Sequence record: NC_100372.1
Reading direction: 5' to 3' (one strand)
Length of the DNA stretch: 64,000 bases
Source: a phage
Shown here: positions 1 through 64,000 of the stretch, piece after piece
Layout: each line of letters begins with the position of its first letter
Position numbering within the stretch: position 1 is the first letter of the stretch
The notes under the pieces: model-generated
Told to the model about the DNA's origin: nothing
What the model saw: the letters and a program-made list of their open reading frames with translations, nothing else
The model's database searches: none
Translations under genes and position numbers: made by a program

Positions 1-806
1 AGGTCTGCACCACAAGCTTTCAGCATCTCTGCCATAATGCTTGCTGGTGCTTCATCCATGTCGAACTCGCCATTAATGGTGTAACGGCGCTCACTGGTTC
101 CGTCCGCGTTTTTTACAGCCTCGTCGCATATGTTGGCAGCTTCCTTGAAGGACTCCCAGTTGATGGTTTCGTCAGGACATTTAAGGTACGTTCTTAGGTA
201 GTCCAGAATCACCAGGGCAGCGTTATTGGTATGCACCTCTTTACTGATACGAGGATCATAACATTTTTTACCAACCTTGACGAGTGTAACGTTTGGCAAC
301 CCAAAAGGAAACTTGTTAGGGTCAAACTTGAAGCTGGCACGTAGCCAACTGATCCCTCTACCTATCATGTCCGGTGTCCACGAAGGGCAGTGTGTGCCCA
401 TGAAAGGATCAGAGGTTTTTCTGTCGTTATGTAGCTCCCAAGATACCAAATCTCCATATGAGGAAATAGGATTACCGTCGATAAGTATATCTTCTATACC
501 TTCCAAGGGATGATTGGCAAGAACAATAGCACAATGAAGGGTTCTGTCCCTGTCCTGCTCCAAAAACGCAAGCAATCCAGATGTGCGTGTCTTCCCATAC
601 ACTACAGAGCAAGGTGCAGCAGAAGATCTGAGAAGCTTTTGTCTATCTTGCTGACTTCTGTAAGATTTGTTACCTTCGAAAATCTTATCCAAGGTTCTGG
701 TGGTAACAGTGTTCAGGCTGTCAGCCAGAGCTGCCTTGGATGCGTTCCAGTCATAGCTCGAAGATCTTGCAGAAGCAACGATGTTATCAATCATTGCAAT
801 TGGCAT
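1..806 (-). CDS. tail tip / host-specificity-like structural protein, partial (C-terminus lies beyond window start)
   Basis: Minus-strand frame open from ATG at 806-804 to position 1 with no stop (over 265 codons); start overlaps stop of upstream gene (ATTAATG); follows an NlpC/P60 K-like gene as in siphovirus tip modules. Not in the ORF track because no stop lies in the window. Confidence 0.35.
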   Translation of the reverse strand, partial: MPIAMIDNIVASARSSSYDWNASKAALADSLNTVTTRTLDKIFEGNKSYRSQQDRQKLLRSSAAPCSVVYGKTRTSGLLAFLEQDRDRTLHCAIVLANHPLEGIEDILIDGNPISSYGDLVSWELHNDRKTSDPFMGTHCPSWTPDMIGRGISWLRASFKFDPNKFPFGLPNVTLVKVGKKCYDPRISKEVHTNNAALVILDYLRTYLKCPDETINWESFKEAANICDEAVKNADGTSERRYTINGEFDMDEAPASIMAEMLKACGAD

Positions 807-1243
807 TAATACCTCCAGACATCAACAACGATAGAATCTTTCATGTCGAACATAAAGATCCCTTTATCACCTTTCGCCCAAATCTGATTGTTCCAGAACA
901 CACCAGCGGTGAGCCCGTTCAGACCTTCGAAAATAACAATATCGCCACGCTGAACCTGTTTAGGAGTATCCAGTCGAGTCAAAAAGAGATCAAAAATAGT
1001 AGGCAGATGTGTGGTTTTGAAACGAAGCATGCACCATCTCTTGCTTTCCAACTCTGTTTTATACGTTCCTTCAAAGTTAGAAAGAAAATCTGTTCCGTAT
1101 TGGGCATCAACACACTTAGCCGCAAAAGTGCAGCAATCGTGGAATCCCCATTCAAACGGGACGGTGGCTTCTTCGTCAAACACTTTCCACAATCTTTCTT
1201 GCCAGTCCACTAAACGAGGGTGTGTGCTCATTAAACCTCCCAA
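806..1243 (-). CDS. NlpC/P60-family tail protein (lambda gpK C-terminal-domain-like)
   Basis: 145 aa; motif FEWGFHDCCTF resembles the Cys-containing NlpC/P60 motif of lambda K (FEHGVTDCYTLF), with downstream QRGDIVIF / TAGVF similarity; position in tail module. Confidence 0.45.
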   Translation of the reverse strand: MGGLMSTHPRLVDWQERLWKVFDEEATVPFEWGFHDCCTFAAKCVDAQYGTDFLSNFEGTYKTELESKRWCMLRFKTTHLPTIFDLFLTRLDTPKQVQRGDIVIFEGLNGLTAGVFWNNQIWAKGDKGIFMFDMKDSIVVDVWRY

Positions 1244-1797
1244 ATGATCGGGCGGCTTGCCACCTGATCCACATATTTAAAAAATCTGTCATTATCGTTT
1301 CTTGAGCTATGGCTCTCCTCTGTGTATCGATAAGGAAAACCTCTTAACCAGCTGTTGAAGATGGAAGATATGGATATGGACAAAGCACTATTCTCCCCTG
1401 TCTGAATAGCCATGTCTGTTATAAGGCCGTCAAACAAGCCATTGGTTGTAACAGGTAAACCATTCTCCATGGCTGTGATATACAACGTGGCACGACAACC
1501 CGAATACTCTGTCTTCAGCAGATCACCTACATACTTGGGATCAAACCCGTTCAATGTTGCTACCACAGACCCAAAGTTGGTGGCATCTTTCTCAGATACA
1601 GCAGTCAATGTTGCTGATCCCCCTATCCCTATAAAATGTTGCCCCTCAATCACCACAACACCAGTTCCTGAGCACACCCTAACAGTCCCTGTTGGTAGCT
1701 CTAGCTTTGCAGCAATTAAGATCTCAACACTATCAAGCTCCAGCTTTTCAAGAAATAAATTATCTAATGGCGCTCTAATCATCTTAGAAATCCTCAA
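1231..1797 (-). CDS. hypothetical tail-associated protein
   Basis: 188-aa ORF, overlaps neighbours by a few codons within the minus-strand late operon. Confidence 0.3.
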   Translation of the reverse strand: MRISKMIRAPLDNLFLEKLELDSVEILIAAKLELPTGTVRVCSGTGVVVIEGQHFIGIGGSATLTAVSEKDATNFGSVVATLNGFDPKYVGDLLKTEYSGCRATLYITAMENGLPVTTNGLFDGLITDMAIQTGENSALSISISSIFNSWLRGFPYRYTEESHSSRNDNDRFFKYVDQVASRPIIWEV

Positions 1798-2374
1798 AGA
1801 AGTTGATAACTATATTATCACCTTTTTGCATAGCATCGACTTTTTGCTTAATTTTATAAATATCCCTGATATGAAACCTACCCTTTGGGGATTGAGTTAT
1901 TATCTTCATAGTGTCCCCTGCGGCAATAGGTTTTCTAAGTCTTGGAGATATGCTTATAACAGCAGACCCAACACCATCGCTGCGCACTGGAGCTGTTACC
2001 ACTTTCAATTCATCGTTAACAGATATTTTATCCCCAGCTCTAGCTATGTCTCTGTTTGGCTCCCATCCGACCGTCTTCAAAAAATCGTCGTTACCAGTAG
2101 GCCCAAGGGCGATTGGCTCATTAGCTGTTACTGAGTGACCGTACGTTTTAATAAGAAAAATGTTCCCATCTTTATACACCTGATCAACAAAGCTCTTAAG
2201 CTCTAGCAGCTGTGACTCGCTGATATTGGAAACCGTCAAAGTGCCTTTCCAGTTAGGTGTGGCATAGGTCACTTTTTGCGTTTTACCTGTAAACGGACTT
2301 TTAAACGTAACAATATCTGCCAGCAGCTCCAATCTGATGTCTGGAAGGTATCTAGGCCTTTCCCATAAAAACAT
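1784..2374 (-). CDS. hypothetical tail-associated protein
   Basis: 196-aa ORF directly downstream of the long fibre gene and its terminator. Confidence 0.3.
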   Translation of the reverse strand: MFLWERPRYLPDIRLELLADIVTFKSPFTGKTQKVTYATPNWKGTLTVSNISESQLLELKSFVDQVYKDGNIFLIKTYGHSVTANEPIALGPTGNDDFLKTVGWEPNRDIARAGDKISVNDELKVVTAPVRSDGVGSAVISISPRLRKPIAAGDTMKIITQSPKGRFHIRDIYKIKQKVDAMQKGDNIVINFFEDF

Positions 2375-2446
2375 TGTGCCTCCAGGTTAAACAATCATGA
2401 TAGTTATTTTACCAGATTTTGAGTTAATACGCAATACAAACAAAAA

Positions 2447-2466
2447 GCCCCCGCCGAAGCGAGGGC
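2447..2466 (-). terminator. rho-independent terminator after long tail fibre gene
   Basis: Minus strand reads GCCCTCGC-TTCG-GCGGGGGC followed by TTTTTGTTTG, immediately after the fibre stop at 2474. Confidence 0.5.
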
Positions 2467-2473
2467 AAAACAG

Positions 2474-5400
2474 TTACTTCAGTTTCTCTTGCAACCCAGT
2501 AACAACCTCTGTCAATTTTTTAACCTGCTCCTCAAGGGAGGTTATTTTATCATCCTGTTCCCTACAAACTTGGACAAGCAAGCCTGTCACAGCTGCGTAG
2601 TCAACATTATAGAATCTTTCCTCGGTCATCAGAGGAATACCATCTTGAGTAGAACCAGGAACCTCTTTCCTTTTCACGAAAGAACCAACCGCTTCAGGTA
2701 ATGCTTCCATAACCTCTTGAGCAATTACCCCCGCGTGAGGCATACCATTCTCTTTTAGAGTGTAGGTATAGCCCTTCATCTTACGGATAGCTTCCAGCGC
2801 GTTAGGAATAACCTCTATGTTATCCTTCAGGTCTCTATCAGAGCTCTGGCTCACAGTGGTGCACTCAACTACACCGTTGACAGCAAAATATCTTGACTTA
2901 GCCTCGTCTGCCCTAGCCCCGCAGTGGAATACCCAACTAGCAGAAGAAGAGTTGTCGTTTATCTGAAACTCAAGAACGTTCTTCCTGTCTGCGCCGTTAC
3001 CCCAATAGTACATTCTACCTGAATTGGCGGGTAAGTTATCGGCGTTACTAGAAAGACTGTTAGCACCGACATGAATTTCCAGTTGATTACTGGTTTCACC
3101 AAAAGTGTAATTAGGTCTTAACTGGATGCCCTTACCAGCATCGTGTCTCCATTCTTCCCAAGTAAAGACATCGCCAACGTAGTTACCAGCACGAGTATAT
3201 CTGTCACCAAAATAGGTGATATATTCCTGCACACAACCTTGAGGTCTGTTAGCTGTGTTTTTGTAAACAAGCAGTGTACCAGCGTACGGAGCAGGGTAGT
3301 GGCGATCTATTACAAGTGCGTCAGCGTTTGAACCTTGGTGATAGAAACCTTCACGGCTACCATCATAGGCATTAAGGTCTTCTGTCCCCAGACCTTGACC
3401 ACGGTGCTGAATAACTTTGTTCCACGCCCTGTGGTTACCACCCTCAATAGATCTGGTGTATAACTGATCAAGGCGACCAGCCATTTGGAAAGCATAGTTT
3501 CCAGAAAACGCCACAGACAGTCCACCAACAACCATCGAACCTTCTGGCCCGTTGACGTTGCCAGCCATTATTTTTGACGGGTTATTAGGCCCGAACTGGT
3601 TGTTCCAGTCTCCACCAGTATGACATACAAAACCACCAGGGGCTGAGAAAGTACCATCTTTGTTGAAGTTGTAGAATCTGTGAGCGGAACCTACAACATC
3701 ACGAACAATAACTTGACCAGCTTCTGGAGTAGACCTGAACTCTGCTTGGCCTTGAAGGCCAGCACCATTACCGCATTTAGAGGTAAACGTGCCGTTAGTT
3801 AGATCCTCTGTTCCGTCAGATGCACACTGGAACCCTGCATTAGAGAATAACGCCTTTCTAGGACTGCCGTAGCACAAATAGTCAAGACCGTCTGCCCACA
3901 GCTCGACTTTAGGCATGTTCGTTTTGCTCATCACTGCATAGCGTTCAGGAGTCCCCAGGTAGTGCCACATAGTTCCACCACCAGTGTAGAAACCTGATGT
4001 TCCTTTGAACTCAACCAGAGGTCTGGTGTTTGTTACATCATCACCTTTGATTGCAAGACTCAAATCTGCAGATTCCAGAGGAGCACAGAACTTGACACCA
4101 TCTTGGTTACCTGTCACGTTGCCTACTTGCCAATCAGCCTCCCTGGTTGACACTTCTATTACAGTAGCGCCAGCATATACTGTAACAGGGAATGCACGTG
4201 CCTCTACATAGAATGCAACATACTCCTGCTTACCTCTGGTTGGAGATACACATCCGAGGATTGCTCTCTCGTTTTGGTAGAAATTAATAACCCCTTGGAA
4301 AGAATCACCTCTGTCCGTCCAGCCACCAGTTCTGTAGTGACACTGTAGTGTAGCACAGTTCATTGGGTCGCCGCCAGAAGAAGATCTGGTGACAATGGTT
4401 AAATCTGTCCCGATAGTTGCTGCAAAGTTGGGGTCAGTTCTGACGATAATAGGATAATACTTACCGTCCTGCATAGCTGCAGTTCTGGGCAGGTTTACAT
4501 ATGGTCTAGCGCCTGCTGCCAGAGGGATTCTGAATTGTGCTTGAGCATCCCCTACAGTCCTGGCACTGGTACCACCACAAGCTATCGGTAGTGGTTCCCA
4601 TTTGGCTTTCCGGTTGTTATAAACACCCCACTCAAGCGTTCCTTCACCTTGCTCGTCCATACCGCCATCCCAGATGACCATCTTGGCGGCTTTCTTAGAT
4701 CCCCAGAAACCTCTTTCTGCCCTTGAACTGCGGATCCATTCTCCAAGTCCCCAGTTTGCCAGCTGACCGTTCAGATCACCAACCTGCATATATTTAGGAC
4801 AATCTAAGACCCCATCCTCGCGGAAGCCTAAATATCTATGAGTTTCAGATCCTTTTGCGCCTTTGTGCAGGTGGATTGTCAACCAAGCCTTATTGTCGTT
4901 TCTTACCTCAGAGTAGATCCTATACCCATGCTCAAGGACACCGTCAGCGCTGTATTTGTCCCCGTTAACAATACCTGATGCCGACTTAACATCAGCCGAG
5001 CTTTGAGACAGGTAAAGGTGCCCGAAGGTAGGAGAATTCCTAGACCCAAGACCGATGTGCGATCTAAAGGTCTCATCGTTACGAGGTCTGACCATCGGCT
5101 GCCATGCAGTCCACTGGTTTGTGTTGGCCTGATAGGTTCTCAAATACCAAACATCTACGTTAGAGAATGGGTAGTATTCCTGACGACAGCCTGTACCGCC
5201 GTTAGCATTGTTCTGCCAGACAATCAAGTGACCAGCACCAGAACCTGCAGGGTAACCATTTGCCTCAGTTGCATAAGCAGTCATCGGCTGGTAGTATATA
5301 CCATCCTGATTACCAGTCAAGTTATTGATATTAAAATTTGACTCAAGGGCTGCACGTTGCTTATAGAAAGCCCCTAAATTAATGCGTGCACCTGCGGCAT

Positions 5401-6283
5401 CTCTGGCCCCTGTACCGCCCTGCTCTATAGCAAGAGGTTGCCACGAGGCTGTTTGTTGGTTCCACATACCCCAACGGCCTGTTGCATCAAGCTGCAAGTA
5501 CCCTGCCGTGTTTAAATCATCTCCGGCACGGATAACTGTTCTTGTTGGGTTGTTTGCCTCCAGGCGTTTAAATTCGTCACGAAGTGCTATTCTTTTTGTT
5601 GTTGCTACACCGTTGGCTACTGCAATGGTATACATGGCTCCGGAGGTAGCGCCACGGAAAATGCCATCAACAGTTGTAGTATCACGACGAGATACCACAC
5701 CGTTCAGAAATTTTTCACCCGCCGCTTCAGAAGGGTAGTTAGTAGTTCTTCCCTCTTCAATAACTGCAGGACCAACAAAGTTGACAAGGTGAATAACATC
5801 GCCTACAGTATGCACTGTGCCAAAATCTACCCGCTGTGCAAGTGCTTTAGCATCGTTGGCTGTCTGAACAGTAACATCCATTACATCCTGGACAGACTGC
5901 CCTTCGGCTGTCATGATCATAGATGCGCCAATGGTAGACTCCAGCTCCTCCCTTAAGGACGGATCTGTATATACCATCCACGCAGCGTCAGTAATCCCAC
6001 CGTCAGAATATGGTGAAGACAGTGCAGGGACAGTGTGTGGAAATTCGCCTTTCCAACGCAGGTATAGATCTTCCTCTTCGAAGTAGGCAAAATCCATTGG
6101 GCCGTTTAACTTACCACCTTCCTTAAAGGAGATTACATGAGAAACAGTCCCATCCACATGGACAACATCGCCAATTTTCACACGACGGGTCAGGTCTGGT
6201 TGTTGAACAACCAGGTAATCATCCTCTGTCACTGCGGTAGTGGCAGGAAGAGATTCAATTCTGACAACTTTAATATCAGCCAT
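2474..6283 (-). CDS. long tail fibre protein with C-terminal intramolecular chaperone (peptidase S74-like) domain
   Basis: 1269 aa; C-terminus DRDLKDNIEVIPNALEAIRKMKGYTYTLKENGMPHAGVIAQEVMEALPEAVG matches the auto-cleaving chaperone domain of endosialidase and T5 L-shaped-fibre type proteins; Gly/Thr/Asn-rich repetitive body; N-terminus paralogous to ORF 8918..9586. Confidence 0.8.
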   Translation of the reverse strand: MADIKVVRIESLPATTAVTEDDYLVVQQPDLTRRVKIGDVVHVDGTVSHVISFKEGGKLNGPMDFAYFEEEDLYLRWKGEFPHTVPALSSPYSDGGITDAAWMVYTDPSLREELESTIGASMIMTAEGQSVQDVMDVTVQTANDAKALAQRVDFGTVHTVGDVIHLVNFVGPAVIEEGRTTNYPSEAAGEKFLNGVVSRRDTTTVDGIFRGATSGAMYTIAVANGVATTKRIALRDEFKRLEANNPTRTVIRAGDDLNTAGYLQLDATGRWGMWNQQTASWQPLAIEQGGTGARDAAGARINLGAFYKQRAALESNFNINNLTGNQDGIYYQPMTAYATEANGYPAGSGAGHLIVWQNNANGGTGCRQEYYPFSNVDVWYLRTYQANTNQWTAWQPMVRPRNDETFRSHIGLGSRNSPTFGHLYLSQSSADVKSASGIVNGDKYSADGVLEHGYRIYSEVRNDNKAWLTIHLHKGAKGSETHRYLGFREDGVLDCPKYMQVGDLNGQLANWGLGEWIRSSRAERGFWGSKKAAKMVIWDGGMDEQGEGTLEWGVYNNRKAKWEPLPIACGGTSARTVGDAQAQFRIPLAAGARPYVNLPRTAAMQDGKYYPIIVRTDPNFAATIGTDLTIVTRSSSGGDPMNCATLQCHYRTGGWTDRGDSFQGVINFYQNERAILGCVSPTRGKQEYVAFYVEARAFPVTVYAGATVIEVSTREADWQVGNVTGNQDGVKFCAPLESADLSLAIKGDDVTNTRPLVEFKGTSGFYTGGGTMWHYLGTPERYAVMSKTNMPKVELWADGLDYLCYGSPRKALFSNAGFQCASDGTEDLTNGTFTSKCGNGAGLQGQAEFRSTPEAGQVIVRDVVGSAHRFYNFNKDGTFSAPGGFVCHTGGDWNNQFGPNNPSKIMAGNVNGPEGSMVVGGLSVAFSGNYAFQMAGRLDQLYTRSIEGGNHRAWNKVIQHRGQGLGTEDLNAYDGSREGFYHQGSNADALVIDRHYPAPYAGTLLVYKNTANRPQGCVQEYITYFGDRYTRAGNYVGDVFTWEEWRHDAGKGIQLRPNYTFGETSNQLEIHVGANSLSSNADNLPANSGRMYYWGNGADRKNVLEFQINDNSSSASWVFHCGARADEAKSRYFAVNGVVECTTVSQSSDRDLKDNIEVIPNALEAIRKMKGYTYTLKENGMPHAGVIAQEVMEALPEAVGSFVKRKEVPGSTQDGIPLMTEERFYNVDYAAVTGLLVQVCREQDDKITSLEEQVKKLTEVVTGLQEKLK

Positions 6284-6318
6284 TCTTTCTCCTGAAAGGG
6301 GGCAAACAGCCCCCTATG

Positions 6319-8916
6319 TTAAAGGTACAATCCACGGTATTGAGCATAAAGGCCAAGACCGCGAAGGATTTCGCCAGAGTGATAGCCTACCGGATCAGAA
6401 ACTGCCCAGCAGCCATTTAAAACATTATCCCCATTAATAAAGTGGTGCTTTTGCAGTAGCTTCATACAGGCTTCTACAACAATATCTATTTGAGGTATTG
6501 TTTCTGAATACCCGCACAGACCTAGCCAGCAGCAACCTGCAAGCCATTCACCTACCACCCACATCCTATCTCCTCTATCTTGATAAGAGTATCCACCAGA
6601 GGTGTTAAAGTCTGTAGGCAAATTTCCTGAATGGGATGACTGGAATCTGTTGAGGAACCATGCCCATTTCTGGCAGAACAGGAACAGTCTTTCATCAACA
6701 GGCTCTTTATGTTTCTTGAGCTCATATATTGTGCGGCACGCAGCAACAAAAGATCTTGACTGGAGCTTAGAGTTATCTACCATCTCCCACCAACCAGTCA
6801 ACCCTTCATTACCTCTTTGCCATACATAACGTGAGGCAACTGGACCCTCTGTCTTAAATGTATTGTTATACCAGACTTGAGAGTCATACAGAAAGCCTAT
6901 TGTATTTGACAATCTATGGCGGTCTATGTTTTCTGCACCCATGCAGTAGACTGCTGGGTATTGCATACCAGGACAGGGCCAACTTGGCCTTTCCTCTAAG
7001 AGATAATTTTCCTTATCTATCACCTTTCCGGCAGGGAACACACCTGGGGTGTGCCTGTAGGCACCTTGCTTGTAGTTTCTGACATAGCAATCACCAACCT
7101 TGGCGGTTGATTCTGTCTTGCTTGCCATCCATACGCTAAACCAGATTAGATAAGCATCCCTATCTGCAACATAAAATTGCGGCAGTGTGTTGACGCAATA
7201 CAGATCGAACAAGCCATTACCTATCTGCCTGTCGCTCAGACTGAAATCTACAGAGGTAATTCCTTTAGGGTTAGCAAAGAAAGGTTTAATCTCATCTTCT
7301 GTGTGATGAGGTTGTGTTGGGTCTAGTTTAAAATCACCTAGGGTAAGAGTTTCTGTTACCCATTGCCCGTTAGTGGCATATAGATCAGCATACCATAACC
7401 AACGGTCTTTGTCAAGAAATTTGACCCTTACCATCTCATCATCTGATCGATAAGTCACTGAGTTTAAAGAAATCTCTCTTCCAAAATTGAAAGTTACTTT
7501 GCCTCTTACTATATTGCAACGGGTGAAGTTGTCGGAGTGGTTGTAAATGTCGGTACCATACTGCATACTGACACTCGCGCCACCGCTTACGGTAATGTTT
7601 TCCTCTTTTGGCAAGAGATACGGGTTACCGTCTTTACCAACCACCTCCACGAAATCGGTGACCTTGGCAACTGTCTCTGTTACCTCTGCCCCTCCAAAAG
7701 GGACCCCTATCCTATACTGTTTTTTGTTATTGTTGCCATCATTAAGGATGAAATGTGGCTGGAACAGGACCCCTTCTCCTCCAAAATTCATAACAATTTC
7801 GGCATCTCTGCCTATTTTGTATGTAGTCCCTTTTTGGATTATTTCGCAAGGCTGGCGTGCGTTCATTCTAAAATTGATATATCCGTCACTATCCCTACTC
7901 ATGACAGGTACTGTTCCTGCAACTAGACAAGCGCCATCTGTGAACGGGGCCTTAATCAACGTGGTCTTTCTGAACAGCTTGTCGTAGGCATTTATATCAC
8001 TAAAATTAAGCAACTTATTGTAAGACTGCTTAAACGCGGTGTAATACTTTTCCTCACCTGTCAGGGTGTAGAGTTGATAACAAGCGTCACACCACATCTC
8101 TTCCCCATCTAACTCTGGGGCTTGATTGTCTGCAACCACGTTTATAGGATTTACAATTACAGGGGATCCAGCAGGTATCACCGATCCGCCCTGCTCTTGA
8201 GGCAATCTCACACAATAGGTAACCTTGTGGTTGCCTGTAACACCCTTATCTTGCAGTTGGATTGTGCCGAACTCTGCAGACGTATGACCACTGTCGGCTA
8301 TGCTACCGTTGGCCCAATAGCGGTTACCATCCCATGCTATATACCACTCAACCCACCAACTTAATCCGGAAGTTGTCCAATTAGGATTAGCATCTGTGCC
8401 GCCGTAAACATCAGAGTCTACAGTGTTTCTTCCTAAAACACCGTTATACGCCTGAAAAGCCTTGTCCAAGTATTCTCCCCATGTCGGGGATCCTGCTGGG
8501 ATTTTTCCTCTACCTTTGTTAAAAGACACAACCACATCTTTAAACCCACCATGTGATGGAACTCCATCTGTGGATAACGGGTAGTGGGACAATCTTTGCA
8601 TTTTACTTTCTACTGCATATACTCCCAGAAGATGACTGTTGTAGGCTTCCCAAGCCTCTTTGGCCCTGTCCAGATAAAAATCGCTTTTTGATGCCCTGTA
8701 TGCCTCAATGTATCCCAGAATCAACACAGCTTGGGACTCATGCATTGCCCAATCATTATTTATCTTACTTCCTGACCAACCTGACGCTATAAGTCCATCC
8801 TGGTTTACCAGTTTGTTCTGTGTAGGGAGATTGGTAATACCTGTGTTGTTATCGAGGCACTTCCTGTGCCCCTCGATCATCTGAAATACGTTATCAATGT
8901 TGTGTTGAATACGCAT
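6319..8916 (-). CDS. putative tailspike / enzymatic receptor-binding protein (possible depolymerase)
   Basis: 865 aa, Trp/Tyr-rich, enzyme-like N-terminal region (GWSGSKINNDWAMHESQAVLILGYIEAYRASKSDFYLDRAKEAWEAY); sits between the short fibre/adaptor and the long fibre. Confidence 0.4.
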   Translation of the reverse strand: MRIQHNIDNVFQMIEGHRKCLDNNTGITNLPTQNKLVNQDGLIASGWSGSKINNDWAMHESQAVLILGYIEAYRASKSDFYLDRAKEAWEAYNSHLLGVYAVESKMQRLSHYPLSTDGVPSHGGFKDVVVSFNKGRGKIPAGSPTWGEYLDKAFQAYNGVLGRNTVDSDVYGGTDANPNWTTSGLSWWVEWYIAWDGNRYWANGSIADSGHTSAEFGTIQLQDKGVTGNHKVTYCVRLPQEQGGSVIPAGSPVIVNPINVVADNQAPELDGEEMWCDACYQLYTLTGEEKYYTAFKQSYNKLLNFSDINAYDKLFRKTTLIKAPFTDGACLVAGTVPVMSRDSDGYINFRMNARQPCEIIQKGTTYKIGRDAEIVMNFGGEGVLFQPHFILNDGNNNKKQYRIGVPFGGAEVTETVAKVTDFVEVVGKDGNPYLLPKEENITVSGGASVSMQYGTDIYNHSDNFTRCNIVRGKVTFNFGREISLNSVTYRSDDEMVRVKFLDKDRWLWYADLYATNGQWVTETLTLGDFKLDPTQPHHTEDEIKPFFANPKGITSVDFSLSDRQIGNGLFDLYCVNTLPQFYVADRDAYLIWFSVWMASKTESTAKVGDCYVRNYKQGAYRHTPGVFPAGKVIDKENYLLEERPSWPCPGMQYPAVYCMGAENIDRHRLSNTIGFLYDSQVWYNNTFKTEGPVASRYVWQRGNEGLTGWWEMVDNSKLQSRSFVAACRTIYELKKHKEPVDERLFLFCQKWAWFLNRFQSSHSGNLPTDFNTSGGYSYQDRGDRMWVVGEWLAGCCWLGLCGYSETIPQIDIVVEACMKLLQKHHFINGDNVLNGCWAVSDPVGYHSGEILRGLGLYAQYRGLYL

Positions 8917-8917
8917 C

Positions 8918-9586
8918 TTAGATAGCTCCTGCGATGATCAGTGCCCCGTACCAAGTTAGTCCATTATCATATGTTTCCAACTTGAAAATGTCTGTTGCAC
9001 CAGCTGTAAATGTTAGGATAGGATCTCTTCCGTAGGCCCATTTAACATTGTCAGGCCAATAAACTTTGTTACCACCAGAGGTCTGCGTTATGCATACAGT
9101 TATAGTTCTTGCCACTCCGTCGAGCCCTTCTGTTTGATTTTCAAAAGAGATTGTGGTGTTTGAAGTGAGCCGAACTTTAAACGTGTCTGCAACGTCAAGA
9201 TCCATGTCAAGTTGACCACCAATAGAGCCGTAATCAACTATCCTACCTGAAGAAGTTGCAGCAAGCTCTCCAAAAACAGACCATGCTTTTGCAGACACAC
9301 CTCCGGCACCCTCTACAGTGGAATCTGGGAGGATTATTTTAGGATAATCTCCATTCCATGTGTAGTAGCGCTTAGTTTCCGGATCATAAGCAAAATCCTT
9401 CTTGCTCTTAAGATAACCGCCCTCTGTGAAATAAACTATTTTAGTAATGCTAAGATCATTGACAACATCATCAATCTTAGCCTTTCTTGTCCCGTCAGTC
9501 TGGTTGACAACCAAGAAGTCATCACTCAAGACTGTTTCTGCATCTTCAAGATCTGGGATTGGTATTGTAGGATAAGCTACAGCCAT
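8918..9586 (-). CDS. short tail fibre / adaptor protein sharing the N-terminal anchor domain of the long fibre
   Basis: 222 aa; N-terminus (IPDLEDAETVLSDDFLVVNQTDGTRKAKIDDVVND...FTEGGYLKSKKDFAYDPE) aligns by eye with the long-fibre N-terminus (LPATTAVTEDDYLVVQQPDLTRRVKIGDVVHVD...FKEGGKLNGPMDFAYFEE). Confidence 0.5.
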   Translation of the reverse strand: MAVAYPTIPIPDLEDAETVLSDDFLVVNQTDGTRKAKIDDVVNDLSITKIVYFTEGGYLKSKKDFAYDPETKRYYTWNGDYPKIILPDSTVEGAGGVSAKAWSVFGELAATSSGRIVDYGSIGGQLDMDLDVADTFKVRLTSNTTISFENQTEGLDGVARTITVCITQTSGGNKVYWPDNVKWAYGRDPILTFTAGATDIFKLETYDNGLTWYGALIIAGAI

Positions 9587-9595
9587 GATTTCTCC

Positions 9596-10312
9596 TTAGT
9601 TAACATCAATAGCACGACCAGACTGGTTGGCAATAGCCTCATCATTAGAGGTAGCAATAACACCAGAATATTCGCGCTCATCTGGAGCAAGCGTCCAGGT
9701 ATTGCGGTTAATGGTTTGTTCTGCATCAGTCATCAGCAGATCTTTATCCTGAGTCAACAGAGAACCTACAGGGATCGGGTTTTCCATCTCAGGACCAGCA
9801 TACTGGTTCCACCACGTAGCATCTCCAGTTCTAGGCAATCTGAAGTTGATCAGGTAGTACAGTTTATTAGCCCACTTAATCCAACCTTCATCATCACAAA
9901 GAGAGGTTGCCCCGTCATCAGGCTGTGGGTAGGTAAACTGATCAAGACCTACGAAAGCCAGCCTTACAATCTCGTTCTCCTTGGTAACAACCTCAAAGAA
10001 CGCTTGGTATGTTCTAGATCTTCGATCCATAGTAGACTGGAAGTTTATGATGTTTAGCACATCTGGCTCTTGTCTTGCCACTTCCATAATCTTGTTATCA
10101 AGAACAGTCTTCATGACCTTCTTACTGAGAAAGTCCATATAAGGGAAGCCAAACAACTCATCAAAGTACCAGCTCCCCTTCCATGTATTAAACCTCATCC
10201 ACAGGCGCTGGCGCAGACTTACTTGGTTTGAATCTATCAACTCAAGACCTTTGTCTATCGCCAAATCACCTGTCTGTGGGTCCATCAATATATCACTATA
10301 AAGCGTAGCCAT
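9596..10312 (-). CDS. baseplate wedge protein with gp25/GpW-like N-terminal domain
   Basis: 238 aa; N-terminus LYSDILMDP...NTWKGSWYFDELFGFPY resembles the T4 gp25 LYSDI / GSRPFDPEFG motifs. Confidence 0.45.
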   Translation of the reverse strand: MATLYSDILMDPQTGDLAIDKGLELIDSNQVSLRQRLWMRFNTWKGSWYFDELFGFPYMDFLSKKVMKTVLDNKIMEVARQEPDVLNIINFQSTMDRRSRTYQAFFEVVTKENEIVRLAFVGLDQFTYPQPDDGATSLCDDEGWIKWANKLYYLINFRLPRTGDATWWNQYAGPEMENPIPVGSLLTQDKDLLMTDAEQTINRNTWTLAPDEREYSGVIATSNDEAIANQSGRAIDVN

Positions 10313-10324
10313 TCAAGCCCTCTA

Positions 10325-11002
10325 TTAGTGCGGTCCACTTGTCTCGCCATCAGGGCAAGAGTGGGTATGACCTTTATATTCTGCATAGAATGAGTCCAAA
10401 TCCACACCAGCAGCCGTTATAATTCTACCTGATGGATCTATTGTGGCACCATTCATTCTGATATTTCCATCCACAGCAGCTCGTAAATTGGCAGCCCCGT
10501 TGGTGAAAGAAAACTCCCCGCTACTGTCGCACCGTAATGTCCCACCAGGTGTTTGAAGCTCAAAATCACCAGAAGGTGTTAGCTTAAAATAAACCCTATC
10601 ATTCCATAACTCTACATTATCAGGATCGATCTGCAAAGCATTCGAATCTGAATGAACAGAGGTTATTGCCCACCCTGGAAATAGGCCGTGAGTTTGTTGA
10701 TCATCGTTATTGTTTTCATTTCTCTCTGAAAACTGCAACCCTACAACATCCCCAGCCTTAATTGGTAGTGTTAACCTTGCCTTCCCACTGTTTGCAGACA
10801 TCACCTGGATTGGAACATCATAGATAAGAGGGTATCTCTCAACATCTCCGTCATCAAACGTGGTTTCAGCTATCGGCTGCACGGCTGCAGAAGGGATACT
10901 GTAATCTACACTGACAACTCTGGCCCTGATACTGGTGTGGTAGTCCCTCATTATTTTTTCTATAAAGGATCTTACAGCAGCATCTTTCCTATTTATTGCC
11001 AT
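10325..11002 (-). CDS. putative baseplate spike (gpV/gp5-like)
   Basis: 225 aa; C-terminal GHTHSCPDG His/Cys tip-like motif; position in baseplate cluster. Confidence 0.35.
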   Translation of the reverse strand: MAINRKDAAVRSFIEKIMRDYHTSIRARVVSVDYSIPSAAVQPIAETTFDDGDVERYPLIYDVPIQVMSANSGKARLTLPIKAGDVVGLQFSERNENNNDDQQTHGLFPGWAITSVHSDSNALQIDPDNVELWNDRVYFKLTPSGDFELQTPGGTLRCDSSGEFSFTNGAANLRAAVDGNIRMNGATIDPSGRIITAAGVDLDSFYAEYKGHTHSCPDGETSGPH

Positions 11003-12000
11003 TATACCTCCTCAGTTTTGTCAACAACTCCACCTATTGTTTCCCCAAGGCCAAGCTCTGTAGTGTAATCACCGCCTTCTATGGTGCCCTTATGATGGAC
11101 TGTGATCACCTTATAGAAGCCTGTGTATTGCCTGCTTTTAAGATAAATGGTGGACTCTGGGAGGATAGCCCCATTAAGACATGTGGTTACAGTAAGACCA
11201 ACATCCTCTCTCGGGTTTTTCTTTTTCTTACTTGTGCCACCTTTCGCAGCAGCTTTAGCTTTTCGTTTTTTAGCAGGTTCTGGGTTTTTAGGTGTGGGTG
11301 ATCCGTGCATCCCAGACTCTGCACTTATTTCAAATACAGAGTCCTTGAACCTTTTTCCAACCTTGGTCCAATATAGAGCACCGTCCTGAACGCTGAATGT
11401 TGAGTTTGTCAGCCTTGCAAACCTGCGGAGGTTCTCTGCAGTGTTCCCAGAGAAAGCCATAGAGTATTGTAAAGTCTGGTTTCCAAAACCAACAACCCTA
11501 CCTTTTGGCAAGTTCATATCCTTCAGCAGGTCATTAAGCACAGAGTTCAGAGGTGTGCCCTTCTGATAAGATCTTGTGCTTTGGCACTTAATGATGTTCT
11601 CAGTGCCATCCCCAAAGATGAACTTAGTTTTTCTGGTCGGACCTTCCCATCTGTCCTCAACAAACTCTACAGTTCCGGAGAATATCAACTGGTTCTCATT
11701 ATCATAGCCAGCCTCAAACATAACTGCAAGAGCATCAGCTTGATGCATATCTAGATAGTTAACTGTATCGTCAGACAGGTTGTAAACTGTCACATAGCCT
11801 TTGTTTGGCTCTTTGGTATTGTCCTTTTGTATGTCAAACTCTATATTGGCAGCACCAGTGTCCGAGCTAATCTCATAAACTCCGGAATCACTCTCTCCTT
11901 TCTTTTCAACAGATTTTGGGATATTGGTTTTTGATTTACCGCCATGCTCTACAGGACGACCAAATAATAATCGCCATGTTCTACGTCTGTACTCTGCCAT
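11002..12000 (-). CDS. hypothetical baseplate/tail protein
   Basis: 332-aa ORF with Lys-rich tract (KKRKAKAAAKGGTSKKKK); start overlaps upstream stop. Confidence 0.3.
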   Translation of the reverse strand: MAEYRRRTWRLLFGRPVEHGGKSKTNIPKSVEKKGESDSGVYEISSDTGAANIEFDIQKDNTKEPNKGYVTVYNLSDDTVNYLDMHQADALAVMFEAGYDNENQLIFSGTVEFVEDRWEGPTRKTKFIFGDGTENIIKCQSTRSYQKGTPLNSVLNDLLKDMNLPKGRVVGFGNQTLQYSMAFSGNTAENLRRFARLTNSTFSVQDGALYWTKVGKRFKDSVFEISAESGMHGSPTPKNPEPAKKRKAKAAAKGGTSKKKKNPREDVGLTVTTCLNGAILPESTIYLKSRQYTGFYKVITVHHKGTIEGGDYTTELGLGETIGGVVDKTEEV

Positions 12001-12380
12001 TATTCTAACCCTTGCTGTTCCTTGTAAAGATCAACTGGGGTGCCGTATACAAGCTGTAACTCGGATCTTGCTCCAAGGTTGTATCTTCCAACCCTGCCCC
12101 AATATTGATCATCTTTAAACGACAGCGCCATCAATCTACCTTTCGGTAAATCGTCTCTGTAATGCAGTCCGTCTAAGATATCTTGACAAGCTGTTACTTT
12201 TCTGGTTACTAAAGGGCTGTCACCTACCGGACCAAGGGATAACCACCAAGACTCATCCCTCTCATTCCATTGCATACGCATTTCATACGTTTCATTGTCT
12301 AAAACAACACGCATGGTTTGATCAGGAAAGCCGTCAATGTCCCACACAAAGGTGATTATGCACCAATCTTTAAGCTCCAT
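12000..12380 (-). CDS. hypothetical tail protein
   Basis: 126-aa ORF within the tail operon, overlapping neighbours. Confidence 0.3.
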   Translation of the reverse strand: MELKDWCIITFVWDIDGFPDQTMRVVLDNETYEMRMQWNERDESWWLSLGPVGDSPLVTRKVTACQDILDGLHYRDDLPKGRLMALSFKDDQYWGRVGRYNLGARSELQLVYGTPVDLYKEQQGLE

Positions 12381-12391
12381 TGCACGCCCCC

Positions 12392-13303
12392 TTATTTTCC
12401 GTTCACTTTGTTGTAGTTTCCCTGCTCAGATGGGACTATGGTAGAAGGTCTTCCATATTCCTGATAATACCAATCCGCAGCAGATTGAGTAACACCGTTT
12501 TCATCCGTCCACATCATAGATTTGTATGGCTGCCACTCTTCTGCGGCATTTGTGGATGCAGTGTCTGCAAATGCCCCTGTATCCCTCTTGTTACCTACGT
12601 TACTGCCATTCTTACAGTCGTTGACAGCACCTTTTTGCTGGGTCTTGCCTACTTTCTTAGGGTTGCTGTACACAGTTGCATTAACAACCTTGTTCAAGTA
12701 GAATGTGCGGAACTCTGTAAGTTCTACATCAAACACCATCGCAGCACCTTCACCAACAGACTTGTTGGCAGAAAGGCTGGTTATGATGTAGTTCTCAAGG
12801 AGTCTTTCCTCGGTAACCAAAGAAACCAACTGGCGCTTATTAATGATCTCAGTCAAAGCCTCCAGTGCAGCGCCTGGTCGCATAGATGCTGCAGGATTTT
12901 TAGAGTCAGTATTCCTGTCAATGTAGTTTTGCTCATAGATTATATGTGGTGATGTATTTACCCTACCAGTAAAAGAAAATACACCATCTTTAATTACAGC
13001 GTGGTCTGACAGGGTAGATTTATCTTCCACCGCAAACCCAGTTTTATCAACAGAATGTTTGAAAGAGTAGTTCTCAACCTGATCGAAGATAATGGCAAGA
13101 TCGTTAGTAAAGTTTTTACCCTTCATCTCCGTATTGCGACCGCCATAGTTAAGACCGCTGACAAACATAGTGTACTTTACATCGCTTTCAGTTTGCTGCT
13201 CTGCCTTTTCAGCCTTTGGAGATTTAACCTCTTGAGGCTTGTACAGGTCTTTTTCATCAACTATATTGCTTGGCATAACCTCTCCAGGACACTCCGATAC
13301 CAT
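12392..13303 (-). CDS. hypothetical tail/baseplate protein
   Basis: 303-aa ORF immediately downstream of the tape measure gene and its terminator. Confidence 0.3.
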   Translation of the reverse strand: MVSECPGEVMPSNIVDEKDLYKPQEVKSPKAEKAEQQTESDVKYTMFVSGLNYGGRNTEMKGKNFTNDLAIIFDQVENYSFKHSVDKTGFAVEDKSTLSDHAVIKDGVFSFTGRVNTSPHIIYEQNYIDRNTDSKNPAASMRPGAALEALTEIINKRQLVSLVTEERLLENYIITSLSANKSVGEGAAMVFDVELTEFRTFYLNKVVNATVYSNPKKVGKTQQKGAVNDCKNGSNVGNKRDTGAFADTASTNAAEEWQPYKSMMWTDENGVTQSAADWYYQEYGRPSTIVPSEQGNYNKVNGK

Positions 13304-13353
13304 CTAGATATTGTATCATAAAATAGCCGTTTTTACAACACCGATAAAATAAA

Positions 13354-13369
13354 GGGGGCCGGAGCCCCC
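13354..13369 (-). terminator. rho-independent terminator after tape measure gene
   Basis: Minus strand reads GGGGGC-TCCG-GCCCCC followed by TTTATTTT, just after the stop at 13383. Confidence 0.5.
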
Positions 13370-13382
13370 TATGTGCCGTTTA

Positions 13383-15719
13383 TTACCAAAGATCTGTTGA
13401 CATAAAGTTAATATCTTTGTTGTTCTCCCACTCAAGTTTTGCATCAATTATTTTGTTAAACTCGCCCTCATTTATTGAAATAGTGATTTTCCCATCACTG
13501 ATCTCTAAAGGTAGCATTTCCATAGTTCTTAATTGAGAAGCAAAACCAGGGCCACCTGGCAACGGAAGAGTACCGCCAGGTAAGGTGTCCAAAGGATCAA
13601 CAAACCCGTTACCTCCGGATATAATATCTTTGCGAATCATATCGCTGATAGTATCCAGTTGCTGATTTCTTTCACTCAGCGGGTTGAAACGGTCATTAAA
13701 TAACTCTCCGGCACTTAATATTGTGCCGATAATGCCCAGCTTGCCAAGTATGCCAACTTTACCACCAGGTGTCTTGAGGCCACCTCCACCTTTTCCTGCT
13801 GCGCCTCCACCACCAGATCCTTCTGCAGTGGCTGCACCTGCTGCTCCAGCTGCACCTCTTAGAGAACTAAGGAATTTAAAGGTTTTTACAAGCATGGATG
13901 CCATGACAAAACCTTTTGTCAGGGCGTTGACGACCAGCATGATGGCAGCAGCAAACCCTGCCCATTTAGCATAGCTAAAGGTGTCATGAAGCTCTTCAGA
14001 ATATTCCTTCGTCTTAGCTGTTATGAATCCCCATTTAATCCCCCATTCAAGGAAAAACATGCGGATCTTGACTATAGTGTTGTTCAGTTCACCAACTACC
14101 CAGTTAAGACCTCTCACAAACCCGCTAACAAAATCACCAGAGGCATCCCACACAAATTGCAAAGTCTCACCAGTGCGGATCAGTGTATAATAGAACTCTG
14201 TTAGTTCGTCAGCCCAACGGGTGAACAGTTTCTGACGGGACAGTTCGATGAAGGTTTTCAGTCTGTTTTCTGCCAGCACGTTAGACTTCTGCATTCTCTC
14301 ATAACCAGCTGCAGATGCCTCGTTCATGTACTTAGCCACATACTTCATGATCTTGGCTGTTTTAACCTCACCTTTCTTCATCATGTCCATGAACTGATCC
14401 ATGGAGAGTTCAGAAAGACCAAAAGCCTCTTTGGTGGCCTTGATGAAAGGTTCATATGCCCCAGGTAACGCCTCAGCAAGCTGTTGCTTAAGTTCTTCTG
14501 ACATTACCTGTCCTTTACCAAGCATTTGCTGGATTGCCATAATACCGCGCTGGTATTTTACCTCATCAGCACCATAAGCAGCAGCATATTGAGAGTATGC
14601 AGAGAATAGCTCATGTACCTCTTGGTTTGTCATCTGATTTTTGGCGTTCACCGCCATCTGAGAATAACCCTGAAGACCAGATTTGAGATCAAAACCAAGA
14701 CGCATAGCCTCCTGCTGGACAAACGCAACTTCACTGTTGGCTTTGTTTGGATCTCCAGTAACAGCAGTAAGAGCAGCACTTGCCCCCTCCATCATGTGAC
14801 CGGATCTGTTCACCGCAGCAAATCCAGAAAAAGCTGTATACGCAGCTGTTGCATTAATAACAGATCTACGTAAGTCTCTCAAGGCATCGCCTAGTGTAAG
14901 CGTTTGGCTGGTGGCGCTTTTAAACCCAGACTGCAGAGCTGACAGGTGGGCGTTAAAGGTTGACTTTTTCATCTCTCCGCGAGCAAACCTGGACTCTAAC
15001 TCGGAGTATCCTGGCAAGCTTCCACGGAATCCGGCTCCATACTTGGCAGAAAGTCTTATCGCAGAGTTGTATAGGTGGGTTCTCCTTGCCTCACGATCCG
15101 ACATAAGCCTATTATCCATACCAGCTTTACTGTCCCTTCTTAGCTGCCTATGGTAACGGTTCATAGCCGCTGTCTGAGCTTTCACAAGATTAGGGTCGGA
15201 AGCCACACCACCCATGTTAGGGTTACCGGGGATATATTTGAAAGATTTGGCATTAGCCAAAACTCTTGCCTTAGGTGCCTTATACCCGCCGTAAGACACT
15301 GGTGCAGATTTGGCAGCCTTTTTGGCCTCTTTAGCTTGCTGCTGGTAGAACTTACGCATCCTTGCCATTTCTGGATTTTTAGCAGTAAGATTACCTACAG
15401 CTTGTTTACGTCTCGCGTTCTCCCTACGTTCTATTGCAGCCCTTACTGCAGCCTCTTTCTTGGCTTGTGCTACGCTCTCCCTGTGCAGTTTAGCATTTGC
15501 CTGAGATTGCTGCCTGGCAACCCGCTGCATTGTTTGCTGGGTTTTAACAGCCACTGCCTGCCATCTACTCATTGGGTTGGCTGAGTTAAAATCCTCGCCC
15601 AGTTTCCTGAACTCCCTCCCAATACTGCGAATTTTCTCTACAGCTTTTTTGTAGGAGGAGTTCTCTATCTCAAAGCCAATCTTGTTGACTGTTGTGGCAA
15701 CTATTTTGTTTGTAGCCAT
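13383..15719 (-). CDS. tail tape measure protein
   Basis: 778 aa, Ala/Gln/Lys-rich helical sequence with internal Gly-rich tract (AAGAAGAATAEGSGGGGAAGKGGGGLKTPGG); follows putative tail chaperone genes. Confidence 0.7.
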   Translation of the reverse strand: MATNKIVATTVNKIGFEIENSSYKKAVEKIRSIGREFRKLGEDFNSANPMSRWQAVAVKTQQTMQRVARQQSQANAKLHRESVAQAKKEAAVRAAIERRENARRKQAVGNLTAKNPEMARMRKFYQQQAKEAKKAAKSAPVSYGGYKAPKARVLANAKSFKYIPGNPNMGGVASDPNLVKAQTAAMNRYHRQLRRDSKAGMDNRLMSDREARRTHLYNSAIRLSAKYGAGFRGSLPGYSELESRFARGEMKKSTFNAHLSALQSGFKSATSQTLTLGDALRDLRRSVINATAAYTAFSGFAAVNRSGHMMEGASAALTAVTGDPNKANSEVAFVQQEAMRLGFDLKSGLQGYSQMAVNAKNQMTNQEVHELFSAYSQYAAAYGADEVKYQRGIMAIQQMLGKGQVMSEELKQQLAEALPGAYEPFIKATKEAFGLSELSMDQFMDMMKKGEVKTAKIMKYVAKYMNEASAAGYERMQKSNVLAENRLKTFIELSRQKLFTRWADELTEFYYTLIRTGETLQFVWDASGDFVSGFVRGLNWVVGELNNTIVKIRMFFLEWGIKWGFITAKTKEYSEELHDTFSYAKWAGFAAAIMLVVNALTKGFVMASMLVKTFKFLSSLRGAAGAAGAATAEGSGGGGAAGKGGGGLKTPGGKVGILGKLGIIGTILSAGELFNDRFNPLSERNQQLDTISDMIRKDIISGGNGFVDPLDTLPGGTLPLPGGPGFASQLRTMEMLPLEISDGKITISINEGEFNKIIDAKLEWENNKDINFMSTDLW

Positions 15720-15773
15720 GCTTTCCTCATAATAAAAAGGGCCAGATCCCAGAAAAGGAATCCGGCCCTTAGA

Positions 15774-16022
15774 TTATCCTCTCCTGCGCTTAGCTTTCGC
15801 AGCAGCTGCGGCAGCCTTCTGCTCCCGCTCCATTTCCCTGTTTTGGACGGTATCTAGGAATTCTTCGATATCAAGATACTCACAGAGTTTCAGGAAATAC
15901 GCCATATCTGCAAGATTTAGCGATTCAAAATTTTCCCCTTTGAAATTCTTGAGCACCCTGCACCAAAGAAAGTCGAACCAGTTAAGTGAACTGTTCTTGG
16001 CTGCCCACTCACTGGCCCTCAC
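15774..16022 (-). CDS. hypothetical small protein (possible tail assembly chaperone partner)
   Basis: 82-aa ORF between the chaperone candidate and the tape measure gene. Confidence 0.3.
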   Translation of the reverse strand: MRASEWAAKNSSLNWFDFLWCRVLKNFKGENFESLNLADMAYFLKLCEYLDIEEFLDTVQNREMEREQKAAAAAAKAKRRRG

Positions 16023-16033
16023 AACAACCTTGC

Positions 16034-16507
16034 TTATTCCTGCTCTTCCGGAGCCTGATCCAGATTGTTCACCTGCTGGATCATACCCATCTGCTGTAAC
16101 ATCTCCAGAAGGCTTCCTAAACCGTCTTGTGTGAAAAAACAGCCGTAGTTAACCTCCAGAACCTTACCTGCCAGCTTAATCATCTCCAGCAGATGCCCTG
16201 CAAACACAACATCAGGGTTAAGCTTATCCACACCATCCACGGTAATATCTTCGAACAAGATCTTAAATAACTCTTCAATAGAGTTATCATCAAGTTCTTG
16301 AAACAGGTAAGCCAGGGCTGTAGGAAGGACCTCTGCCATATTCTGACCACCTGAGAGAATAGATCCGCCGACAGCTCCTAGCGGGACAGCTACAATCTTA
16401 CCGATTTTAGGCATGTTTTTCATTGCTTTCATCGGTCCCCAGTGGGTGATCACAAAGTTGTGCCCTGCTAAATCAATCTCTGTTGTAGGTCTAAAGTTTA
16501 TAGCCAT
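16034..16507 (-). CDS. putative tail assembly chaperone
   Basis: 157-aa acidic protein located between tube-like and tape measure genes; RBS AAGGATG upstream of ATG at 16507. Confidence 0.35.
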   Translation of the reverse strand: MAINFRPTTEIDLAGHNFVITHWGPMKAMKNMPKIGKIVAVPLGAVGGSILSGGQNMAEVLPTALAYLFQELDDNSIEELFKILFEDITVDGVDKLNPDVVFAGHLLEMIKLAGKVLEVNYGCFFTQDGLGSLLEMLQQMGMIQQVNNLDQAPEEQE

Positions 16508-16550
16508 TTTATAGCATCCTTATTAGTCATGTTGTGCACCATATTTGTGT

Positions 16551-16579
16551 ATTTTACCATGATTATGGTGCATTGTCAA
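16551..16579 (-). promoter_or_regulatory. sigma70-like promoter (TTGACA-N17-TAAAAT) flanked by a 9-bp inverted repeat
   Basis: Minus strand TTGACA (16579-16574), 17-nt spacer, TAAAAT (16556-16551); inverted repeat TGCACCATA / TATGGTGCA at 16535-16543 and 16564-16572 brackets the -10. Confidence 0.45.
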
Positions 16580-16630
16580 TTTAACCTTTCAAGCAATCCA
16601 AAAGAGTTTGTCAAAACCATAAAAGCAAAA

Positions 16631-16653
16631 AGCCCCACCCGAAGGTGAGGCTT
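16631..16653 (-). terminator. rho-independent terminator after tube-like gene
   Basis: Minus strand AAGCCTCACC-TTCG-GGTGGGGCTT followed by TTTTGCTTTT, downstream of the stop at 16670. Confidence 0.5.
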
Positions 16654-16669
16654 ATACTAAAGTGTGCCC

Positions 16670-17143
16670 TTAGATAATACCTGCAAGACCTGCGAGGCCA
16701 GTGAGAGCACCAGTGATGTTGTCACGGTTGAGCCATGCATCCAGAATACCGATATCCCAGTCCAGCTGACCTACTTCGGTTCCGTAAGTGAGGTCAGGCT
16801 GTTTTTGGATCCAACCGATTGTAGCAATACCAGGACCCTGGCTACCTTCCAGTAGAACCGGGAAGAATACCAGACCAGTAATAGATGCCTGTTTCTGCCA
16901 GTCAGAAAGGTAAGCGTTCCATACAGAAGTGTTCTGCAAAGACACAGTCATAACACCAGATTGGTTACGAGACAGGGCTGCAGACATTTCGCCATCCACA
17001 CCAACATGAGGGTAGATGTTGTCTTCGTTTCTTGAAACAACAATCTTGGTGTCAGCAGCGAAGCCAGTGACACGCTGCTGCATCAGATACAGTTTGACCT
17101 TTTTAGGGTCATAAGCATAAGGAGTTAAAATTTGAGTTTCCAT
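16670..17143 (-). CDS. putative tail tube protein
   Basis: 157 aa; directly follows the sheath-like gene and is followed by terminator, chaperone candidates and tape measure. Confidence 0.4.
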   Translation of the reverse strand: METQILTPYAYDPKKVKLYLMQQRVTGFAADTKIVVSRNEDNIYPHVGVDGEMSAALSRNQSGVMTVSLQNTSVWNAYLSDWQKQASITGLVFFPVLLEGSQGPGIATIGWIQKQPDLTYGTEVGQLDWDIGILDAWLNRDNITGALTGLAGLAGII

Positions 17144-17153
17144 CTAGTCTTCC

Positions 17154-18530
17154 TTATTCAGTCATTGCAACAGCATTGGTGGATTTAGAACCAACCTTGT
17201 CCAGAAGGACGTTGATCCGGATACGAACGAAGTGCAGGGCGTTGTTATACACCAGTTCTACTTTCACACCTTCCAGAACACGAGCAGCCAACTGATTGGT
17301 TGGGATCTCTGCACGTTTAGGAACTGTGATGATCGGGTCGTAGAACACATTGTTGTCTTCGTCAAAACCTGTCAGGATCGCGCCATTCTTAATGCCAGTA
17401 TTGATCGGGTTGTTCATCAGAACAGACTTGATAACCGGAAGATCATCATCAGACATCTTCATGCTTAAACCCATATTGGAGCGACGATGCATGTACCCAA
17501 ACATGGATTCTTCAGATCTGAACTTGATCCAGTGTGCAAAACGAATAGCGTCTGCATACTGACCTGAAGCACACTTACCTTCCCAGAAAGCGCCAACACC
17601 GTTAATCATTCTGTAGAAGTTAACGTGGTTTTCCCAAATCGCCATACGTTGAGTTAAAGTCAGAGATGGTGCAATCACACCTGGCATCTGTTTTAAGTGC
17701 AAGCTGTCACCGTAGGACGGATCGTTGGATGCCATAGCACCTATGATACCACCCTCCGGGAAGTCCTTATCTGCACGAGGATCGTACATGCCAACACTGT
17801 CATATTGTGCAGCTTTCAGTTTGGTAGCGATGTTGCTATCTTTGCCAGTCACATCTTCTGCAGTAGAGTAGACGTGCAGCTTGTAGTTGGCCTGAGCCCA
17901 CTTAGCACATGCTTCAATGTCGGTGTGGTCTTCATGGCACAGGAAGTACCAATTGTCCCGCTCAGCATTGATCTTATCAACTACTGTAGAAGGTTTTTCA
18001 GAATTGGCGATATTCTTGATTGTATAGTTACCAGTATGATAACCAACAGTGCAGTCACCAGTGATGGTGATAACACCTTCAGAAGCCTCTACAGTGATAT
18101 CGTTCAAGTTATCATCTGCTTCGATTTTAGTCTTCATTGATTCTGCAATCTGAGTTGCAGCTGTCCCACCAGAGATAGGAACTATCAAAGAGGTATTGTA
18201 GCCACCTTTTGCAATAGTCATTACGACATCAGTATCAGCTGCGGCAGCAATACCTTTAAAATCTACAGTGGTTTTTTCTTTGGCCTGTCTGCCGATCATA
18301 ACATATTGTGGAGGGAATACACCACCAAAAGCTTTTGCTGCAAACTCATACGCTGCAGAGCCTTGTGCGAAACCATCTTCCACCATCTGATCCAGCTCCG
18401 CATATACGCGAGCTCGCTCAGTGAAGTTGTTGTGGATAGCGATGAACAGGGGAGTTTCGAAACCTACAGTGTCAATAGGTTGGGTTCCGAGGTTAACTGT
18501 AACATCTACCACTTTATCTAAATATGGCAT
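17154..18530 (-). CDS. major tail protein, sheath-like (tentative)
   Basis: 458 aa; N-terminal VDVTVNLGTQPIDTVGFETPLFIAI resembles the sheath N-terminal pattern as recalled; sheath-tube-chaperone-tape measure order. Confidence 0.4.
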   Translation of the reverse strand: MPYLDKVVDVTVNLGTQPIDTVGFETPLFIAIHNNFTERARVYAELDQMVEDGFAQGSAAYEFAAKAFGGVFPPQYVMIGRQAKEKTTVDFKGIAAAADTDVVMTIAKGGYNTSLIVPISGGTAATQIAESMKTKIEADDNLNDITVEASEGVITITGDCTVGYHTGNYTIKNIANSEKPSTVVDKINAERDNWYFLCHEDHTDIEACAKWAQANYKLHVYSTAEDVTGKDSNIATKLKAAQYDSVGMYDPRADKDFPEGGIIGAMASNDPSYGDSLHLKQMPGVIAPSLTLTQRMAIWENHVNFYRMINGVGAFWEGKCASGQYADAIRFAHWIKFRSEESMFGYMHRRSNMGLSMKMSDDDLPVIKSVLMNNPINTGIKNGAILTGFDEDNNVFYDPIITVPKRAEIPTNQLAARVLEGVKVELVYNNALHFVRIRINVLLDKVGSKSTNAVAMTE

Positions 18531-18602
18531 TTGTTTCCTCTTAATATCTGTGCACGGATATCAAACACGCAGTGTAATCATTACACTACACAATTATAAC
18601 GA

Positions 18603-19154
18603 TTACTGACCACTGTCTGTAACCGCTTTACCAGAATTGGGTGAAGGGAAGTGTGTGGTTATTTCAGCCTTAATTCCCTGAAGATCCTCAAAAGCCCCAA
18701 TGTCTGTCTCAACAAACCTTACGTTAAATGTCAGCATTACTGTGGCTCTATTTTCATACGTCTGCTTATTCAACGGCACCCTTTGAGGTGAAATTGTTGA
18801 ATTGTTAGAGTAGGCAAAGCACGATCCCAGAGGGAAATACTTGTCATAAAACATTGGAAGGTTTATTGCTTGCAATACTCTGCTAAGTGCAGCATATGCC
18901 CTGCCGCGATAAGCTGTTAACAGATAAGTAACAGTGTAGCTGTGGGTGACGTAAGCATTACCCTCCGCATCTTGAAACTCATTATCTTCCCAAGTGGTGG
19001 GATTGATCGCCAGGGTTTGCAAAAGTACAAACTCACCTTCCGGCTTCGGTATGGTAGAGCTTTCTGCCAGAACTACAGTTCTTCCTGTGGCAACCTTGAC
19101 AAGCTTAGCGATGGTTGTTTCAAGATCAGAAAAAACTTTTTCGAAAGCTTCCAT
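18603..19154 (-). CDS. hypothetical structural protein (head-tail joining region)
   Basis: 183-aa ORF between head genes and sheath-like gene. Confidence 0.3.
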   Translation of the reverse strand: MEAFEKVFSDLETTIAKLVKVATGRTVVLAESSTIPKPEGEFVLLQTLAINPTTWEDNEFQDAEGNAYVTHSYTVTYLLTAYRGRAYAALSRVLQAINLPMFYDKYFPLGSCFAYSNNSTISPQRVPLNKQTYENRATVMLTFNVRFVETDIGAFEDLQGIKAEITTHFPSPNSGKAVTDSGQ

Positions 19155-19579
19155 CAGTTTTCTCCTTCAGGCTCTTCTACCACAAAAAATCTATATCTTC
19201 CACCACCAGACGTGACATAAGAATCGCATTTTAAAACGGTAAACCACTTCAGGTCACCACGGATGTCAGGCAGTTGAATTTGATCAGCCATTGCATATGT
19301 TCCTTCGTCTGGACTATACAACTTGGTTGAGGAGTAAACTGTAAAAGCCTCGTACTGTCTGTCACCCTCAGGATTTATCTGGGAGGAGTAATCTTTAGCT
19401 GCTCTTCCTGTCAACGGCTGCACAACACACTCTAAGACATCAAACTCTTCATACTCAAGTTCTAACCCCTCGTTAGCAAAAGGACTGCCAACTGTTTTGT
19501 TATATACTCTGTGGCGACCTTTGAATGTTTTACGAGGTATTAGCCTGTTCTTTCCTATCAGCTTATAACCTGCTGCCAC
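19154..19579 (-). CDS. hypothetical structural protein
   Basis: 141-aa ORF; stop overlaps the downstream start. Confidence 0.3.
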   Translation of the reverse strand: MAAGYKLIGKNRLIPRKTFKGRHRVYNKTVGSPFANEGLELEYEEFDVLECVVQPLTGRAAKDYSSQINPEGDRQYEAFTVYSSTKLYSPDEGTYAMADQIQLPDIRGDLKWFTVLKCDSYVTSGGGRYRFFVVEEPEGEN

Positions 19580-19598
19580 TCAACCACCCCCTTATTTT

Positions 19599-20069
19599 TT
19601 ACTGTCCAATTTTAAAGGTTGCAGATTCAAGCAGCACATCGTAATGCCGCATAGCCTCGTTGAAGCCCTTCTCTTGTGCCCACTGCTCACTAACAGTAGG
19701 GTTACTAAACTGACCAGCCTCAATAACAAACTGGATAGCTTTGGCCCCTGTGTCCCCCATCTGTCTAAGAACAGCCTCTGCACTTGATCCTCTAGCCATA
19801 GCTCTCAACAATTTTTCTGTCAAGGTCTGTAGTTGCGTGCTGTGAAATGCAAAGGCCGTCTCCATGAAATTGCGAACAGGCAGCCCGTTCCAACCGAAGT
19901 TGTGAATAGCTGCCAATGTTGCCATATTTAAGCCTGACGGGTGAGGTTCATCATAAAAGCCGTAGGTTATTGTTTTGCTTTCAAGTTTCACAAGGTCTTT
20001 ATAAAAGCGATCTAAACGCTTTAGGTTGAACCTTGTTTGACATTTAACCTTTAGCATTATATTCCTCAC
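19599..20069 (-). CDS. hypothetical structural protein
   Basis: 156-aa ORF in the head-tail connector region. Confidence 0.3.
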   Translation of the reverse strand: MRNIMLKVKCQTRFNLKRLDRFYKDLVKLESKTITYGFYDEPHPSGLNMATLAAIHNFGWNGLPVRNFMETAFAFHSTQLQTLTEKLLRAMARGSSAEAVLRQMGDTGAKAIQFVIEAGQFSNPTVSEQWAQEKGFNEAMRHYDVLLESATFKIGQ

Positions 20070-20110
20070 TAATGTATTTTACCACAAAGATACATCAAAA
20101 GCAACAATTT

Positions 20111-20788
20111 TTAAAAACTGCGTTTGCGTCTTGGGTGGCGAGGAGGTTGATTATTTAGACCACTAATAGGTGTAATCCCCTGAACATCGAACGGGCCGTT
20201 ACTGTTTTCATTAAATTTAACCCGAATTCCTTCGTCTACACGAACACCACCAATGATAATCATTCTGCTATAAGCATCTAGCTCAGAGTCTACATAATCT
20301 GGGTGTGCCAGCAGCCAATCAAGAAAATCTTTCCACTGAGCGTAGGAAGATCCACCACGAATCTCTATGGTCTCATCACCTATTTTTTCCAGACGAGAAG
20401 TTATACTTGCATTACCGCTGGAAACTTCCTGCATCATCAGCCACCGCACAAGCTGCACAAGCACATTGTACTTAAGCAGGGGTAGCTTATCAGGGTCTGC
20501 CGGATAATTTAGTTTCAGCTTCTCCATGTCAAGGAATGTTTTAATTACCTCATCAGGGAGTGTTTCCTCGTCAACATTGCCAAGCAATAACCTCATAATA
20601 TCAATAAGAGGTTGGTCTGGATCAGGTTCCGGAGGCACAGGATCTTCTTTTGGTGGTTCTTCTGGGGTATCGACTACACCATCATGGTTAGGCGGTGACG
20701 GGATAATCTCTTCATCTTCATACCATGCCATTTGAAAATACCTCGTAAAAATAAAGCCCCATTCCTGATTTGGAAGGGGCCTTAACAA
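20111..20788 (-). CDS. hypothetical structural protein
   Basis: 225-aa ORF, acidic/Pro-rich N-terminal half. Confidence 0.3.
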   Translation of the reverse strand: MLRPLPNQEWGFIFTRYFQMAWYEDEEIIPSPPNHDGVVDTPEEPPKEDPVPPEPDPDQPLIDIMRLLLGNVDEETLPDEVIKTFLDMEKLKLNYPADPDKLPLLKYNVLVQLVRWLMMQEVSSGNASITSRLEKIGDETIEIRGGSSYAQWKDFLDWLLAHPDYVDSELDAYSRMIIIGGVRVDEGIRVKFNENSNGPFDVQGITPISGLNNQPPRHPRRKRSF

Positions 20789-20790
20789 AA

Positions 20791-21645
20791 TTATGCCAGT
20801 GCAGCCTCAAAATCTTTCATCATATTTTGGAAAGTTTTTGCCTTACTTAAGGTGACACCGTGCTCTTTAGCGAAGGTTTGGAGTGCATCTTTCGAACCAC
20901 TTTTGTCATCTTCGTTGTTAAGAGCTGAGGCTTGCTGTAGTATGGCATCAATATCATTACCGGAAGATCTTGATTCTTGTGCCTGTTCAGGATCCTGCTC
21001 AGTGCCTTCCGTACCATCCGGTGCGGTAGGGCCTGGTGATTCCTCACTGCCACCACCAGGCTCAGTAGGGCCTACAGGTGGCTCAGGCTCTGGTTCAGGT
21101 TCTGGGGCTACTGTAGAAGTCAGCCCAAGATTTACAACCTGAGAACGTTTCTTAGGCCACTCAATGGTGAAAGTCTGGGTATCTTCTGCATAAGCAACAT
21201 CGCATTGCTCATCGTTTATGGTCACTTTTTTGGGCATCCCTTCAGGGTCCCACAGATGACCTTCTGCTACGGAAACCTTGAAAGCAGCATCTACCTCTTT
21301 AAACACTGACGGGGTGAGTGTGATATTGACATCACCGCTTTGCAGTGTTAAAGTGCTTTCATCAAGGTTTTCTGTGAAGAACAGAAGAATAACACCCATA
21401 CGGATAGTTGAAATACCAGTATCAATTGGCAGACCTGTGTGTTTTGCAATCTTCTCGAAGAAGTCTACAATCGTTCTGCATGGATAGTGAACACTGCCAA
21501 TAACGAACTCTGTTGGTGGCAGCAGGGCTGATAAACCAACATTGATTTCTGGATTGTATTGTGCTAAAAATTGATAAAAACTTAACTGATTGTTGAAAAC
21601 TCTTAATAGAGGATCATACTCGACTGGATATACGGCTCTCTTCAC
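20791..21645 (-). CDS. hypothetical structural protein with PEPEPEP linker
   Basis: 284-aa ORF following the major-capsid terminator; contains PEPEPEPEPP Pro/Glu linker and Gly/Ser/Thr-rich tract. Confidence 0.3.
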   Translation of the reverse strand: MKRAVYPVEYDPLLRVFNNQLSFYQFLAQYNPEINVGLSALLPPTEFVIGSVHYPCRTIVDFFEKIAKHTGLPIDTGISTIRMGVILLFFTENLDESTLTLQSGDVNITLTPSVFKEVDAAFKVSVAEGHLWDPEGMPKKVTINDEQCDVAYAEDTQTFTIEWPKKRSQVVNLGLTSTVAPEPEPEPEPPVGPTEPGGGSEESPGPTAPDGTEGTEQDPEQAQESRSSGNDIDAILQQASALNNEDDKSGSKDALQTFAKEHGVTLSKAKTFQNMMKDFEAALA

Positions 21646-21678
21646 GGGACACTCCTGTTAAACCCTAATAAATAAAAA

Positions 21679-21702
21679 GGGGAGGGGGAGAACCCCCTCC
21701 CC
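21679..21702 (-). terminator. strong rho-independent terminator after major capsid gene
   Basis: Minus strand GGGGAGGGGG-TTCT-CCCCCTCCCC followed by TTTTATTTATT; perfect 10-bp GC stem. Confidence 0.6.
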
Positions 21703-21726
21703 ATATGGGATGAATCACCTTAGTGA

Positions 21727-22734
21727 TTAGTCACCTTTCAGAGTTGCTTTAACAACCAGCTCTGGGCGGGTGTTAACTGCCAGCATTGAAGTTTCAGATT
21801 CAATCTTCTCTTCACGCAGGTATGCAGAGTGTTTATACCACATGTACAGTTCCTGTGCAGGGGTGTTTGCTTCGTTAACATCATCTGCCGGAGCAAAGTG
21901 CAGCTGGAACATCTGATCAATACCCATCGGCAGGATGCGAGCCTCTTTCTTAGGAATATTGCCAGAGATATCTTCGATAAAGGTGATACCTTTATGTTCA
22001 AACACACGGTATACGCTGTCTTGACCGCCAGCACCCAGACGGCGACGCAGAGGTTCCTGAGCAGAGCCGTAATAGGTGTATGCCAGTTCTACCAGCGGGT
22101 GATGGGTAACAGCACTGAAGAACTCCGGTGAGCACAGAGCTACAATACGATAGCCAGCTGCGTTATCACCAGCTTGCAGTGCGATGTGCAGACGAGCTTC
22201 TTCCAGAACCTCCATAGGATCCTGATCTGCTTTTGCAGGGTCGATCTCAACAGACTTCTGAGACACACCCCACAGAGTGTAGTAATCATACTGGCAGGTA
22301 GCGTCACCAGGCGCATAGGATTTACCCAGAATAGCCTGGAACAGCGCTTTCTCACGCAGTGCTTCATGAGAAACACGGATACGGCGAACAACGCGGGTTA
22401 CTACATCCTGAACAGTTTTCGGAGCGTCAGGGGTGAAGTAACGACGGAAGTTCTGAACATCTGCAGCAGTGATGCCTTTGTCCAGAGGGAAGAACGGGAT
22501 GTTCAGGTTTTTAACCTGAGCACGTTCACTACCAACATAGTTACGCTCACCACCACGACGGCGTGCCGGAATGTCGGTTACAACTTCATCAACACGCTCG
22601 ATCTGAGCAATTGTTGAGGTGCCGAGACGGGTTTCGAACAGATCCATACCGGTAATCAGTCGGAATTGGCGCGGAACAAGGTCCAGAGTAGCACCTAAAT
22701 CGACAATGCCAAATTCATCTTTACGAGTAATCAT
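21727..22734 (-). CDS. putative major capsid protein
   Basis: 335 aa; follows scaffold-like and small decoration-like genes; strong RBS GGAGAAATAAATG; followed by the strongest terminator in the window. Confidence 0.5.
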   Translation of the reverse strand: MITRKDEFGIVDLGATLDLVPRQFRLITGMDLFETRLGTSTIAQIERVDEVVTDIPARRRGGERNYVGSERAQVKNLNIPFFPLDKGITAADVQNFRRYFTPDAPKTVQDVVTRVVRRIRVSHEALREKALFQAILGKSYAPGDATCQYDYYTLWGVSQKSVEIDPAKADQDPMEVLEEARLHIALQAGDNAAGYRIVALCSPEFFSAVTHHPLVELAYTYYGSAQEPLRRRLGAGGQDSVYRVFEHKGITFIEDISGNIPKKEARILPMGIDQMFQLHFAPADDVNEANTPAQELYMWYKHSAYLREEKIESETSMLAVNTRPELVVKATLKGD

Positions 22735-22784
22735 TTATTTCTCCAAAGTAAAACTTAAATATTTCCCGAACAATTTAGGGCTTA

Positions 22785-23171
22785 TTATTCACCAACAGTT
22801 TGGACGTGAACTTTGTTACCTAAAGCTTCCAACTTATCCAGAATTCTTTGGTCTGCTTTAGCTCCCTCTGCACCTAACAGCATGTCTTTTGCAAAGGTAA
22901 CACCGTGAACGGCAACAACCAGGTTATAGGATTGACCAACTTCTAACGGTTTTGCAAGATGAACCGTACCAGCATCTTTGACAAGAGCACGGTCAACAAG
23001 AACGCCGTACACATCAGAACCGTCTGCGTTAGCGATGGTCCCAGTTTTTGTTACAACAGTACCAGCGTGGTGATGCTCTGTCAGTGTTACCTTGATTTCT
23101 TTAAAATTGTAGCCAGCATCGCTAGAATCAACTTTGCCGAGCACGATATCAGAATATTGAGCGGTAATCAT
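22785..23171 (-). CDS. putative head decoration protein
   Basis: 128-aa ORF immediately upstream of the capsid candidate (lambda D/E-like arrangement); RBS GGGGGAAATAAATG. Confidence 0.3.
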   Translation of the reverse strand: MITAQYSDIVLGKVDSSDAGYNFKEIKVTLTEHHHAGTVVTKTGTIANADGSDVYGVLVDRALVKDAGTVHLAKPLEVGQSYNLVVAVHGVTFAKDMLLGAEGAKADQRILDKLEALGNKVHVQTVGE

Positions 23172-23191
23172 TTATTTCCCCCGTTAATGTC

Positions 23192-24169
23192 TTATTTGGT
23201 AGATTCTGCACGTGCACGAGCAAGTGCTTTTGCAACGTTTTCAGCAAGAATTTCTTCTGCGGATTTTGCAATATCATCCACAACAGGTTCGCCATCATTA
23301 CCATGTTCAGTGGTGGCAAACTCTTCTTTGGTTTTATGCACCTCTGCTTCCAGCTCTTTAATTTTGGCTTGAGCTTTCTCCAGCATAGCTACGATAGGTT
23401 CGTTAGCTTTTTCCAGCATGAAGTCAACCAGGGTTGCATGATCTTCTTCACCAACAAAGCTTAAAGCTTGAGCTTTAGCCAGCATTTTAGCTTTTTCAAC
23501 TTCAACCTGGGCCTTGATGATTTCTTCAGCTTTACTCTGGGTTGCTTTCAGCTCTTCTACTTGCTTCAGCAGATCCAGATACTCTTTAGTTTTGGTTACG
23601 TCCACCGGATTCTCCTCGGTATTTGCGGATTTTGCAACATCATCCACCTCGGTAGTTTTATCCACCTCAGTAGGTTCCTGTACCGCCTTGATCAGGTTCC
23701 CTTCTTTATCGAAGAGATCAGCGGTTACTTGTTCAAAAATCTGTTGTGTTTTTAACAGACTGTACTGATCTACCACACTAAGCTGCTTGCCTTCTTTTGC
23801 AGCTTTATGAATGGTCACGTTATCACAACGCTCTTCCAGCCATGCAATGCAAGACTCTGCGTCAGCTTGTGCCCATTCCCAATCAGGATGCTCTTTAGCC
23901 CAAGCTTCCTCTTCAATCTCAAAACCAAGCATGTGTGCGAGTGCTTTGGCATCGTCATACCACATATCGAAGAAACGACGCAGGTATTCTTCAAAACTCA
24001 GCTCCACAGTAACTTGGCGAAGTGCCTTAACAATATCGTCTGTTAACTGCTCAGGCTGAAGATCACTCTTCATCAAAAGAGATACAGGTCTGTTGTTAGC
24101 GCTATAGCCTTGCGCCTTATGGCACAGGGCAATCCCCTTCTCTTTAATAGTGATTGTTTTTTCAGACAT
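23192..24169 (-). CDS. putative scaffolding protein
   Basis: 325 aa, C-terminal half highly charged Ala/Glu/Lys-rich coiled-coil-like (AEEIIKAQVEVEKAKMLAKAQA...KIKELEAEVHKTKEE); between portal and capsid candidates. Confidence 0.4.
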   Translation of the reverse strand: MSEKTITIKEKGIALCHKAQGYSANNRPVSLLMKSDLQPEQLTDDIVKALRQVTVELSFEEYLRRFFDMWYDDAKALAHMLGFEIEEEAWAKEHPDWEWAQADAESCIAWLEERCDNVTIHKAAKEGKQLSVVDQYSLLKTQQIFEQVTADLFDKEGNLIKAVQEPTEVDKTTEVDDVAKSANTEENPVDVTKTKEYLDLLKQVEELKATQSKAEEIIKAQVEVEKAKMLAKAQALSFVGEEDHATLVDFMLEKANEPIVAMLEKAQAKIKELEAEVHKTKEEFATTEHGNDGEPVVDDIAKSAEEILAENVAKALARARAESTK

Positions 24170-24600
24170 TATTCATTGCCCTCTTCTACAACACTGATCC
24201 CGAAATTTACATTGGTAATTTCGCCCGTCTCTTCATCAACATTACCTGTTGCCTGAATGCTTAGGCCACCAACAATGCCAGCCTTCTTAGCTTCCCATAA
24301 TTCAGGATTATTGTATTTAACTTTAGCAACCCAAGAGCCAGCCTTGATGACCTGCTCAGTACCAATTACTACAACATCAAACTCTTCTTGAATCCACGTC
24401 TTTTCAATAGTGAAAGCATCTGTAGAGGTCAAGTGGAAAAGGTTTTCAGAAACCAGGCCTGCGGCGTATGCTGCGTCCCAATTATCTTTAGCCTTTTTGA
24501 TGGTGTCTTTACTCATCCACTCACCGTGAGCGTCTTTAGTGTCCGGTTCGTAGATGATTTCGTAGGAAATCATTTCTTCCTGTGGCATCTTATTCCCCAT
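24169..24600 (-). CDS. hypothetical head morphogenesis protein (start uncertain)
   Basis: ORF track start 24744 overlaps the portal gene by 88 nt; internal ATGs at 24600 or 24588 are more plausible starts. Confidence 0.3.
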   Translation of the reverse strand: MGNKMPQEEMISYEIIYEPDTKDAHGEWMSKDTIKKAKDNWDAAYAAGLVSENLFHLTSTDAFTIEKTWIQEEFDVVVIGTEQVIKAGSWVAKVKYNNPELWEAKKAGIVGGLSIQATGNVDEETGEITNVNFGISVVEEGNE

Positions 24601-24655
24601 GTGGATTATTTTATCACGCCAAAGGAGGTTTTGCAACCCCCTGTGTTGATAATTT

Positions 24656-26212
24656 TTAATTTTCCATGTTGGATATGGAATTATCTCTGGTTGATGACAT
24701 CTTAGAAGTGCCGTTGCCAGTGGATCCTGCAGCCATTCCATCACCAGCCCTACTGATATCCTGGCCCAAGAGCTTCATTAGCTCTTCCTGATCCATGTCC
24801 TCGTCAAATCTTTCATCAAACCCACCTACTTCAAGAATCTTATTAATTACTGCAGGAGTTTTTGGCAAGTAACCTACAGCACCGATCCTCTGGACAAACT
24901 TGGAGAAGCTCTCCATGTCCACCTCTTCAATCAGACCAGGTTTCAGTTTAGGCATATCATCATCTTCAAGGATGATACCATTCAATGCCAGAAGCTGTGG
25001 AATAAGATCTTTATTGAAGGCCTCAGTGATAATATCTATATCACGCTGAACAAAATGACCATGGATAGACTGTTTTGACTCAGACAGAGAGAAGGATCCG
25101 ACGTTATCGTTACCGAGGTTAATAAAGCCAGCACCGAAACGGTCAAGAATCGCCTTCTTACGGGCATCAATCAAATCTTTAGTGGAATACTGCTTGCCCA
25201 TACCGTCAACCCCCTTCAGGGTCATGGAGTAAAGCTCTTTACCAGACTTATCTCTATCAGACGGAAGTATAAAGAAACTTTGCTCCCCACTATGGGCGTT
25301 TGCTGCGTCAAGCATAAGATCTGCAACCATTCTCCCTTCCATTGAATTCGGGTCAATACTGGCCTTGTTCAAAATATTGGAAGGAATTTTCAGCTCAAGC
25401 ACACCACCAAGGTCTTTGGAACAGCCAACAACCTCAAGGTTTTCAATCAAAACTTTCTCACGGAAAGATCTGTAGCAACCTATCATCGGTGACACACCTG
25501 CAGGGTTAGATTCTGTTCCTGACAGAGTCATGAGCATAAGCTTTTTAGCAGGGATGAAAATTTCAGGCTCATTAAAGCCTTTTGAAGGCATTGCAGCGAG
25601 AGGACCAGCCCAGCGTGCATTCTGCGTGTTTAGAAATGCATTAGGTGATTGATAAATACCTGTCAGTGTTCTACTATTCTTGTCAAAGACAAACGGCTCT
25701 GATCTGGACAAACTGGCCTGTGGTCGGAACGCAATCTTATCAATGAGAAGCATCCCGGCGTATTTGCCTTCTTTCTCTCTGCGGTATACTTTCTCAAACA
25801 GTGAAAAACCATACTCGTTAAAGGTAGCTGCGCTTCTTGCAATATCTCGAAGAGTTTGTTGGTTTGCCAAATTACGCAAAGAATACTCTATAAGCTCGGC
25901 GGCTTTCTTAGAGTCTTCACTTTTAACATTATAAAGGATCTTAAAATCATTGAATGCTTTCGTGATGAAAACATATTTTGTATCTAAGGCAGTAGCAACT
26001 GTGGAATCACATTTCATAGTCTCCACTGTGGCAATCAGCTGAGGCCAACGCAATTCCTCAACCATCATAGATTGTGATTCTGCCATAATTTGGGAAAGTG
26101 CGCCAGAACCGATCTCACTCATACGAACATTATGAGTTGGTGCGCCTGCGTTCCCAGATTTATTCACAGTTTTGGCTGTGGCGTTGTGTTTCCTGCGGTT
26201 CTTTTTGGACAC
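24656..26212 (-). CDS. putative portal protein
   Basis: 518-aa ORF immediately downstream of large terminase; size and position typical of portal. Confidence 0.55.
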   Translation of the reverse strand: MSKKNRRKHNATAKTVNKSGNAGAPTHNVRMSEIGSGALSQIMAESQSMMVEELRWPQLIATVETMKCDSTVATALDTKYVFITKAFNDFKILYNVKSEDSKKAAELIEYSLRNLANQQTLRDIARSAATFNEYGFSLFEKVYRREKEGKYAGMLLIDKIAFRPQASLSRSEPFVFDKNSRTLTGIYQSPNAFLNTQNARWAGPLAAMPSKGFNEPEIFIPAKKLMLMTLSGTESNPAGVSPMIGCYRSFREKVLIENLEVVGCSKDLGGVLELKIPSNILNKASIDPNSMEGRMVADLMLDAANAHSGEQSFFILPSDRDKSGKELYSMTLKGVDGMGKQYSTKDLIDARKKAILDRFGAGFINLGNDNVGSFSLSESKQSIHGHFVQRDIDIITEAFNKDLIPQLLALNGIILEDDDMPKLKPGLIEEVDMESFSKFVQRIGAVGYLPKTPAVINKILEVGGFDERFDEDMDQEELMKLLGQDISRAGDGMAAGSTGNGTSKMSSTRDNSISNMEN

Positions 26213-26242
26213 AAGCTTTACCCCTCAAAACAGTATAACAAA

Positions 26243-26264
26243 ATAGCCCTCGTGTCAGAGGGCT
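26243..26264 (-). terminator. hairpin (terminator-like) between terminase and portal genes
   Basis: Minus strand AGCCCTC-TGACAC-GAGGGCT followed by ATTTTGTT. Confidence 0.3.
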
Positions 26265-26314
26265 AGTATCTCCGATTACTCTATTCTACCACATCTAATT
26301 AAGATTGGCAACAC

Positions 26315-27862
26315 TTAGATAAAACGCTTGAACATAGAAGGTGATGAGATTGATGGAATCACACAAGGCAGCGCTACCTCCTCTTTCTCCAGGAAATTAA
26401 TCGCAGAAGCTACACAGTCGGCCCAGTCGTCTTTTCTGTTAAATGTTGATCTTTCCCCGTTGAACTTTTCAAGTTCAGTCAGAAATGCTTCCAGAGTGTC
26501 AGGATGGAAACTGGATTTTACAATCCTCACCATTCCTTGTTGGGCAAGATTGGCAAAAGGTGAGAACCTTGTCAGTTTAGATTTGTTGGAAGGCATTGGA
26601 TCTTCTTCAACCCTGAACCCTTCGGCGAGCAAAGATCTGGACGAGGTTAAGAACTCACTCTTACCTGCCTGACCGGGGTCTACAGAAAATACGATTATGC
26701 AATCATCTCCATCAAACTGCGCCTGTTTCCTGATGATCACATCTCGTTCCCCAGCCTTTTTACAGAACTTTCCTTCCAGACCTGTGGAATACCTACCGTC
26801 ATCCACGTTCTCAGGACAATAATCCCCGGACAGGTAATAAAAGCCGTCGCTATCTTTACTTACCTTAACACTGGCAGTAAAGTCAGGAAATTTATTACCG
26901 GAAGTTCTCTCGGTTCCTGCCTTATCCCATGCCCTGCAAGATACTGATCCAAGAGGTACTCTATCGGCATCCCGAAGGAAAGATCTTTGGAAATAGTTTG
27001 CACCCTCAGGTTTGGCAAACCAGTTGCCATGAAGAAGCTGGGCTTTTTCAAGCTCGGGTAGACCTTCAAGGAAAGCAAGGTATTCCGGGTTGTCTCTCAA
27101 ACAGACAGGATTATCGAAAATTGTTGCGCCTATAAACGAGAATGACAACGGTCTTGGCTTGATCTCCACACCCAGTCCGTTAACCGTGGTGTATTTCTCT
27201 ATTAACTCTTCTTTAGAGTCTCCCCAAATAAATTCACCGTCGCGTCGGATAAAATATCTTTTCTTACCACATTTCTCCGGATCTGGATACCCTTCATCGT
27301 CCAACCACCACCTAACCAGTTTGGCAAGCATGTGTTCTGAGTCGGGGTTACAGCTGATAACCATTCTTGATGGATACTTTGACTGAGATCGCAGACGAGA
27401 CATCAAATAGTCTATCTGCTCCCATTCGAATTGCGTGCCTTCATCGAAGCAAACCATGGTGTACTCAAGGCCTTGATGGTTAAGCTTATCTTGGACATAC
27501 TCCATGTGGCAGTATTTTACAACGGCCCCTTTTTTGCTCCTGTCCCACTTGCCAGTGCTCGGATCAAACCGTGGAAAAATAAACTTATGATCCTTCTCTC
27601 TGAACTTTGGTTTAATGTTTTCAGGCAGATCACTGTAGATAGCTACTGCTTTAGGCCATAGCCCACCCTCACCTTCCAACTGGGGAGTTGTTCTTCGGAA
27701 CATAACCACAGAGCTGTGCGGGTCATCAATAATTTTAAGCGGCATTAGCTGCAAGAGGAACGACTTGCCAGACCCAGCTGCACCTCCGATCACCAAAATA
27801 TCTGCATCGTTCTCTAGGATCATCTTCTGCTTTTCAGAACACGGTCCGTAAATCTTAGACAT
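26315..27862 (-). CDS. terL: terminase large subunit
   Basis: 515 aa; Walker A VIGGAAGSGKSFLL near N-terminus; C-terminal nuclease-like region; precedes portal. Confidence 0.85.
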   Translation of the reverse strand: MSKIYGPCSEKQKMILENDADILVIGGAAGSGKSFLLQLMPLKIIDDPHSSVVMFRRTTPQLEGEGGLWPKAVAIYSDLPENIKPKFREKDHKFIFPRFDPSTGKWDRSKKGAVVKYCHMEYVQDKLNHQGLEYTMVCFDEGTQFEWEQIDYLMSRLRSQSKYPSRMVISCNPDSEHMLAKLVRWWLDDEGYPDPEKCGKKRYFIRRDGEFIWGDSKEELIEKYTTVNGLGVEIKPRPLSFSFIGATIFDNPVCLRDNPEYLAFLEGLPELEKAQLLHGNWFAKPEGANYFQRSFLRDADRVPLGSVSCRAWDKAGTERTSGNKFPDFTASVKVSKDSDGFYYLSGDYCPENVDDGRYSTGLEGKFCKKAGERDVIIRKQAQFDGDDCIIVFSVDPGQAGKSEFLTSSRSLLAEGFRVEEDPMPSNKSKLTRFSPFANLAQQGMVRIVKSSFHPDTLEAFLTELEKFNGERSTFNRKDDWADCVASAINFLEKEEVALPCVIPSISSPSMFKRFI

Positions 27863-28149
27863 TAACCTCTCTCCTTTGGAAACAGTGTTCTTATATAGTC
27901 TTGCAAAATGATCAATTTAGCTCTATCATTACTACAAGACAGGTTATTATCCCTCATAATGCCAGAATTCACCGCATCTGGCGCACCTTTCTTCAAAGGG
28001 ATAGCTTTAGCAGGTGGTTTCATAGCACCCTCGGGAGGTTTAACAATCAACCTTCCTACATCCGGAGGGTCAATCTTGTATTCTCTCTCAACACTGGTTG
28101 CACACCCACACAATAACAAGCACAAAACAACCAGTGCAGTAACTCTCAT
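27862..28149 (-). CDS. outer-membrane spanin (Rz1-like lipoprotein)
   Basis: 95 aa; signal peptide with lipobox LLLCGC, Pro-rich mature region; overlaps the i-spanin gene end. Confidence 0.55.
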   Translation of the reverse strand: MRVTALVVLCLLLCGCATSVEREYKIDPPDVGRLIVKPPEGAMKPPAKAIPLKKGAPDAVNSGIMRDNNLSCSNDRAKLIILQDYIRTLFPKERG

Positions 28150-28544
28150 CGAACCTCCTGATTGATACTCTCATTATAAATATCTATTAGCTGATCAGGA
28201 AGTGTTGACTTCTTACCTTCAGGAGATTGGAGGTAGATAATCTGCTTTTCTTTACCTGCCTTCTCAGCCATATTTAATTTATCCTGTAGATCAGAAAGAG
28301 ATTTTTCAAGGTTTTTAACCTCCTCTGCGTGGCCCATTTTAATTTTGTCGGCTTGCTTTTGTTGTTGGTCAAGGATCCGTTCCCACTTCAACTCTGTTGC
28401 TGACACACCTTCCTGATAAGCATCATTGAGCTTAGAGTTAAACCAATACACGGCCCCAAGATAAGCCATGCCTATAGCCGCTGCAAAAACTAAACCTTTT
28501 ATGATCCCTCTGTATTTACTCATCAATGTTAAGACTGAAATCAT
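28146..28544 (-). CDS. inner-membrane spanin (Rz-like)
   Basis: 132 aa; N-terminal transmembrane segment (GLVFAAAIGMAYLGAVYWF) followed by charged coiled-coil periplasmic domain. Confidence 0.55.
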   Translation of the reverse strand: MISVLTLMSKYRGIIKGLVFAAAIGMAYLGAVYWFNSKLNDAYQEGVSATELKWERILDQQQKQADKIKMGHAEEVKNLEKSLSDLQDKLNMAEKAGKEKQIIYLQSPEGKKSTLPDQLIDIYNESINQEVR

Positions 28545-28568
28545 TTTAAGGCTCCAGAAACGAAAAAA

Positions 28569-28593
28569 CCCCGCAGCTATACAGCTAACGGGG
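28569..28593 (-). terminator. terminator-like hairpin closing the tRNA operon
   Basis: Minus strand CCCCG...CGGGG hairpin followed by TTTTTTCG, between the 89-aa ORF and the spanin gene. Confidence 0.4.
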
Positions 28594-28649
28594 CGGGTTA
28601 AAATTGAGTAACCTAAATAGATCGAAACTAACTAAAAGGAGACTAATAC

Positions 28650-28919
28650 TTATCGAGGCACTCGGTGGATGATTCTGACAGTAACCGCATTCTCATTCAT
28701 CAAGTAAGCATCCACATCTCTGTAAATATAAAACTTCTGCTCGCTATCAACAACACAAGCTACTGCCCCTTCAGAGTTGTCTTCAAAGAAGACCACAACT
28801 GCATCGCAGCTTAGTTCATGATACGACTCTCGAAGATTTACAGCAAGAGGGTTGAAATCTTCACGAAAATCTACAGTATGGGTTGGATTTACACGTTCTA
28901 CAATTTTAAGTGTATACAT
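28650..28919 (-). CDS. hypothetical protein co-transcribed with tRNA cluster
   Basis: 89-aa ORF, RBS AAGGAACC upstream of ATG at 28919, located 46 nt downstream of tRNA-Pro. Confidence 0.4.
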   Translation of the reverse strand: MYTLKIVERVNPTHTVDFREDFNPLAVNLRESYHELSCDAVVVFFEDNSEGAVACVVDSEQKFYIYRDVDAYLMNENAVTVRIIHRVPR

Positions 28920-28965
28920 TTTAAAGGTTCCTTTTGTGTGTATATATTTAAAGTATAACTAAAGG

Positions 28966-29042
28966 TGGTCTCCACGGAGTGATTCGAACACTCGACCTCC
29001 TGATCCCAAATCAGGCGCTCTACCAAGCTGAGCTACGCGGAG
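28966..29042 (-). tRNA. tRNA-Pro (anticodon TGG), CCA encoded
   Basis: Manual fold: acceptor CTCCGCG/CGTGGAG (one G-T), D arm GCTC/GAGC, anticodon stem CCTGA/TCAGG with loop TTTGGGA, T arm GAGTG-TTCGAAT-CACTC, 3' ACCA. Confidence 0.75.
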
Positions 29043-29053
29043 TATTTATTATT

Positions 29054-29128
29054 TGGTGGCCCTGGGTGGAATTGAACCACCGTCTGGCGATTATGAGTCG
29101 CTTGCTTGAACCTTCCAGCTACAGGGCC
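29054..29128 (-). tRNA. tRNA-Met (anticodon CAT; initiator, elongator or Ile2-type undetermined), CCA encoded
   Basis: Manual fold: acceptor GGCCCTG/CAGGGCC, anticodon loop CTCATAA, T loop TTCAATT, 3' ACCA. Confidence 0.7.
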
Positions 29129-29129
29129 A

Positions 29130-29205
29130 TGGTGCTGATGGCAGGACTTGAACCTGCAACCTATTGATTACAAATCAATTGCACTGCCAATTGTGCTACA
29201 TCAGC
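29130..29205 (-). tRNA. tRNA-Thr (anticodon TGT), CCA encoded
   Basis: Manual fold: acceptor GCTGATG/CATCAGC, anticodon stem ATTGA/TCAAT with loop TTTGTAA, T arm GCAGG-TTCAAGT-CCTGC; 1 nt after tRNA-Met. Confidence 0.75.
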
Positions 29206-29211
29206 AAAAGG

Positions 29212-29308
29212 TGCTAGGTGATGGAATCGAACCACCTATGTATTCAACGACTACCTCGTCTATTTTCAGGATTAAAAATCCTCGCCCTTGCCAAAGGGCT
29301 TACCTAGC
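29212..29308 (-). ncRNA. atypical 97-nt tRNA-like element (possible Lys-UUU-type anticodon loop; not a canonical fold)
   Basis: Perfect 7-bp acceptor GCTAGGT/ACCTAGC, D arm GCCC-TTTGGCAA-GGGC, T arm GGTGG-TTCGATT-CCATC, but the central region is two short hairpins (AGGATTTTTAATCCT and GACGAGGTAGTCGTT), about 31 nt between anticodon-like hairpin and T stem; A at position 8; 3' end ACCT not CCA. Confidence 0.4.
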
Positions 29309-29406
29309 GCAATATGTTGACCATGTGGCTAGTCGGCGATGACGACTGTAACATTTGATAATCCGGTTCTGCTTCCGGCTTTCGCTTAATTACAAGGTCA
29401 ACAATG

Positions 29407-29497
29407 TGGCGGAGAGTAATGGAATCGAACCATCATCGAGTCATCCTCAACGGGACGGTTTTCAAGACCGCTTGAGCACCATTGCTCCCTACCCTCC
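29407..29497 (-). tRNA. tRNA-Ser (anticodon TGA), type II with long variable arm, CCA encoded
   Basis: Manual fold: acceptor GGAGGGT/ACTCTCC (one G-T), anticodon stem GCGGT/ACCGT with loop CTTGAAA, variable arm about 17 nt, T arm GATGG-TTCGATT-CCATT, 3' GCCA. Confidence 0.7.
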
Positions 29498-29611
29498 TTT
29501 ATAAATTACACTGATAATGACACTGATTTTCGAGCAGTTAGTGACTAGTATAAACGACGATAAATATCAATGTCATTATCTGTATGATTTATGCATTTAA
29601 AAATATAAATT

Positions 29612-29698
29612 TGGTGGGGAGTGGTGGAGTCGAACCACCCGAGTCGCAATGACAATAGATTTACAGTCTACACCGCTACCTCTACGGGATAACTCCCC
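29612..29698 (-). tRNA. tRNA-Tyr (anticodon GTA), long variable arm, CCA encoded
   Basis: Manual fold: acceptor GGGGAGT/ACTCCCC, anticodon stem GTAGA/TCTAT with loop CTGTAAA, T arm GGTGG-TTCGACT-CCACC, 3' ACCA. Confidence 0.7.
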
Positions 29699-29702
29699 AA
29701 TT

Positions 29703-29777
29703 TGGCACCCCGTACTGGACTCGAACCAGTGTCAACGGCTTAGAAGGCCGCTGCTTTATCCACTAAGCTAACAGGGC
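29703..29777 (-). tRNA. tRNA-Arg (anticodon TCT), CCA encoded
   Basis: Manual fold: acceptor GCCCTGT/ACGGGGT (two G-T), D arm GCTT/AAGC, anticodon stem GCGGC/GCCGT with loop CTTCTAA, T arm ACTGG-TTCGAGT-CCAGT, 3' GCCA. Confidence 0.7.
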
Positions 29778-29835
29778 ACTGGGTGGCTTTCTTTTACACC
29801 TGAGCCGCCAGAAAAGGTGGGAGACCATGTTTATA

Positions 29836-29864
29836 ATATTACACTGTTAGGCAAAGTTTGTCAA
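29836..29864 (-). promoter_or_regulatory. consensus sigma70-type promoter for the tRNA operon
   Basis: Minus strand TTGACA (29864-29859), 17-nt spacer, TAATAT (29841-29836); about 60 nt upstream of tRNA-Arg 5' end. Confidence 0.6.
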
Positions 29865-29873
29865 GAAAATATT

Positions 29874-30212
29874 TTAACTATTGCCAACAGGCTGTATTTC
29901 TGTGGTAAATGGCATAAAAGGTGCTGGTTTTTCAGCCTCTTCTACTACCACCTCTTCCTCTTCACCAAACATCTCATCATATTCTTCCTGCATTCGGTCT
30001 GCCTTATCAAGAACATACTCTGCAATGCTTTGACGAATATTTTGTTTGGTTTTCGGGTCCAACATCAGCTCTCTTAAAACTTTGTGAGCTTCTGGAACCA
30101 TCGCTATAAAAGATTCCTTCATATCAAGAATGTTCTTCTCTAGCTGAATGGCGTTGGACTCCTCTTTCAGAGGTCTGCCTCTACGGCGACGCTTTTTAGT
30201 TGTATCCGCCAT
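29874..30212 (-). CDS. small basic protein with AT-hook-like motif
   Basis: Start set at internal ATG 30212 with RBS GGAGGA (ORF track start at 30332 lacks RBS); N-terminus MADTTKKRRRRGRPLKEE has GRP AT-hook core; acidic C-terminus. Confidence 0.4.
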   Translation of the reverse strand: MADTTKKRRRRGRPLKEESNAIQLEKNILDMKESFIAMVPEAHKVLRELMLDPKTKQNIRQSIAEYVLDKADRMQEEYDEMFGEEEEVVVEEAEKPAPFMPFTTEIQPVGNS

Positions 30213-30557
30213 GTTTCCTCCATTATCACGTGATAGGTGGATTTTATCACGGCAAATACTGATTGTCAAGTTCGCCGCAGGGTGGTATTCCCTGCGACTT
30301 GCCCAGCGTCCTGGACCAGCAAGACCCAACAAGTGGGTTACCAGATACCCATTACCGCGCTCTGGCTCGACCTTATTACAGGTTGGCTGGGGTCACATCG
30401 TCATGTGCTGGCTGCCCCTACCATTTTAAGTGTGGTGCACTATCAAGCCCTCTAAGGGGAACTCAGCCTTCTCCGAACCCTGTTTCAAAGCATCCGGAGA
30501 TAAAGCCATCAAACTCATCTTTAAATTGGATATTCATCATGATACACGAAAACAACC

Positions 30558-30800
30558 TCATTGTAAAGCACAAATAAATAAAACATACTTAATTTGTTTG
30601 TTATCGGGCTCAGGGTAGAAGTAGAAGATCTTGCTATCACCAATCTGAACACCACCATCCCAACAACATAAACCATAACCAGTATTCATACAAGCTAAGT
30701 CGTTGGCAAAATCTATTGCATCATCTAGTGCACGAAATTCACCTTCATCTTCTAAATAATCCTCATTCATGGAACGGAAAACGAGCTTAACCTTAAACAT
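30558..30800 (-). CDS. hypothetical protein
   Basis: 80-aa ORF on the minus strand. Confidence 0.3.
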   Translation of the reverse strand: MFKVKLVFRSMNEDYLEDEGEFRALDDAIDFANDLACMNTGYGLCCWDGGVQIGDSKIFYFYPEPDNKQIKYVLFICALQ

Positions 30801-30876
30801 AGCATTACCTGTAGACCTCGTAAGTTAAAATTGTATCACATCATATTGCAGATCTTATCAGGTAACATTATTTTTG

Positions 30877-31086
30877 TCAACAGATTCCGGCCTTATCCTT
30901 CCTGTCTGCGTATTCTTTAATCGCAACCTCACCTGCATTGGTGACTAGATCTTCAAAGTAATTCTCAAGCTCCTCGTCAATGTCCGGTGACCAGCTCTTT
31001 TTCCTGTCGGTGTGAATTGCAGACTTGTTGAACTTATTACAGTTCTTTGCTACCGGATTGTTCATTAAGCTCTCCTCAACGTTCAT
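30877..31086 (-). CDS. hypothetical protein
   Basis: 69-aa ORF; stop overlaps the start region of the upstream 192-aa gene. Confidence 0.25.
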   Translation of the reverse strand: MNVEESLMNNPVAKNCNKFNKSAIHTDRKKSWSPDIDEELENYFEDLVTNAGEVAIKEYADRKDKAGIC

Positions 31087-31654
31087 AGTAAATCTTATTC
31101 AACATTACCTCATCGTTTGCAGAAAGGATATCAAGATATGCATCACCAAATCTGCCTGCAACAACCTCTGCATGATACATCACTTCGTTAACATCGTCAA
31201 GAGTGATAACCGGATGACCATATCTTTCTGAATATTGTCTCAGGGTGCGATGTAACGAGTCGTCATCATATGCAGACTTTTTAATATCACAAACACGACG
31301 AATAGCCTTGATGTCGAAAAAACCTGTGCGATACCACCCAAGAAAAAAGTTCCGTGTAGTGTCAACATCTACATCAATACCATTAAGAACCTTATCTACA
31401 AGATAGCTGTCATCCTTTGGACTAGTGTCCTTAGTGCGAATGTAGTTGCCATCTTTTCCAGGTGATAGCTCCTTCTCATCACCAACCTGCATGCCATCAT
31501 TTGGCGGTGTTAGCCACTTATCAGGATGCTTACGATCACGAGCGTTAGAATGATTACGCTGGAAACCTGGCTTCCACTTGAAAGTTTTCTCCATCTGTTC
31601 TTCATTCTGATAACGTTTTGCAATCTTTTCACTGGCATCTTTGCGTGAACTCAT
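31076..31654 (-). CDS. hypothetical protein
   Basis: 192-aa ORF with RBS-like GAGGAG upstream of ATG at 31654; preceded on the minus strand by about 660 bp of ORF-free sequence. Confidence 0.4.
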   Translation of the reverse strand: MSSRKDASEKIAKRYQNEEQMEKTFKWKPGFQRNHSNARDRKHPDKWLTPPNDGMQVGDEKELSPGKDGNYIRTKDTSPKDDSYLVDKVLNGIDVDVDTTRNFFLGWYRTGFFDIKAIRRVCDIKKSAYDDDSLHRTLRQYSERYGHPVITLDDVNEVMYHAEVVAGRFGDAYLDILSANDEVMLNKIYYER

Positions 31655-32160
31655 AGCAGACTCCTCTTCAAGTTATAGAAAAAACTCACTGTATCGCTTT
31701 GTAACGAGCTTTTCTATCAAACTGGTGCGATTGCCTTACTTGGTATAGTTTATATAGCTGTGGAGCGATTTAGGGGCCTTCTTGTCAGTTTCCACACATA
31801 AACTTTATCCGAACTCGCGCGGGAGGCTCTCAACCGACTCCTTCCGGCGCTGGCAAGCTTTCGTCGGTGGTCCACATTAGTGCTCGGCCTTTGGCCTGTG
31901 CTATCGCTTCGCTCCCACACATGTTAACAGTCCTGCATGTATGCACTTCTGTTATTGTGTGCACTATGGAGGCCCGGCATCTCGCCCCTCGTAGGCGAGT
32001 GCCAATGAAGGGCCGACACTACCCATAATAAGTAATAAATTTAAAACATGGTACTTAGGATCTAGTATATTCTACATAAGTTAAGTATATGTACTTTAGT
32101 ACCATAAGTACTAGATCTTTTATTTTTTATTATTTAGTTATTTTAGTTATATTCTTTATG

Positions 32161-32243
32161 TGTCCGTATCACGGACAGTTAGTGTCCGTATTACGGGCAA
32201 ATGTGTCCGCGTGACGGACAGTAGTGTCCGTATCACGGACAGT
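32161..32243. repeat. array of four phased palindromic sites (consensus GTGTCCGTATCACGGACAG)
   Basis: Copies start at 32161, 32183, 32204, 32225 (21-22 bp phasing); copies 1 and 4 identical, 2 and 3 degenerate; each has 7-bp inverted arms TGTCCGT / ACGGACA. Confidence 0.65.
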
Positions 32244-32316
32244 TACTAACCTCTGTTCCATAGTGAACATAAAACATACAAATCCTTATAGTACAGATGT
32301 TTAAGTTTTTACTGGT

Positions 32317-32667
32317 CTAACCAGTTGTTGACATTCGAATAACTTCTTCTGGTGGCAAAACTTTGGAAAATGTGCATCTTTTACCTCTCCCTTGTGTGGA
32401 TATTTCAACCACTCCTGCACATTCTAAAGTTTTAACGCACGCTGCTGCTTTTGTTTTCTTTATCCCAACATCTGCTGCAATTTTCCTTGTGCTGGGTGTG
32501 AAGCGTAAATTTTCTCCAAGCTTATACCAGTTGTGCAGGTAGCAGTATACGATCTTGTCATATAAGTCAAGAACAACAACCTCCCCAGTTGTGTCATTCA
32601 AAACTTTTGACATAGACAGTATTTCAAGGGGGACTTTAAGATATAGCAGCTTATCCCCATCTTTCAT
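32317..32667 (-). CDS. putative DNA-binding protein (helix-turn-helix / winged-helix-like)
   Basis: 116 aa; segment STRKIAADVGIKKTKAAACVKTLECAGVVEISTQGRGKRCTF resembles an HTH recognition helix plus wing; the palindromic array lies just 3' of this gene. Confidence 0.35.
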   Translation of the reverse strand: MKDGDKLLYLKVPLEILSMSKVLNDTTGEVVVLDLYDKIVYCYLHNWYKLGENLRFTPSTRKIAADVGIKKTKAAACVKTLECAGVVEISTQGRGKRCTFSKVLPPEEVIRMSTTG

Positions 32668-32714
32668 ATCTCCTGATTCTCCTTGTGTGGCAATTTTCTT
32701 TAAAATAGCAGGGA

Positions 32715-33269
32715 TTACTCCCCGCTGTCAATAGCAAGACTCATTGCAATACGGTATGCCTCTTCTAATGGTAAGAGTCTCCCCCACACATCCCAACCGA
32801 CATCAAACTGCCTGCCAAACAACTGCTGTGTGGTTCCGTGAGCATGACCGAACAGTTGGACTGATCCGTGAGGCTTTCTGTTCCACTTTGCAAACTGGTA
32901 ATGGCTCATACAGATCAAATTCTTGTTGTGGCGAAGCTCGTAATAATCTACAACCTCATGACCGAACTCTTTCATAATTCTGACAGTCGTCCTTGTGTCA
33001 TGGTTACCACGAACAAGAATAATATGTCCGTTCAACATATTTAGAACATCTGGAAGCAATTTGTTGATATTCTTATCATTAGTGCACGCAATATCCCCCA
33101 AGTGAAACACAGTGTCTGCAGGTGACACAACAGAGTTCCACTTGGTGATGATTCCCGCATTCATACTGTCAAGATTGTGATCATACTGAGATCTGTGTTT
33201 TTGACATGAGTCGAACTCCATTACCCGCTGGTGGAGAAAGTGTGTGTCGCTTGTTACAAAGTATTTCAT
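32715..33269 (-). CDS. calcineurin-like metallophosphoesterase (candidate RNA 3'-phosphatase)
   Basis: Start set at ATG 33269 with RBS GAGGAA; motifs SDTHF (DxH), GDIA (GDxx), VRGNHD (GNHD), GHAHG (GHxH). Confidence 0.7.
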   Translation of the reverse strand: MKYFVTSDTHFLHQRVMEFDSCQKHRSQYDHNLDSMNAGIITKWNSVVSPADTVFHLGDIACTNDKNINKLLPDVLNMLNGHIILVRGNHDTRTTVRIMKEFGHEVVDYYELRHNKNLICMSHYQFAKWNRKPHGSVQLFGHAHGTTQQLFGRQFDVGWDVWGRLLPLEEAYRIAMSLAIDSGE

Positions 33270-33276
33270 ACATTCC

Positions 33277-33687
33277 TCATTTAAGTTTAATGCAGTTTTT
33301 AAGCTGGCGTTCCATACGATCCACAACCCTGTCTGGAACATCATGAATGCTTTTATTACCATGGCGGTTTTCAACCACGATCACGGTATAACTATATCCA
33401 TGACTGATCGCCATGTCAATATATTCTTGCACATATTTTTCTTTTGTAAACGTATTACTTACCACGATACGGTCGTAGCCCATACGCATCATATCTTCTA
33501 CGTTATCTTTGCACCATTTTGCTGCAAGTGTTACTTTACTTGCATCCCAATTGTAATTGCCGTCATCGTCGTACCAGAACATATCGTTCTCAAAATGTGG
33601 ATACAGACCTTCTAAAGATAGCGCATTTGCCAGTGTTGATTTGCCAGACCCTGGTAGACCACGCACGATATATAGCATTTTAGACAT
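33277..33687 (-). CDS. P-loop kinase, polynucleotide 5'-kinase-like
   Basis: Start set at ATG 33687 with RBS GGAGAG; Walker A GLPGSGKST at N-terminus; 136 aa; 7 nt upstream of the phosphoesterase gene. Confidence 0.55.
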   Translation of the reverse strand: MSKMLYIVRGLPGSGKSTLANALSLEGLYPHFENDMFWYDDDGNYNWDASKVTLAAKWCKDNVEDMMRMGYDRIVVSNTFTKEKYVQEYIDMAISHGYSYTVIVVENRHGNKSIHDVPDRVVDRMERQLKNCIKLK

Positions 33688-33715
33688 AGTAACTCTCCGT
33701 TTTAATTTTAATGAT

Positions 33716-33744
33716 AGTATACCTAACTGTTTTGTTAATTTCAA
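33716..33744 (-). promoter_or_regulatory. sigma70-like promoter for kinase/phosphoesterase operon
   Basis: Minus strand TTGAAA (33744-33739), 17-nt spacer, TATACT (33721-33716); a plus-strand TTGACA at 33748-33753 suggests a divergent promoter for the ligase operon, but its -10 is weak. Confidence 0.45.
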
Positions 33745-33787
33745 GTGTTGACACCAAGTTATTTGTGTGGCAGGATAAAGGGACAAA

Positions 33788-34723
33788 ATGACAAATGAGG
33801 AATGTATAATGAAGTATTTTAATGCAGACAACCTAGTTGACAAAGGTCTTGTAACCAGCAGATATTACCCGGATCTTGGGTTAAAGATCTATAAATATGC
33901 CAGAAAAGTATTCTACAACAATTTATGGCATTTGTCTCCTCGTTTGCTGGAGTGCCGAGGCATTGTTGTCGGTAATGAAGGAAATGTTGTGGCATGGCCC
34001 TTCACAAAAGTGTTTAACTTGGGAGAAAATTCCACCAACCTGCCTGACAATAAACTTGTGACGGCGGTAGAGAAAAAGAACGGATTCCTTGGTGTGGTAT
34101 CATCTCATAAAGGTGAACTATTGTTCTCAACAACCGGGTCTCTTGATTCTCCATATTGTAACCTCGCAAAGGAAACAATCCAGGAGCAATGTGGTAATTT
34201 AGATCTTATCAAGAGGGTTATGGGCCATGAAAACATGACATTCATGTTTGAAATTTGTCACCCTTCAGATCCGCATATTGTTCAGGAAGATCATGGCGCA
34301 TATTTGATAGGTTGCAGATATAATGATTCTGGAATAATGCTACCAGAAGCAGCTTTAGATGGGATTGCCAAATACCTTGGTGCAAAACGTCCTCACACTG
34401 TGCGTGAAATTCCGTTCAGCTATGCAAAAGAATTAGCTGCAGAAACAAGAGGTGAAGGGTATATGATTCGTAAGCCTTACTACCCTTATGATCTGCAGCT
34501 GAAGATCAAGTCTCCATACTATTTGGCACGGAAGGCCGTAATGAGGGGTAAAGCTTGGAAGATTTGGGATGATGATATCTTTAAACGTGTTGACGAAGAG
34601 TTTTACGGCATGGTAAACTTCATTCGTAGAAACTACACAGAAGATGTGTGGAATTGCCTCCTGGAGCAGGAACGACGTGAGATACTTGACTGCTATTTCC
34701 ACAACGAGGACTATATGCAATGA
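33788..34723 (+). CDS. RNA ligase, Rnl2-like nucleotidyltransferase
   Basis: 311 aa; motif I EKKNGF (KxNG, cf. T4 Rnl2 KxHG), motif IV EGYMIRKP (cf. EGYVLKP), motif V LKIKS; alternative start at ATG 33809 with RBS GAGGAA. Confidence 0.6.
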   Translation: MTNEECIMKYFNADNLVDKGLVTSRYYPDLGLKIYKYARKVFYNNLWHLSPRLLECRGIVVGNEGNVVAWPFTKVFNLGENSTNLPDNKLVTAVEKKNGFLGVVSSHKGELLFSTTGSLDSPYCNLAKETIQEQCGNLDLIKRVMGHENMTFMFEICHPSDPHIVQEDHGAYLIGCRYNDSGIMLPEAALDGIAKYLGAKRPHTVREIPFSYAKELAAETRGEGYMIRKPYYPYDLQLKIKSPYYLARKAVMRGKAWKIWDDDIFKRVDEEFYGMVNFIRRNYTEDVWNCLLEQERREILDCYFHNEDYMQ

Positions 34724-35070
34724 AGAAGTTGATTGTGTGGCTGGATGACTTGAGAGATCCGTCAAATTATGGGCTCCCAGATGCTCTTTGGCTAAAGAAT
34801 TCCTCTGAGTTTATGGATTTTATTAACGATAAGGGAAAGCTCTACAGGCGCGTTTCTGAGTGGCACATGGACAACGACCTTGGAGAGGTATTTGAAGGGT
34901 ACGATTGCCTATCTATGCTGGAGGAAAAATTTGTATTTGGTAAGCCTCCTGTAGTTGACAACGTGAAGATTTTCGTGCATACTTCTAACCCATCAGCTGC
35001 TCGTAAATTCATGCTTGCTGCTGACTCGTTTAAAAAGTTTGGAATAGAGATTAAACAAAACATCTACTGA
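34720..35070 (+). CDS. hypothetical protein translationally coupled between RNA ligase and sirtuin
   Basis: 116 aa; start overlaps ligase stop (ATGA); no motif recognised. Confidence 0.4.
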   Translation: MKKLIVWLDDLRDPSNYGLPDALWLKNSSEFMDFINDKGKLYRRVSEWHMDNDLGEVFEGYDCLSMLEEKFVFGKPPVVDNVKIFVHTSNPSAARKFMLAADSFKKFGIEIKQNIY

Positions 35071-35078
35071 GGACACTT

Positions 35079-35840
35079 ATGCGACGACTGATCATTATCT
35101 CCGGTGCTGGTTTGAGCGCTGAATCTGGTATCCCAACTTTCCGATCTGGTGGCACTGCAATGTGGGAGAATTTCAGCATCGATGAGGTGTGTAACATCCA
35201 CACCTTTGCCAAGAACTATTATAAGGTTCATGACTTTTACAATGCACGGCGTGTAGCTCTGGGCAGTGTTGATCCTAACCTTGCACATCTCCGGATCGCT
35301 GAATGGTATTCCCGCTGGTCTGGTCGCGTGATCAACCTGACAACCAATGTAGATGATTTGCTGGAGCGTGCTGGTGTAAAACATGAAGATATTTTACATG
35401 TCCACGGATATTTGCCAGAAATAGTCTACGAGGATGATGAAGGGAGTAACGTCATTAAAGACATTGGATACTCTGAGGTAGATGCAAGCAAGTATACTTG
35501 GGTTAAGCCTAATGTCGTGTTCTTCGGAGAAGTAGCTCCAAAGTATACAGACATGTATGACCTGTTGACTTCTCTGACGAGCAATGATATGGTTATCCTT
35601 GTAGGGTGCTCCAACACAGTTATCAATTTTAACTGGGAGCTATTCCCTGCCTGTAATAAGGGGACCAAACTGCTGATCGTTAACAAATACGACTCACAGC
35701 ATTTAGGGGAGAATGGCATTTCACGTAGTGACATTTACCAGTATGAGGATCGCGGCATCCCAGTTTGGTTTAACGGGGCTGTTGACGCTTTCTCTGATAA
35801 AACATTCATTGACATCGTAGAAAACTTTATGGAACTGTAA
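35079..35840 (+). CDS. Sir2-family NAD-dependent deacylase / ADP-ribosyltransferase homologue lacking the zinc-binding cysteines
   Basis: 253 aa; GAGLSAESGIPTFRSGG NAD-binding motif, FYNARR, PNLAHL, TTNVDDLLERAG, catalytic HG (HVHGYL), VVFFGE, all paralleling E. coli CobB; no CxxC pairs in the expected zinc-ribbon region. Confidence 0.8.
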   Translation: MRRLIIISGAGLSAESGIPTFRSGGTAMWENFSIDEVCNIHTFAKNYYKVHDFYNARRVALGSVDPNLAHLRIAEWYSRWSGRVINLTTNVDDLLERAGVKHEDILHVHGYLPEIVYEDDEGSNVIKDIGYSEVDASKYTWVKPNVVFFGEVAPKYTDMYDLLTSLTSNDMVILVGCSNTVINFNWELFPACNKGTKLLIVNKYDSQHLGENGISRSDIYQYEDRGIPVWFNGAVDAFSDKTFIDIVENFMEL

Positions 35841-35854
35841 GCGGAGGCCTTTTA

Positions 35855-36568
35855 ATGCTGAATACTAAACTGATTGACAACTTGGAAAAACTGTCTCAGC
35901 CTGAAAACTACCTTTGGTCTGCCAACTGGGTGGAAAATTGGAACCGTGTAGCAGCTAAAGTGAAAAAATCATACACACCATTCGAACTTCAGCTGAGTTT
36001 CATTGAGGAAGAGTTCAATGAAGTTTTGGAAGAGTTGGAGAAAGGTGATGGTGGGGATCATCTCCTAAAAGAGGCCTGCGATCTTCACGTTGTCACAAGT
36101 TATGCCGCTTATCTTGTTAACGATAACCATGAAAAGTGGTCAAACCTGTTTGATAATCCGCGAGGTCTTAAGTTTAAGATCGGTGAATTTTATGATACAC
36201 TGATCGCTGCGAAAAATACCTCTAAGCAAAGAGCGTCTGCTTACCGCTTAGCAGAGTTGTCGACAGCTTTGCTGTTCCAGCTTCGCGGTGATGTGTGCGG
36301 GATGATGCGGAAGGTTCTAAAATCTAATGACAGCAAGTTTGCACGCGTCAACCATCTGCGGTATTCACACGGTGCCAGTGCAGATATGCCTGCTGAACAA
36401 CTTATCGAGTTGGAGATTAAAGATCTTGAGCGACGCTTTGATGGTCGCTATGAAGGTTTTGTTGCTAAAGAAGAATTCTACAACGGAAATAAAGTTATCA
36501 TATTCCTCGACAGTAAAGGTAAGATTATGAAGCCTTCAAGCTTCAAGGATGTAACAGAATATATTTAA
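35855..36568 (+). CDS. putative MazG-like nucleotide pyrophosphohydrolase
   Basis: 237 aa; acidic helix motif EEEFNEVLEELEKGD...LLKEACDLHVV resembles the EExxE/D metal-binding motif of MazG/HisE proteins. Confidence 0.35.
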   Translation: MLNTKLIDNLEKLSQPENYLWSANWVENWNRVAAKVKKSYTPFELQLSFIEEEFNEVLEELEKGDGGDHLLKEACDLHVVTSYAAYLVNDNHEKWSNLFDNPRGLKFKIGEFYDTLIAAKNTSKQRASAYRLAELSTALLFQLRGDVCGMMRKVLKSNDSKFARVNHLRYSHGASADMPAEQLIELEIKDLERRFDGRYEGFVAKEEFYNGNKVIIFLDSKGKIMKPSSFKDVTEYI

Positions 36569-36574
36569 TAACAT

Positions 36575-36603
36575 AGCCGGGGCGATCCCGGCTTTACTTG
36601 TTT
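36575..36603 (+). terminator. rho-independent terminator
   Basis: AGCCGGG-GCGA-TCCCGGCT hairpin followed by TTACTTGTTT. Confidence 0.45.
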
Positions 36604-36632
36604 AGGAAAGTATGCAAGTGAGGTAGAAAGTT

Positions 36633-36941
36633 ATGTACAAGCACTCCAGAGATCTTGAAAACGATGCTGTGTTTGGGGATCAGATGAAAGAATTGGTTAA
36701 ACTTATAGGTAGGATAGAGGATAAGTTTGACACTAAGATCTACATCGACAGCAAAGTATTCAACCACAAAATATGGACAAATCTGTGTGTTGGACTGCAT
36801 GGAGATAAAGATGTGGTAAATTTAGTTGTAATTAAGTTCATAGTGTGGCAGAATAAAACTATAAATTATTACGATCCGCACCTGCTTGTTTACCCGATAA
36901 AAGACCTATTAGAGAAGGAGGACTGCAATGCTGTTATTTAA
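36633..36941 (+). CDS. hypothetical protein
   Basis: 102-aa ORF. Confidence 0.35.
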   Translation: MYKHSRDLENDAVFGDQMKELVKLIGRIEDKFDTKIYIDSKVFNHKIWTNLCVGLHGDKDVVNLVVIKFIVWQNKTINYYDPHLLVYPIKDLLEKEDCNAVI

Positions 36942-37197
36942 TCTTGCTAAACCTGTAGAAGCACACCAGTTTGACGGAAGCTCTTCATCAGTATCTGATC
37001 TGCAACGGTGGATTGATACAGGTGTGTTTACACCGTCACCTGTTCGGACCAGAGATATTCTTCGCATGTGTGAGCTTGTCGAGCCGTTTGGTAACCTGGT
37101 CTTGTACCAAGGGGATTGGTTAGTTGACTTTATGGGAGACTGGTTGGTAATGAGCAAAGAAGAGATGTTTAAAATTTTTAAGGAAGAGGCTGAGTAA
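36928..37197 (+). CDS. hypothetical protein
   Basis: 89-aa ORF; stop overlaps DNA ligase start. Confidence 0.35.
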   Translation: MLLFNLAKPVEAHQFDGSSSSVSDLQRWIDTGVFTPSPVRTRDILRMCELVEPFGNLVLYQGDWLVDFMGDWLVMSKEEMFKIFKEEAE

Positions 37198-38480
37198 TGC
37201 ATCAGATCAAAACAACACTGTACGCACTGAACAAAGATGGCAGCTACCAACAGTGGAAAGTATTCACGGATGGTGATAAGGTTATTGTAGAGTTTGGCAA
37301 GCTTGATGGTAAACTGCAATACAAAGAGACGATCTGCACACCTAAGAACGTGGGTCGTGCCAATGAAACTACAGCTGAGCAACAGGCTGAGCTGGAAGCG
37401 ATCAGTAAGTGGGAAAAACAAGTCCGTCTGGGGTATGTTGAAAATATGGAAGATTGCGAGCAGGGTGTTGACCTTTTACCCATGCTGGTGCATGACTACC
37501 TGAAGCGTGGAAAGGCACTTAAATTACCTTGCTGGATCTTGCGTAAGTTAGATGGCCTTCGTCTACTGGTTGTTTTCCAAAACGGTGAGCCTAAATTTAT
37601 TTCCCGTGGTAATAAGTCCTACCCTATTCAAGGAAAGCTTCTGGAGCAACTTCGTTCTTTCCACTTCACCACCGGGATTAAACAGCTCGACGGAGAGATC
37701 TATATTCATGGTCTGCCTCTGCAGAAAATAGTGTCTCTTGCTAAACGTTGGCGCACACAGGAAGAGATTCAGGCCGAGATCGATAAAGACTACGAGGCAG
37801 ATAAAAAACGCCGTCATGCCGCAATTAAGGCAGGCTTATCAACATACAAAAACTTCAATAAGGTAGATATTCCTGTTGATGTTGAGCCTGTTCGTGATGA
37901 TTTGCGTTACGGAGGGTACTGTAGCTATGACTTAGAGTATCATATTTTCGACATCCCTAGTGACAAGGTATGGTGGGATCCGGAAACAGAATCTGGACGA
38001 TGCAAGGATCTTATGGATGCAGAAGATACCATTACCACTCTGATGCTTGACCATATCAAGGTTGTTGACGCAGAGCTTGCGTACACAGTTGATCATTGCG
38101 AAGAATCTGTTGGTGTATTCATGTCCGAAGGATATGAAGGTACTATCATGCGTAACTTCTGTGGTAAATACGAATACGGTCAGCGAACATCTGAAGCATT
38201 GAAATGGAAAAAGTTCAACGATGCTGAGGTGAAAGTTATTGACGTTGAGAAAGATAAGAATGATGAAGGTGTTCTTATCTGTGTTGACAAGGAAGGTATC
38301 GTTGTTAAAATGAAGATGAAAGGTACGCACGAGGAGCGTAGCTATGACAGGATGCAGGAAATGATCGGCAAGTTTGTCACCTTCAAATATCAAGCAAGGA
38401 CAGAAGACAACAACTACCAATTCCCTGTCGGCATCTGCGTCCGAAATGTTAACCCAGACACTTGGGAGGTTCTGGAATGA
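37197..38480 (+). CDS. ATP-dependent DNA ligase
   Basis: 427 aa; adenylation motif I KLDGLR (KxDG), motif IV-like EGYEGTIMR, motif V-like LKWKK. Confidence 0.8.
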   Translation: MHQIKTTLYALNKDGSYQQWKVFTDGDKVIVEFGKLDGKLQYKETICTPKNVGRANETTAEQQAELEAISKWEKQVRLGYVENMEDCEQGVDLLPMLVHDYLKRGKALKLPCWILRKLDGLRLLVVFQNGEPKFISRGNKSYPIQGKLLEQLRSFHFTTGIKQLDGEIYIHGLPLQKIVSLAKRWRTQEEIQAEIDKDYEADKKRRHAAIKAGLSTYKNFNKVDIPVDVEPVRDDLRYGGYCSYDLEYHIFDIPSDKVWWDPETESGRCKDLMDAEDTITTLMLDHIKVVDAELAYTVDHCEESVGVFMSEGYEGTIMRNFCGKYEYGQRTSEALKWKKFNDAEVKVIDVEKDKNDEGVLICVDKEGIVVKMKMKGTHEERSYDRMQEMIGKFVTFKYQARTEDNNYQFPVGICVRNVNPDTWEVLE

Positions 38481-38604
38481 TGTAGGAAGGTTTAGTAGGT
38501 AACGGTAGCCAATTGAATGATGGTTTTTCAATTGGCACCTGCATAACCACATTATGCAGTGTTGTTGATCGGGTTAGTTATGAGTAAATTGGAGAGTATG
38601 AAAA

Positions 38605-39075
38605 ATGAAACTTGATAAAAATGTTCAACGAAAAGCTTTCTTGGATATGATCGCATATTCAGAAGGTACAGATAACGGTAGACAACCTACCAAGGATCGG
38701 GGCTATGATGTCATAGTCGGTGGCAAGCTGTTTAGCGATTACAGCAAGCATCCGGGTGTGTACGTTAAGCTAAATGCTAAACTTACCTCCTCTGCTGCGG
38801 GGCGCTACCAAGTTTTGGAGAAGTTTGCTAAACACTATATGAAACAGTTAGGATTACCAGATTTTGGCCCTGCCAGTCAGGATAAGATCGCACTACAATT
38901 GATCCGTGAGTGCAAGGCGCTCGATGATATTGATGAAGGTCGTATTCATCAGGCCATCCATCTTTGCAGATCCCGATGGGCAAGCCTTCCTGGTGCAGGG
39001 TACGGTCAGCATGAACAGAAGATTGAGAAGTTGATCGAGGTGTTTAAAAAGGCAGGCGGCATTGTCCTAGATTAA
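38605..39075 (+). CDS. endolysin, lambda R-like lytic transglycosylase
   Basis: 156 aa; near-colinear similarity to lambda R: QRKAFLDMIAYSEGTDNGRQPTKDRGYDVIVGG..., GAGRYQ, WASLPGAGYGQHEQK. Confidence 0.85.
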   Translation: MKLDKNVQRKAFLDMIAYSEGTDNGRQPTKDRGYDVIVGGKLFSDYSKHPGVYVKLNAKLTSSAAGRYQVLEKFAKHYMKQLGLPDFGPASQDKIALQLIRECKALDDIDEGRIHQAIHLCRSRWASLPGAGYGQHEQKIEKLIEVFKKAGGIVLD

Positions 39076-39078
39076 TCA

Positions 39079-39107
39079 TTGACATGACCACATGGACGTG
39101 GTATTGT
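39079..39107 (+). promoter_or_regulatory. sigma70-like promoter (TTGACA-N17-TATTGT)
   Basis: TTGACA 39079-39084, 17-nt spacer, TATTGT 39102-39107; upstream of ORF 39139. Confidence 0.45.
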
Positions 39108-39138
39108 TACCTAGTAAAATGTTAAGAAGGGTTTAACC

Positions 39139-39345
39139 ATGAAAGATTTTCTGTTGGCAATTTTGTTCATGGCAGCATGTCTGGCCTGTGGTGTCGTGTT
39201 TGCAGGTGAAACAGCGTATCTTGTCGATGTATATCGGGACAATGGTAAACGTATTTGCCTTTATGAAACAAGCCAAGGTGAGCTCTACGAGCTTGTTAAA
39301 CAAGGCGAGGCTGGATCTTGTCCTCGGACTCACTTCTTCGAATAA
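39139..39345 (+). CDS. small secreted/lipoprotein-like protein (possible lysis accessory)
   Basis: 68 aa; N-terminal hydrophobic segment LLAILFMAACLACG with possible lipobox Cys; immediately after endolysin. Confidence 0.35.
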   Translation: MKDFLLAILFMAACLACGVVFAGETAYLVDVYRDNGKRICLYETSQGELYELVKQGEAGSCPRTHFFE

Positions 39346-39362
39346 GGTTGGTAGTATGGCTT

Positions 39363-39574
39363 TAGAAGGCACTGATTATATTCACGATTACCGTGGGAGT
39401 GCAGTGTATGTGGGCGATACTGTTGCAGTATACTACGGTTATGGTTCCCTAGAAACAGCGAAGGTCATACAGATCAAGAATGACCGTGCTAAGCTTGAAG
39501 TTTATTACTCTAATGGTGAAAGATCGATTTCTAAGTGGAAAGATGGTCATTGTATGGTCAAATTGGAGGGCTGA
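39363..39574 (+). CDS. hypothetical protein
   Basis: Start set at ATG 39363 with RBS AAGGTTGG (ORF track start 39188 overlaps previous gene); 70 aa. Confidence 0.3.
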
Positions 39575-40038
39575 TGGAAGACGGACGTTTAATGAAGTCT
39601 GAACGCAGGCTTATTGTGCAGCTGATCCCAGAAACAGCTTGGTATAATAATCTCCGAAACGCTGTGAAGAAGAGTGAGTGGGATAAGATCCGTAAGAAGT
39701 GCTACAGAGAAGCCAACTATACTTGTGAGGTGTGCGGCGGTAAAGGCAGCAAACATCCGGTGGAGTGTCATGAACTTTACACTTTCGAAGAGGGAGTGAT
39801 CCGGCTTGTCGGACTGATAGCGTTGTGCCCAGATTGTCACACATCGGTGCATCCTGGGTTAGCAAATATCCGTGGAAAGTATGCTCAGGCAGTTAATCAG
39901 TTGGCTAAGGTGAATAAGATCACCAAGGGTATGGCAGAGGCCTATTACCGAGACTGCTTTGCAGAATGGCGGGAGCTTAGCAAAGTTCCTGAATGGAGAA
40001 CTGACTTTTCGTGGATAGAGGGTTACCTTGATGGCTAA
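39574..40038 (+). CDS. zinc-finger protein, possible HNH-type nuclease
   Basis: Start set at ATG 39574 overlapping upstream stop (TGATG), RBS GGAGGG; Cys/His clusters CEVCGG...HPVECHELY...CPDCHTSVH. Confidence 0.35.
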   Translation: MEDGRLMKSERRLIVQLIPETAWYNNLRNAVKKSEWDKIRKKCYREANYTCEVCGGKGSKHPVECHELYTFEEGVIRLVGLIALCPDCHTSVHPGLANIRGKYAQAVNQLAKVNKITKGMAEAYYRDCFAEWRELSKVPEWRTDFSWIEGYLDG

Positions 40039-40321
40039 GAAACCTGTAAAAGAGAAATTTGATAAGACAGCTTTTGTATTCGATACACCTCTGGACGACA
40101 TTATTAGAGGTATGCAAGCACTGTATCGAAAGGCTGAATCTGAGCAGTTGTCTGAATCAGAACTTTACTGGCTTGGTTGGTGGGAGTTAAACCTGCCTAA
40201 AGCTGAAAGTTCTTGTCTGAGAACTGTTAAAACGTGCGCCCAAGAAAACGCCGCACTTGGAATCTACCACAAAAGGAAAAGATCAACAAAAAGCTCTCCA
40301 AGAAAGACTAAAAAGTCTTGA
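40028..40321 (+). CDS. hypothetical protein
   Basis: 97-aa ORF with Lys-rich C-terminus. Confidence 0.3.
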   Translation: MMAKKPVKEKFDKTAFVFDTPLDDIIRGMQALYRKAESEQLSESELYWLGWWELNLPKAESSCLRTVKTCAQENAALGIYHKRKRSTKSSPRKTKKS

Positions 40322-40347
40322 CAAAAGTGCTATTAATCTGATATTAT
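40318..40347 (+). promoter_or_regulatory. sigma70-like promoter (TTGACA-N17/18-TATTAT)
   Basis: TTGACA 40318-40323, TATTAT 40342-40347; followed by RBS AGGAGAA and ATG 40381. Confidence 0.6.
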
Positions 40348-40380
40348 CAGTCAGATATTTATAAACTAGGAGAACTAGAC

Positions 40381-40689
40381 ATGCTTAAAATTTTTATTGT
40401 TGAAGATAAAGATATTGTCCAGTTGTATGCAAACGAGAATCATAAAGGTATGATCCTGAAGAAGGCAAGCAACCTTCATGAAAACACCATTCAACCTGGC
40501 GATGTAATTAAGATCTGTGGCTATCTGATACCAGACTCCTTGATGAAAATAACCCACCACTGGGGGTCTAATCCGTTCCTTTTTGAAAAATATTGGGATG
40601 TTGAGTCGCTTATTGCAGAGAGTGATGATGCATTCCATTACAGCATCCAACCATCTTGCAGAGTAACTAACAGGAGGGTCTTTGAGTAG
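40381..40689 (+). CDS. hypothetical protein
   Basis: 102-aa ORF with strong promoter and RBS. Confidence 0.4.
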   Translation: MLKIFIVEDKDIVQLYANENHKGMILKKASNLHENTIQPGDVIKICGYLIPDSLMKITHHWGSNPFLFEKYWDVESLIAESDDAFHYSIQPSCRVTNRRVFE

Positions 40690-41821
40690 AGAATATCCGC
40701 TTATTGAGTCCATAGATTGTCTAGCTGATCTTCTTGAACCTGACGCTATAGTTTATTATGACTTCGATCAGGTTGCATACCAAGCTGCAGCAAGCTGTGA
40801 AAAAAGGACAATTGAGGTAACACATAAAGCCTCCGGACGTAAGAAGGTGTTTAAAACACGAACAGAGTTTTGGGGGAGGCAGAAGAACGCAGTTGGCGGC
40901 TGGTTAAAGGCTGAGAACACCAACCGTGAAGCTGCATGTAAAAAAGCTGGCAAGGAGTTTATTCCGTGGACACGAGAAGATTTCGATGTCTTGGATATCC
41001 AAACCCCTGATCCTGTAGAGAACTGCTTGCACACAATTAAGTGTAAAGCTAATGCAGTCCTTAACTATCTCGGTATTCCTGAAGATCGGTGCGTAGGGGT
41101 GCTTGGAGGAACAGGCAATTTCAGACTAGATCTTCCCATGCCGGAACGATATAAAGCCAACCGTAACAATACTCTTCGACCACTGTTGCTTGAAGATGCA
41201 AGACAGTATCTACAAAAGCAATATAACGCTCAAGTGATCAACGGTATTGAAGCTGACGACTGGTTAGCTATCCAGCAATTTGAAGGTTGGAACCACTACC
41301 AGAAAACAGGAAAGTTCAACAAGTTTATTATCTCTATAGATAAGGACCAGCGAACACTTCCTGGGCTTGTATTCGATCCGATGAGGAACGATAAAGGTGA
41401 TTTTGTAAGAGAGACACCTATGCTCATTGATAACGGTATGGGTAACATATTCATGAAACCAAACGGCGATGTTGGTGGGTATGGAATGTTGTTCTTCGGT
41501 TATCAAATGCTGTGTGGTGACTCGGCTGACAATATTAAGCCTTACCAAGGGCTTATTGGTAAAGGAAAGTTTGGAGATGCATCTGCATTCTCCTTACTGT
41601 CTCAGTGCAGCACACCGAAAGAGATGTGGTTAGCAATTATTGATCAGTATAAAAAATGGTTTCCGAAAGGTGCCGTTAAGTATACTGATTTCAATGGTAT
41701 CGACCGTAGGATTTCCGTAGGCCAGTGGATGAGTATAATTTTTGACTGTTTGTATATGAAGCGAACATTCAATGATCAAACAAAACTTGTTAACGTTCTT
41801 AGAAATGTTGGAGCAATTTGA
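40682..41821 (+). CDS. 5'-3' exonuclease / flap endonuclease (T4 RNase H, T5 D15 family-like)
   Basis: 379 aa; motifs GIEADDW, ISIDKDQRTL, CGDSADNIKPYQGLIG (helix-3-turn-helix); TTG start preceded by AGGAGGG. Confidence 0.6.
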   Translation: MSREYPLIESIDCLADLLEPDAIVYYDFDQVAYQAAASCEKRTIEVTHKASGRKKVFKTRTEFWGRQKNAVGGWLKAENTNREAACKKAGKEFIPWTREDFDVLDIQTPDPVENCLHTIKCKANAVLNYLGIPEDRCVGVLGGTGNFRLDLPMPERYKANRNNTLRPLLLEDARQYLQKQYNAQVINGIEADDWLAIQQFEGWNHYQKTGKFNKFIISIDKDQRTLPGLVFDPMRNDKGDFVRETPMLIDNGMGNIFMKPNGDVGGYGMLFFGYQMLCGDSADNIKPYQGLIGKGKFGDASAFSLLSQCSTPKEMWLAIIDQYKKWFPKGAVKYTDFNGIDRRISVGQWMSIIFDCLYMKRTFNDQTKLVNVLRNVGAI

Positions 41822-42144
41822 TGACTAAAAATTCTGTAGATAATGCAATTATGGAAGCTGTTTTTGAGGATGATCATACAACAGGGACCCTTAAAACAAA
41901 AAATACATTTATTGTTGCTACAGGTATGTGGCGGTTGTATGAAGATGACACTATTGCATACATCCTGTATACTGATGATTACGCAGATGATCGTGTATGG
42001 TCTGCTGTTTTAAAAGAAGATTGCGAGCTGATTGAGGGCGAGCGGTTATGCATGTTTACCAGCGTGGAAACAGACGTTAAGCTTTGCTCTCTTGTGCTAT
42101 TCAAAGACAAAGCTTATTCTCCAGATGAAGAGGAAACAGCATGA
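41818..42144 (+). CDS. hypothetical protein
   Basis: 108-aa ORF, overlapping starts/stops with neighbours. Confidence 0.35.
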   Translation: MMTKNSVDNAIMEAVFEDDHTTGTLKTKNTFIVATGMWRLYEDDTIAYILYTDDYADDRVWSAVLKEDCELIEGERLCMFTSVETDVKLCSLVLFKDKAYSPDEEETA

Positions 42145-42770
42145 GAGAAAGACTGCTGTCTATAGACCAGTCTCTTACCCACACAGCCTGTGTTGTATGG
42201 GACGATGGTAAGCCTGTTCATAAGATTGTGTTACGCACACAAAGCTCATCTGCAAAAGAGAAGAAACCAGGGACGGTTTCTTTTGCAACAGCTGCTGAGC
42301 GTATTGACTGGATCTGCAAACAGGTTAGATATTATATCCACACGCACGGAGTCGATACTGTGGTTATGGAAGGGCTTTCCTTTGGATCGCGAGGTGATGC
42401 CACACGTGAGCTGGCTGGGTTGTTTTACGGTCTTGAAGTTATGCTTTGGGATGCTTTAGCAGATTGTGAAAATGACGGCCTGTTTAAGGTTCACACAGTG
42501 ACACCAACAACTGCCAAAAAGTTTGCTCGTAGTCATCTTCCTGAAGAACTTGCTTTTGAGGAGAAGAAAAAGCTTGACAAAAGGACAGGTAAAGAGCATA
42601 CTGTGAAGAAACCTGTTACGATGGATAAAAAGTTGATGGTTAAGGCCTGCGAAGTATCTGAACCCGGGTTCCTGGATGGGATCAACTTGGTACAAGGTAA
42701 GGCCGATCTCGCAGATGCTTATTGGATAGGCAGGGCGCATCTGGAGGGATTATCGCAAAGCGTAAAATAA
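42141..42770 (+). CDS. putative RuvC-like Holliday junction resolvase
   Basis: 209 aa; N-terminal LSIDQSLTHTACVVWD (catalytic Asp context), VVMEGLSFGSRG (Glu), C-terminal ADLADAYWIG. Confidence 0.45.
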   Translation: MRERLLSIDQSLTHTACVVWDDGKPVHKIVLRTQSSSAKEKKPGTVSFATAAERIDWICKQVRYYIHTHGVDTVVMEGLSFGSRGDATRELAGLFYGLEVMLWDALADCENDGLFKVHTVTPTTAKKFARSHLPEELAFEEKKKLDKRTGKEHTVKKPVTMDKKLMVKACEVSEPGFLDGINLVQGKADLADAYWIGRAHLEGLSQSVK

Positions 42771-43327
42771 GAAAGAAAGCTGTCAAAGCCCCCGTTCATA
42801 GCGGGTGGCTAAAAGATTCTAAGGACATAGCTAACTTTCGGAAAGAATTGTCAGAAGAGCAGGATGGTCTTGATCCGATCTTGTGCGAACCACTTCGTAA
42901 GCCTTGTTTAGATCATGATCATCTGACTGGTCGTTGCAGGGGTGTTTTGTCCCAATGCACTAATACCTTTGAGGGGTATGTGCTTAAATACTGGATGAAA
43001 TACTGTAACGAGTATACAGATTGCAGTTTATCAGAGGCGTTACGCCGGATGGCTGACTATCTGGAGAAAGACTACAGCGACTTCCCGCTCCACAAAAACT
43101 ACAGAGATGATATGACAAAGTTCTTGAGGAGATGCTCTAAAGCTACGATTATTGCACGTGCAGAATCAGATCTCGGTCTTGTCATTAATTCAGAGTATAC
43201 CAAGCATGAGGCTATTGAGGCCTACATGCAGGAGTTTATAAAGAAAACTGAGGAGAGAGATTTCTATGGGGACGAAAAAGGTATTCAATCCTTGCGATTC
43301 AGTTCTGATCAGGATGAAATACCGTAA
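42722..43327 (+). CDS. putative endonuclease VII-like protein (start uncertain)
   Basis: Motif CLDHDHLTGRCRGVLSQCTNTFEG resembles T4 endonuclease VII zinc/HDH core; ORF begins with TTG and overlaps upstream gene by 49 nt. Confidence 0.5.
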   Translation: MDRQGASGGIIAKRKIRKKAVKAPVHSGWLKDSKDIANFRKELSEEQDGLDPILCEPLRKPCLDHDHLTGRCRGVLSQCTNTFEGYVLKYWMKYCNEYTDCSLSEALRRMADYLEKDYSDFPLHKNYRDDMTKFLRRCSKATIIARAESDLGLVINSEYTKHEAIEAYMQEFIKKTEERDFYGDEKGIQSLRFSSDQDEIP

Positions 43328-43499
43328 CTGGAAAGGTGTTGTTGCAGATCGCTGCGTTACTGAGCCTAATTTATGGTTTGGCTCTACAGAGTATCATAAA
43401 GAAGAGCAGTGGTTGATGCATGCATTTGACGTAGATAAGGGCGAATACCGTGACTTCGCTTTAAAAGACATTCTTCAGTTTTACTAAGGAATCTTAACG

Positions 43500-44483
43500 A
43501 TGATGACAAAGTTAACTCTTGAGCAAATTTTAACACTAAAGCAACAGGGATACACTAATAGACAAATTGCTCGTGAATTTTTAGGGCGTGAGTCGCGTGA
43601 GAGCTGGATCCGACTACAGCTTAAACGTGCACAAGAGAATATGTCAGAGATTGTAGGAGAGGCAACGGAGCGCTTCCTTGAAGAACACAAAGGCGCTAAA
43701 GTTTGGGTGTATGATACAGAGACATCCCCAACAAACGGCTGGTTCTTTGGGCACTATAAGACCAACATTCAAACCTGCGGTATTGAAATTATGCCTTATA
43801 TGCTAACTTTCGCAGGTAAATGGTTAGACAGCCCTAGTGTGGTCGACTGTGCTCTTCCTGATTACAAAATGTGGGGCGAGGATATCCACAACGATCTTGA
43901 ACTGATTCAAGATTTGTGGTATTATCTGGATAAATGTGATGTTGCAGTAGCGCACAACTCTGGTTTTGACTGTGGATGGGCCAACCAACGATTTGCATTT
44001 CACGGTTTACCACCAACAAGTCCATACAAAGAGGTTGACACCCTCAAGATGATTAAAAAGGCATTCCGTTTGAATGCAAACACGTTAGAGTATGCATGTA
44101 AATACTTCCAACTGGCCCGACAGAAGCTGATTGACCACACATTTGAAATGTGGATCAAGTGTGTTCATGGTGATCTTGAGGCGTTTAAACAGATGCGGGA
44201 GTATAATGTTGGGGACATCTTGTCTCTTGAAGGCCTGTATTTGCTGGCGCGTCCGTTTGCTAAGCAGCACCCTAACATGTCGTTGTACTACCAAGATGAG
44301 GAGTCAAAAGTTCGTTGCCCACGTTGTGGTGGAGAACACCTTCACGAGGAAGAAGCTTTGGCGTATACTCAGCTGAGTGCATTTAAAACATACCGCTGCG
44401 AAGGTTGTGGATCTGTTGTTCGTGATCGTAACAACATCCGTACTAGGGAAGAGATGAAAAACACCCTTATTCAGATAATCTAA
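43500..44483 (+). CDS. DEDDy-type 3'-5' exonuclease-like protein with N-terminal HTH and C-terminal zinc ribbon
   Basis: 327 aa; HTH-like LTLKQQGYTNRQIAREF; exo motifs VYDTETS (Exo I), AHNSGFD (Exo II), YNVGDILSLEGLY (Exo III YxxxD); C-terminal CPRCGG...CEGCGS. Confidence 0.5.
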   Translation: MMTKLTLEQILTLKQQGYTNRQIAREFLGRESRESWIRLQLKRAQENMSEIVGEATERFLEEHKGAKVWVYDTETSPTNGWFFGHYKTNIQTCGIEIMPYMLTFAGKWLDSPSVVDCALPDYKMWGEDIHNDLELIQDLWYYLDKCDVAVAHNSGFDCGWANQRFAFHGLPPTSPYKEVDTLKMIKKAFRLNANTLEYACKYFQLARQKLIDHTFEMWIKCVHGDLEAFKQMREYNVGDILSLEGLYLLARPFAKQHPNMSLYYQDEESKVRCPRCGGEHLHEEEALAYTQLSAFKTYRCEGCGSVVRDRNNIRTREEMKNTLIQII

Positions 44484-44490
44484 CAAATAG

Positions 44491-44519
44491 AGGGAGGCTT
44501 GCGCCTCCCTTTTCCTTTT
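44491..44519 (+). terminator. rho-independent terminator
   Basis: AGGGAGGC-TTGC-GCCTCCCT hairpin followed by TTTCCTTTT, directly after the stop at 44483. Confidence 0.6.
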
Positions 44520-44528
44520 GGAGGCACT

Positions 44529-45335
44529 TTGAGCAAGAAAGAGTCCAACGACAAATATTACACAGACCCCGAGTATGCAGAATATCTTGTTGGTAAAGTA
44601 AAAGGTAAGTATGGGAATTGTGCATACGTTGAGCCTTCTGCTGGAAAGGGTTCTTTTTCAAAACTATTTTCAGAGATACTGTCGTATGATTTGGTACCAG
44701 ATCCTGAATTTGAAGGCCCAACCCCGTGTATTAAGGCAAACTTCTTAGAGGTGTACCCCAAGGCCGATGTATTCATAGGTAATCCTCCATTCGGCAAAAA
44801 TTCGTCTTTAGCTTGCAAGTTCTTTAACCACTGTGCATCATTGCTAGAGCCTGGTGGAGCTATAGCCTTCATCTTGCCACGGACTTTTGAAAAAATATTT
44901 TTTGCAAACAAACTGGACATGTCGATGCACCTTATTTACAGCGAAAGGTGCCCCAAGAACTCGTTTTTACTTAACGGCAAACCTTATGACGTGCCATGTG
45001 TTTTCCAAATTTGGGAGAAAAAGGTGTGCAATAGGGACCCTGTAGAGATCGGGGAGAATAAGTTATTTTCTTTTAGCACACCGGACGATTACGACTTCTG
45101 TATAAGACGTGTTGGGTATAATGCTGGGAAAGTATTGGGAGAGGATGACCCAAAATCTGAAGAATCAACATATTTCATAAAATCTTTAGTTGATGGTGTT
45201 GACAGAGTGTTTGCTGAGTGCTATTCTTCTTTTCAAGAAGAAGCAGGTAAGACTGCTGGAATGAAGAGTATAGGCAAGAAAGAACTACAATACATTTTGG
45301 AGACCAGGTATGATCAAAAGTATAGACTTGACTAA
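44529..45335 (+). CDS. DNA N6-adenine (amino) methyltransferase
   Basis: Start set at TTG 44529 after RBS GGAGG (ORF track start 44499 would read through the terminator hairpin); motif I EPSAGKGSF, motif IV GNPPFG, N-terminal YYTDPEYAEYL. Confidence 0.65.
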   Translation: MSKKESNDKYYTDPEYAEYLVGKVKGKYGNCAYVEPSAGKGSFSKLFSEILSYDLVPDPEFEGPTPCIKANFLEVYPKADVFIGNPPFGKNSSLACKFFNHCASLLEPGGAIAFILPRTFEKIFFANKLDMSMHLIYSERCPKNSFLLNGKPYDVPCVFQIWEKKVCNRDPVEIGENKLFSFSTPDDYDFCIRRVGYNAGKVLGEDDPKSEESTYFIKSLVDGVDRVFAECYSSFQEEAGKTAGMKSIGKKELQYILETRYDQKYRLD

Positions 45336-45768
45336 AGAGCTTACTGATGCAAAAGCTTTTGGTGAGACAGCTGTGCAAAGGGGGCAGGCTATGGGGCTGG
45401 CACTACCTTTTGTCTTAAAAGAGCATTTTACAGATTTTCAGCTTATCCGTGGTGAAAAGGGGATGCTTATTCTGGAGCATAAGCTGAGTAAGAAACGTTA
45501 TAAAGTTGTTTTTAATTCTAAAGCTCCAACAAAACTTGGATTCAGAACTTACAATCTCAACCCTTCTTATACTAAGGGTGTTGGAAGAGTGGAACAGCAA
45601 CATCTCAGTGCTAGAGCTTCTTTAGCCCCTTTGATGCTAAATTTCTCAGGTGTTGCTTTGGGATACCTGGATAAGAAAAGAGTTCTTCATGTTCGTTTTA
45701 CAGACTTCGTAACGCTTTTAGCTAACAACGAAGTAGATGAAAAGGGACGTGTAAAAACAAACTTCTAA
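45310..45768 (+). CDS. hypothetical protein
   Basis: 152-aa ORF. Confidence 0.35.
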   Translation: MIKSIDLTKELTDAKAFGETAVQRGQAMGLALPFVLKEHFTDFQLIRGEKGMLILEHKLSKKRYKVVFNSKAPTKLGFRTYNLNPSYTKGVGRVEQQHLSARASLAPLMLNFSGVALGYLDKKRVLHVRFTDFVTLLANNEVDEKGRVKTNF

Positions 45769-45783
45769 TAACGTGCAGTATGA

Positions 45784-45987
45784 TTGGAGACCGCAATGAC
45801 ACCAGAGTTAACAATTCCAGACAGCTTTTCAGAAAGCTTTATCCCAGAAATGATGAAGAAGATGCAATCACTGCTTGATCAGATTGAGGAGGCTGTTTGG
45901 GAAGACGATGCTGTAGTAGCTAACGAGCTGGTAGATAAGTGTAAAAGTATTATTGATGCAATTGAAGAATACCACGGAGGTTTTTAA
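45784..45987 (+). CDS. hypothetical acidic protein
   Basis: 67-aa ORF; stop overlaps next start. Confidence 0.3.
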   Translation: METAMTPELTIPDSFSESFIPEMMKKMQSLLDQIEEAVWEDDAVVANELVDKCKSIIDAIEEYHGGF

Positions 45988-46589
45988 TGGATATTATTGT
46001 TCTTAATGCTCCACCAAGTTCTGGAAAAGACCATATCGCAGATCTTTTGTTGGAAGCCATTCCAAACTCGCATCACCGCGAGGTAAAGGAAATGCTATTC
46101 AGTGTGGCAATTAAGGCAGCGGGTATTTCACCACAGTTGTGGAATGCACTCTATGATCGCCGCTACAAAGAAGAACCGTGCCCGTTCTTAATGATAGACG
46201 GCAAGCATGTTTCTCCGCGAGAATGGATGATCCATTGTAGTGAAAATCTGATTAAACCTATCTTTGGTGAAGACGCTTTCGGTAAGGCCGCAGTCGCATC
46301 CTTGAAGAAAGATTTCCCTGAAGGTAAAGGGGTTGTTGTTTACTCCGATGGTGGCTTCAAAGAGGAGCTGGCATGCCTTGGCGAGTACGCATACAGCACA
46401 GGTGGCGATCTTCTACTGTTCCGTATCCACCGTGCAGGATATGATTGGGGAAATGATTCCAGAACTTACCTTAGCCTAGAGAAGAACGGGATAAAAGGTA
46501 TCGAGTTTGATGTTGTTAACCCTGAGGGGTCTCCTTGGGAGTGCGCATCTGAGATTGTGTGCAAGTATATTGATGCTAAAGAGGTCTGA
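45987..46589 (+). CDS. deoxynucleoside monophosphate kinase (T4 gp1-like)
   Basis: 200 aa; N-terminal LNAPPSSGKDHIADLLL parallels the T4 dNMP kinase LSGVKRSGKDTTADFIM P-loop. Confidence 0.55.
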   Translation: MDIIVLNAPPSSGKDHIADLLLEAIPNSHHREVKEMLFSVAIKAAGISPQLWNALYDRRYKEEPCPFLMIDGKHVSPREWMIHCSENLIKPIFGEDAFGKAAVASLKKDFPEGKGVVVYSDGGFKEELACLGEYAYSTGGDLLLFRIHRAGYDWGNDSRTYLSLEKNGIKGIEFDVVNPEGSPWECASEIVCKYIDAKEV

Positions 46590-46594
46590 GAACA

Positions 46595-47188
46595 ATGCTG
46601 ATCGGAATTGATGTAGATTTAACACTGGTAGACTCAGGAACAGCATGGTGGGAGTGGCTAGAGCGTTTATATGGTCCAGCCAGCAAGACAGTCGCTAAAC
46701 CTTCTAACGGACTGATGTATTACGATCTGTCAAAGTATTGGCCTGATCGCCCCAAAGAAAACATCATAGGGCCTTTTGATTTCTGGAGTGACCCGTTCCT
46801 CTACGACTTTCTTAAGCCTGAAGAGGGGGCTATTGAGGTTATGAAAGATTTGGTGGCTCGTGGTCACAAGCTTGCATTTATCTCTGTATGCAAGAAAGGT
46901 CACCTTGCATCTAAATCAAGGTTCTTAAAGCGTTGGACCAGCGATTTTATGGATCTGGACGATCACACCCAGGGTCACGGCTTCTACGCCACACATTTCA
47001 AAGGTAATGTGGCTGTAGATGTTATAATTGACGACAGACATGAATACCTGAACCAATTCGCTTCACGCCCTGAAGTTATTAAAATCTTAAAAGACACTCC
47101 TTATGAGCAATTCGAGGAGTTGAAGGTCAGTGTTGACTATACCACCAATAGTTGGTATAAAATAGGAAAGTTTTTAGAAGGTATTTGA
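46595..47188 (+). CDS. putative HAD-family nucleotidase/phosphatase
   Basis: 197 aa; N-terminal IGIDVDLTLVDS (HAD motif I-like), VIIDDRHE (motif III-like). Confidence 0.35.
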   Translation: MLIGIDVDLTLVDSGTAWWEWLERLYGPASKTVAKPSNGLMYYDLSKYWPDRPKENIIGPFDFWSDPFLYDFLKPEEGAIEVMKDLVARGHKLAFISVCKKGHLASKSRFLKRWTSDFMDLDDHTQGHGFYATHFKGNVAVDVIIDDRHEYLNQFASRPEVIKILKDTPYEQFEELKVSVDYTTNSWYKIGKFLEGI

Positions 47189-47189
47189 A

Positions 47190-47390
47190 ATGGGCAGATG
47201 TTCTAAAGGTGGCGATCCTGTAGTCAGATACGGTGACTGGCTAGAGGTATATGATCTTGGAGGTAAGCTAGTGTATGCCTCCAGGATCACCCAAGACATG
47301 TGCTCTGATATGTTTAACAGATACCTTGCATTTAAGGCCAACATAAACCCAGACGAAATTTCCAAAATTAAAACAAGGAGAGCTAAATAA
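47190..47390 (+). CDS. hypothetical protein
   Basis: 66-aa ORF between nucleotidase-like gene and thyX. Confidence 0.3.
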   Translation: MGRCSKGGDPVVRYGDWLEVYDLGGKLVYASRITQDMCSDMFNRYLAFKANINPDEISKIKTRRAK

Positions 47391-48373
47391 TGCTAAAACT
47401 GTGCACTGCAAAGATTATTGCCGACAGCATTTCCGAGAAAGGTAAGCGTATCACCACTTTTGAGCTAGAGTATCCTCGAATTATTCACTCAGAGCTTATG
47501 ACACATCGAGTGTTCAGCCGAAACGCCATGTCTTCTCGTGCAGTTCCTGTCGGTAAGATGCTACAGCAGATCGTGGAGAATCCGGCAATGCCAGTTCGCT
47601 TCGGTGTAAATAAGCGAGGGATGGAAGATGGTGGGGAACACGATCAAAAGATCCGTGTAGAGTATACCGACATGGAGTTAACTCCTGAAGAGTTTTGGAA
47701 AGAAGCTGCAAAAAACGCCGCGTGGCATGCAGAGAAGTTCGCCCTTGCTGGTTACCATAAGCAAGTATGTAATCGCTTAGTGGAGCCGTTTCAGCGCATG
47801 AAAACAGTTGTAACAAGCACCGAGTGGAATAATTTTTTCCATCTGCGTTGCTGGCACGATGCTGATCCTACGATTCAGATGCTGGCTAATTGTATGTGGG
47901 ATGCTCTTATGAATAGCACTCCTGAAACCCTTAAACCAGGCCAATGGCACACCCCATATGTAGAGCACGTTTATTTGGACGGTGAGTTTAACTATGCCGT
48001 GCGTGACACAGAAGGGAAGCTATGCATTCTCGATACTGGAGAAGCTCTATCTATTAGTGCGAGCTGCTGTGCACAAGTATCTTATCGCAATATTGACAGC
48101 ACGTTTGAAAAAGCAGATAGTGTGGCTAAAAAATTGATTGGTGGGGATCGTATTCATGCAAGCCCTTACGAGCACCAGGCGACACCTATGGATCACGATA
48201 ATGCAATGGAACGTTTAAACTACTACCTGTCTTCATGTGAAATCACACAAGATAGTTGTGTTTGGCAGGAAGGTGTAACCCATCAAGACCGTGATGGTAA
48301 ATTCTGGTCTGCCAACTTTTGTGGGTGGGTTCAGCACAGACAGTTGCTTAATAACCACTTCATGAAAGGGTAA
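47390..48373 (+). CDS. thyX: flavin-dependent thymidylate synthase ThyX
   Basis: 327 aa; ThyX signature HRVFSRNAMSSRAV (RHRxxSxxxxSxR); longer than typical ThyX. Confidence 0.8.
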   Translation: MLKLCTAKIIADSISEKGKRITTFELEYPRIIHSELMTHRVFSRNAMSSRAVPVGKMLQQIVENPAMPVRFGVNKRGMEDGGEHDQKIRVEYTDMELTPEEFWKEAAKNAAWHAEKFALAGYHKQVCNRLVEPFQRMKTVVTSTEWNNFFHLRCWHDADPTIQMLANCMWDALMNSTPETLKPGQWHTPYVEHVYLDGEFNYAVRDTEGKLCILDTGEALSISASCCAQVSYRNIDSTFEKADSVAKKLIGGDRIHASPYEHQATPMDHDNAMERLNYYLSSCEITQDSCVWQEGVTHQDRDGKFWSANFCGWVQHRQLLNNHFMKG

Positions 48374-48402
48374 GCCTATCACAGCGATAGGTAACTTTTG
48401 TG

Positions 48403-48431
48403 TTGACTAATAGCATTAGATAATCTATAAT
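48403..48431 (+). promoter_or_regulatory. consensus sigma70 promoter (TTGACT-N17-TATAAT) with hairpin at +1 region
   Basis: TTGACT 48403-48408, 17-nt spacer, TATAAT 48426-48431; 8-bp inverted repeat TGGCTCAC / GTGAGCCA at 48434-48455; RBS GGGAGA and ATG 48472. Confidence 0.65.
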
Positions 48432-48471
48432 AGTGGCTCACTTTGTTGGTGAGCCAGAAAGGGAGACAGAT

Positions 48472-48933
48472 ATGAGTGATGTTATGATTCCTAAAAAGAC
48501 ATTTATTTCAGTTACTTTAGATTTCCTATCTACCGTTCCTGGGTTTAACGTTCGCACACGAAACGGTCTTCGAGCTGCACTCTTTGCCGTAGGGTTTGAT
48601 TTAAAAAATATTGATGTTCTTCGTGGAAAAAACGTTAGATGCAAAAATAAACCAACTCATTATCGAAAGGCCGATGTATTTGCTGGTGTCATGCGTGCAG
48701 ACTTTAGATACCCACAAATGTATAATGGTGTAGATATTCTAGATGTAGATAAAGCACCCGGTGAGACAATGCTTGTTCAAGATCTTCCGTATGATATCCC
48801 CGTAGAGGATCGTGTCAATGTAAGAAAGTATACAAAACAATCTGAAAAGGCTGAAGATATTCATATTGTTGATGAACCTTTCAATTTTGAAGATCTGCAT
48901 CGCCTGGAAAAATTATTCGGTATTGAAAGCTAA
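48472..48933 (+). CDS. hypothetical protein
   Basis: Start set at ATG 48472 (ORF track start 48433 lies within the promoter -10 / leader hairpin); 153 aa. Confidence 0.4.
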   Translation: MSDVMIPKKTFISVTLDFLSTVPGFNVRTRNGLRAALFAVGFDLKNIDVLRGKNVRCKNKPTHYRKADVFAGVMRADFRYPQMYNGVDILDVDKAPGETMLVQDLPYDIPVEDRVNVRKYTKQSEKAEDIHIVDEPFNFEDLHRLEKLFGIES

Positions 48934-48943
48934 GGTGGTGAAG

Positions 48944-49174
48944 ATGAGTCATAACTCCAAGTGGAAGGATCTTGGTTTTGCAAGTCGGGCAGAATATGTT
49001 GGTTGGCTTTGGTTCAATGGCCTGACAAACGATATTAAAATGTATGATGATGTTTATTATGACGAGTATACAGGTAAAATTATAAATATCTCTGTAGAAG
49101 AGGATACCTTTACCCAACAAGATACTGATACCTGCCTTGATAAATACGTTGATGAAGTGGAGGAAGCAAATTGA
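48944..49174 (+). CDS. hypothetical protein
   Basis: Start set at ATG 48944 with RBS AAGGTGG; 76 aa; stop overlaps nrdA start. Confidence 0.3.
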   Translation: MSHNSKWKDLGFASRAEYVGWLWFNGLTNDIKMYDDVYYDEYTGKIINISVEEDTFTQQDTDTCLDKYVDEVEEAN

Positions 49175-51486
49175 TCACCAAGGTAATTAAAAGCAACGGA
49201 TGTGAAGTAGCATTCGATCCGGAACGTTTAAATAAGGCAGCTATTTTCGGTGACGACGGTAACGGCAATTGGTCACATATTGCACTTGATGCATACAAAC
49301 GGCTGTATGATGGATGCACAACCAAAGAAGTTAACCAAGCTATTATAGACTCCTGTGTTAGCCGTAAGGACGAAGCACATTCTCGTATGGCTGGTCGTGT
49401 TCTTATCGGTCAGATTTATAAAGAGGCTTTTGGAGGATTCACAAAGATCCCTTCCTTACCATCATTTTACAATACCATGGTTGATAAAGGGTATTGGGAG
49501 GATATGGGCTATAGCTTTACCGAGTTAAACACTTTAGACACTGTTATTGATCACAGTAAAGACCTTGGTTATGGCTATGCAGTCCTTAAACAGTTTCGAG
49601 ACAAATACGGGATCAAGGATACTCTTAAAGACACCCTGTTCGAATCTCCACAGATGATGTTTATGGGGATAGCGATGGCTGTCATGAAAAATATGCCGAA
49701 AGAACGCCGTATTGACGATGTTGTAAAATTATACACTTATCTGTCAGACTTAAAGATCAATGCCCCGACACCGTACTTAAACGGTCTACGCACAGGCAAG
49801 ACAGGGTATGCATCTTGTTGTGTAATAAAAGCTGACGATACAGCAAAATCTATTGGTGTGGCACGTGAAGTTGCATACACAATGACGGTTAACCAAGCAG
49901 GTATTGGCTACTATTTATCATCAAGATCTGCAGGTGATGGTGTTCGTGGTAACACTATTAAACATATGGGCAAGATTCCATATTATCGAGGTATTGATGC
50001 TGGAGTTAAGGAGAACAGACAACAATCACGTGGCGGTTCTGCAACAGTATCATTCCTTGCACTGGACCCGCAGATTGATGAGCTAATCCGTTTGAGAAAC
50101 CCTATGACTGTTGCTTCAAAAAGAATCAACACCATGGACTACTCTATAGGTATTAATAGGTCGTTTATCAACCGTGTGGCTAAGAATTTAGATTGGATGC
50201 TTGTTTCTTATAAGCACGCTCCTCAACTGCATGAGGGTATCTTCACCATGTCTATGGAGGAGTTTGATGCAGAGGTTGATCGTATCGCTAAAGATGACAG
50301 TATTCCTAAAACATGGATCCGAGCTAGAGATCTTGCTGTTGAGCTGATCACTCAGCGTACCGAGGTTGGAAGGCTGTACGTATACTGGACAGATGAGATG
50401 AATAGACATACACCTTTTAAAGATGTAATCTATTCAAGTAACCTGTGTGCAGAAATAGCCCTCCCGACAAAAGGCTATTCAGATATGCGTAATATCTTCA
50501 AGTACGATGTTGATGATGGCGAAGTTGCATTGTGCTTCCTGTCATCTCTTGTAGCCGGAAGGGTTACCCCAGAGGAGTATGAGGATGTTGCATACTACAC
50601 GGTGCTTATGATTGACAATGTTATGGAAATCATGACATATCCGTATGAAAATATGGAGAGCACTGTTAAAAAACGCAGATCCATTGGGGTTGGCCTTACT
50701 AATGTTGCACATTTTATTGCCAGCCACAAGGTTACTTACGGATCTCCTGAAAGTAAACAGCTTGTTCACGATCTTGCAGAACTTCACAGCTACAGCTTGC
50801 ATAAGGCAAGTTTACGATTGGCAAAAGAGCGTGGTGTCTGTGAGTGGATGCATAAAACAAAATACCCGGAGGGTTGGTTACCAATCGACACCTATAACAA
50901 AGAGGTCGATAGTGTGGTGAAAGATCCTTCTCTTAAGCAGGATTGGGAAGGGTTACGTAAAGAAATCATTGAAAATGGTGGGCTACGTAATAGCGTTCTT
51001 GAAGCATATATGCCTAATGAAAGCTCTTCGCTGGCAACAAACACCACTAACGGGGTTTATCCTGTCCGTGAACACATTATCTTTAAAAAGTCACCACAAG
51101 GGCAGGTGCTGTTTATCGTTCCTGAATATGATGAACTGAAAGAGTATTATACCTCGGCTTGGGACGTTGATACTAGCGACATGATTGATATGTATGCTGT
51201 GATTCAAAAATTCACAGGACAGGCAATCAGTGCTGACCTATATATTGATTACACCAAGTTGAAAGATGGTAAAATTTCAATGAAAGAGCAGCTGGGGTAT
51301 CTTATCCGTGCTACTAAATTCGGGATGAAGACATGGTATTACTTAAACTCTCGGGTTGGTGCTGGTGACTCTTTGACAGAGGAGCTTCACGCGAAGAAAC
51401 AGGCTGAAGATGAAACCAGAAAGAACTATCCTTTGATTGCAGATAGTTCAGTTGAAGATCCGTATTGCGAAAGTTGTGCACTGTAA
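49171..51486 (+). CDS. nrdA: ribonucleoside-diphosphate reductase alpha subunit (class I)
   Basis: 771 aa; N-terminal ATP-cone-like region, active-site NLCAEIALP, C-terminal CESCAL tail; TTG start after GGAGGAAG. Confidence 0.9.
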   Translation: MITKVIKSNGCEVAFDPERLNKAAIFGDDGNGNWSHIALDAYKRLYDGCTTKEVNQAIIDSCVSRKDEAHSRMAGRVLIGQIYKEAFGGFTKIPSLPSFYNTMVDKGYWEDMGYSFTELNTLDTVIDHSKDLGYGYAVLKQFRDKYGIKDTLKDTLFESPQMMFMGIAMAVMKNMPKERRIDDVVKLYTYLSDLKINAPTPYLNGLRTGKTGYASCCVIKADDTAKSIGVAREVAYTMTVNQAGIGYYLSSRSAGDGVRGNTIKHMGKIPYYRGIDAGVKENRQQSRGGSATVSFLALDPQIDELIRLRNPMTVASKRINTMDYSIGINRSFINRVAKNLDWMLVSYKHAPQLHEGIFTMSMEEFDAEVDRIAKDDSIPKTWIRARDLAVELITQRTEVGRLYVYWTDEMNRHTPFKDVIYSSNLCAEIALPTKGYSDMRNIFKYDVDDGEVALCFLSSLVAGRVTPEEYEDVAYYTVLMIDNVMEIMTYPYENMESTVKKRRSIGVGLTNVAHFIASHKVTYGSPESKQLVHDLAELHSYSLHKASLRLAKERGVCEWMHKTKYPEGWLPIDTYNKEVDSVVKDPSLKQDWEGLRKEIIENGGLRNSVLEAYMPNESSSLATNTTNGVYPVREHIIFKKSPQGQVLFIVPEYDELKEYYTSAWDVDTSDMIDMYAVIQKFTGQAISADLYIDYTKLKDGKISMKEQLGYLIRATKFGMKTWYYLNSRVGAGDSLTEELHAKKQAEDETRKNYPLIADSSVEDPYCESCAL

Positions 51487-51494
51487 TTTAAAAA

Positions 51495-51513
51495 GGGGCT
51501 TCGGCCCCATTTT
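51495..51513 (+). terminator. hairpin terminator/attenuator between nrdA and nrdB
   Basis: GGGGC-TTCG-GCCCC followed by ATTTT. Confidence 0.45.
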
Positions 51514-51525
51514 AGAGGTAGAATA

Positions 51526-52614
51526 ATGGCTGTATTTAATACTGAGAACACTGCTCATAAAACTGGTGATTATCCGCTGTTTTTAGGACAGCAGATGGGG
51601 ATGTACGACTCTATTAACAAAAAGTACCCACAGCTGTTTGAACTATACAAAAAACAAAAAGAACAAGATTGGGCAGAGGACGAAGTAGATTTGTCACAGT
51701 CTATTTCGGATTTCGTAACATGCTCAAAGTCAACTTACGATGTAATGGTGCAGACACTGATGTGGCAATGGGAGGCAGACAGTGTTGCAGCAAGATCTAT
51801 CATTTGTCTGTTTTCACCATTTATCACTAATAGTGAACTTTTCACCTTGTTGATGAAGCAGTCTGAGATCGAGGTTCTTCATGCACTAACTTACTCAGAG
51901 ATTGTTAGACAATGCCTTCCTAATGCTCGTGAGATTATAGAAGAGATTCAGGAAAACCAGAACGTGCTAAGCAGGTCTGGAGTTATTGTCAAATATATGC
52001 AAGAGCTTGAGGTTATTGGTGCAAAATACCGACTGGATCCTTCCAGTGTTGAAGAAGATGTTGTACGGAAATGTATCCTTAGAGCACTTTTTGCACTTTT
52101 AGCTCTAGAGAGTATTGAGTTTATTGCAAGTTTTGCATGTACGTTCGCAGTAGCTGAGCAAGGTATTTTTGTTCAAGTTGCACAACTCGTTCAAAAAATT
52201 ATGCTTGATGAGATGCTGCATTCGAAAGGTGATTTTGCTATCATCGATATCCTGCTTGATGATCCTACATGGGAGCAAAGCTTTCTTGAGATTAAGGGAG
52301 AGTTAAAAGAGATTCTTGACGAAGTACGGATCAAGGAGTACGGTTGGAGTGACTATATTTTCAGCGAAGGAAGGGCGATTATAGGGCTTAACTCACCATT
52401 ACTTAAAGAATGGGTTGACTATAACTGTTCACCGATTTATGATTACTATAACATCGACAAAGACTTTGTGCCGCCAACAAAAGACCCGTTACCGTTTATG
52501 CAGGTGTGGATGAAACCTTCACTGCAACAGACGGCTAACCAGGAAATGTCTAACACCGACTATCGCGTCAACACAACTGTTAATGACGCTGAAGAAGAAA
52601 TTTGGGAGTTTTAA
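51526..52614 (+). CDS. nrdB: ribonucleoside-diphosphate reductase beta subunit (class I)
   Basis: 362 aa; follows nrdA; helical ferritin-like sequence with conserved Glu/His ligand contexts (EIEVLHALTYSEIV, LDEMLHSKG). Confidence 0.8.
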   Translation: MAVFNTENTAHKTGDYPLFLGQQMGMYDSINKKYPQLFELYKKQKEQDWAEDEVDLSQSISDFVTCSKSTYDVMVQTLMWQWEADSVAARSIICLFSPFITNSELFTLLMKQSEIEVLHALTYSEIVRQCLPNAREIIEEIQENQNVLSRSGVIVKYMQELEVIGAKYRLDPSSVEEDVVRKCILRALFALLALESIEFIASFACTFAVAEQGIFVQVAQLVQKIMLDEMLHSKGDFAIIDILLDDPTWEQSFLEIKGELKEILDEVRIKEYGWSDYIFSEGRAIIGLNSPLLKEWVDYNCSPIYDYYNIDKDFVPPTKDPLPFMQVWMKPSLQQTANQEMSNTDYRVNTTVNDAEEEIWEF

Positions 52615-52617
52615 TAT

Positions 52618-52896
52618 ATGAGCTGTGAAAAATCTTTTTTCATTATCATCTACGGTAAGGATAACTGCCCACATTGTGTAAGAGCAAAAGAATTTGCAGC
52701 AAGCAAAGGTATACCTTTCGTATACAAGACGCTCGGTGAAGGATACACAAAAGAAGAGCTTATTGAGAAGTGTAGTCCATTTGTTCCCAGAACGTTGCCT
52801 CAGATCTTCTTGGAAAGCAACCTTGATAGTGTCCACATAGGTGGTGCTGACGATTTCATCTCTTTTGTTAAGAATGGTTTTGGAGAGAAAAAGTGA
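52618..52896 (+). CDS. glutaredoxin / NrdH-like redoxin
   Basis: 92 aa; CPHC active site (GKDNCPHCVRAKEF); between nrdB and nrdD. Confidence 0.7.
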   Translation: MSCEKSFFIIIYGKDNCPHCVRAKEFAASKGIPFVYKTLGEGYTKEELIEKCSPFVPRTLPQIFLESNLDSVHIGGADDFISFVKNGFGEKK

Positions 52897-55016
52897 AAGT
52901 TGTAAAACGGGACGGTAGAGAAGAGGTCTATAACGGAGTTAAGGTAATCAAGGCGGCAGAGTCCGCCTTACTTGAGTCTGGGCATACTGAAGAAGAAGCT
53001 TACCGGATCGCTTGTGCGATTAATGAAGTTGTTGCCAACAATCTACCAACCGACCAGTGCACGATCTCTGTAAAAAATATCCATATCCTTGTTGAAGATG
53101 CTCTTATGGATATGGGTTTAAAATGTGCAGCCAGAGAATATATCCAGTATAGACAGACAAGAGATAATAACAGAGAGGCAGGTGGAAAACTGCTTGCAGA
53201 TATTAGTGGCTTCTTGGATCGAACTTGTGATGAATTTACAAAAGAAAACGCAAATAAGCCCACTAATCATGTACATACTCATCGTGACCTGCTTGCAGGT
53301 ATCCTTAGCAAACACCTTGCATCAACACAGATACTGCCAGATCGTGTCTCCGAAGAGCACAACAAGGGATTCATCCATGTGCATGATCTTGACTATCTGA
53401 TCAGTCCGTTAACAAACTGCTGTTTGGTGAATTATCCGGATATGCTGGAAAACGGATTCAACATTGGCAACGCCCATGTCAGTAAGCCGAAGTCAATAGG
53501 GGTTGCAACAACAATCCTCAGCCAAATCTCTAGTGCAGTAGCTAGTGCTCAATATGGTGGTCAGACCATGAGCCATATTGATCATTATCTGGCGCAGTAT
53601 GCTGAAGCAACCTATGAGAAGAATCTTAAATTTTGTCAGGAACATTGGTTGCCGGATGCTGAGACTGTTGCAATGCAAATGACGGATAAAGACGTGTTTG
53701 ATAGTATGCAAACTTTGCTATACCAAATCAATACGTTAACTTCTGTCAACGGGCAAACCCCATTCATCACATTAAGTTTAGGACTGGATACCTCAATCTT
53801 TGGTAGAATGATTACCAAAAACTACCTGAAAGTCCACAAAATGGGTCTTGGTGAAGAACGTATCACACCTGTGTTCCCTAAGGTGCTGTTCTTCCTGGAG
53901 GAGGGTATCAACATGAACCCCGGGGATCCTAACTATGATTTGAAACGATTAGCTCTGGAATGCTCTGCAGAGCGGATTTATCCTGACTTCGTATCTGTAC
54001 CACTAAATAGAAAAGTGACAGGTTCAACAGAAGGTAATGTCACAAGCATGGGTTGCCGGAGTTTTCTTAGCAAATACAATGACTTGGAAACAGGAGAGGA
54101 GAAATACCTTGGCAGATTTAACTTAGGTGTTGTTAGCCTTAACCTACCAATGATTGCGGCAAAAGCTAAAACGGAAGGTGTTGATTTCTTTGCAGTTCTT
54201 GACGAGTACTTGGATCTGGCATACGAGGCTCATCTTGTAAGGGTTAACCGTCTAAAAGGAACAAAGGCAGGGCAGAACCCCATCATGTGGTGTGAAGGAG
54301 CTCTTGCTCGCCTGGATCCTGAAGAGAGTATTGATAAACTCTTCTATGACGGGTATGCTTCCATAAGTATTGGATATATTGGTGTGTATGAAACCTGCCA
54401 GATTTTAGGCAGAGAGGGAGACAAGTCCTTAGCTCTTGGGATCCTTCAGCACATGAAAGACGCTTGTGATCGGTACAAAAAAGAAAGTGGTCTGGCATTC
54501 AGCTTGTACGGCACTCCTTCAGAGAGCTTGTGCTATAAGGCTGCAACATGTCTAGATCGTGAATATCCTGAAGTGTTGAAGCACGAGCACGAATACCTTA
54601 CCAACAGTTTCCACCAGCCCGTGTGGATCAATAGCTCACCTTTTGACAAGTGGAAGTATGAGGAAGGTTTTGCTATGATCTCTTCTGGCGGTAACATTGG
54701 ATACATAGAAACACCTAACCTGAAAAACAACCTGGATGCTTTGGAATCCCTTGTCGATTTCGGGTATAAACACATTATGTATTTTGGTATTAACCAACCT
54801 GTGGATAAATGTCTTAAGTGCGGATTCTCTGGTGAGTTCAGTGCAACAGCTAAAGGCTTTGTATGCCCAGAGTGCGGAAACCATGAAGAGGGAACGATCA
54901 GTGTGATTAGACGTGTATCTGGGTATCTGTCCAGTCCAAACTCCCGACCTTACAACAAAGGTAAGCAAGCGGAAGTTATAGAACGGGTTAAGCACTACGG
55001 CAGCTGTGGTTGCTGA
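52893..55016 (+). CDS. nrdD: anaerobic ribonucleoside-triphosphate reductase (class III)
   Basis: 707 aa; N-terminal ATP-cone, C-terminal zinc site CLKCGF...CPECG and glycyl-radical motif RRVSGYLSS; GTG start. Confidence 0.9.
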   Translation: MKVVKRDGREEVYNGVKVIKAAESALLESGHTEEEAYRIACAINEVVANNLPTDQCTISVKNIHILVEDALMDMGLKCAAREYIQYRQTRDNNREAGGKLLADISGFLDRTCDEFTKENANKPTNHVHTHRDLLAGILSKHLASTQILPDRVSEEHNKGFIHVHDLDYLISPLTNCCLVNYPDMLENGFNIGNAHVSKPKSIGVATTILSQISSAVASAQYGGQTMSHIDHYLAQYAEATYEKNLKFCQEHWLPDAETVAMQMTDKDVFDSMQTLLYQINTLTSVNGQTPFITLSLGLDTSIFGRMITKNYLKVHKMGLGEERITPVFPKVLFFLEEGINMNPGDPNYDLKRLALECSAERIYPDFVSVPLNRKVTGSTEGNVTSMGCRSFLSKYNDLETGEEKYLGRFNLGVVSLNLPMIAAKAKTEGVDFFAVLDEYLDLAYEAHLVRVNRLKGTKAGQNPIMWCEGALARLDPEESIDKLFYDGYASISIGYIGVYETCQILGREGDKSLALGILQHMKDACDRYKKESGLAFSLYGTPSESLCYKAATCLDREYPEVLKHEHEYLTNSFHQPVWINSSPFDKWKYEEGFAMISSGGNIGYIETPNLKNNLDALESLVDFGYKHIMYFGINQPVDKCLKCGFSGEFSATAKGFVCPECGNHEEGTISVIRRVSGYLSSPNSRPYNKGKQAEVIERVKHYGSCGC

Positions 55017-55019
55017 TAC

Positions 55020-55049
55020 TTGACAAAAGCCACAAGGATGTGGCATATT
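55020..55049 (+). promoter_or_regulatory. sigma70-like promoter (TTGACA-N18-CATATT)
   Basis: TTGACA 55020-55025; -10 CATATT 55044-55049; upstream of small Cys-rich ORF and nrdG. Confidence 0.4.
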
Positions 55050-55079
55050 GTTGTTACACAGTAAACTAGGAGGTGCAGT

Positions 55080-55196
55080 ATGTCGTCAGGTATTTATAAA
55101 ATTTGCAAGTGTGGTTGTCATTGCAATCTTCGTTGGTGCAAGGCACTGGATGATTTTATTTGGCATTGTCCTAAATGTGATGCGGAGTACTTATGA
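55080..55196 (+). CDS. small Cys-rich zinc-ribbon-like protein (38 aa) coupled to nrdG
   Basis: RBS AGGAGG then ATG 55080; MSSGIYKICKCGCHCNLRWCKALDDFIWHCPKCDAEYL; stop TGA overlaps nrdG ATG (ATGA). Below the ORF-track size cutoff. Confidence 0.4.
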   Translation: MSSGIYKICKCGCHCNLRWCKALDDFIWHCPKCDAEYL

Positions 55197-55666
55197 ATAT
55201 TGTCGGATACACAGAAATATCCTACACCGAAGGGCCAGGTCTCAGGACGGCCTTGTGGGTATCTGGGTGCCCACACGCTTGTCCTGGTTGCTTTAATCAA
55301 GCATTTTGGTCCAAAGATAAGGGAAGAGAATTCACCGAAGAAGATTTGCAGAGAATTTTGTCAGATTTGGACAATGAATCTATATGCGGTATTTCTTTGC
55401 TTGGTGGAGAGCCTTTGGCTACGTATAATGAGCCCGGTATTATTAAACTTATGAGGAGAATTAAGGAAAAGTTTGGTGACAAGAAAACTATTCTTGTGTA
55501 TACTGGGTTCACATTTGAGCATATCTCTAGTGATGTTCTTGAGCTGGCTGATATCATCATTGATGGCAAGTATGTAAAAGATTTACCAACAAAGAAACCA
55601 TTCCGAGGCAGCGATAACCAAAGAATGTTTAAAAAGGTAGCAGGCGGTTGGGTTCAGGTTGACTAA
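55193..55666 (+). CDS. nrdG: anaerobic ribonucleotide reductase activating protein (radical SAM)
   Basis: 157 aa; CxxxCxxC radical-SAM cluster motif CPHACPGC; follows nrdD. Confidence 0.85.
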   Translation: MNIVGYTEISYTEGPGLRTALWVSGCPHACPGCFNQAFWSKDKGREFTEEDLQRILSDLDNESICGISLLGGEPLATYNEPGIIKLMRRIKEKFGDKKTILVYTGFTFEHISSDVLELADIIIDGKYVKDLPTKKPFRGSDNQRMFKKVAGGWVQVD

Positions 55667-55669
55667 TCG

Positions 55670-55699
55670 TTGACAAAGCTTTGGTAAGTTGGTTATAAT
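55670..55699 (+). promoter_or_regulatory. consensus sigma70 promoter (TTGACA-N17/18-TATAAT)
   Basis: TTGACA 55670-55675, TATAAT 55694-55699; followed by RBS GAGGAGG and ATG 55729. Confidence 0.6.
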
Positions 55700-55728
55700 T
55701 ATCGTAATGAAAGCAGAGGAGGTGCCAA

Positions 55729-55842
55729 ATGGCTAAAAAAGCCTTGAAGAAGGCGTACAAGAAAGAGATTGCGCTTGAGCTTAAGAAAAAACACAAGCGT
55801 GAAAAGAAATATCATGAAGATGAAGAGGGGGTGCAGCAGTGA
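55729..55842 (+). CDS. small Lys-rich basic protein (37 aa)
   Basis: MAKKALKKAYKKEIALELKKKHKREKKYHEDEEGVQQ; strong promoter and RBS; stop overlaps GTG start of next gene. Below ORF-track cutoff. Confidence 0.35.
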   Translation: MAKKALKKAYKKEIALELKKKHKREKKYHEDEEGVQQ

Positions 55843-56189
55843 CACAAGAGCGTATTGATTTAGCCAGTAAGTTTGTAGATCTCATTTTGCCACGGTTGGT
55901 TACTCAACATGCAGACGCTATTTCTACCAATCTTGATGGCTTACGCCTAATGCTGAACCGAACAGATGACCCACGTATTCGGGCCGATTTAGAGGCCTCT
56001 GCCAACAAACTGGAAAAGTTCTTGCAAGTAGACACGCAAGAAGCCTTGCACAAGATTATGGTGGAAGGTTTCTCTAAAGAATTCACCGTTAAAGAGCTTA
56101 AGGAGCTGATCCGCCAAGAAGAGATGAATATCCGAGTTCAGGCTGTTGCAAGCAGCATGGAAGCGGCTATTGAAAAACTGTTGCAGTAA
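55839..56189 (+). CDS. hypothetical protein
   Basis: 116-aa helical ORF. Confidence 0.4.
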   Translation: MTQERIDLASKFVDLILPRLVTQHADAISTNLDGLRLMLNRTDDPRIRADLEASANKLEKFLQVDTQEALHKIMVEGFSKEFTVKELKELIRQEEMNIRVQAVASSMEAAIEKLLQ

Positions 56190-56227
56190 AAGTCCTTGAC
56201 ACATCTCAATCTGAAAGGAGTCCCAAC

Positions 56228-57016
56228 ATGGGTCGAGCTAAAGAAACAAAACGCATGCGTGATGAAGCCAGAGAGGCTCGCAAATCTGATCGCCTGCGTA
56301 AGGCTGCTGAGAAATTTGCTGACGAACGAGAGCACACAGCTCCAGCTCTCCGACCAATGAACAAAAAGCAGCAAAAGTATCTTGATTATCTAGGATCGCG
56401 TAAGATTATTATTGTAAACGGTGTGTTTGGATCCGGTAAGACATTCATGGCATCCGCATATGCAGGTGATCTTTTGCGTAAGAACGAGATTGATAAGATC
56501 ATTGTTGCACGCCCTTACGTTCAGACAGGAAAGACTTCAGGGTTTAAACCTGGAAACGCAATGCAGAAACTGTGGCCCTATCTCCGAAGCATGATGGACA
56601 CGATTTGTCGTCGTGTTGGCAAAGGTGCTTTTGCCGCAATGCTGGGAGATGGTCAGAACAGTCGTATCGAGATCTGTGAAGTTGAAAGCATTCGTGGTCG
56701 TAGTTTCGATGAGCGATGCTTTGTCCTAATTGACGAGGCACAGCAAACTAACCCTGAAGAGATGTTGTCAATTATCACAAGGATCTCTGATCAGGCCACA
56801 CTTGTAATCATGGGTGATAATAGCCAACGTGACATCCCTGGTAAGTCTGGGCTTGCATGGGTAACGGATTTCTTTACTCGTCATCCAGATCCTGAGGTTG
56901 GGATGATTAGCTTTGATAGCCCAGATGATGTTGTTCGTTCTGGATTGGGCCGTCAGATTGCACTCAATCTTATTAAGGATCGTGCAAATCATATTTGGAC
57001 ACCTGTTTCCGAGTAA
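56228..57016 (+). CDS. phoH: PhoH-like ATPase
   Basis: 262 aa; Walker A GVFGSGKTF, Walker B-like VLIDEAQ, typical PhoH length. Confidence 0.85.
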   Translation: MGRAKETKRMRDEAREARKSDRLRKAAEKFADEREHTAPALRPMNKKQQKYLDYLGSRKIIIVNGVFGSGKTFMASAYAGDLLRKNEIDKIIVARPYVQTGKTSGFKPGNAMQKLWPYLRSMMDTICRRVGKGAFAAMLGDGQNSRIEICEVESIRGRSFDERCFVLIDEAQQTNPEEMLSIITRISDQATLVIMGDNSQRDIPGKSGLAWVTDFFTRHPDPEVGMISFDSPDDVVRSGLGRQIALNLIKDRANHIWTPVSE

Positions 57017-57023
57017 TACAAAA

Positions 57024-57040
57024 GGGTGGTTATTCCACCC
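57024..57040 (+). terminator. hairpin (weak terminator) after phoH
   Basis: GGGTGG-TTATT-CCACCC followed by TTAAATATCT. Confidence 0.35.
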
Positions 57041-57059
57041 TTAAATATCTAAAACAATT

Positions 57060-57088
57060 ATTGACAAACAGATAAGTTTTAGGTATTA
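57060..57088 (+). promoter_or_regulatory. sigma70-like promoter (TTGACA-N17-TATTAT)
   Basis: TTGACA 57060-57065, 17-nt spacer, TATTAT 57083-57088; RBS AAGGAGAA, ATG 57115. Confidence 0.6.
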
Positions 57089-57114
57089 TCGAACAAAACA
57101 AGGAGAATGACAGT

Positions 57115-57426
57115 ATGGCTACAATACAAGAGAGACTGAATAAGATATACTGCCTATTTGTCTATAACGGTGAGACAATTTTGGCAAACAAAGGATACAA
57201 GAATGTGTGGATTAAGGACAGCGGTGGTAACATAATCAACTTGGCGCTACTACGTGAGCGAAGACACCGATTCTTCACTGAGTCCCGTGTTATTGAAAGC
57301 AACACATTTTACAGAACAGGGGATAAAGTAATTGTTGACAATGACACGTGGTATGTGGTAGACTGGCAATCGTTGACCTGTGATGCTTCTGACAATTGTA
57401 AGTATTCCATGGTAATTGCTAAATAA
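57115..57426 (+). CDS. hypothetical protein
   Basis: 103-aa ORF with own promoter. Confidence 0.4.
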   Translation: MATIQERLNKIYCLFVYNGETILANKGYKNVWIKDSGGNIINLALLRERRHRFFTESRVIESNTFYRTGDKVIVDNDTWYVVDWQSLTCDASDNCKYSMVIAK

Positions 57427-57487
57427 AGGCAAATGAGAATCAGGTTTAAATAGATCGCTTTTAACTTTCCAACATTAAGGACCTCAC

Positions 57488-58537
57488 ATGAATTTAACAC
57501 CTCGCAGCACCATGGTACACGGCATGAAAGAAAAACAGAACGGCTTCGAACCGATGAGTAATAAAATGTTTGGTATGCCTGGTGGTATTATGGAAACATA
57601 CAGCTACCCAACGCCAGTTGTTGACCACGTGCTTTATATTGACGATCTTGATGATTTGCAGGATCATATGTCCCGTTTGCAAACAATTCGTATGGCACGG
57701 CCGGAAGAAAGTATCCGTGTAATTGTTAACAGCCCTGGTGGTTGCGTCCACATTGCTATGGCGTATTTGCAGGCATTCCGCGAGTCTCAGGCAAGCGTTG
57801 TTGTACACGCTGAAGGGATGTGCTGCTCAGCAGGAACAATCTTATGGCTGGGTTGCAAAGAACGAACTGTGGCTCCGGACACAGAGTTTATGTTCCACTA
57901 CTATCAAGGTGGCACCTATGGCAACGGTGTGAACATGAATACTCAGGTCAACTACTGGAAGAAACGTTTTGAACGCCTGATCGAAAAATACTACGGTGGG
58001 GTTCTGACAGAAGATGAGATCGCATCCATCACGGCTGGTGGAGAAGTGTGGTTGGATGGAGAAGAGCTGGCAGCTCGAACTGGTGCTATCATTCTGGACG
58101 ATGAAAACATTCAGCGCATTCAGAATGGGCAGAAACCGAAAAAGCTTTTGGCAAAAAGTGATGAAGAAGGTGTGCTAGGCGAAGCAGGCCTGCCAGAGAT
58201 TCACCAATGCACATCTCTGGACGAGCTGGTCCATGCTGTTGAGTCTGCAAAAGTAAATGGTATGAAAGGTGATGTTCACACTGTGTTCCTGAATCTGCAG
58301 ATGGAGAGTGGTGAGACCGTTAAGATTGCACTGGGTGAGATTACCTCGGAAGATCTGCAGCGATTCTCTGTGGTAGAGCTTCAGGACATTTTGTCCCAAT
58401 TGAAAACCACCCTGAACGGAGGTGAAGAAGTTCAGGTTAAAGATAAGACCCGCAAGCGTCTGGTGGACAATATTATTAAAACAGCAAAAGAGCTCAATGA
58501 AAAAATCCTGGGCGCAGGAATTGTCGAAGAAGCTTAA
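57488..58537 (+). CDS. ClpP-like serine protease (S14 family) with C-terminal extension
   Basis: 349 aa; ClpP-like catalytic contexts GMCCSAGT (Ser) and FMFHYYQGG (His); C-terminal about 150 aa acidic/helical. Confidence 0.55.
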   Translation: MNLTPRSTMVHGMKEKQNGFEPMSNKMFGMPGGIMETYSYPTPVVDHVLYIDDLDDLQDHMSRLQTIRMARPEESIRVIVNSPGGCVHIAMAYLQAFRESQASVVVHAEGMCCSAGTILWLGCKERTVAPDTEFMFHYYQGGTYGNGVNMNTQVNYWKKRFERLIEKYYGGVLTEDEIASITAGGEVWLDGEELAARTGAIILDDENIQRIQNGQKPKKLLAKSDEEGVLGEAGLPEIHQCTSLDELVHAVESAKVNGMKGDVHTVFLNLQMESGETVKIALGEITSEDLQRFSVVELQDILSQLKTTLNGGEEVQVKDKTRKRLVDNIIKTAKELNEKILGAGIVEEA

Positions 58538-58550
58538 ACATTAATCTTAA

Positions 58551-58573
58551 AGCCCTCTTCGGAGGGCTTTTAT
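58551..58573 (+). terminator. rho-independent terminator
   Basis: AGCCCTC-TTCG-GAGGGCT followed by TTTTAT. Confidence 0.55.
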
Positions 58574-58588
58574 GATCTGGAGATTTGC

Positions 58589-59122
58589 ATGACTTGTGCT
58601 AGAAAACCTGACGAACAACGTAACGCCTATGATGAATATGTGACACCAGAGTGGTGTGCAGAAGGGTTGTATGACCTCATTCCGTTCCCAGAAGATTGGA
58701 CCTATTTGGAGCCTTGCAGGAATAGCGCCTCAGGTGTGTTCTACTCCCGTATGCCGTTAGGATCTGCATGGGGAGAAATCCAAGAAGGTGTTGACTATCT
58801 GAATACGGAATACAACCATGTTGACTGTATTATCACCAACCCGCCGTACAGCCTGGCTCGTGAGTTTGTGGACAAGGCGTTGAAAGATGCCGACGTAGTT
58901 ATTATGCTTTTGCGTCTTAATTTTCTGGAAAGCAAGGCCAGATTTGAATGGTGGCTTGATAATGCCCCTACCACTGTGATCACAATATCTAAGCGTCCAT
59001 CATTCCAATCGAATGGCAGAACTGACGGGCAAGCATATGCATATTTTGTGTGGGACAAGAAGAACCGTTTAGACCTACCACCATTTATGTGGTTGGCACC
59101 TCCGGAGGCAGACTTGAAATGA
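58589..59122 (+). CDS. DNA amino-methyltransferase (N6-adenine or N4-cytosine), small Dam-like
   Basis: 177 aa; catalytic motif ITNPPYS (NPPY). Confidence 0.6.
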   Translation: MTCARKPDEQRNAYDEYVTPEWCAEGLYDLIPFPEDWTYLEPCRNSASGVFYSRMPLGSAWGEIQEGVDYLNTEYNHVDCIITNPPYSLAREFVDKALKDADVVIMLLRLNFLESKARFEWWLDNAPTTVITISKRPSFQSNGRTDGQAYAYFVWDKKNRLDLPPFMWLAPPEADLK

Positions 59123-59403
59123 AAATGAGTGCTAAGGACAAGTTGCACCAGTTAGCGCTAAAACGTCCTGTAACTCTCCCTGACGAGCTTAACTCCATTT
59201 ATGATGCGATTGTAGGGGAGATACAAAATAAGGCGTTAGCAGGCTTTCTGGGATGCGGATTTTCGATAAATCTTCCATCACACCTCTCAGACTACTTCCC
59301 ACACATCGTTGGGGATTTGAGGGCAGGAGGTCTGCAGGTGGATGTTGTTGGCATCTCCCCGGAGAAAAATAACACAGTTGCCTACTTGACAGTGACCTGG
59401 TAG
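59119..59403 (+). CDS. hypothetical protein
   Basis: Start set at ATG 59119 overlapping MTase stop (ATGA); 94 aa. Confidence 0.35.
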   Translation: MKMSAKDKLHQLALKRPVTLPDELNSIYDAIVGEIQNKALAGFLGCGFSINLPSHLSDYFPHIVGDLRAGGLQVDVVGISPEKNNTVAYLTVTW

Positions 59404-59439
59404 TAGTGTATTTTGTTTTCAACAAGAGGGGGGTCATCT

Positions 59440-59679
59440 ATGTATAAGTCATTTTCAATTTACTCAAGACAGGCAAAACACTACACAGAGATTCTGATCA
59501 CTCAGAAAAAATCTGTGGAAGGTGAGTGGGAATATCATCATAAAATGTTGCGTCCAGACTGGGTTTTTGATAGGCTTATTGCTATGATCCCTCTTGGAGA
59601 AGTATACCCTCTGACAGGTCATAGGGATGCTTGGGATTTAATTGACTATATAGATTCATTTAAGGAGCCTAGATTATGA
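59440..59679 (+). CDS. hypothetical protein
   Basis: Start set at ATG 59440 after RBS AGAGGGGGG; 79 aa. Confidence 0.3.
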   Translation: MYKSFSIYSRQAKHYTEILITQKKSVEGEWEYHHKMLRPDWVFDRLIAMIPLGEVYPLTGHRDAWDLIDYIDSFKEPRL

Positions 59680-60074
59680 AGATTGAGATTACTGAAGAAG
59701 GTAAGAAAGTCTCTGGTAACTATGCAACAGTTATCCGTGATGTAATGTTCGAAGTCACTAAGATTGGCACATCCAAGGTTGGTCAAACGGTGAGTGTGCA
59801 AGGTAATATCACCGCAGGAGAGAAGATATTCATCGTGATAAAAGGCCAGGATCCTGTAGAAGGGACAGTTGGACGTGGTGGATACTTGTGTATCTCTGAA
59901 GAGCCTCGCATGCTAGTTGCTGATAACTCCACAGGTAAAAAGCGAGTATGTAACACGGACGAGGTGATGATTATCTATCCAGTCAACCCGGATGATCCGG
60001 CAACATGGATTGTGGGAAATGAAATCTTCTCTTTAGAAGAGCTATCCTTCCCAGCTCCGCGATCTGTTCAGTAA
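59676..60074 (+). CDS. hypothetical protein
   Basis: 132-aa ORF; start overlaps upstream stop. Confidence 0.35.
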   Translation: MKIEITEEGKKVSGNYATVIRDVMFEVTKIGTSKVGQTVSVQGNITAGEKIFIVIKGQDPVEGTVGRGGYLCISEEPRMLVADNSTGKKRVCNTDEVMIIYPVNPDDPATWIVGNEIFSLEELSFPAPRSVQ

Positions 60075-60113
60075 TAATTTATCTTGCCAGGGACGGCAAA
60101 AGCAGGAGGTAGC

Positions 60114-60347
60114 ATGAAAGTTAAATTTCTTACAGATTTAGGGTACCCTTCCTTGGTTGACTGCGTTGGTAAAATTGTGGAAGCAAAACGGCTATCTGCA
60201 AACGATAATGTTGTCATGGTTAAGGGAAAAGATTTACTAGCTGCAGGTGCAGAGTCTGGCAGGATCTCTCCTGACTATACGTATTACCTGTCTTTAAGTA
60301 ATCTACCAGAACGAGGCGGCAAAGGCCTTGAAGTTGTGGAGGAGTGA
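60114..60347 (+). CDS. hypothetical protein
   Basis: Start set at ATG 60114 after RBS GGAGG; 77 aa. Confidence 0.3.
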   Translation: MKVKFLTDLGYPSLVDCVGKIVEAKRLSANDNVVMVKGKDLLAAGAESGRISPDYTYYLSLSNLPERGGKGLEVVEE

Positions 60348-60889
60348 CAGGTATGCTTCTGATTAACTGGGAAGACCTCTATGGGGACAAAGACCCTGTT
60401 GCGTTTGTTGATCGTAGGTGGAGGTACACTGAAGAACAACTGGCTGCAAAAAATTTAACTGCAAAACGCAGAAAGATCATCCAGTGCAAGTACAAATACG
60501 CACAGTTTGCTGCAAAAGTGTCTCCACAAATCGAGAGTTTTGTACTTAAATTGTATGACGAGTACCTCAAATTCAAATTGGATTTTGTACAGGTATACCG
60601 TGCACAGGTACGTCCAGATACCAACATCTGTAGATGGAAGGTTGTTTGTGATGGTAAAGATTTGCCGCTCAGTTTGACAATTGAGTGGCGTTGGGGGTAT
60701 CATGAGTGCGGTTTGTATGATATTTGGGATGTCATTGTAGATCCTGCTAAGTACCTGAACACAGAGGAGCTGGAATATATCAATAAGGTTATTCTAGATA
60801 TGTTTTTCAGCTACACCCATGAAAACTCTGAGAAAGAACGGGATAATTTTCTTGACACCCTCGGCAACCACCTGCAGTGTACAATTTAA
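60344..60889 (+). CDS. hypothetical protein
   Basis: 181-aa ORF, Trp/Tyr-rich. Confidence 0.35.
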   Translation: MTGMLLINWEDLYGDKDPVAFVDRRWRYTEEQLAAKNLTAKRRKIIQCKYKYAQFAAKVSPQIESFVLKLYDEYLKFKLDFVQVYRAQVRPDTNICRWKVVCDGKDLPLSLTIEWRWGYHECGLYDIWDVIVDPAKYLNTEELEYINKVILDMFFSYTHENSEKERDNFLDTLGNHLQCTI

Positions 60890-60907
60890 CCTACAAAGGA
60901 GGAGCCA

Positions 60908-61144
60908 ATGAGTATAGATGCTGTGCTGATAGGTTACCTGGTAGTAGCTGTTATAACAGCAGTAATCTTGGCAGGTATATGCATCGTGTCTACACGAAGG
61001 GTGAAGTTTGATGATTTTATCACCATCATCACTGCTGCGCCCTTTTGGCCTGTTGTTATCTTCATCGTAATAATGTGCCTAGTTGATTACCACAAGAATA
61101 TCCGTAAGGAGAAAAAGGAGAGTAGGGATGGATACCGCACCTAA
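60908..61144 (+). CDS. small two-TMD membrane protein (holin-like topology)
   Basis: 78 aa; two hydrophobic helices (VLIGYLVVAVITAVILAGICIV; IITAAPFWPVVIFIVIMCLV) and charged C-terminus KNIRKEKKESRDGYRT. Confidence 0.35.
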   Translation: MSIDAVLIGYLVVAVITAVILAGICIVSTRRVKFDDFITIITAAPFWPVVIFIVIMCLVDYHKNIRKEKKESRDGYRT

Positions 61145-61257
61145 AACTGTTTATACTGTTCTTAAAGAGATTGCGTTCTACGCAGATCTTAGCCGGGCAC
61201 CTTTATGGGAAAAGAATATGTATTTAAAATGGTGCGTGAAATTAGGGGGGCCTTCTA

Positions 61258-61386
61258 ATGTTTCAAGCCATGTTTATTGAAATGCTCTCTGGGGTATTAC
61301 TGCTGGTAGCCATTTTGGGTGGCGCGGCACTGATGTATAATTATCTTGAAAAAGGGGACAGTAATGACAAAAAAATAAATCCTTAG
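61258..61386 (+). CDS. small single-TMD peptide (42 aa)
   Basis: MFQAMFIEMLSGVLLLVAILGGAALMYNYLEKGDSNDKKINP; ends in an A7 run followed in the -1 frame by a 60-codon start-less open frame. Confidence 0.3.
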   Translation: MFQAMFIEMLSGVLLLVAILGGAALMYNYLEKGDSNDKKINP

Positions 61387-61546
61387 AACAGGCTGAAAAC
61401 CTTCTCCACGAGCTGGTAAAGGAGTGGAAAGTTGAATACTCAGATTTTAATGCAAGAGAGGGGGAAGATTATTGGCCTACAGAGCGCTCAGAGGGAGAGT
61501 GGTATCAAGATTTCATAGAATGGCTATATCAGACGTGCGATGAGGG

Positions 61547-62008
61547 GTGACGATGTTTGTTAAATATGTAAAAACGTGCCTCAACAACCTTGGTAGAGAG
61601 CATTGGTACACACTGCTTGAAAAAGGAGAAATTTTAACAAAATCTGGAAAGATAACTTTGATACCTTTGGACGATAAAGACCCGTCACTACTTGTCATAG
61701 ATGATTACGTTACAGGTGTGTCGTACGAGGTATCTGTGGAGAGGTTAATACGCAGATCTGGAGGTCCTTATGACCGAAGAGAGTATGTTTTCGATTCCGT
61801 TACAGAGAAGGAAGATCCGTCCCTAATGTTTAGAATGGTAATCAGGGATATGAAATCATCTATAAATAGGATCGTAAAGGACATTAAGGAGCCTTTTAGG
61901 GTAAAAGTTAATAAGTTTTTTGATTCTAAGATCAACATACTCACCGTTGTGCTAGGCGTAATTCAACTTCTGTTAATTTTGCACTATTTTGAACTGTTGT
62001 TTAAGTAA
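61547..62008 (+). CDS. hypothetical protein with C-terminal transmembrane segment
   Basis: 153 aa; C-terminal ILTVVLGVIQLLLILHYF hydrophobic helix; GTG or ATG (61553) start. Confidence 0.35.
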   Translation: MTMFVKYVKTCLNNLGREHWYTLLEKGEILTKSGKITLIPLDDKDPSLLVIDDYVTGVSYEVSVERLIRRSGGPYDRREYVFDSVTEKEDPSLMFRMVIRDMKSSINRIVKDIKEPFRVKVNKFFDSKINILTVVLGVIQLLLILHYFELLFK

Positions 62009-62068
62009 TGTGCATTATGGCACAAAGGATGTGCCATAATTAAATAAACTAAGAAAGAGGTAGAGAGA

Positions 62069-62416
62069 ATGTCAAAGATTAAATCGATATTAATGTGGGT
62101 GGCTGTTGTAGCTTTTGTAGGATACTGGACTTGGGAAACTGAATTAAAAGATATTGGGTATACCAGCCTTGAGAGCAAGGCGTGCATTGGCATAACCGAT
62201 GCATTCAGGCAGAATGCTATGGATCACGAATGTGTCGATGCAGATATAGATGAGAAACTGTCTAAGGACAAAGATTTTTACCATGGTCATGCCTTGCTTG
62301 ATAGTGGTGACACTGTGGAATTCTGGTCGTGGTTCCGTGAAGATGGGACAATAAAGACAGCAGTAAAGATTTCCAACAAAGAGTTGATGCTGTTGCAGCA
62401 GAAGGAGGTGCAATGA
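62069..62416 (+). CDS. hypothetical secreted/membrane-anchored protein
   Basis: 115 aa; N-terminal signal/anchor ILMWVAVVAFVGYW. Confidence 0.35.
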   Translation: MSKIKSILMWVAVVAFVGYWTWETELKDIGYTSLESKACIGITDAFRQNAMDHECVDADIDEKLSKDKDFYHGHALLDSGDTVEFWSWFREDGTIKTAVKISNKELMLLQQKEVQ

Positions 62417-62700
62417 TCTGGATATCCTACGCTGATGGCACCATGCTGTATACTGCAGGTACTAGATATGAAGTTAAGGAGGACGATAAAAAATTTATCG
62501 TAAAAACATTTGACAAGGACGACAACCTTTTGCTAGAATTGACTTACAAGGTTGGGGATGTATCTAGCATCCAATTAGATTGCGGTCATAAAGATAACCC
62601 GCTCAAGAAACCTGGGGTAGGTAAAGCTTCAGAAGAACGCCTGTCTCGTATTGCAGAAAGCGTTTCTGCACAAAAATCTAAAAAGGGGACTAGAAAATGA
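62413..62700 (+). CDS. hypothetical protein
   Basis: 95-aa ORF; translationally coupled to neighbours. Confidence 0.3.
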   Translation: MIWISYADGTMLYTAGTRYEVKEDDKKFIVKTFDKDDNLLLELTYKVGDVSSIQLDCGHKDNPLKKPGVGKASEERLSRIAESVSAQKSKKGTRK

Positions 62701-62891
62701 AAAACTTACATTTTAACACTTATTACTACAACACTTTGAATGATTTGTATTATATTGTTCGAAGTAAAAATCCTGAAACAGTCCTATTCTGCCGCGAACC
62801 TTTCAAAGGAGAGGAAGTGGAGTCTGAGATGAATGTTAGCCAGATTACCTCTTTGTTGCTCTCAGGTGCAATGGAAGAAGCAATATTCTAA
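62697..62891 (+). CDS. hypothetical protein
   Basis: 64-aa ORF. Confidence 0.3.
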   Translation: MKNLHFNTYYYNTLNDLYYIVRSKNPETVLFCREPFKGEEVESEMNVSQITSLLLSGAMEEAIF

Positions 62892-62909
62892 ACCAGGCGG
62901 GAGGGTTTT

Positions 62910-63095
62910 ATGAAGCACTATTGTCTGTCTGGTAGGATGGGGGTGGATTGTGATTGGGTTTTCTTAAAACTTGTCAGCGTTCGAGAGTCCATCCCAGAGG
63001 AAGAGCAAGAAAGTGAGCTGATGTCATGGATCAACTATTACGGCAACACTTTCCGGCATGTCAAAATGGAAGAGCTGCCAAACGAGGCTGATTGA
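62910..63095 (+). CDS. hypothetical protein
   Basis: 61-aa ORF. Confidence 0.3.
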   Translation: MKHYCLSGRMGVDCDWVFLKLVSVRESIPEEEQESELMSWINYYGNTFRHVKMEELPNEAD

Positions 63096-63190
63096 TTATG
63101 GTCGCATCAATATTAACGTTTATGGGTGGCGTGGCATTCGGATTCATTCTTTGTCTGTTTATAGTTATCATGGCTATGCGAGGCTGAATT

Positions 63191-63475
63191 ATGAAACTGT
63201 TCGAGTGGTTTAAAAAGTTTAAATACCAGGCTGTTGCTGTATCGAAATGGACCGTCCGCTGGGTGGACGATGATGGAACACAAATTCCCGGTGATCAGGA
63301 TACCGGATACTGGGTTATGATGGAGAACGGATTTGGGAAAAGGAAGTTTAAATGTGTTGGTGCTCCTACTCTTTTAAATGTTAGAAGTGTGCCAGGGTAC
63401 AGCACTATGGTTGTTTGGGAGCTATCCGGTGTTCCTCCTGCTAATGTGCAATATCTGCCAAACCCAGAAAAATAA
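63191..63475 (+). CDS. hypothetical protein
   Basis: 94-aa ORF. Confidence 0.3.
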   Translation: MKLFEWFKKFKYQAVAVSKWTVRWVDDDGTQIPGDQDTGYWVMMENGFGKRKFKCVGAPTLLNVRSVPGYSTMVVWELSGVPPANVQYLPNPEK

Positions 63476-63487
63476 AAGGAGAAGATA

Positions 63488-63772
63488 ATGAGCAATGGTG
63501 TTAGCAATAGTGCTGCAGAGTTTAAAGTGATCTGTAAAGGAACTTATTGGATAGTGAAACAGAAAGTGTACCTATTCGGTTTCATACCGTTTTGGCAGAG
63601 ATTTTGCTGGGGAGCTAACGAGCTTAAGAGATACGCAACCAAGGCTATGGCACTTATTGGTATAGCTGAATACATTGCTGCCAGGGACAGAGAGGGTAAA
63701 ACTTGTTACTACACTGCTGACGAGATTCGTAACAGTGTTTACGTTCCACAACCGCCCGATGGAGACCGCTGA
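63488..63772 (+). CDS. hypothetical protein
   Basis: 94-aa ORF with RBS AAGGAGAAG. Confidence 0.3.
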   Translation: MSNGVSNSAAEFKVICKGTYWIVKQKVYLFGFIPFWQRFCWGANELKRYATKAMALIGIAEYIAARDREGKTCYYTADEIRNSVYVPQPPDGDR

Positions 63773-64000
63773 TGAAAGTTAAAGTTTTAGATTCAAGCTT
63801 CTATATTGGTCAGGAGCCCTTAGTGGGGAAAGTGTTTACCGCTATCCCTAACGAAGATTATCCTGACCTTCTAAAAATAAAAGGTGCAGATCTTATTGCC
63901 GCTGGTGCATCCCAGGAATGCTTTGACAGTCAGTGGACCTACAACTTTGCCCTAGGAGAGGATGTGGAGATAGTGGAGGACGATCATGAAGGTTAAAATT
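63772..64000 (+). CDS. hypothetical protein (ORF ends 63996; reported coordinates overrun the TAA stop by 4 nt, which ends 4 nt short of the window end)
   Basis: 74-aa ORF (63772..63996) with its stop inside the window; the feature end was set at the window boundary, but only 4 nt lie beyond the stop. Confidence 0.3.

Follow-up and report, generated by a model that had tools for sequence, protein, structure and literature searches.

What does a phage do with a phosphoesterase, a kinase and a ligase packed around a single strand switch? We took up this question in a 64,000-nt stretch of phage DNA (sequence record NC_100372.1; hereafter the window, to which all positions refer). The phage belongs to the rV5-like E. 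coli myoviruses (Vequintavirus) and shares 97–99% identity with public genomes. The original prediction, made from the sequence, had read the three genes as a healing-and-sealing trio. Its main elements stood, namely a kinase of the Pnk clade, a split metallophosphoesterase, an RNA ligase and their conserved linkage; the Rnl2 type given to the ligase and the extent given to the cassette did not. We conclude that the trio is probably a phage cassette for RNA end healing and sealing, resembling T4 Pnkp–Rnl1 and built from different parts. The locus and its RNA-repair reading are already known, having been described from sequence in 2022 (PMC9503650), and public records annotate the genes.

Results

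The cassette genes are arranged around one intergenic gap. ORF calls and the coding sequences annotated in phage HMD-6 (97% identical) confirmed the three predicted ORFs at their coordinates. The motifs predicted for them are all present: GLPGSGKST in the kinase; SDTH, GD, GNHD and GHAH in the phosphoesterase; KKNG, EGYMIRKP and LKIKS in the ligase. Pfam families were scored against curated cut-offs, and the features are as follows.

28966..29777, − strand: cluster of seven tRNA genes (ARAGORN, Rfam, annotation of relatives)
32715..33269, − strand: phosphoesterase, 184 aa (Pfam Metallophos_2 and Metallophos, phrog_547)
33277..33687, − strand: stand-alone P-loop kinase, 136 aa (AAA_33, Pnk-clade profile and fold)
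33688..33787, no strand: divergent intergenic gap, 100 bp (strand switch, GC-skew minimum)
33788..34723, + strand: predicted RNA ligase, Rnl1-type, 311 aa (PF09511, phrog_562)
34720..35070, + strand: cREC (cyclic-phosphate-processing receiver) protein, 116 aa (PF20274)
35079..35840, + strand: class III-like sirtuin, 253 aa (PF02146)
35855..36568, + strand: MazG-like nucleotide pyrophosphohydrolase, 237 aa (phrog_671)
36575..36593, + strand: terminator-like G+C-rich hairpin (terminator scan)
37197–38480: ATP-dependent DNA ligase, 2.5 kb downstream of the RNA ligase (Pfam scan)

Two transcription units, kinase/phosphoesterase and ligase, diverge from the gap at 33688–33787, as predicted. All ORFs of at least 120 aa lie on the − strand to its left and on the + strand to its right, and cumulative GC skew reaches its minimum there. 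On the left, the kinase stop and the phosphoesterase start are 7 nt apart, and a sigma-70-like site for this operon lies on the − strand at 33744..33716 (TTGAAA-17-TATACT), followed by GGAGA ahead of the ATG. A scan of the 100-bp gap gave no sigma-70-type + strand promoter for the ligase operon at its threshold. On the right, the operon continues beyond 34723, where the prediction had ended it, into the cREC, sirtuin and MazG-like genes. These form a tight unit with the ligase: the cREC start overlaps the ligase stop codon, and the remaining gaps are 8 and 14 nt. A terminator-like hairpin (36575–36593; 8 pairs, 6 of them G-C) begins 7 nt past the MazG-like stop codon and appears to close the unit, making the MazG-like gene its last. 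All six genes (ligase, cREC, kinase, MazG-like, sirtuin and phosphoesterase) fall within 32715–36568; loci L001 and L007 carry the same set, and SSE121-like loci carry it in another arrangement.

The ligase is predicted to be an ATP-dependent RNA ligase of the Rnl1 type. It matched PF09511 (RNA_lig_T4_1) over the full model, 1–227, at 55.3 bits (cut-off 28.3, E = 1.1e-14) and phrog_562 at 7e-66. Single-sequence PDB queries with the ligase or the kinase gave no useful match; profiles for both were built from distant homologues. The ligase profile matched T4 Rnl1 (2C5U, 9DO4, 5TT6) at 8e-20 to 2e-18; no other family scored better than 7e-4. Foldseek with the ligase model (pLDDT 91) likewise ranked T4 Rnl1 first (9.6e-13); T4 Rnl1, fungal Trl1-LIG and Rnl3 all scored E ~1e-12 and TM ~0.6, and T4 Rnl2 came 30th or lower (E 9e-6 to 2e-4, TM 0.39–0.43). 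The predicted Rnl2-like identity was not borne out, and we rejected it: the strong matches are to PF09511 and T4 Rnl1 (~1e-19), PF09414 gave none at E ≤ 0.01, and Rnl2 folds rank far lower (TM ~0.4 to T4 Rnl2). Nor does the protein group with DNA ligases or capping enzymes, which the prediction had named as the outcome that would count against it; profile and fold place it with RNA ligases. With 39 bits against the NCBIfam RnlA equivalog TIGR02308 (cut-off 242), it is best classed as an Rnl1 family member and not as an equivalog of T4 RnlA.

Its catalytic apparatus appears complete. Every nucleotidyltransferase motif is intact (I, Lys nucleophile; III/IIIa, Glu; IV, EG; V, KxK). Across 32 sequences there is no variation at K96, G99, E155, E223, G224, K239 or K241; K96, G99, E155, E223 and K239/K241 align to T4 K99, G102, E159, E227 and K240/K242, and the residues aligned to T4 R54, K75 and F77 are invariant as well. 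The region after motif V differs. In the model it spans ~55 residues with four short helices (270–310), about half the length of the all-helical domain of T4 Rnl1, which has roughly 120 residues after motif V. Because that C-terminal domain is the source of tRNA specificity in T4 Rnl1, its shortening means that tRNA targeting cannot be assumed for the phage enzyme. Translation may begin at the second ATG, at 33809, for a protein of 304 aa: homologues begin there, the model leaves residues 1–7 disordered, and a GAGGA precedes this ATG by 8 nt.

The name given to this family by PHROG and in many GenBank entries is "RNA ligase and tail fiber protein attachment catalyst". Taken at face value, the name would make the protein mainly a tail-fibre attachment factor, after the second role of T4 gp63, with unrelated enzymes for neighbours. 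We find this scarcely credible, since the name is inherited from T4 gp63, the nucleotidyltransferase residues are invariant, and the gene sits within a rightward non-structural block where it is linked or fused to a kinase and not to structural genes.

The kinase is predicted to be a minimal P-loop enzyme of the polynucleotide 5'-kinase clade. It matched AAA_33 at 41.1 bits (cut-off 27, E = 2.7e-10). Its family profile found Pnkp1 (4XRP, 6e-6), T4 Pnk (1LY1, 7e-4; aligned over the full length) and CthPnk (4GP7, 7e-3) ahead of gluconokinase and adenylate kinases (0.02 or worse). The AlphaFold model (pLDDT 87) fits T4 Pnk, PSTK and CthPnk best, at TM 0.72–0.77 versus 0.45–0.51 for NMP kinases. 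The enzyme is homologous to the polynucleotide kinases of Capnocytophaga, T4 and C. thermocellum, its top matches by profile and fold. A placement with adenylate or dNMP kinases, which would have spoken against the prediction, was not found; polynucleotide kinases outrank NMP kinases on both measures. The profile E-values of this family are modest.

Some active-site residues of the kinase match those of T4 Pnk and others differ. In the P-loop (GxxGxGK[ST]), G10, G15, K16 and T18 are invariant, and G13 and S17 occur in at least 90% of sequences. Among 34 sequences G15, K16, D35, N78, T79 and R108 never vary, and D35 aligns to T4 Asp35, making it a candidate general base for activating the 5'-OH. 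The side chains found essential in T4 Pnk by mutagenesis also include Arg38, Asp85, Arg122 and Arg126. R108 corresponds to Arg122 and K112 to Arg126, an invariant Asn78 replaces Asp85, and Arg38 is not conserved.

The phosphoesterase is, judged by its sequence, a binuclear metallophosphoesterase of the aq_1665 clade. It exceeded the cut-offs of Metallophos_2 (28.5 bits, cut-off 27) and Metallophos and matched phrog_547 at 5e-51. Six metal-binding or catalytic motifs (DxH, GD, GNH[DE], H, GH and GHxH) are all present; D8, H10, G58-D59, G88-N89-H90, H123, G141-H142 and H144 are invariant across four homologues of 32–37% identity. The best solved relative of its family profile in the PDB is aq_1665 (1XM7, 7e-18); other matches at E ≤ 10 are distant Rv0805/GpdQ-type enzymes, and neither lambda-phosphatase nor the CthPnkp phosphatase appears at that threshold. 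We therefore rejected membership of the CthPnkp/lambda-phosphatase clade. The predicted parallel with bacterial Pnkp stands at the level of the superfamily and fails at that of the clade. To our knowledge, no member of the aq_1665 clade has been characterised. The phage protein is a predicted healer of RNA ends bearing a 2',3'-cyclic phosphate or a 3'-phosphate.

The three genes travel together across phages. We surveyed 80 metagenomic phage loci from IMG/VR and found a kinase within 6 kb of the ligase in 71 and a phosphoesterase in 62. Twelve loci encode kinase and ligase as one polypeptide, kinase N-terminal. These frequencies and the 12 fusions argue that the trio is a conserved heal-and-seal module. 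Operons of metallophosphoesterase (MPE), ligase and kinase occur in phi92-like, Vibrio, Pakpunavirus and uncultured phages, with ligase identities of 38–48%. Among 50,697 phage genomes, 815 have ligase homologues and 621 have kinase homologues, with nearly parallel counts by genus (ligase/kinase: Escherichia 203/197, Pseudomonas 178/173, Vibrio 83/89). Adjacency of kinase and MPE also recurs in unrelated contigs, some of which have a PF09414 RNA ligase nearby instead.

DNA ends are a possible substrate, because the ATP-dependent DNA ligase at 37197–38480 lies 2.5 kb downstream of the RNA ligase. The kinase and phosphoesterase might then heal DNA ends (5'-OH, 3'-phosphate) for that enzyme in replication, recombination or repair of restriction damage, and the RNA ligase would be incidental. 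In 26 of the 80 loci a DNA ligase homologue is indeed no more than 6 kb from the RNA ligase, DNA is a substrate of both T4 Pnk and mammalian PNKP, and the phosphoesterase weakly matches PdeM, the ligase-associated DNA-damage endonuclease (TIGR04123; 2.4e-4, 20.6 bits). We nonetheless consider this improbable. The PdeM score is far under its 150-bit cut-off; gene overlaps, fixed adjacency and fusions involve the RNA ligase and never the DNA ligase; and where the kinase–phosphoesterase pair has other company, it includes PF09414 RNA ligases.

Three further genes complete the ligase operon. cREC matched PF20274 at 53.3 bits (cut-off 27, E = 4.5e-14); D9, D10, D51, D53, H87, S89 and K96 are invariant in 12 sequences and include a receiver-like acidic pocket. 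The activity of this domain is experimentally uncharacterised according to PMC9503650. The sirtuin matched PF02146 at 1e-26, and its best solved relatives are SIRT5 and CobB (5e-21). It keeps the NAD+ and catalytic residues (GAGxS, N90, D92 and H109 are invariant) and has no CxxC pairs or four zinc-ribbon cysteines. A defence-type SIR2 NADase was rejected on the basis of these relatives and of PADLOC, none of whose SIR2 models matched. The MazG-like protein matched phrog_671 (5e-22) and nothing in Pfam or, by sequence, in the PDB; E52, E53, E56 and D76 are invariant in 14 sequences. Sirtuin genes occur in 11 of the 80 ligase loci and cREC genes in 10. Within the ligase operon, the sirtuin and MazG-like genes are additions specific to the lineage.

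These genes suggest a variant of the main reading, an NAD+-dependent route like that of Trl1–Tpt1. Here cREC or the phosphoesterase would open the cyclic phosphate to a 2'-phosphate, the ligase would seal, and the sirtuin would then remove the 2'-phosphate as KptA/Tpt1 does, while the MazG-like protein and the phosphoesterase cleared ADP-ribose by-products. Iyer et al. 2022 (PMC9503650) proposed this scheme. Consistent with it, a single compact unit, followed by a hairpin, contains the ligase, cREC, sirtuin and MazG-like genes, and in SSE121-like phages the cREC gene lies between ligase and kinase, with the sirtuin next. The sirtuin also retains its NAD+ residues, its missing zinc-ribbon cysteines alter the usual protein-substrate cleft, and the ligase fold matches Trl1-LIG and T4 Rnl1 equally. 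Even so, we regard the route as unlikely. Sirtuin and cREC are rare and kinase and phosphoesterase near-constant, which argues that the core of the cassette works without NAD+ enzymes. Moreover, the products of a CthPnkp-like metallophosphoesterase are 2',3'-diol ends, for which no 2'-phosphotransferase is needed, and we know of no sirtuin shown to act on an RNA 2'-phosphate. At 17–21% identity to Trl1, individual ligase residues would be an unreliable guide to dependence on a 2'-phosphate. More specifically, it is rather doubtful that in rV5-type operons a sirtuin lacking zinc-ribbon cysteines is an NAD+-dependent RNA 2'-phosphotransferase and cREC the cyclic-phosphate opener; our analysis adds no direct support to this role for the sirtuin, an idea taken from Iyer et al. 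2022 (PMC9503650). If true, it would be the first activity in RNA repair for a sirtuin and for a receiver domain alike.

Seven tRNA genes lie nearby, as predicted: the cluster at 28966–29777 (− strand) is separated by 2.9 kb from the phosphoesterase gene and by 4.0 kb from the ligase gene. It encodes Pro-UGG, Met-CAU, Thr-UGU, an atypical Lys-UUU-like gene, Ser-UGA, Tyr-GUA and Arg-UCU. We treat it as context outside the cassette and possibly a second line of the same counter-defence. The Lys-UUU-like gene (29210–29308) is 99 nt long, with a 28-nt insertion between the anticodon and T arms, and two G+C-rich non-coding islands lie between the tRNA genes and the cassette. An Rfam scan of the 27–40 kb region returned tRNAs only; a match to rli43 (24.6 bits, cut-off 100) was dismissed as chance. 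Such features could mean that the cassette processes the phage's own RNAs, for example the tRNA-Lys-like transcript or stable RNAs from the islands, in place of mending damage inflicted by the host, and the enzyme set is indeed that of eukaryal tRNA splicing. This we judge very improbable, as the insertion lies elsewhere than the canonical intron site (3' of position 37), no splicing endonuclease turned up in the vicinity, and the cassette occurs in many phages whose tRNA sets are unrelated.

Discussion

Membership of the three families, catalytic residues that are in place, confidently modelled folds and strong conserved linkage, fusions included, point to a cassette that probably heals and seals RNA; its substrate and each enzymatic activity are inferred. 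A metal-independent host ribonuclease would cut RNA, most plausibly in a tRNA anticodon loop, leaving a 2',3'-cyclic phosphate and a 5'-OH. With its P-loop, and with Asp35 as general base, the 136-aa kinase would transfer phosphate from an NTP to the 5'-OH. The metallophosphoesterase would strip the cyclic or 3' phosphate to a 3'-OH, perhaps after cREC had opened the cyclic phosphate. The Rnl1-type ligase, adenylylated on Lys96, would transfer AMP to the 5'-phosphate and seal the break. By analogy with T4, the cassette may act as counter-defence against host tRNA-cleaving systems.

Should the prediction hold, repair of tRNA would be no T4 curiosity and would reach genera used in phage therapy, among them rV5-like, phi92-like and Pakpunavirus phages. 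Immunity by tRNA cleavage would then be a widespread selective pressure and the cassette genes candidates for host-range determinants. The split kinase/metallophosphoesterase pair and the Rnl1 ligase with its miniature C-terminal domain represent uncharacterised enzyme clades that may prove useful as reagents. In the literature searched we found no measurement of activity, substrate or phenotype for these three families; for the cassette itself, for a part of phage sirtuins in RNA repair and for Vequintavirinae facing tRNA-targeting defences, it yielded computational papers only. The prediction is not new, and its worth lies in experiment.

The closest precedent is the sirtuin-centred phage RNA-repair neighbourhood, type 2, of Iyer, Burroughs, Anantharaman and Aravind 2022 (PMC9503650), with Escherichia phage V5 and Proteus phage Mydo as prototypes. 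[quoted passage not shown] Locus and phage genus are both the same as ours, and the gene content is identical. That study termed the phosphoesterase "occasional"; seen from the ligase, kinase (71/80) and phosphoesterase (62/80) are near-constant, and sirtuin and cREC are the occasional members. In Pakpunavirus, the paper on Adele reads a homologous kinase and RNA ligase as tRNA repair (PMC12846349). Homologues in phage K8 share 39% (ligase) and 44% (kinase) identity with ours. Adele and K8 have the collinear order MPE, gap, ligase–kinase, and after the pair they carry NAD+ salvage genes and a Macro protein where rV5-type phages have cREC and the sirtuin.

Pnkp–Hen1 of C. thermocellum likewise combines a P-loop polynucleotide kinase, a binuclear metallophosphoesterase and an ATP-dependent ligase. 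CthPnkp is one polypeptide with a Pnkp ligase domain, whereas the phage has three genes on two strands and an Rnl1-type ligase; the phosphatases belong to different clades, lambda-phosphatase in CthPnkp and aq_1665 here. No Hen1 methyltransferase was found among Pfam-scanned neighbours or in the HMD-6 annotation 6 kb either side. Fungal and plant Trl1 with Tpt1 shares the Rnl1-clade ligase fold and a kinase, which some phage relatives fuse, and the phage unit similarly includes an enzyme that uses NAD+ and a candidate for opening the cyclic phosphate. Trl1 runs ligase–kinase–cyclic phosphodiesterase, whereas the phage fusions are reversed, with the kinase N-terminal, and the phage locus has neither a 2H cyclic phosphodiesterase nor Tpt1/KptA.

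T4 offers the functional model, since its Pnkp and Rnl1 repair tRNA-Lys cut by PrrC (PMC10946426). The logic is the same, a 5' kinase, a 3' phosphoesterase and an Rnl1-family ligase, and the ligases and kinases are detectable homologues. In T4 Pnkp, however, a HAD phosphatase is fused to the kinase, whereas here a separate metallophosphoesterase takes its place, and the phage locus adds cREC, sirtuin and MazG-like genes to the T4 set.

Conserved genes of the rV5 lineage

Three neighbouring phage genes encode the parts of a predicted RNA-repair cassette. The interpretation first offered for them is partly supported: its heal-and-seal reading is right, and protein families, catalytic residues, folds and linkage make up the observed part of the model.

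Core genes of the cassette
32715-33269, minus strand: phosphoesterase
33277-33687, minus strand: kinase
33788-34723, plus strand: ligase

The window comes from an E. coli myovirus of the rV5 type (Vequintavirus). Over 100 public phage genomes, among them NHEP1, the rV5_ev group and BASEL isolates RudolfGeigy and MaxBurger, match the 2.8 kb around the trio at 97-99% identity. All three predicted reading frames are present and coincide with annotated CDS of relatives, named 'phosphoesterase', '3'-phosphatase 5'-polynucleotide kinase' (or 'ATPase') and 'RNA ligase', and every motif quoted for them was found. The phosphoesterase and kinase genes lie 7 nt apart on the minus strand, and the ligase gene begins 100 bp away on the plus strand, diverging from one gap (33688-33787) as proposed. 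The strand switch of every ORF of at least 120 aa falls in this gap, as does the minimum of cumulative GC skew (about 33.6 kb). Upstream of the kinase gene are a sigma-70-like site (TTGAAA-17-TATACT) and, as ribosome-binding site, GGAGA; no comparable sigma-70-like site was found ahead of the ligase operon. A later start of the ligase, at the second ATG (33809), is possible: homologues start at the equivalent position, model residues 1-7 are disordered, and GAGGA lies 8 nt 5' of this ATG. The divergent kinase/ligase arrangement is limited to the rV5 lineage.

Linkage across phages

Linkage is the strongest evidence for the cassette. Phi92-like coliphages, Vibrio phages, Pseudomonas Pakpunavirus and uncultured phages carry the genes on one strand in the order phosphoesterase-ligase-kinase. 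Family HMMs for all three proteins were run over 80 IMG/VR loci (ligase identity 36-88%). Within 6 kb of the ligase, at least 71 of the 80 encode the kinase, at least 62 the phosphoesterase and at least 56 both, all lower bounds because many contigs are incomplete. Gene order varies, with phosphoesterase-ligase-kinase in 24/80 and kinase-ligase-phosphoesterase in 18/80. Kinase and ligase form a single polypeptide of ~420 aa in 12 of the 80, with the kinase N-terminal to the ligase, the reverse of the Trl1 order.

The 421-aa fusion of kinase and Rnl1-type ligase occurs in uncultured phage contigs (L040, 5560-6825; also L041, L046-L051 and L054-L057). Another ligase, unlike the fused one in type (EKLDG motif, 359 aa; 8509-9588 in L040), is encoded 1.7 kb 3' of the fusion, and no phosphoesterase of the cassette family was found within 6 kb of these fusions.

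The ligase family comprises 1,679 clusters (E <= 1e-5) and occurs in 815 of 50,697 phage records; the kinase family exceeds it, with more than 7,900 clusters. Genus counts of the two run parallel in the phage collection except for Streptomyces and Staphylococcus phages. In Streptomyces phage Yaboi, the sole one examined, the enzyme encoded close to the ligase is instead a T4-type kinase-HAD Pnkp. Freshwater phage contigs place the kinase-phosphoesterase pair next to another RNA ligase family, PF09414. A nearby ATP-dependent DNA ligase enters a weaker alternative, in which kinase and phosphoesterase would heal DNA ends for it. The linkage, PF09414 contigs included, argues that the pair behaves as a portable end-healing module for RNA ligases.

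Three enzyme families

The ligase is Rnl1-type, not Rnl2-like as originally predicted. It covers the whole of Pfam RNA_lig_T4_1 (PF09511) at E 1e-14, and the Pfam scan gave no PF09414 match. Searching the PDB with a five-sequence ligase profile returned three T4 Rnl1 entries (about 1e-19), the next family being four orders of bit-score weaker. Its AlphaFold model (pLDDT 91.4) most resembles T4 Rnl1, archaeal Rnl3 and the ligase domains of fungal Trl1 (E about 1e-12, TM about 0.6), and matches T4 Rnl2 less well (E about 1e-5, TM about 0.4). K96, G99, E155, E223-G224 and K239/K241 do not vary among 32 homologues; these positions, with R57, K74 and F76, align to essential T4 Rnl1 residues. The ligase also matches PHROG 562, the T4 gp63 family (7e-66), and a tail-fibre role resembling that of gp63 is a weaker reading.

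After motif V, the ligase has ~55 helical residues versus ~120 in T4 Rnl1, and its score falls well short of the NCBIfam RnlA equivalog cut-off. It is therefore an Rnl1 family member rather than an RnlA equivalog, and tRNA specificity cannot be assumed.

Judged by profiles and predicted fold, the kinase belongs with the polynucleotide kinases. Its Pfam match is the generic AAA_33, and a single-sequence PDB search was uninformative. Capnocytophaga Pnkp1 (6e-6), T4 Pnk (7e-4, full-length alignment) and C. thermocellum Pnk top the family-profile search, with metabolite and NMP kinases ranking below polynucleotide kinases. The folds nearest its AlphaFold model (pLDDT 87) are T4 Pnk, the tRNA-dependent kinase PSTK and CthPnk (TM 0.72-0.77), versus TM 0.45-0.51 for NMP kinases. 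The P-loop and Asp35 are invariant in 34 sequences, and Asp35 aligns to the T4 general base Asp35. Unlike T4 Pnk, the phage kinase has an invariant Asn at the Asp85 position, and T4 Arg38 is not conserved.

All six binuclear metallophosphoesterase motifs are invariant among phosphoesterase homologues at 32-37% identity. Among solved structures, the uncharacterised Aquifex aq_1665 (1XM7, 7e-18) alone is a close relative, and a PDB profile search to E <= 10 returned no lambda-phosphatase and no Pnkp-type phosphatase. The parallel once drawn with bacterial Pnkp thus holds at the superfamily level and no closer. The rV5-type protein ends in ...LAIDSGE, without the C-terminal VVDHH(K) tail conserved in its phi92-like, Vibrio and Pakpunavirus homologues (loci L002, L003 and L004).

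Downstream genes of the ligase operon

The original trio stands, but its limits were drawn too early: the ligase operon runs on through cREC, sirtuin and MazG-like genes.

Downstream features
34720-35070, plus strand: cREC
35079-35840, plus strand: sirtuin
35855-36568, plus strand: MazG-like
36575-36593, plus strand: G+C-rich hairpin 7 nt past the MazG-like gene, closing the ligase unit

The cREC start overlaps the ligase stop codon; spacings are 8 nt from cREC to sirtuin and 14 nt from sirtuin to MazG-like. cREC matches PF20274 (4.5e-14) and keeps a receiver-like acidic pocket (D9, D10, D51, D53), and the EExxE...D signature is intact in the MazG-like protein. SSE121-like phages have the genes arranged as ligase-cREC-kinase-sirtuin, which ties cREC and sirtuin to the repair genes. 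The cREC, sirtuin or MazG-like genes occur in only 10-12 of the 80 IMG/VR loci and are lineage-specific additions to the kinase-phosphoesterase-ligase core.

The sirtuin keeps GAGxS, N90, D92 and catalytic H109 and none of the four zinc-ribbon cysteines. A defence-type SIR2 NADase was ruled out, the protein resembling SIRT5 and CobB. In the main variant of the repair model, proposed by Iyer et al., the sirtuin would remove a 2'-phosphate with NAD+, like Tpt1/KptA; we consider this unlikely.

In Pakpunavirus K8 (L004, 2473-8833), the genes directly after the ligase-kinase pair are two for NAD+ salvage, encoding ribose-phosphate pyrophosphokinase and nicotinamide phosphoribosyltransferase, and one for a Macro-domain protein that carries the annotation 'phosphatase'. 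The repair module thus has NAD+-related neighbours in a second lineage, with different proteins.

Neighbouring RNA genes and DNA elements

Features beside the cassette
29210-29308, minus strand: tRNA-like gene, 99 nt, given no identity by ARAGORN ('anticodon atcc')
30255-30510 and 31745-32035, minus strand: two G+C-rich non-coding islands, 52-57% G+C against ~40% for the genome
32160-32245: four tandem 21-22-bp iterons, GTGTCCGTATCACGGACAG, each an imperfect palindrome

By eye, the tRNA-like gene has a 7-bp acceptor stem, a normal T arm, a 7-nt loop UUUUUAA giving anticodon UUU (Lys), and, between the anticodon and T arms, a ~28-nt insertion with its own hairpin. Relatives annotate it as tRNA-Lys, tRNA-OTHER or not at all. 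PrrC and PARIS target tRNA-Lys(UUU), so an aberrant phage copy beside a repair cassette is worth attention. The spacer to tRNA-Ser (29309-29406, minus strand) could be closed by 8-bp long-range pairing, TGTTGACC...GGTCAACA, with small internal hairpins, as read by eye; it has no Rfam match.

Both islands sit between the tRNA cluster and the cassette and may be stable RNAs; the T4 tRNA cluster contains two RNAs of this kind. Rfam gave no match for either, and folding z-scores lie at about -2.1 to -2.3. Compared with L007, a relative at 84-91% identity with the same gene set, island 30255-30510 shows 2 compensatory, 7 one-sided and 4 broken pairs, and island 31745-32035 is mixed (3, 7 and 13). 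That the cassette processes the phage's own RNAs is a weaker reading.

The iterons, absent from the rest of the window, may form an array bound by a regulator, or else a replication origin. Immediately upstream of them is the gene for a DUF6945/HTH_36 protein (32317-32667, minus strand) whose annotation is replication initiation protein, and the strand switch and GC-skew minimum are also near.

Relation to known repair systems

The cassette is ordinary for the rV5-like group, and its prediction is already in print. The definition of the cREC domain and of its RNA ligase link (PMC7824862) came one year before Iyer et al. 2022 proposed RNA end clean-up and ligation (PMC9503650), and a 2025 paper interpreted the Pakpunavirus homologues as tRNA repair (PMC12846349); our literature search found no experimental work on the cassette proteins. 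To this picture we add a ligase-centred view, with phosphoesterase and kinase constant and the sirtuin occasional.

In the heal-and-seal model, the kinase would add phosphate to the 5' end and the metallophosphoesterase would take off the 2',3' phosphate, possibly once cREC has opened the cycle. The ligase, adenylylated on K96, would then seal the break. The cassette thereby probably follows the repair logic of T4, in which Pnkp-Rnl1 repairs PrrC-cut tRNA-Lys (summary in PMC10946426).

Follow-up and report, generated by a model that had tools for sequence, protein, structure and literature searches.

What might a sirtuin contribute to an operon that begins with an RNA ligase? The question is raised by a locus of an rV5-type coliphage (Vequintavirinae), of which a 64-kb stretch of DNA, referred to as the window, was analysed (98.9% identity to one GenBank record). 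Four genes on the plus strand form an operon: an Rnl1-family (T4 RnlA-like) RNA ligase of 311 aa (33788..34723); a cREC protein of 116 aa (34720..35070); a zinc-less class III-like sirtuin of 253 aa (35079..35840); and, as final gene, a MazG-like putative nucleotide pyrophosphohydrolase of 237 aa (35855..36568). The operon is closed by a terminator-like hairpin on the same strand (36575..36603; AGCCGGGGCGATCCCGGCT followed by a T-rich tail), a pattern match only, found by consensus scan 7 nt past the MazG-like stop and with 6 GC pairs in its 8-bp stem. Divergent from the operon, on the minus strand, are genes for a P-loop kinase (33277..33687; 136 aa, GLPGSGKST) and a calcineurin-like metallophosphoesterase (32715..33269; 184 aa from the ATG at 33269). 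An ATP-dependent DNA ligase (37197..38480, plus strand; Pfam DNA_ligase_A_M and OB_2) is a neighbour given for context only, and seven tRNA genes are located 3 kb from the cassette.

The first-pass annotation had placed the 116-aa and 253-aa ORFs at 34720-35070 and 35079-35840 on the plus strand, and both exist exactly so. It had also described these two genes as translationally coupled within an operon with an RNA ligase and a MazG-like gene. The operon was recovered, with a ligase of Rnl1 type, but the overlap was not: 8 nt lie between the 116-aa stop, which a GAGGA Shine-Dalgarno sequence overlaps, and the sirtuin ATG, and a further 14 nt separate the sirtuin and MazG-like genes. Stop and start overlap as ATGA (34720-34723) between the ligase and 116-aa genes; true overlap coupling is thus that of the ligase and 116-aa genes, and the 116-aa and sirtuin genes are in tight juxtaposition.

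Judged by sequence profile and predicted structure, the 253-aa product truly belongs to the Sir2 family. It matched Pfam SIR2 (PF02146) with 94.3 bits (cut-off 24; E 1.1e-26), residues 9–181 corresponding to model positions 1–178 of 180, and phmmer against the PDB returned SIRT5 and CobB, each at approximately 5e-21. The AF2 model (pLDDT 90, pTM 0.89) was best matched in Foldseek by E. coli CobB 6RXQ (E 2.7e-18; TM 0.75 by query, 0.83 by target), with TM values of 0.75–0.85 for CobB structures overall (6RXQ, 1S5P); 50 of the 50 top matches listed were sirtuins. All CobB/Sir2 motifs quoted in the first-pass annotation were present: GAGLSAESGIPTFR (residues 9-22), FYNARR (53-58), TTNVDDLLERAG (88-99), HVHG (106-110), and VVFFGE (146-151). 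The Rossmann sirtuin core that it had expected from a structure prediction was likewise obtained; the profile searches speak for SIR2 and against the non-sirtuin, DHS-like family it had considered; and the His or Asn substitutions that it had named as signs of a pseudo-enzyme did not appear, His109, Asn90, and Asp92 being invariant in the family.

By its residues the protein is catalytically intact, the NAD-binding and catalytic residues all being present. Invariant in 52 clade members are G9-A10-G11, S16, F21, R22, C38, Y54, R57, R58, N90, D92, H109, F149, E151, S178, and N202, with N90 and H109 conserved in 100% of 132 representative relatives. Only position 89 departs from the sirtuin set, with T for Q (TTNVD for TQN(I/V)D). 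Y54 and R57 align to SIRT5 Y102 and R105 and to the FYNARR of CobB (the class III Y-x-x-R acidic-acyl motif), and C38, a small residue, aligns with the SIRT5 Ala86 position; jumbo-phage sirtuins have Met or Leu in place of R57. Fold, NAD-binding and catalytic residues, Y-x-x-R, and the small residue are thus shared with E. coli CobB and human SIRT5, whereas identity is only about 25–27%. Scores were below the cut-off of all seven NCBIfam CobB-type models (equivalog or subfamily, including NF040867 and NF001753), for example 120.9 versus 243 and 102.3 versus 320. The clade has a phage-specific signature, EVCN(I)H...D(I/V)GY...KPNVVFFGE, and is acidic throughout: its median pI is 5.14, no member among 120 exceeds 7, and the window protein has a pI of 4.90 and a net charge of -13. 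In this it resembles the CobB core and differs from the basic E. coli KptA (pI 9.37). In the strand past the GxS motif, CobB has VYPA and the phage sirtuin VINF; this substrate-staple strand was dropped as a discriminator, being too variable among relatives to interpret.

The zinc cysteines had been described as missing, and none of the three cysteines of the protein (C38, C177, C192) is located in residues 110-146, the segment that joins the catalytic His109 to the FGE loop; the positions aligned with CobB C155, C174, C176, and C177 have other residues. AF2 still predicts all three beta strands of the zinc-module ribbon, confidently and without zinc, so that, according to the model, the sirtuin keeps a CobB-like beta-ribbon module minus its four zinc cysteines. 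These are also missing in the T5-like, phi92, KVP40, CBB, and Sharanji homologs; among 136 representative relatives, at most one Cys was found in the zinc columns of 47 and at least three in those of 85. Zinc loss is clade-wide in the phages and derived from close relatives keeping CxxC...CxxC. The zinc module is reported as required for deacetylase activity of canonical sirtuins, and Sir2-superfamily members without it include ThsA, DSR, Sir2-HerA (SIR2_2), and vertebrate FAM118 (PMC12700824). Defence-type Sir2 NADases miss the entire beta module, whereas the phage sirtuin has lost only the cysteines. They also belong to a different family: the SIR2_2 profile scored 14.2 bits (cut-off 24.5), no PADLOC family matched at E 0.01 or better, and a defence-type NADase was rejected.

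The 116-aa partner, previously described as of unknown fold, turned out to be a receiver-fold cREC domain with an intact acidic pocket. It matched Pfam PF20274 (cREC_REC) with 53.3 bits (cut-off 27; E 4.5e-14), has a CheY-like receiver (flavodoxin-like) fold, and is already called cREC in some GenBank records; precomputed PF20274 assignments exist for 53 of the 54 homologs found, the exception being a 63-aa fragment. In the pocket, D9 and D10 are nearly invariant, and D51, D53, H87, S89, N90, P91, and K96 are invariant. cREC proteins are defined by their association with genes for RNA repair or ADPr processing and by never accompanying histidine kinases (PMC7824862, PMC9503650); no histidine kinase was found in any locus examined. 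The protein is predicted to be a hydrolase of 2',3'- or 1'',2''-cyclic phosphates. In Phapecoctavirus ESCO5, cREC is part of a PE-Rnl1-kinase cassette, approximately 1 kb from Rnl1 and without Sir2; such linkage to an RNA ligase suggests that cREC acts on RNA ends.

The RNA ligase matched Pfam RNA_lig_T4_1 (55.3 bits, cut-off 28.3) and PHROG 562 (7e-66) and remained under the cut-off of the T4 RnlA equivalog TIGR02308 (39 versus 242). The P-loop kinase, a candidate polynucleotide 5'-kinase, matched PHROG 2071 (7e-59) and PHROG 505, 'polynucleotide kinase' (3.4e-10); it is annotated as PNK in HMD-6 and Bas54 and is linked to Rnl1 in many phages. The metallophosphoesterase, a candidate RNA 2',3'-cyclic phosphodiesterase/phosphatase, matched PHROG 547, 'phosphoesterase' (5.4e-52), with weak NCBIfam PdeM/YfcE matches; it is labelled 'phosphoesterase' in phage HMD-6 and is co-located with Sir2 in related loci. 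For the product of 35855-36568, the sequence-based label 'MazG-like' is weakly supported: PHROG 671, 'nucleotide pyrophosphohydrolase' (5.4e-22); Pfam PRA-PH below cut-off (E 0.084); PF01503 precomputed on three homologs; and no match in the PDB by sequence or 17-sequence profile. When the EExxE...D metal-binding motif of MazG-like enzymes was looked for, residues E51, E52, E53, E56, E59, and D76 were seen to be invariant; a C-terminal extension is conserved.

Is this association particular to one phage? The sirtuin is present in 1012 phage records, mostly annotated as "Sir2 deacetylase", and its clade is carried by T5-, rV5-, phi92- and KVP40-type phages. Cassette-type loci, defined by a sirtuin that has kinase, MazG-like, and DNA ligase genes, or some of these, on the same strand at a distance of about 7 kb or less, made up 13 of 56 independent IMG/VR sirtuin loci (two of the 13 end at a contig end). 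All 13 have a MazG-like gene at most 4.2 kb from Sir2 and a DNA ligase 0.8–2.3 kb downstream of it (immediately downstream in Mydo-like relatives); a phosphoesterase match was found in 12, an Rnl1 match in 11, and cREC in eight. Since protein identities among these loci are only 25–63% and gene order is shuffled, the linkage is selected and not inherited as synteny. Obligate co-occurrence of cREC with Sir2 is ruled out by its presence in 356 phage records versus 1012 and by the T5-like phages (hundreds), which have a sirtuin approximately 58% identical, no cREC, and no RNA ligase of this family; in 28 T5-like loci the sirtuin is 0.8–1.3 kb from a HAD_SAK_2 'Swiss-army-knife RNA-repair' phosphatase. 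In phi92-like phages, sirtuin and cREC are about 32 kb apart.

The jumbo-phage clusters (Pectobacterium phage CBB, Escherichia phage Sharanji, Serratia phage BF) contain sirtuins of the same zinc-less clade, 39–43% identical, that likewise adjoin cREC and a nucleotide pyrophosphohydrolase, the latter being Nudix and not MazG; no Rnl1 adjoins. Genes for Nudix, cREC, and a PIN-PhoH protein come after the sirtuin in CBB and Sharanji, the first two being fused in CBB; CBB also has an Acb1-like 2H phosphoesterase ahead of the sirtuin, and its cluster adjoins the NAD-salvage genes NadV and NMNAT. Taken with the cassette-type loci, the combination of Sir2 and cREC with a pyrophosphohydrolase, either MazG or Nudix, thus recurs in unrelated genomes, as expected if cREC and the pyrophosphohydrolase process a Sir2 product that bears a cyclic phosphate as well as a pyrophosphate. 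Rnl1-kinase-phosphoesterase clusters without Sir2 stand beside Prs and NadV in Pseudomonas phage K8 and Vibrio phage JSF12, so a link between ligase and NAD exists without the sirtuin; displacement of Sir2 by KptA was not seen in these two phages, which have no annotated KptA. The 150 best representative sirtuin relatives showed no fusions to RNA-repair domains, an uninformative result, and only tandem Sir2, WG-repeat, LRR, and unannotated extensions were seen.

Tpt1/KptA enzymes remove an RNA 2'-phosphate by having it attack NAD+, with loss of nicotinamide, after which attack by the ribose 2''-OH gives ADP-ribose 1'',2''-cyclic phosphate; in tRNA splicing, Tpt1 operates beside an Rnl1/Trl1-family ligase, a kinase, and a cyclic phosphodiesterase. 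To our knowledge, Tpt1-type activity has been demonstrated for no sirtuin. The proposed chemistry and the company of ligase, kinase, and phosphodiesterase would be alike here, as an analogy: the folds are unrelated (ADP-ribosyltransferase in KptA, Rossmann in the sirtuin) and there is no homology. We are confident that the cassette serves RNA repair. Its reading as an accessory cassette that heals and seals RNA ends, most likely those of tRNA, with a Tpt1-like sirtuin is plausible and adopted tentatively; it would probably counter host ribonucleases that leave 2',3'-cyclic-phosphate and 5'-OH ends. KptA/Tpt1-like removal of RNA 2'-phosphates by the sirtuin was predicted by Iyer, Burroughs, Anantharaman, and Aravind in 2022 (PMC9503650; Viruses 14:1977, section 3.7.3), whose published model is adopted as the leading one and from which we infer the following steps. 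The kinase would phosphorylate the 5'-OH end; cREC and/or the phosphoesterase would open the 2',3'-cyclic phosphate; the sirtuin would move ADP-ribose from NAD+ onto the remaining RNA 2'-phosphate; His109 would then activate the ribose 2''-OH, expelling the RNA and giving ADP-ribose 1'',2''-cyclic phosphate and nicotinamide, in two-step Tpt1/KptA-type chemistry formally parallel to sirtuin deacylation; Rnl1 would seal the break; and cREC and the MazG-like pyrophosphohydrolase would degrade the cyclic-phosphate by-product.

Counted for this RNA-repair reading are the family and fold assignments, the operon structure, the conserved linkage, the nearby tRNA genes, the window without KptA (tblastn with E. 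coli KptA gave nothing better than E 0.57), and the same model proposed independently for phage V5 (PMC9503650). The Rnl1-family ligase, the predicted P-loop 5'-kinase, the predicted end-phosphate esterase, and the logic of an anticodon-nuclease countermeasure are shared with T4 Pnkp-Rnl1 and Clostridium thermocellum Pnkp; unlike in T4 Pnkp, kinase and phosphatase are separate genes and the phosphatase is calcineurin-like, not HAD, and the cREC, sirtuin, and MazG-like genes are without T4 counterpart. The T4 Pnkp-Rnl1 pathway leaves no 2'-phosphate, and it counts against the reading that T4/Clostridium-type repair would need no more than the kinase, the metallophosphoesterase, and Rnl1, with no sirtuin step. 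The distance between sirtuin and cREC in phi92-like phages and the lack of RNA-repair fusions among the 150 relatives also count against it, and the acidic clade, the retained deacylase residues, and the T5-like carriers without RNA ligase cut against a direct RNA substrate. The specific proposal that the sirtuin is a functional Tpt1/KptA analogue, stripping the 2'-phosphate of cleaved or re-ligated tRNA with NAD+ while cREC and MazG or Nudix dismantle the by-product, is possible and somewhat doubtful.

A further possibility, though less likely than not, is an NAD+-dependent deacylase of protein lysines resembling CobB, which would probably favour acidic acyl groups (succinyl or malonyl, for example) and act on host or phage proteins in the course of infection. 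CobB keeps acetyl-CoA synthetase deacylated. The nearest sequences and structures (SIRT5, CobB), the catalytic and lysine-tunnel residues, all kept together with Y54-x-x-R57 and C38, the CobB-like acidic pI, the many carriers without RNA ligase, and the annotation of more than 1000 GenBank records all suit such an enzyme. In cassette-type loci it is moreover sandwiched by two lysine-adenylyltransferase ligases, and, as pure inference, it could keep their catalytic (adenylylatable) lysines free of non-enzymatic acylation; the MazG or Nudix neighbour would go on to cleave the resulting O-acyl-ADP-ribose. It fits poorly with the scores far under every CobB equivalog cut-off and with the loss of the zinc cysteines, and it gives the linked phosphate-processing enzymes (cREC, HAD_SAK_2, 2H) no role. 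The gene context of the phage sirtuin is RNA/phosphate-end processing, that of CobB acyl-CoA synthetase control.

An improbable alternative is that Sir2 works with cREC and the pyrophosphohydrolase as a small-molecule NAD+/ADP-ribose module independent of RNA ends, the RNA ligase being only a neighbour in a region of early accessory genes. Such a module might produce or degrade an NAD-derived nucleotide, for example to counter ADP-ribose-based immune signalling, or feed NAD+ breakdown products into salvage. The jumbo-phage triad without ATP-grasp RNA ligase, its proximity in CBB to NadV, NMNAT, and the Acb1-like 2H protein, the K8 and JSF12 clusters, an acidic surface suited to a small ligand, and Nudix-cREC fusions pointing to a nucleotide-sized substrate (PMC9503650) are in its favour. 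The retained His109 base and acyl-lysine-type tunnel favour acceptor transfer over plain NAD hydrolysis, similarity to PADLOC or SIR2_2 defence types is lacking, and the ESCO5 cREC is linked to an RNA ligase without Sir2; we know of no pathway that employs a sirtuin in this way. Most improbable is an inactive or merely NAD-binding pseudo-enzyme serving as scaffold or sensor: the lost structural zinc site and the Q-to-T change would suit it, but N90, D92, H109, F149-G-E151, S178, N202, and GAGxS...FR are invariant or nearly so in the 52 clade members and 136 relatives, the ribbon module is confidently predicted without zinc, and presence in more than 1000 phage genomes implies strong purifying selection. 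With all catalytic residues invariant, it was rejected.

The 'sirtuin-centred NAD+-utilising RNA-repair system' of phage V5 and Proteus phage Mydo is the same system as that found here. [quoted passage not shown] The Tpt1-like idea, the neighbourhood, the gene, and the cREC family are thus already in public annotation and literature (Iyer et al. 2022), and since the idea was published as a prediction, novelty would lie in its demonstration. Added here are the clade-wide zinc loss (the text of PMC9503650, searched for 'zinc', does not mention it), the recurrence of Sir2, cREC, and pyrophosphohydrolase, the T5-like phages without RNA ligase, the acidity, and the transposon dispensability. If true, the Tpt1-like reading would give the first sirtuin with an RNA phosphate, not acyl-lysine, as physiological acceptor, and thus a new substrate class; a first activity for the cREC family; a second, NAD+-consuming phage route for repairing tRNAs cut by host defence nucleases; and a tie between phage NAD+ salvage genes and RNA repair. 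An ordinary deacylase would be a natural zinc-free sirtuin of canonical type in more than 1000 sequenced phages, informing on the purpose of the zinc module.

Experiments on phage sirtuins of this clade or on any cREC protein were not found in the literature searched, and the sole functional data located are those on transposon tolerance in phage Bas54. There, all six orthologous cassette genes tolerated insertions; under laboratory conditions the cassette can be dispensed with, which fits a conditional, counter-defence role.

The window comes from a phage of the Vequintavirinae (rV5/FV3-type) with Escherichia coli as host. On its forward strand, an Rnl1-family RNA ligase gene (33788–34723) is followed by a 116-aa ORF (34720–35070), the ATG of which overlaps the ligase stop (ATGA); by the sirtuin gene (35079–35840; 253 aa), which starts 8 nt past the stop of the 116-aa ORF, with a GAGGA overlapping that stop; and by a MazG-like ORF (35855–36568; 237 aa). 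Seven bases past the MazG-like stop comes a hairpin (36575–36603), rich in GC and trailed by a T-rich stretch. Judged by this spacing and the hairpin, the four genes look like a single transcription unit. The ORF coordinates of the first-pass annotation were reproduced exactly. Two genes on the reverse strand, for a P-loop kinase (33277–33687) and a calcineurin-like phosphoesterase (32715–33269), lie divergently upstream of the ligase; an ATP-dependent DNA ligase gene (37197–38480) lies downstream of the four-gene unit, and seven tRNA genes occupy 28966–29777. Within the tRNA cluster, one ARAGORN call, at 29210–29308 on the reverse strand, is a 'tRNA-???' of 99 nt whose anticodon has four bases (atcc); this tRNA may contain an intron, resemble a frameshift suppressor or be degenerate.

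Over positions 33700–36700, identity is 98.9% to phage S127 BCL3 and 90% or more to each of the 120 phage records that match; 118 of these span most of the region. About 18–25 GenBank records of 135–146 kb named 'Campylobacter phage' (MG0656xx) match the same region, across which their identity to E. coli Vequintavirinae and to phi92-like phages exceeds 90%, which points to a wrong host label or to contamination in these deposits. By tblastn, the sirtuin occurs in 1012 phage records, mostly labelled 'Sir2 NAD-dependent deacetylase'. The locus is a previously described system with predicted functions: Iyer et al. 2022 (PMC9503650) describe exactly this locus and propose that the sirtuin removes 2'-phosphates like KptA (Tpt1), the RNA 2'-phosphotransferase, which is also the principal hypothesis of the first-pass annotation. 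That interpretation is thus already published and is supported in part; the underlying observation is confirmed except for the partner protein called 'unknown'. What remains of interest is which substrate is used by a sirtuin so widespread and naturally free of zinc.

The sirtuin scores 94.3 bits against Pfam SIR2 (cut-off 24), and SIRT5 and CobB head a PDB sequence search. Its AlphaFold2 model (pLDDT 90; built on 52 homologs) is structurally closest to E. coli CobB structures (TM 0.75–0.85). Alignment with CobB from the E. coli MG1655 genome sequence shows retention of the GAGxSxxSG...FR loop, Asn90, Asp92, catalytic His109, the FGE loop, Ser178 and Asn202, as well as the class III pair Tyr54/Arg57; the position of SIRT5 Ala86 is taken by Cys38. 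In SIRT5 and CobB, the Tyr/Arg pair binds acidic acyl groups. With the NAD-binding and catalytic residues kept and CobB/SIRT5 as nearest relatives, neither catalytic substitution nor placement outside the sirtuins, the two outcomes named beforehand as counting against the assignment, was therefore found.

As the first-pass annotation had noted, zinc-ligating cysteines are missing: the stretch that separates His109 from the FGE loop contains no Cys in the sirtuin, whereas that of CobB contains Cys155, 174, 176 and 177, and T5-like, phi92, KVP40, CBB and Sharanji homologs likewise lack Cys there. In the AlphaFold2 model, all three beta strands of the module persist, at high confidence. Searching 1.84 billion representative proteins with a profile returned 7358 relatives. 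Of the best 150, 136 are full-length; 47 of these 136 carry no more than one Cys in the zinc columns and 85 carry at least three, the latter typically with CxxC...IGY...CxxC...KPNVV of equal length. The loss of zinc is thus real, phage-clade-wide and derived, the ligands having been swapped within a preserved ribbon. Zinc-free Sir2-superfamily proteins of the SIR2_2 type are already known (PMC12700824), but these miss the whole module, whereas the phage sirtuin has lost only the ligands. The phage-sirtuin paper (PMC9503650) makes no mention of zinc, and clade-wide loss is a modest new descriptive point. At residue 89 (35343–35345), the near-universal Gln of TQN(I/V)D is replaced by Thr, a change that tracks zinc loss (33 of the 47 zinc-less relatives have Thr, 73 of the 85 zinc-type ones Gln).

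The 116-aa partner, initially taken to be unknown, belongs to a known family: it is cREC (cyclic-phosphate-processing receiver domain), with the receiver-type acidic residues D9, D10, D51 and D53 conserved together with H87, S89, N90, P91 and K96, and at least one GenBank record already names it so. Iyer et al. 2021 (PMC7824862) defined the family and predicted a cyclic-phosphodiesterase role, of which no experimental test was found in the literature.

Gene context was surveyed in 56 IMG/VR loci encoding sirtuin relatives 43–94% identical, scanned with the proteins of the window and a cREC HMM (L-numbers below denote fetched loci, each with its own coordinates). In 13, two of which end early at a contig end, the sirtuin keeps company with genes for the kinase, the MazG-like protein and the DNA ligase, or with some of them; Rnl1 is matched in 11, the phosphoesterase in 12 and cREC in 8 of these, at protein identities of 25–63% and in a gene order unlike that of the window. 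The T5-like type (28 loci, T5 included) has a HAD_SAK_2 'Swiss-army-knife RNA-repair' phosphatase 0.8–1.3 kb downstream of the sirtuin, then two DUF7415 genes, and the scan gave no ligase or cREC in any of the 28; three further loci have a DUF7415 homolog without HAD_SAK_2. In the phi92-like type (seven loci), two unannotated genes precede the sirtuin, and a cREC-phosphoesterase-Rnl1-kinase-DNA ligase cassette sits elsewhere in the genome; five loci have no recognisable genes in context. Two jumbo phages, CBB and Sharanji, have a Nudt16-like Nudix and cREC (one fused protein in CBB) behind the sirtuin, with PIN-PhoH next in line; CBB has in addition an Acb1-like 2H phosphoesterase ahead of the sirtuin, and NadV and NMNAT beside it. 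What recurs is thus the set of Sir2, cREC and a pyrophosphohydrolase, MazG and Nudix standing in for each other, and a phosphate-end-processing enzyme is linked to the sirtuin in three of the four main architectures.

Several further features of these loci were recorded. In T5-like phages (SP15, L003 8142–9481; 28 loci within L009–L056), the post-sirtuin gene called 'Sir2' in RefSeq actually encodes the HAD_SAK_2 phosphatase; the two DUF7415 proteins after it are paralogous and conserved with it. In phi92 (L004 5792–7013), L038–L044 and L049, homologs of gp041 (203 aa) and/or gp039 (184 aa) invariably lie before the sirtuin; these two genes lack a Pfam match and could be clade-specific partners. 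The CBB gene labelled 'RNA ligase' (L006 5249–5695), two genes upstream of the sirtuin, encodes a 2H phosphoesterase; its best Pfam match is the anti-CBASS protein Acb1 (E 1e-15), so that the jumbo Sir2-Nudix-cREC cluster might break down cyclic-nucleotide immune signals as well. Pseudomonas phage K8 (L064 3473–9148) and Vibrio phage JSF12 (L065 4186–10885) carry the Rnl1, P-loop kinase and phosphoesterase core without a sirtuin, directly adjoining ribose-phosphate pyrophosphokinase and nicotinamide phosphoribosyltransferase (NAD+ salvage); a link between the RNA-ligase module and NAD+ metabolism seems recurrent.

Gene context favours the published KptA-like model, in which an NAD+-dependent step within RNA end-healing would yield ADP-ribose cyclic phosphate, to be cleared by cREC and MazG or Nudix. 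Chemically this is plausible: in place of the acyl carbonyl, an oxygen of the phosphate would attack C1', after which the 2''-OH would be activated by His109, just as happens in deacylation and in Tpt1. Five results speak against it. Kinase, metallophosphoesterase and Rnl1 are enough for T4-style healing and sealing, which leaves no 2'-phosphate; hundreds of T5-like phages have a sirtuin 58% identical without an Rnl1-family ligase (among Salmonella-phage records, 289 match the sirtuin and only 14 the ligase); the sirtuin clade is uniformly acidic (median pI 5.14; no value above 7 among 120), in contrast to the basic KptA of E. coli (pI 9.37); and no fusion to RNA-repair domains was found among the best 150 of the 7358 relatives. 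The fifth, retention of the full deacylase residue set with its acidic-acyl pocket, also favours a CobB-like protein deacylase, possibly shielding the adenylylatable lysines of the flanking ligases, as CobB does for acetyl-CoA synthetase. With context for and these results against, we therefore hold an RNA-repair cassette with a Tpt1-like sirtuin to be a serious candidate falling somewhat short of an even chance; the deacylase is possible if rather unlikely, a small-molecule NAD/ADPr module improbable, and a pseudo-enzyme, given the residues kept, very improbable indeed.

Transposon mutagenesis of Bas54 (Vequintavirinae) is reported in a 2025 preprint (doi 10.1101/2025.11.20.689424). Gene order and lengths equal those of the window (714, 762 and 351 nt), and insertions are abundant in the MazG-like, sirtuin, cREC, RNA ligase, PNK and phosphoesterase genes. 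For the sirtuin (50 TA sites), mean counts are ~406 and ~443 in two conditions (log2 fold-change 0.13, q = 1); according to the preprint, the Bas54 comparisons set E. coli K-12 against uropathogenic isolates. On these data the cassette can be dispensed with under laboratory conditions, as would be expected if its counter-defence or repair role were conditional.

Between the terminator-like hairpin and the DNA ligase gene, two short ORFs of 102 and 89 aa overlap each other (36633–37197, forward strand). Neither has a Pfam match, yet their conservation in phage HMD-6 is 98–99%; their Bas54 counterparts withstand transposon insertions. In HMD-6 (L002 13935–14651), an HNH homing-endonuclease gene lies between the DNA ligase and lysozyme genes, which in the window are 124 nt apart with no HNH gene (38481–38604), a presence/absence polymorphism typical of mobile HNH genes.

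Follow-up and report, generated by a model that had tools for sequence, protein, structure and literature searches.

Sigma-70-type promoters predicted in the nucleotide-metabolism and replication arm of an rV5-like Vequintavirus

Which signals would start transcription within the plus-strand metabolic region of a phage that must be read by a foreign polymerase, and do the small genes that follow such signals stand alone? The window, i.e. the whole stretch of 64,000 nucleotides that was analyzed (NC_100372.1), comes from an rV5/FV3-like E. coli myovirus (Vequintavirus) with about 99% identity to phage ECP26 over positions 39079-57088. The phage encodes no RNA polymerase, and intergenic DNA makes up 7.35% of the window. 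A preliminary description of the span 39079-57088 had proposed a family of promoters for host RNA polymerase heading early or middle transcription units, several of them consisting of a single small gene.

Promoter-like sites on both strands

All six plus-strand sites were found at the positions described, or no more than 1 nt away (57060 becomes 57061):

39079..39107, plus strand: P39079, TTGACA-17-TATTGT with a TG extended -10; orthologue of rV5 P090
40318..40347, plus strand: P40318, TTGACA-18-TATTAT with an A-rich upstream region; orthologue of rV5 P093
48403..48431, plus strand: P48403, TTGACT-17-TATAAT; orthologue of rV5 P107 (RefSeq label P106)
55020..55049, plus strand: P55020, a weak candidate, TTGACA-18-CATATT with a TG extended -10; 10.9 bits
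55670..55699, plus strand: P55670, TTGACA-18-TATAAT, 12 of 12 consensus matches; orthologue of rV5 P118
57061..57089, plus strand: P57061, TTGACA-17-TATTAT; orthologue of rV5 P121

The -35 hexamer reads TTGACA at five sites and TTGACT at one. The -10 hexamer is TATAAT at two sites, TATTAT at two, and TATTGT and CATATT at the others, with A2 and T6 present in all and T1 missing at 55020; the variants given earlier (TATAAT, TATTAT, TAATAT) hold for four sites and fail for 39079, whose TATTGT is sub-optimal (site score 13.5 bits), and for 55020. Spacing is not fixed at 17 bp, being 17 nt at three sites and 18 nt at three. As had been noted, a ribosome-binding site follows each promoter-like element, in the form of a GGAG-type Shine-Dalgarno sequence, with the start codon 26-41 nt past the -10. 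All six sites are strong except 55020. The set displays the features of sigma-70 promoters: a -35 near TTGACA, a -10 near TATAAT, a spacer of 17 ± 1 bp whose length is conserved, and placement upstream of genes and co-oriented with them more commonly than by chance. E. coli RpoD promoters, including those of the extended -10 type, have the same hexamers and the same spacing of 17 ± 1 bp, some with TG at -15/-14 and A-rich upstream sequence; compared with them, the phage set is notable for -35 hexamers that deviate unusually little from consensus. Strong phage promoters, for instance the T5 and T7 A-type early promoters, typically have such a -35.

A strict pattern scan confirmed the minus-strand sites 16579 and 29864 as well. 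The minus-strand promoters are:

16551..16579, minus strand: promoter, TTGACA-17-TAAAAT with TGG; orthologue of rV5 P051; upstream of 16034..16507 in the tail-gene region
29836..29864, minus strand: promoter, TTGACA-17-TAATAT; orthologue of rV5 PtRNA; upstream of a 7-gene tRNA cluster
30241..30269, minus strand: promoter, TTGACA-17-TAAAAT; orthologue of rV5 P074; upstream of 29874..30212

Another minus-strand promoter, 26311, precedes gene 24656..26212 just downstream of the terminase gene. The site at 16579 also fits the 'late' motif TGGTAAAATA proposed for rV5, and a near-match to that motif lies at 47133, the equivalent of rV5 P105, which the preliminary description had overlooked.

Promoter elements of this phage group have been predicted and annotated since 2013. 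Table S4 of the rV5 paper lists predicted sigma-70 promoters orthologous to eight of the nine sites listed above, the three on the minus strand included (Kropinski et al. 2013, Virol J 10:76). These rV5 promoters occupy the same gene junctions and are near-identical in sequence to those of the window; unlike the window, the rV5 table has no equivalent of 55020. Orthologues of five of the six sites in the span are regulatory features of the rV5 RefSeq record NC_011041.1, and the Gotham record carries PhagePromoter features at all six positions, 55020 included. The finding is therefore mainly a confirmation, and indicates that real promoters were recognizable by eye from the sequence.

Enrichment over chance and conservation

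The pattern TTGACW-N16-18-TAWWAT matched the window eight times, against 0.36 matches expected. The weight-matrix check that had been suggested came out in favor of the promoters: 23 sites scored at least 13.4 bits with a sigma-70 matrix, compared with 2.75 ± 1.6 in 200 dinucleotide shuffles (shuffle maximum 8), an enrichment of about 8-fold. Eleven of these 23 sites lie between genes in the sense orientation, against an expectation of about 0.1, and each has a start codon or tRNA 26-71 nt downstream of it; the other 12 are intragenic. Enrichment is confined to near-consensus sites, so that low scorers such as 55020 are not acceptable on score alone; shuffled sequences yield about 30 sites of at least 11 bits and about 70 of at least 10 bits, chance matches thus being common at the level of 55020 (10.9 bits).

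Chance or codon-driven matches to the consensus, devoid of promoter function, would account for the lack of excess in a loose 9-of-12 consensus scan (46 versus 41.9 expected). TTGACA is also over-represented on the coding strand (25 sense versus 8 antisense occurrences in the plus arm), and this, together with the 12 high scorers inside genes, means that the composition of coding sequence could supply part of the overall enrichment. Such an origin is nonetheless at odds with the 8-fold excess of high-scoring sites, with the 11 intergenic sense sites, with hexamers that are conserved next to variable spacers, and with promoters kept across genera at the same gene junction. Shuffles and position rule it out as an explanation of the sites: it is extremely improbable for the set, effectively refuted for five of the six, and possible only for 55020.

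Variation across 10 related genomes affected 6 of the 72 columns in the hexamers and 43 of the 105 in the spacers (Fisher p = 1e-6). The -35 was invariant at five of the six sites, and spacers kept their length and varied in sequence. Relative to rV5, P57061 of the window has a 3-nt deletion by the -10 that leaves the 17-nt spacing preserved. Two promoters persist beside insertions of mobile genes, P39079 in FV3 and WM and P57061 in navn, the junction in each case lying just upstream of the -35. A diverged IMG/VR genome retains P55670 and P57061 with changed spacers. At larger distance, a promoter precedes the orthologue of 48472..48933 in PVP-SE1 and in other lineages, down to 33% protein identity. 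In the Seunavirus PVP-SE1 the position of P48403 is the only one kept, apart from an equivalent that lies within a gene, ahead of the gp113 orthologue; the other orthologous promoters are not kept there, and those junctions have no intergenic space. This conservation pattern, the survival beside insertions and the retention across genera support the promoters more strongly than the original consensus searches did.

Genome-wide, ECP26 contains 37 promoter-like sites that are followed by a Shine-Dalgarno sequence and an ORF. Their spacer is 17 nt in 28 of the 37, TTGAC is present in 35-37, the upstream region is A-rich, and TG precedes the -10 in about half. A sigma-70-like early promoter, AAAA(N3)TGTTGAC(N19)TATAAT, has been described in Certrevirus (Buttimer et al. 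2020, PMC7344957), a genus of the same subfamily, Vequintavirinae. The two systems share an A-rich UP-like tract, a frequent T/G before TTGAC, a canonical -10, and a concentration of sites in small-ORF regions with a few in replication and nucleotide-metabolism genes. They differ in that Certrevirus is another genus whose sites are not one-to-one orthologous, and in that within the metabolic arm of the window a clear A-tract occurs at P40318 and P57061 only.

Given their intergenic sense positions, and hexamers conserved while spacers vary, these are very probably promoters for host RNA polymerase with sigma-70, as first proposed, and ordinary ones for a Vequintavirus. Unmodified E. coli RNA polymerase holoenzyme would read TTGACA (-35) and TAnnnT (-10) set 17-18 bp apart; about half of the family genome-wide also carries a TG extended -10, and many members an A-rich UP-like tract. 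The sequence match, enrichment, position, conservation pattern and operon layout of the sites are direct observations; transcription start sites and promoter strength are inferred, as are activity and timing, because no 5'-end mapping, transcript or expression data for Vequintavirus were found in the searched literature.

Transcription units and the small ORFs

Transcripts would begin with short leaders of about 20-35 nt that lead to a Shine-Dalgarno sequence, followed by the opening gene of an operon with several genes. The sites would act as internal re-initiation points in the nucleotide-metabolism and replication arm, often directly past a terminator or hairpin (48374/48403 and 57022/57061). 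Hairpins and terminators that bear on this layout are:

44489..44512, plus strand: strong intrinsic terminator (dG -19.5, then a T-run); orthologue of rV5 t099; ends the P40318 operon
48374..48392, plus strand: weak terminator-like hairpin (dG -9.0, z -3.2) after the thyX stop codon, directly upstream of P48403
48434..48456, plus strand: leader stem-loop of 9 bp (dG -15.2, z -4.1) between P48403 and the Shine-Dalgarno sequence
51495..51508, plus strand: terminator-like hairpin GGGGCTTCGGCCCC, then ATTTT; orthologue of rV5 t109; after nrdA
57022..57042, plus strand: hairpin after phoH (dG -13.6, z -4.0), no plus-strand T-run; directly upstream of P57061
58549..58570, plus strand: intrinsic terminator GCCCTCTTCGGAGGGC, then TTTTAT; orthologue of rV5 t122; ends the P57061 unit

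P39079 heads 39139..39345 (a 68-aa signal-peptide protein), 39356..39574, an HNH gene and 40031..40321, and its predicted unit runs to the HNH region. P40318 heads a nine-gene operon, 40381..44483, with a 102-aa ORF and genes for an exonuclease, an RNaseH-like protein, EndoVII and a polymerase/exonuclease subunit; transcription would stop at the terminator at 44489. P48403 heads 48472..48933, 48944..49174 and nrdA, and would be served by the terminator at 51495. P55020, if active, would give a unit reaching nrdG, upstream of which and of a 38-aa Cys-rich ORF (55080..55196) it lies. P55670 heads 55729..55842 (a 37-aa basic peptide), 55839..56189 and phoH, the presumed end of its unit, and P57061 heads 57115..57426 and a ClpP-like gene (57488..58537), with a predicted end at 58549.

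This arrangement does not bear out the view that several units are single small genes, as the small ORFs are the first cistrons of operons of 2-9 genes, and none of the four forms a cassette of promoter, small ORF and terminator. ORF 40381..40689 shares 8 nt with the exonuclease gene and opens the nine-gene operon, which extends as far as the terminator at 44489. ORF 48472..48933 is followed after 10 nt by 48944..49174 and then by nrdA, the first terminator-like element beyond it lying at 51495; 55729..55842 shares 4 nt with 55839..56189, phoH coming next; and the 61-nt gap between 57115..57426 and the ClpP-like gene holds no hairpin. The designation of these ORFs as prime anti-host candidates is unsupported. 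Pfam gave no match for any of eight ORFs tested, PHROGs returned families of unknown function or inherited labels only ('transposase', 'ribonucleotide reductase'), and homologue searches found Vequintavirinae relatives only. AlphaFold models of small ORFs were of low confidence (pLDDT 58 and 63) and Foldseek searches of the PDB with them produced no match below E = 0.5. Nothing marks the small ORFs as anti-host factors, and no new host-takeover question is opened; the operon map of the nucleotide-metabolism arm, with the conserved hairpin in the leader of the nrdA operon, is modestly useful for phage engineering and annotation.

P55020, possible regulatory add-ons and timing

The P55020 module is a paralogue of the P39079 module. 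Its spacer holds a hairpin, GCCACAAGGATGTGGC (dG -9.3), with a T-rich tail after it, and the site is lost or replaced in three of 10 relatives. Its position, perfect -35, TG extended -10 and partial conservation suggest a promoter, if weakly, the -10 (CATATT) lacking the conserved first T. Alternatively, 55020, and to a lesser degree 39079, could be primarily the 3'-end hairpin or weak terminator of nrdD (for 39079, of the endolysin gene), with only a secondary likeness to -35 and -10 elements. GCCACAAGGATGTGGC (z -2.3) is followed by ATATTGTTGTT directly past the nrdD stop codon, the promoter score is low, the entire module is missing where a 933-nt ORF has been inserted, and rV5 Table S4 omits the site. 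Yet the stem is short and the U-tract interrupted, the perfect TTGACA, the TG extended -10 and the 31 nt to AGGAGG-ATG are kept in seven of 10 relatives, PhagePromoter calls a promoter there in the Gotham record, and the paralogous P39079 reaches 13.5 bits. We regard a primary terminator role as rather unlikely, and the two roles are not mutually exclusive.

Two elements could add regulation to the ordinary promoters favored here. In six of seven lineages, which have 33-78% protein identity and unrelated stem sequences, a stem-loop of the same architecture as that at 48434..48456 precedes the orthologous gene; this leader element may provide post-transcriptional control, as a 5' stabilizer or a translational operator for ribonucleotide-reductase expression. 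The P39079 spacer contains a dyad, CCACATGGACGTGG. Across the genome the dyad CCACAnGGAnGTGG has two promoter copies only, one in the P39079 spacer and a paralogous one in that of P55020; a phage regulator may use it as an operator, or it may combine the roles of terminator and promoter, and in either case it would link the nrdG unit to the block of genes that follows the endolysin gene. That both are genuine regulatory devices seems improbable. A widespread CCAC-N6-GTGG operator was rejected, the window and the whole ECP26 genome having only the two promoter copies and one unrelated intragenic match.

The early or middle timing first proposed does not follow from the promoter type, since the same type precedes a tail-region gene (16579, minus strand), 24656..26212 (26311, minus strand) and the tRNAs (29864, minus strand). 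Rather than being constitutively early, some promoters might be under phage temporal control, the metabolic arm then being delayed or middle and not immediate-early; candidate factors are an anti-sigma of the Srd-like kind, HTH regulators, and operators, for instance the CCAC-N6-GTGG dyad of the P39079 and P55020 spacers. This would suit the presence of one promoter type ahead of structural genes and tRNAs, the location of the densest cluster of UP-element-bearing promoters in small-ORF regions outside 39079-57088, and the paralogy of the two dyad-bearing modules, which are unique in the genome. An HTH protein is encoded at 32317..32667, an Srd-like protein has been noted for rV5, and since rV5-like phages encode such anti-sigma candidates, promoter recognition may change during infection. 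Against this, the dyad of SYGMH1 carries two non-compensatory changes, and modification of RNA polymerase may, as the rV5 authors argued, not take place. Like T4, the phage is a large virulent myovirus fully reliant on host RNA polymerase, but the six sites differ from T4 middle promoters, which have a MotA box, (a/t)(a/t)(a/t)TGCTTtA, centered at -30 instead of a -35 element: TGCTT is absent at -30, and TTGAC(A/T) stands at -35 in all six. The T4 late motif TATAAATA and the proposed rV5 late motif TGGTAAAATA, which need no -35, are likewise missing from them. Homologues of gp33, gp45 and gp55 were not reported in the rV5 paper (Kropinski et al. 2013, Virol J 10:76). Temporal control is a rather unlikely alternative to ordinary sigma-70-type promoters.

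An Rfam scan of the window returned nothing but tRNAs at threshold, and no credible match in the 31.6-32.3 kb gap. An iteron array was observed at 32160-32245, and the HTH protein gene lies at 32317..32667.

Sigma-70-type promoters of the plus-strand arm

When 39000–58000 was compared with phage genomes by megablast, 143 records were matched, nearly all of them Vequintavirus (rV5/FV3-like E. coli myoviruses), with vB_EcoM-ECP26 (hereafter ECP26) as top match (99.8%) and FV3, rV5, PDX and others at 93–96%. The whole plus arm (32655–64000) is 99.0% identical to ECP26, whose annotation was transferred to obtain the gene map of the window. GC skew and ORF orientation place the structural arm on the minus strand, from 1 to ~33.7 kb. 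The plus-strand arm, from ~33.8 kb, carries DNA ligase, endolysin, exonuclease, thyX, nrdAB, grx, nrdDG, phoH and a ClpP-like gene. Intergenic DNA makes up 7.35% of the window.

All six plus-strand promoters listed in a preliminary description were found in the window sequence. The 17-bp spacing described there as fixed proved to be 17 or 18 nt, and the -10 variants it named fit four of the sites, leaving two outside.

Plus-strand promoters, named by the start of the -35 hexamer (-35, spacer, -10)
P39079, plus strand: TTGACA, 17 nt, TATTGT
P40318, plus strand: TTGACA, 18 nt, TATTAT
P48403, plus strand: TTGACT, 17 nt, TATAAT
P55020, plus strand: TTGACA, 18 nt, CATATT
P55670, plus strand: TTGACA, 18 nt, TATAAT
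P57061, plus strand: TTGACA, 17 nt, TATTAT

The strict consensus pattern matched the window 8 times against 0.36 expected. The weight-matrix prediction proposed as a check was run with a sigma-70 matrix, a cut-off of 13.4 bits and 200 dinucleotide-preserving shuffles of the window as control, and it returned 23 sites of at least 13.4 bits, against 2.75 ± 1.6 (maximum 8) in the shuffles. Eleven of the 23 are intergenic, where about 0.1 such placements would be expected by chance, and all eleven are co-oriented with the genes of their arm, with a start codon or the tRNA cluster 26–71 nt downstream. A loose 9-of-12 consensus scan of the window gave no excess of matches, and the signal is therefore confined to near-consensus sites. 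P55020, at 10.9 bits, is not significant by score alone. On the plus arm there are 25 copies of TTGACA in sense and 8 in antisense orientation. Sigma-70-like sites of 13.5–15.7 bits also lie within genes in sense orientation, at 33419(-), 38284(+), 45199(+), 52415(+), 57335(+), 60674(+) and 62510(+); some of these intragenic sites are 80–300 nt before the next gene start and may be internal promoters.

Across the ECP26 genome, 67 sites reached at least 13 bits; a Shine-Dalgarno sequence and an ORF lie downstream of 37 among them. In this family of 37, TTGAC is almost invariant, the spacer is 17 nt in 28, an A-rich tract lies 5' of the -35, and about half have TG before the -10.

Conservation, earlier prediction and timing

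The six promoter regions were aligned with those of ten other Vequintavirus genomes. Variable columns numbered 6 of 72 in hexamers, 43 of 105 in spacers and 79 of 270 in other intergenic DNA (Fisher test, p = 1e-6 for hexamers versus spacers, p = 1e-5 for hexamers versus all non-hexamer intergenic columns); with P55020 left out, none of the 30 columns of the -35 varies. The spacers of P40318 and P55670 differ at 8–9 positions with length kept, as is classic for promoters. Mobile-gene insertions lie upstream of the P39079 equivalent in FV3 and WM (an HNH gene) and of the P57061 equivalent in navn (a 930-nt ORF), and in each case homology restarts just 5' of the -35. P55020 is gone from WM, 'Campylobacter phage D1' and navn: a 933-nt ORF takes the place of this region there, and its insertion removes the promoter-hairpin module. 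The extra ~930-nt ORFs and HNH endonuclease genes of relatives are inserted exactly into promoter-bearing intergenic regions, 5' of the P39079, P55020 and P57061 equivalents (locus coordinates: navn L008 18450–19382 and 21421–22350; WM L011 18147–19079 and 336–1052; FV3 L001 5313–5996).

At greater distance, an IMG/VR genome of 70–78% protein identity keeps P55670 as TTGACA-18-TATAAT and P57061 as TTGACA-17-TATCAT, with diverged spacers. In Seunavirus PVP-SE1 intergenic space is missing at most of the equivalent junctions; the orthologue of 48472..48933 nevertheless has a TTGACA-17-TATCTT promoter in front of it, and that of 55729..55842 is preceded by a TTGACA-17-TATGAT site inside nrdG.

In rV5, 33 sigma-70-type promoters were reported across the genome, 11 of them with an extended -10 (Kropinski et al. 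2013, Virol J 10:76). Table S4 of that paper includes orthologues of five plus-strand sites (P090 = 39079, P093 = 40318, P107 = 48403, P118 = 55670, P121 = 57061) and of three minus-strand ones (P051 = 16579(-), PtRNA = 29864(-), P074 = 30269(-)). These promoters are entered in the rV5 RefSeq record as 'regulatory: Sigma70-type promoter' features, and in the Gotham record each of the six positions, the 55020 equivalent included, bears a PhagePromoter prediction. A related sigma-70-like family has been described in Certrevirus (Buttimer et al. 2020, PMC7344957). A literature search turned up no study that mapped Vequintavirus transcripts experimentally. The elements of the window are host-type promoters that had been predicted and annotated before for this phage group; the promoter observation is correct and well supported by statistics and evolution.

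As to early or middle transcription, promoters of the same type stand on the minus strand as follows.

16579(-): before a tail-region gene; contains in addition the late motif proposed for rV5, TGGTAAAATA
26311(-): before 24656..26212, the gene just downstream of the terminase gene
29864(-): before the tRNA cluster

The promoter type therefore defines no early or middle class here. Neither a MotA box nor a T4 late motif was found at any of the six plus-strand sites. Judging by gene content, a reasonable guess would be delayed-early or middle expression of the metabolic arm. A further site, GTGTTGACT-N17-TATAAAATAGG at 47133–47170, is the orthologue of rV5 P105 and was absent from the preliminary description. 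It lies within the 3' end of 46595..47188, immediately before 47190..47390, and its TGGTATAAAATA is similar both to the late motif proposed for rV5 and to TATAAATA of T4 late promoters.

Transcription units, leader elements and small proteins

Terminator scans and folding gave the following units.

P39079 unit, plus strand: four genes; runs on into P40318 (its -35 overlaps the 3'-terminal codons of 40031..40321)
P40318 unit, plus strand: nine genes; ends at strong terminator 44489–44512 (dG -19.5)
P48403 unit, plus strand: preceded by hairpin 48374–48392; 48472..48933, 48944..49174, nrdA; ends at hairpin 51495–51508
P55020 unit, plus strand: 38-aa Cys-rich ORF, nrdG; runs on into P55670
P55670 unit, plus strand: 37-aa peptide, 116-aa ORF, phoH; ends at hairpin 57022–57042
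P57061 unit, plus strand: 103-aa ORF, ClpP-like gene; ends at terminator 58549–58570

Four small ORFs had been singled out as single-gene units and prime anti-host candidates. Three overlap or abut the next gene with no terminator between, and the fourth is separated from it by a hairpin-free gap of 61 nt; they are first cistrons rather than single-gene cassettes. The P39079 operon includes a small indel gene, the 72-aa DUF7205 gene at 39356–39574, which ECP26 and Gotham share with the window and which the eight remaining Vequintavirus loci of the comparison (FV3, rV5, PDX, SYGMH1, navn, 'Campylobacter phage D1', typing phage 4 and WM) lack.

Eight small ORFs, the four among them, had no Pfam match, and their PHROG matches were unknown-function families or inherited labels. 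The families of the 153-aa and 103-aa ORFs were limited to Vequintavirinae in homology searches, and their low-confidence structure models (pLDDT 58 and 63) gave no fold matches. From sequence alone, 39139..39345 has a signal-peptide- or lipoprotein-like N-terminal segment and 55729..55842 encodes a lysine-rich 37-mer. The 38-aa Cys-rich product of 55080..55196 is a zinc-ribbon-like mini-protein, MSSGIYKICKCGCHCNLRWCKALDDFIWHCPKCDAEYL, coupled to nrdG by a 4-nt overlap with its start; its PHROG label 'ribonucleotide reductase' appears inherited, not demonstrated. Nothing in Pfam, PHROG, homology, fold or sequence features points to an anti-host role.

The leader of the nrdA operon contains a 9-bp stem-loop (48434–48456, dG -15.2, z -4.1), located 3' of P48403 and 5' of the Shine-Dalgarno sequence of the operon's first gene. 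A terminator role was ruled out because no T-run follows it. Among 14 IMG/VR loci (L015–L028, 33–78% identity, upstream of position 701), a promoter and then a stable hairpin precede the orthologous gene in six of seven lineages; these hairpins are unrelated in sequence, 3–13 nt 5' of the Shine-Dalgarno, with z from -1.3 to -5.0. This pattern suggests a conserved post-transcriptional element, and the stem-loop would most likely be a 5' stabiliser or translational operator.

P39079 (39079–39125) and P55020 (55020–55070) are paralogous, sharing TTGACA-N3/4-CCACAnGGAnGTGG-...-TTGTTAC-NN-AGTAAA with the dyad CCACAnGGAnGTGG in the spacer (local alignment score 29; maximum 25 in 1000 shuffles). They are the only copies of this module in the ECP26 genome, each directly following a long gene's stop codon (endolysin and nrdD), and may be operators, 3'-end hairpins of the upstream genes or combined terminator-promoters.

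Other non-coding and mobile features

A 662-nt non-coding gap with no credible ORF (31655–32316) adjoins the minus-strand HTH_36/DUF6945 gene 32317..32667. It contains four tandem 21–22-bp palindromic iterons TGTCCGTATCACGGACA (32160–32245) spaced by two helical turns, adjoined by a very AT-rich stretch (~32030–32150) and then a GC-rich 280-nt segment (31750–32030, fold z -2.0). Rfam gave no match in the gap. Its sequence is conserved at 91–99% identity in 118 records of Vequintavirus, and the fullest annotation it receives is 'repeat_region'. The gap is a candidate for a replication origin or an array of operators; the origin of rV5 was not located by its authors (Kropinski et al. 2013, Virol J 10:76).

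A 99-nt stretch inside the tRNA cluster (29210–29308, minus strand) is called 'tRNA-???' by ARAGORN, with an anticodon of four bases (atcc), and scores only 35.5 bits against Rfam tRNA; this may be an aberrant tRNA, a pseudo-tRNA or one that contains an intron. In the window, 26315–27862 (minus strand) is a single 515-aa ORF without interruption, the 3' part of which matches the ECP26 large terminase gene. ECP26 carries there an insertion of ~884 nt (L012 26428–27311) encoding an endonuclease VII-like protein, its flanking pieces being annotated as separate genes, and the difference is a mobile-element polymorphism (intron or homing endonuclease).
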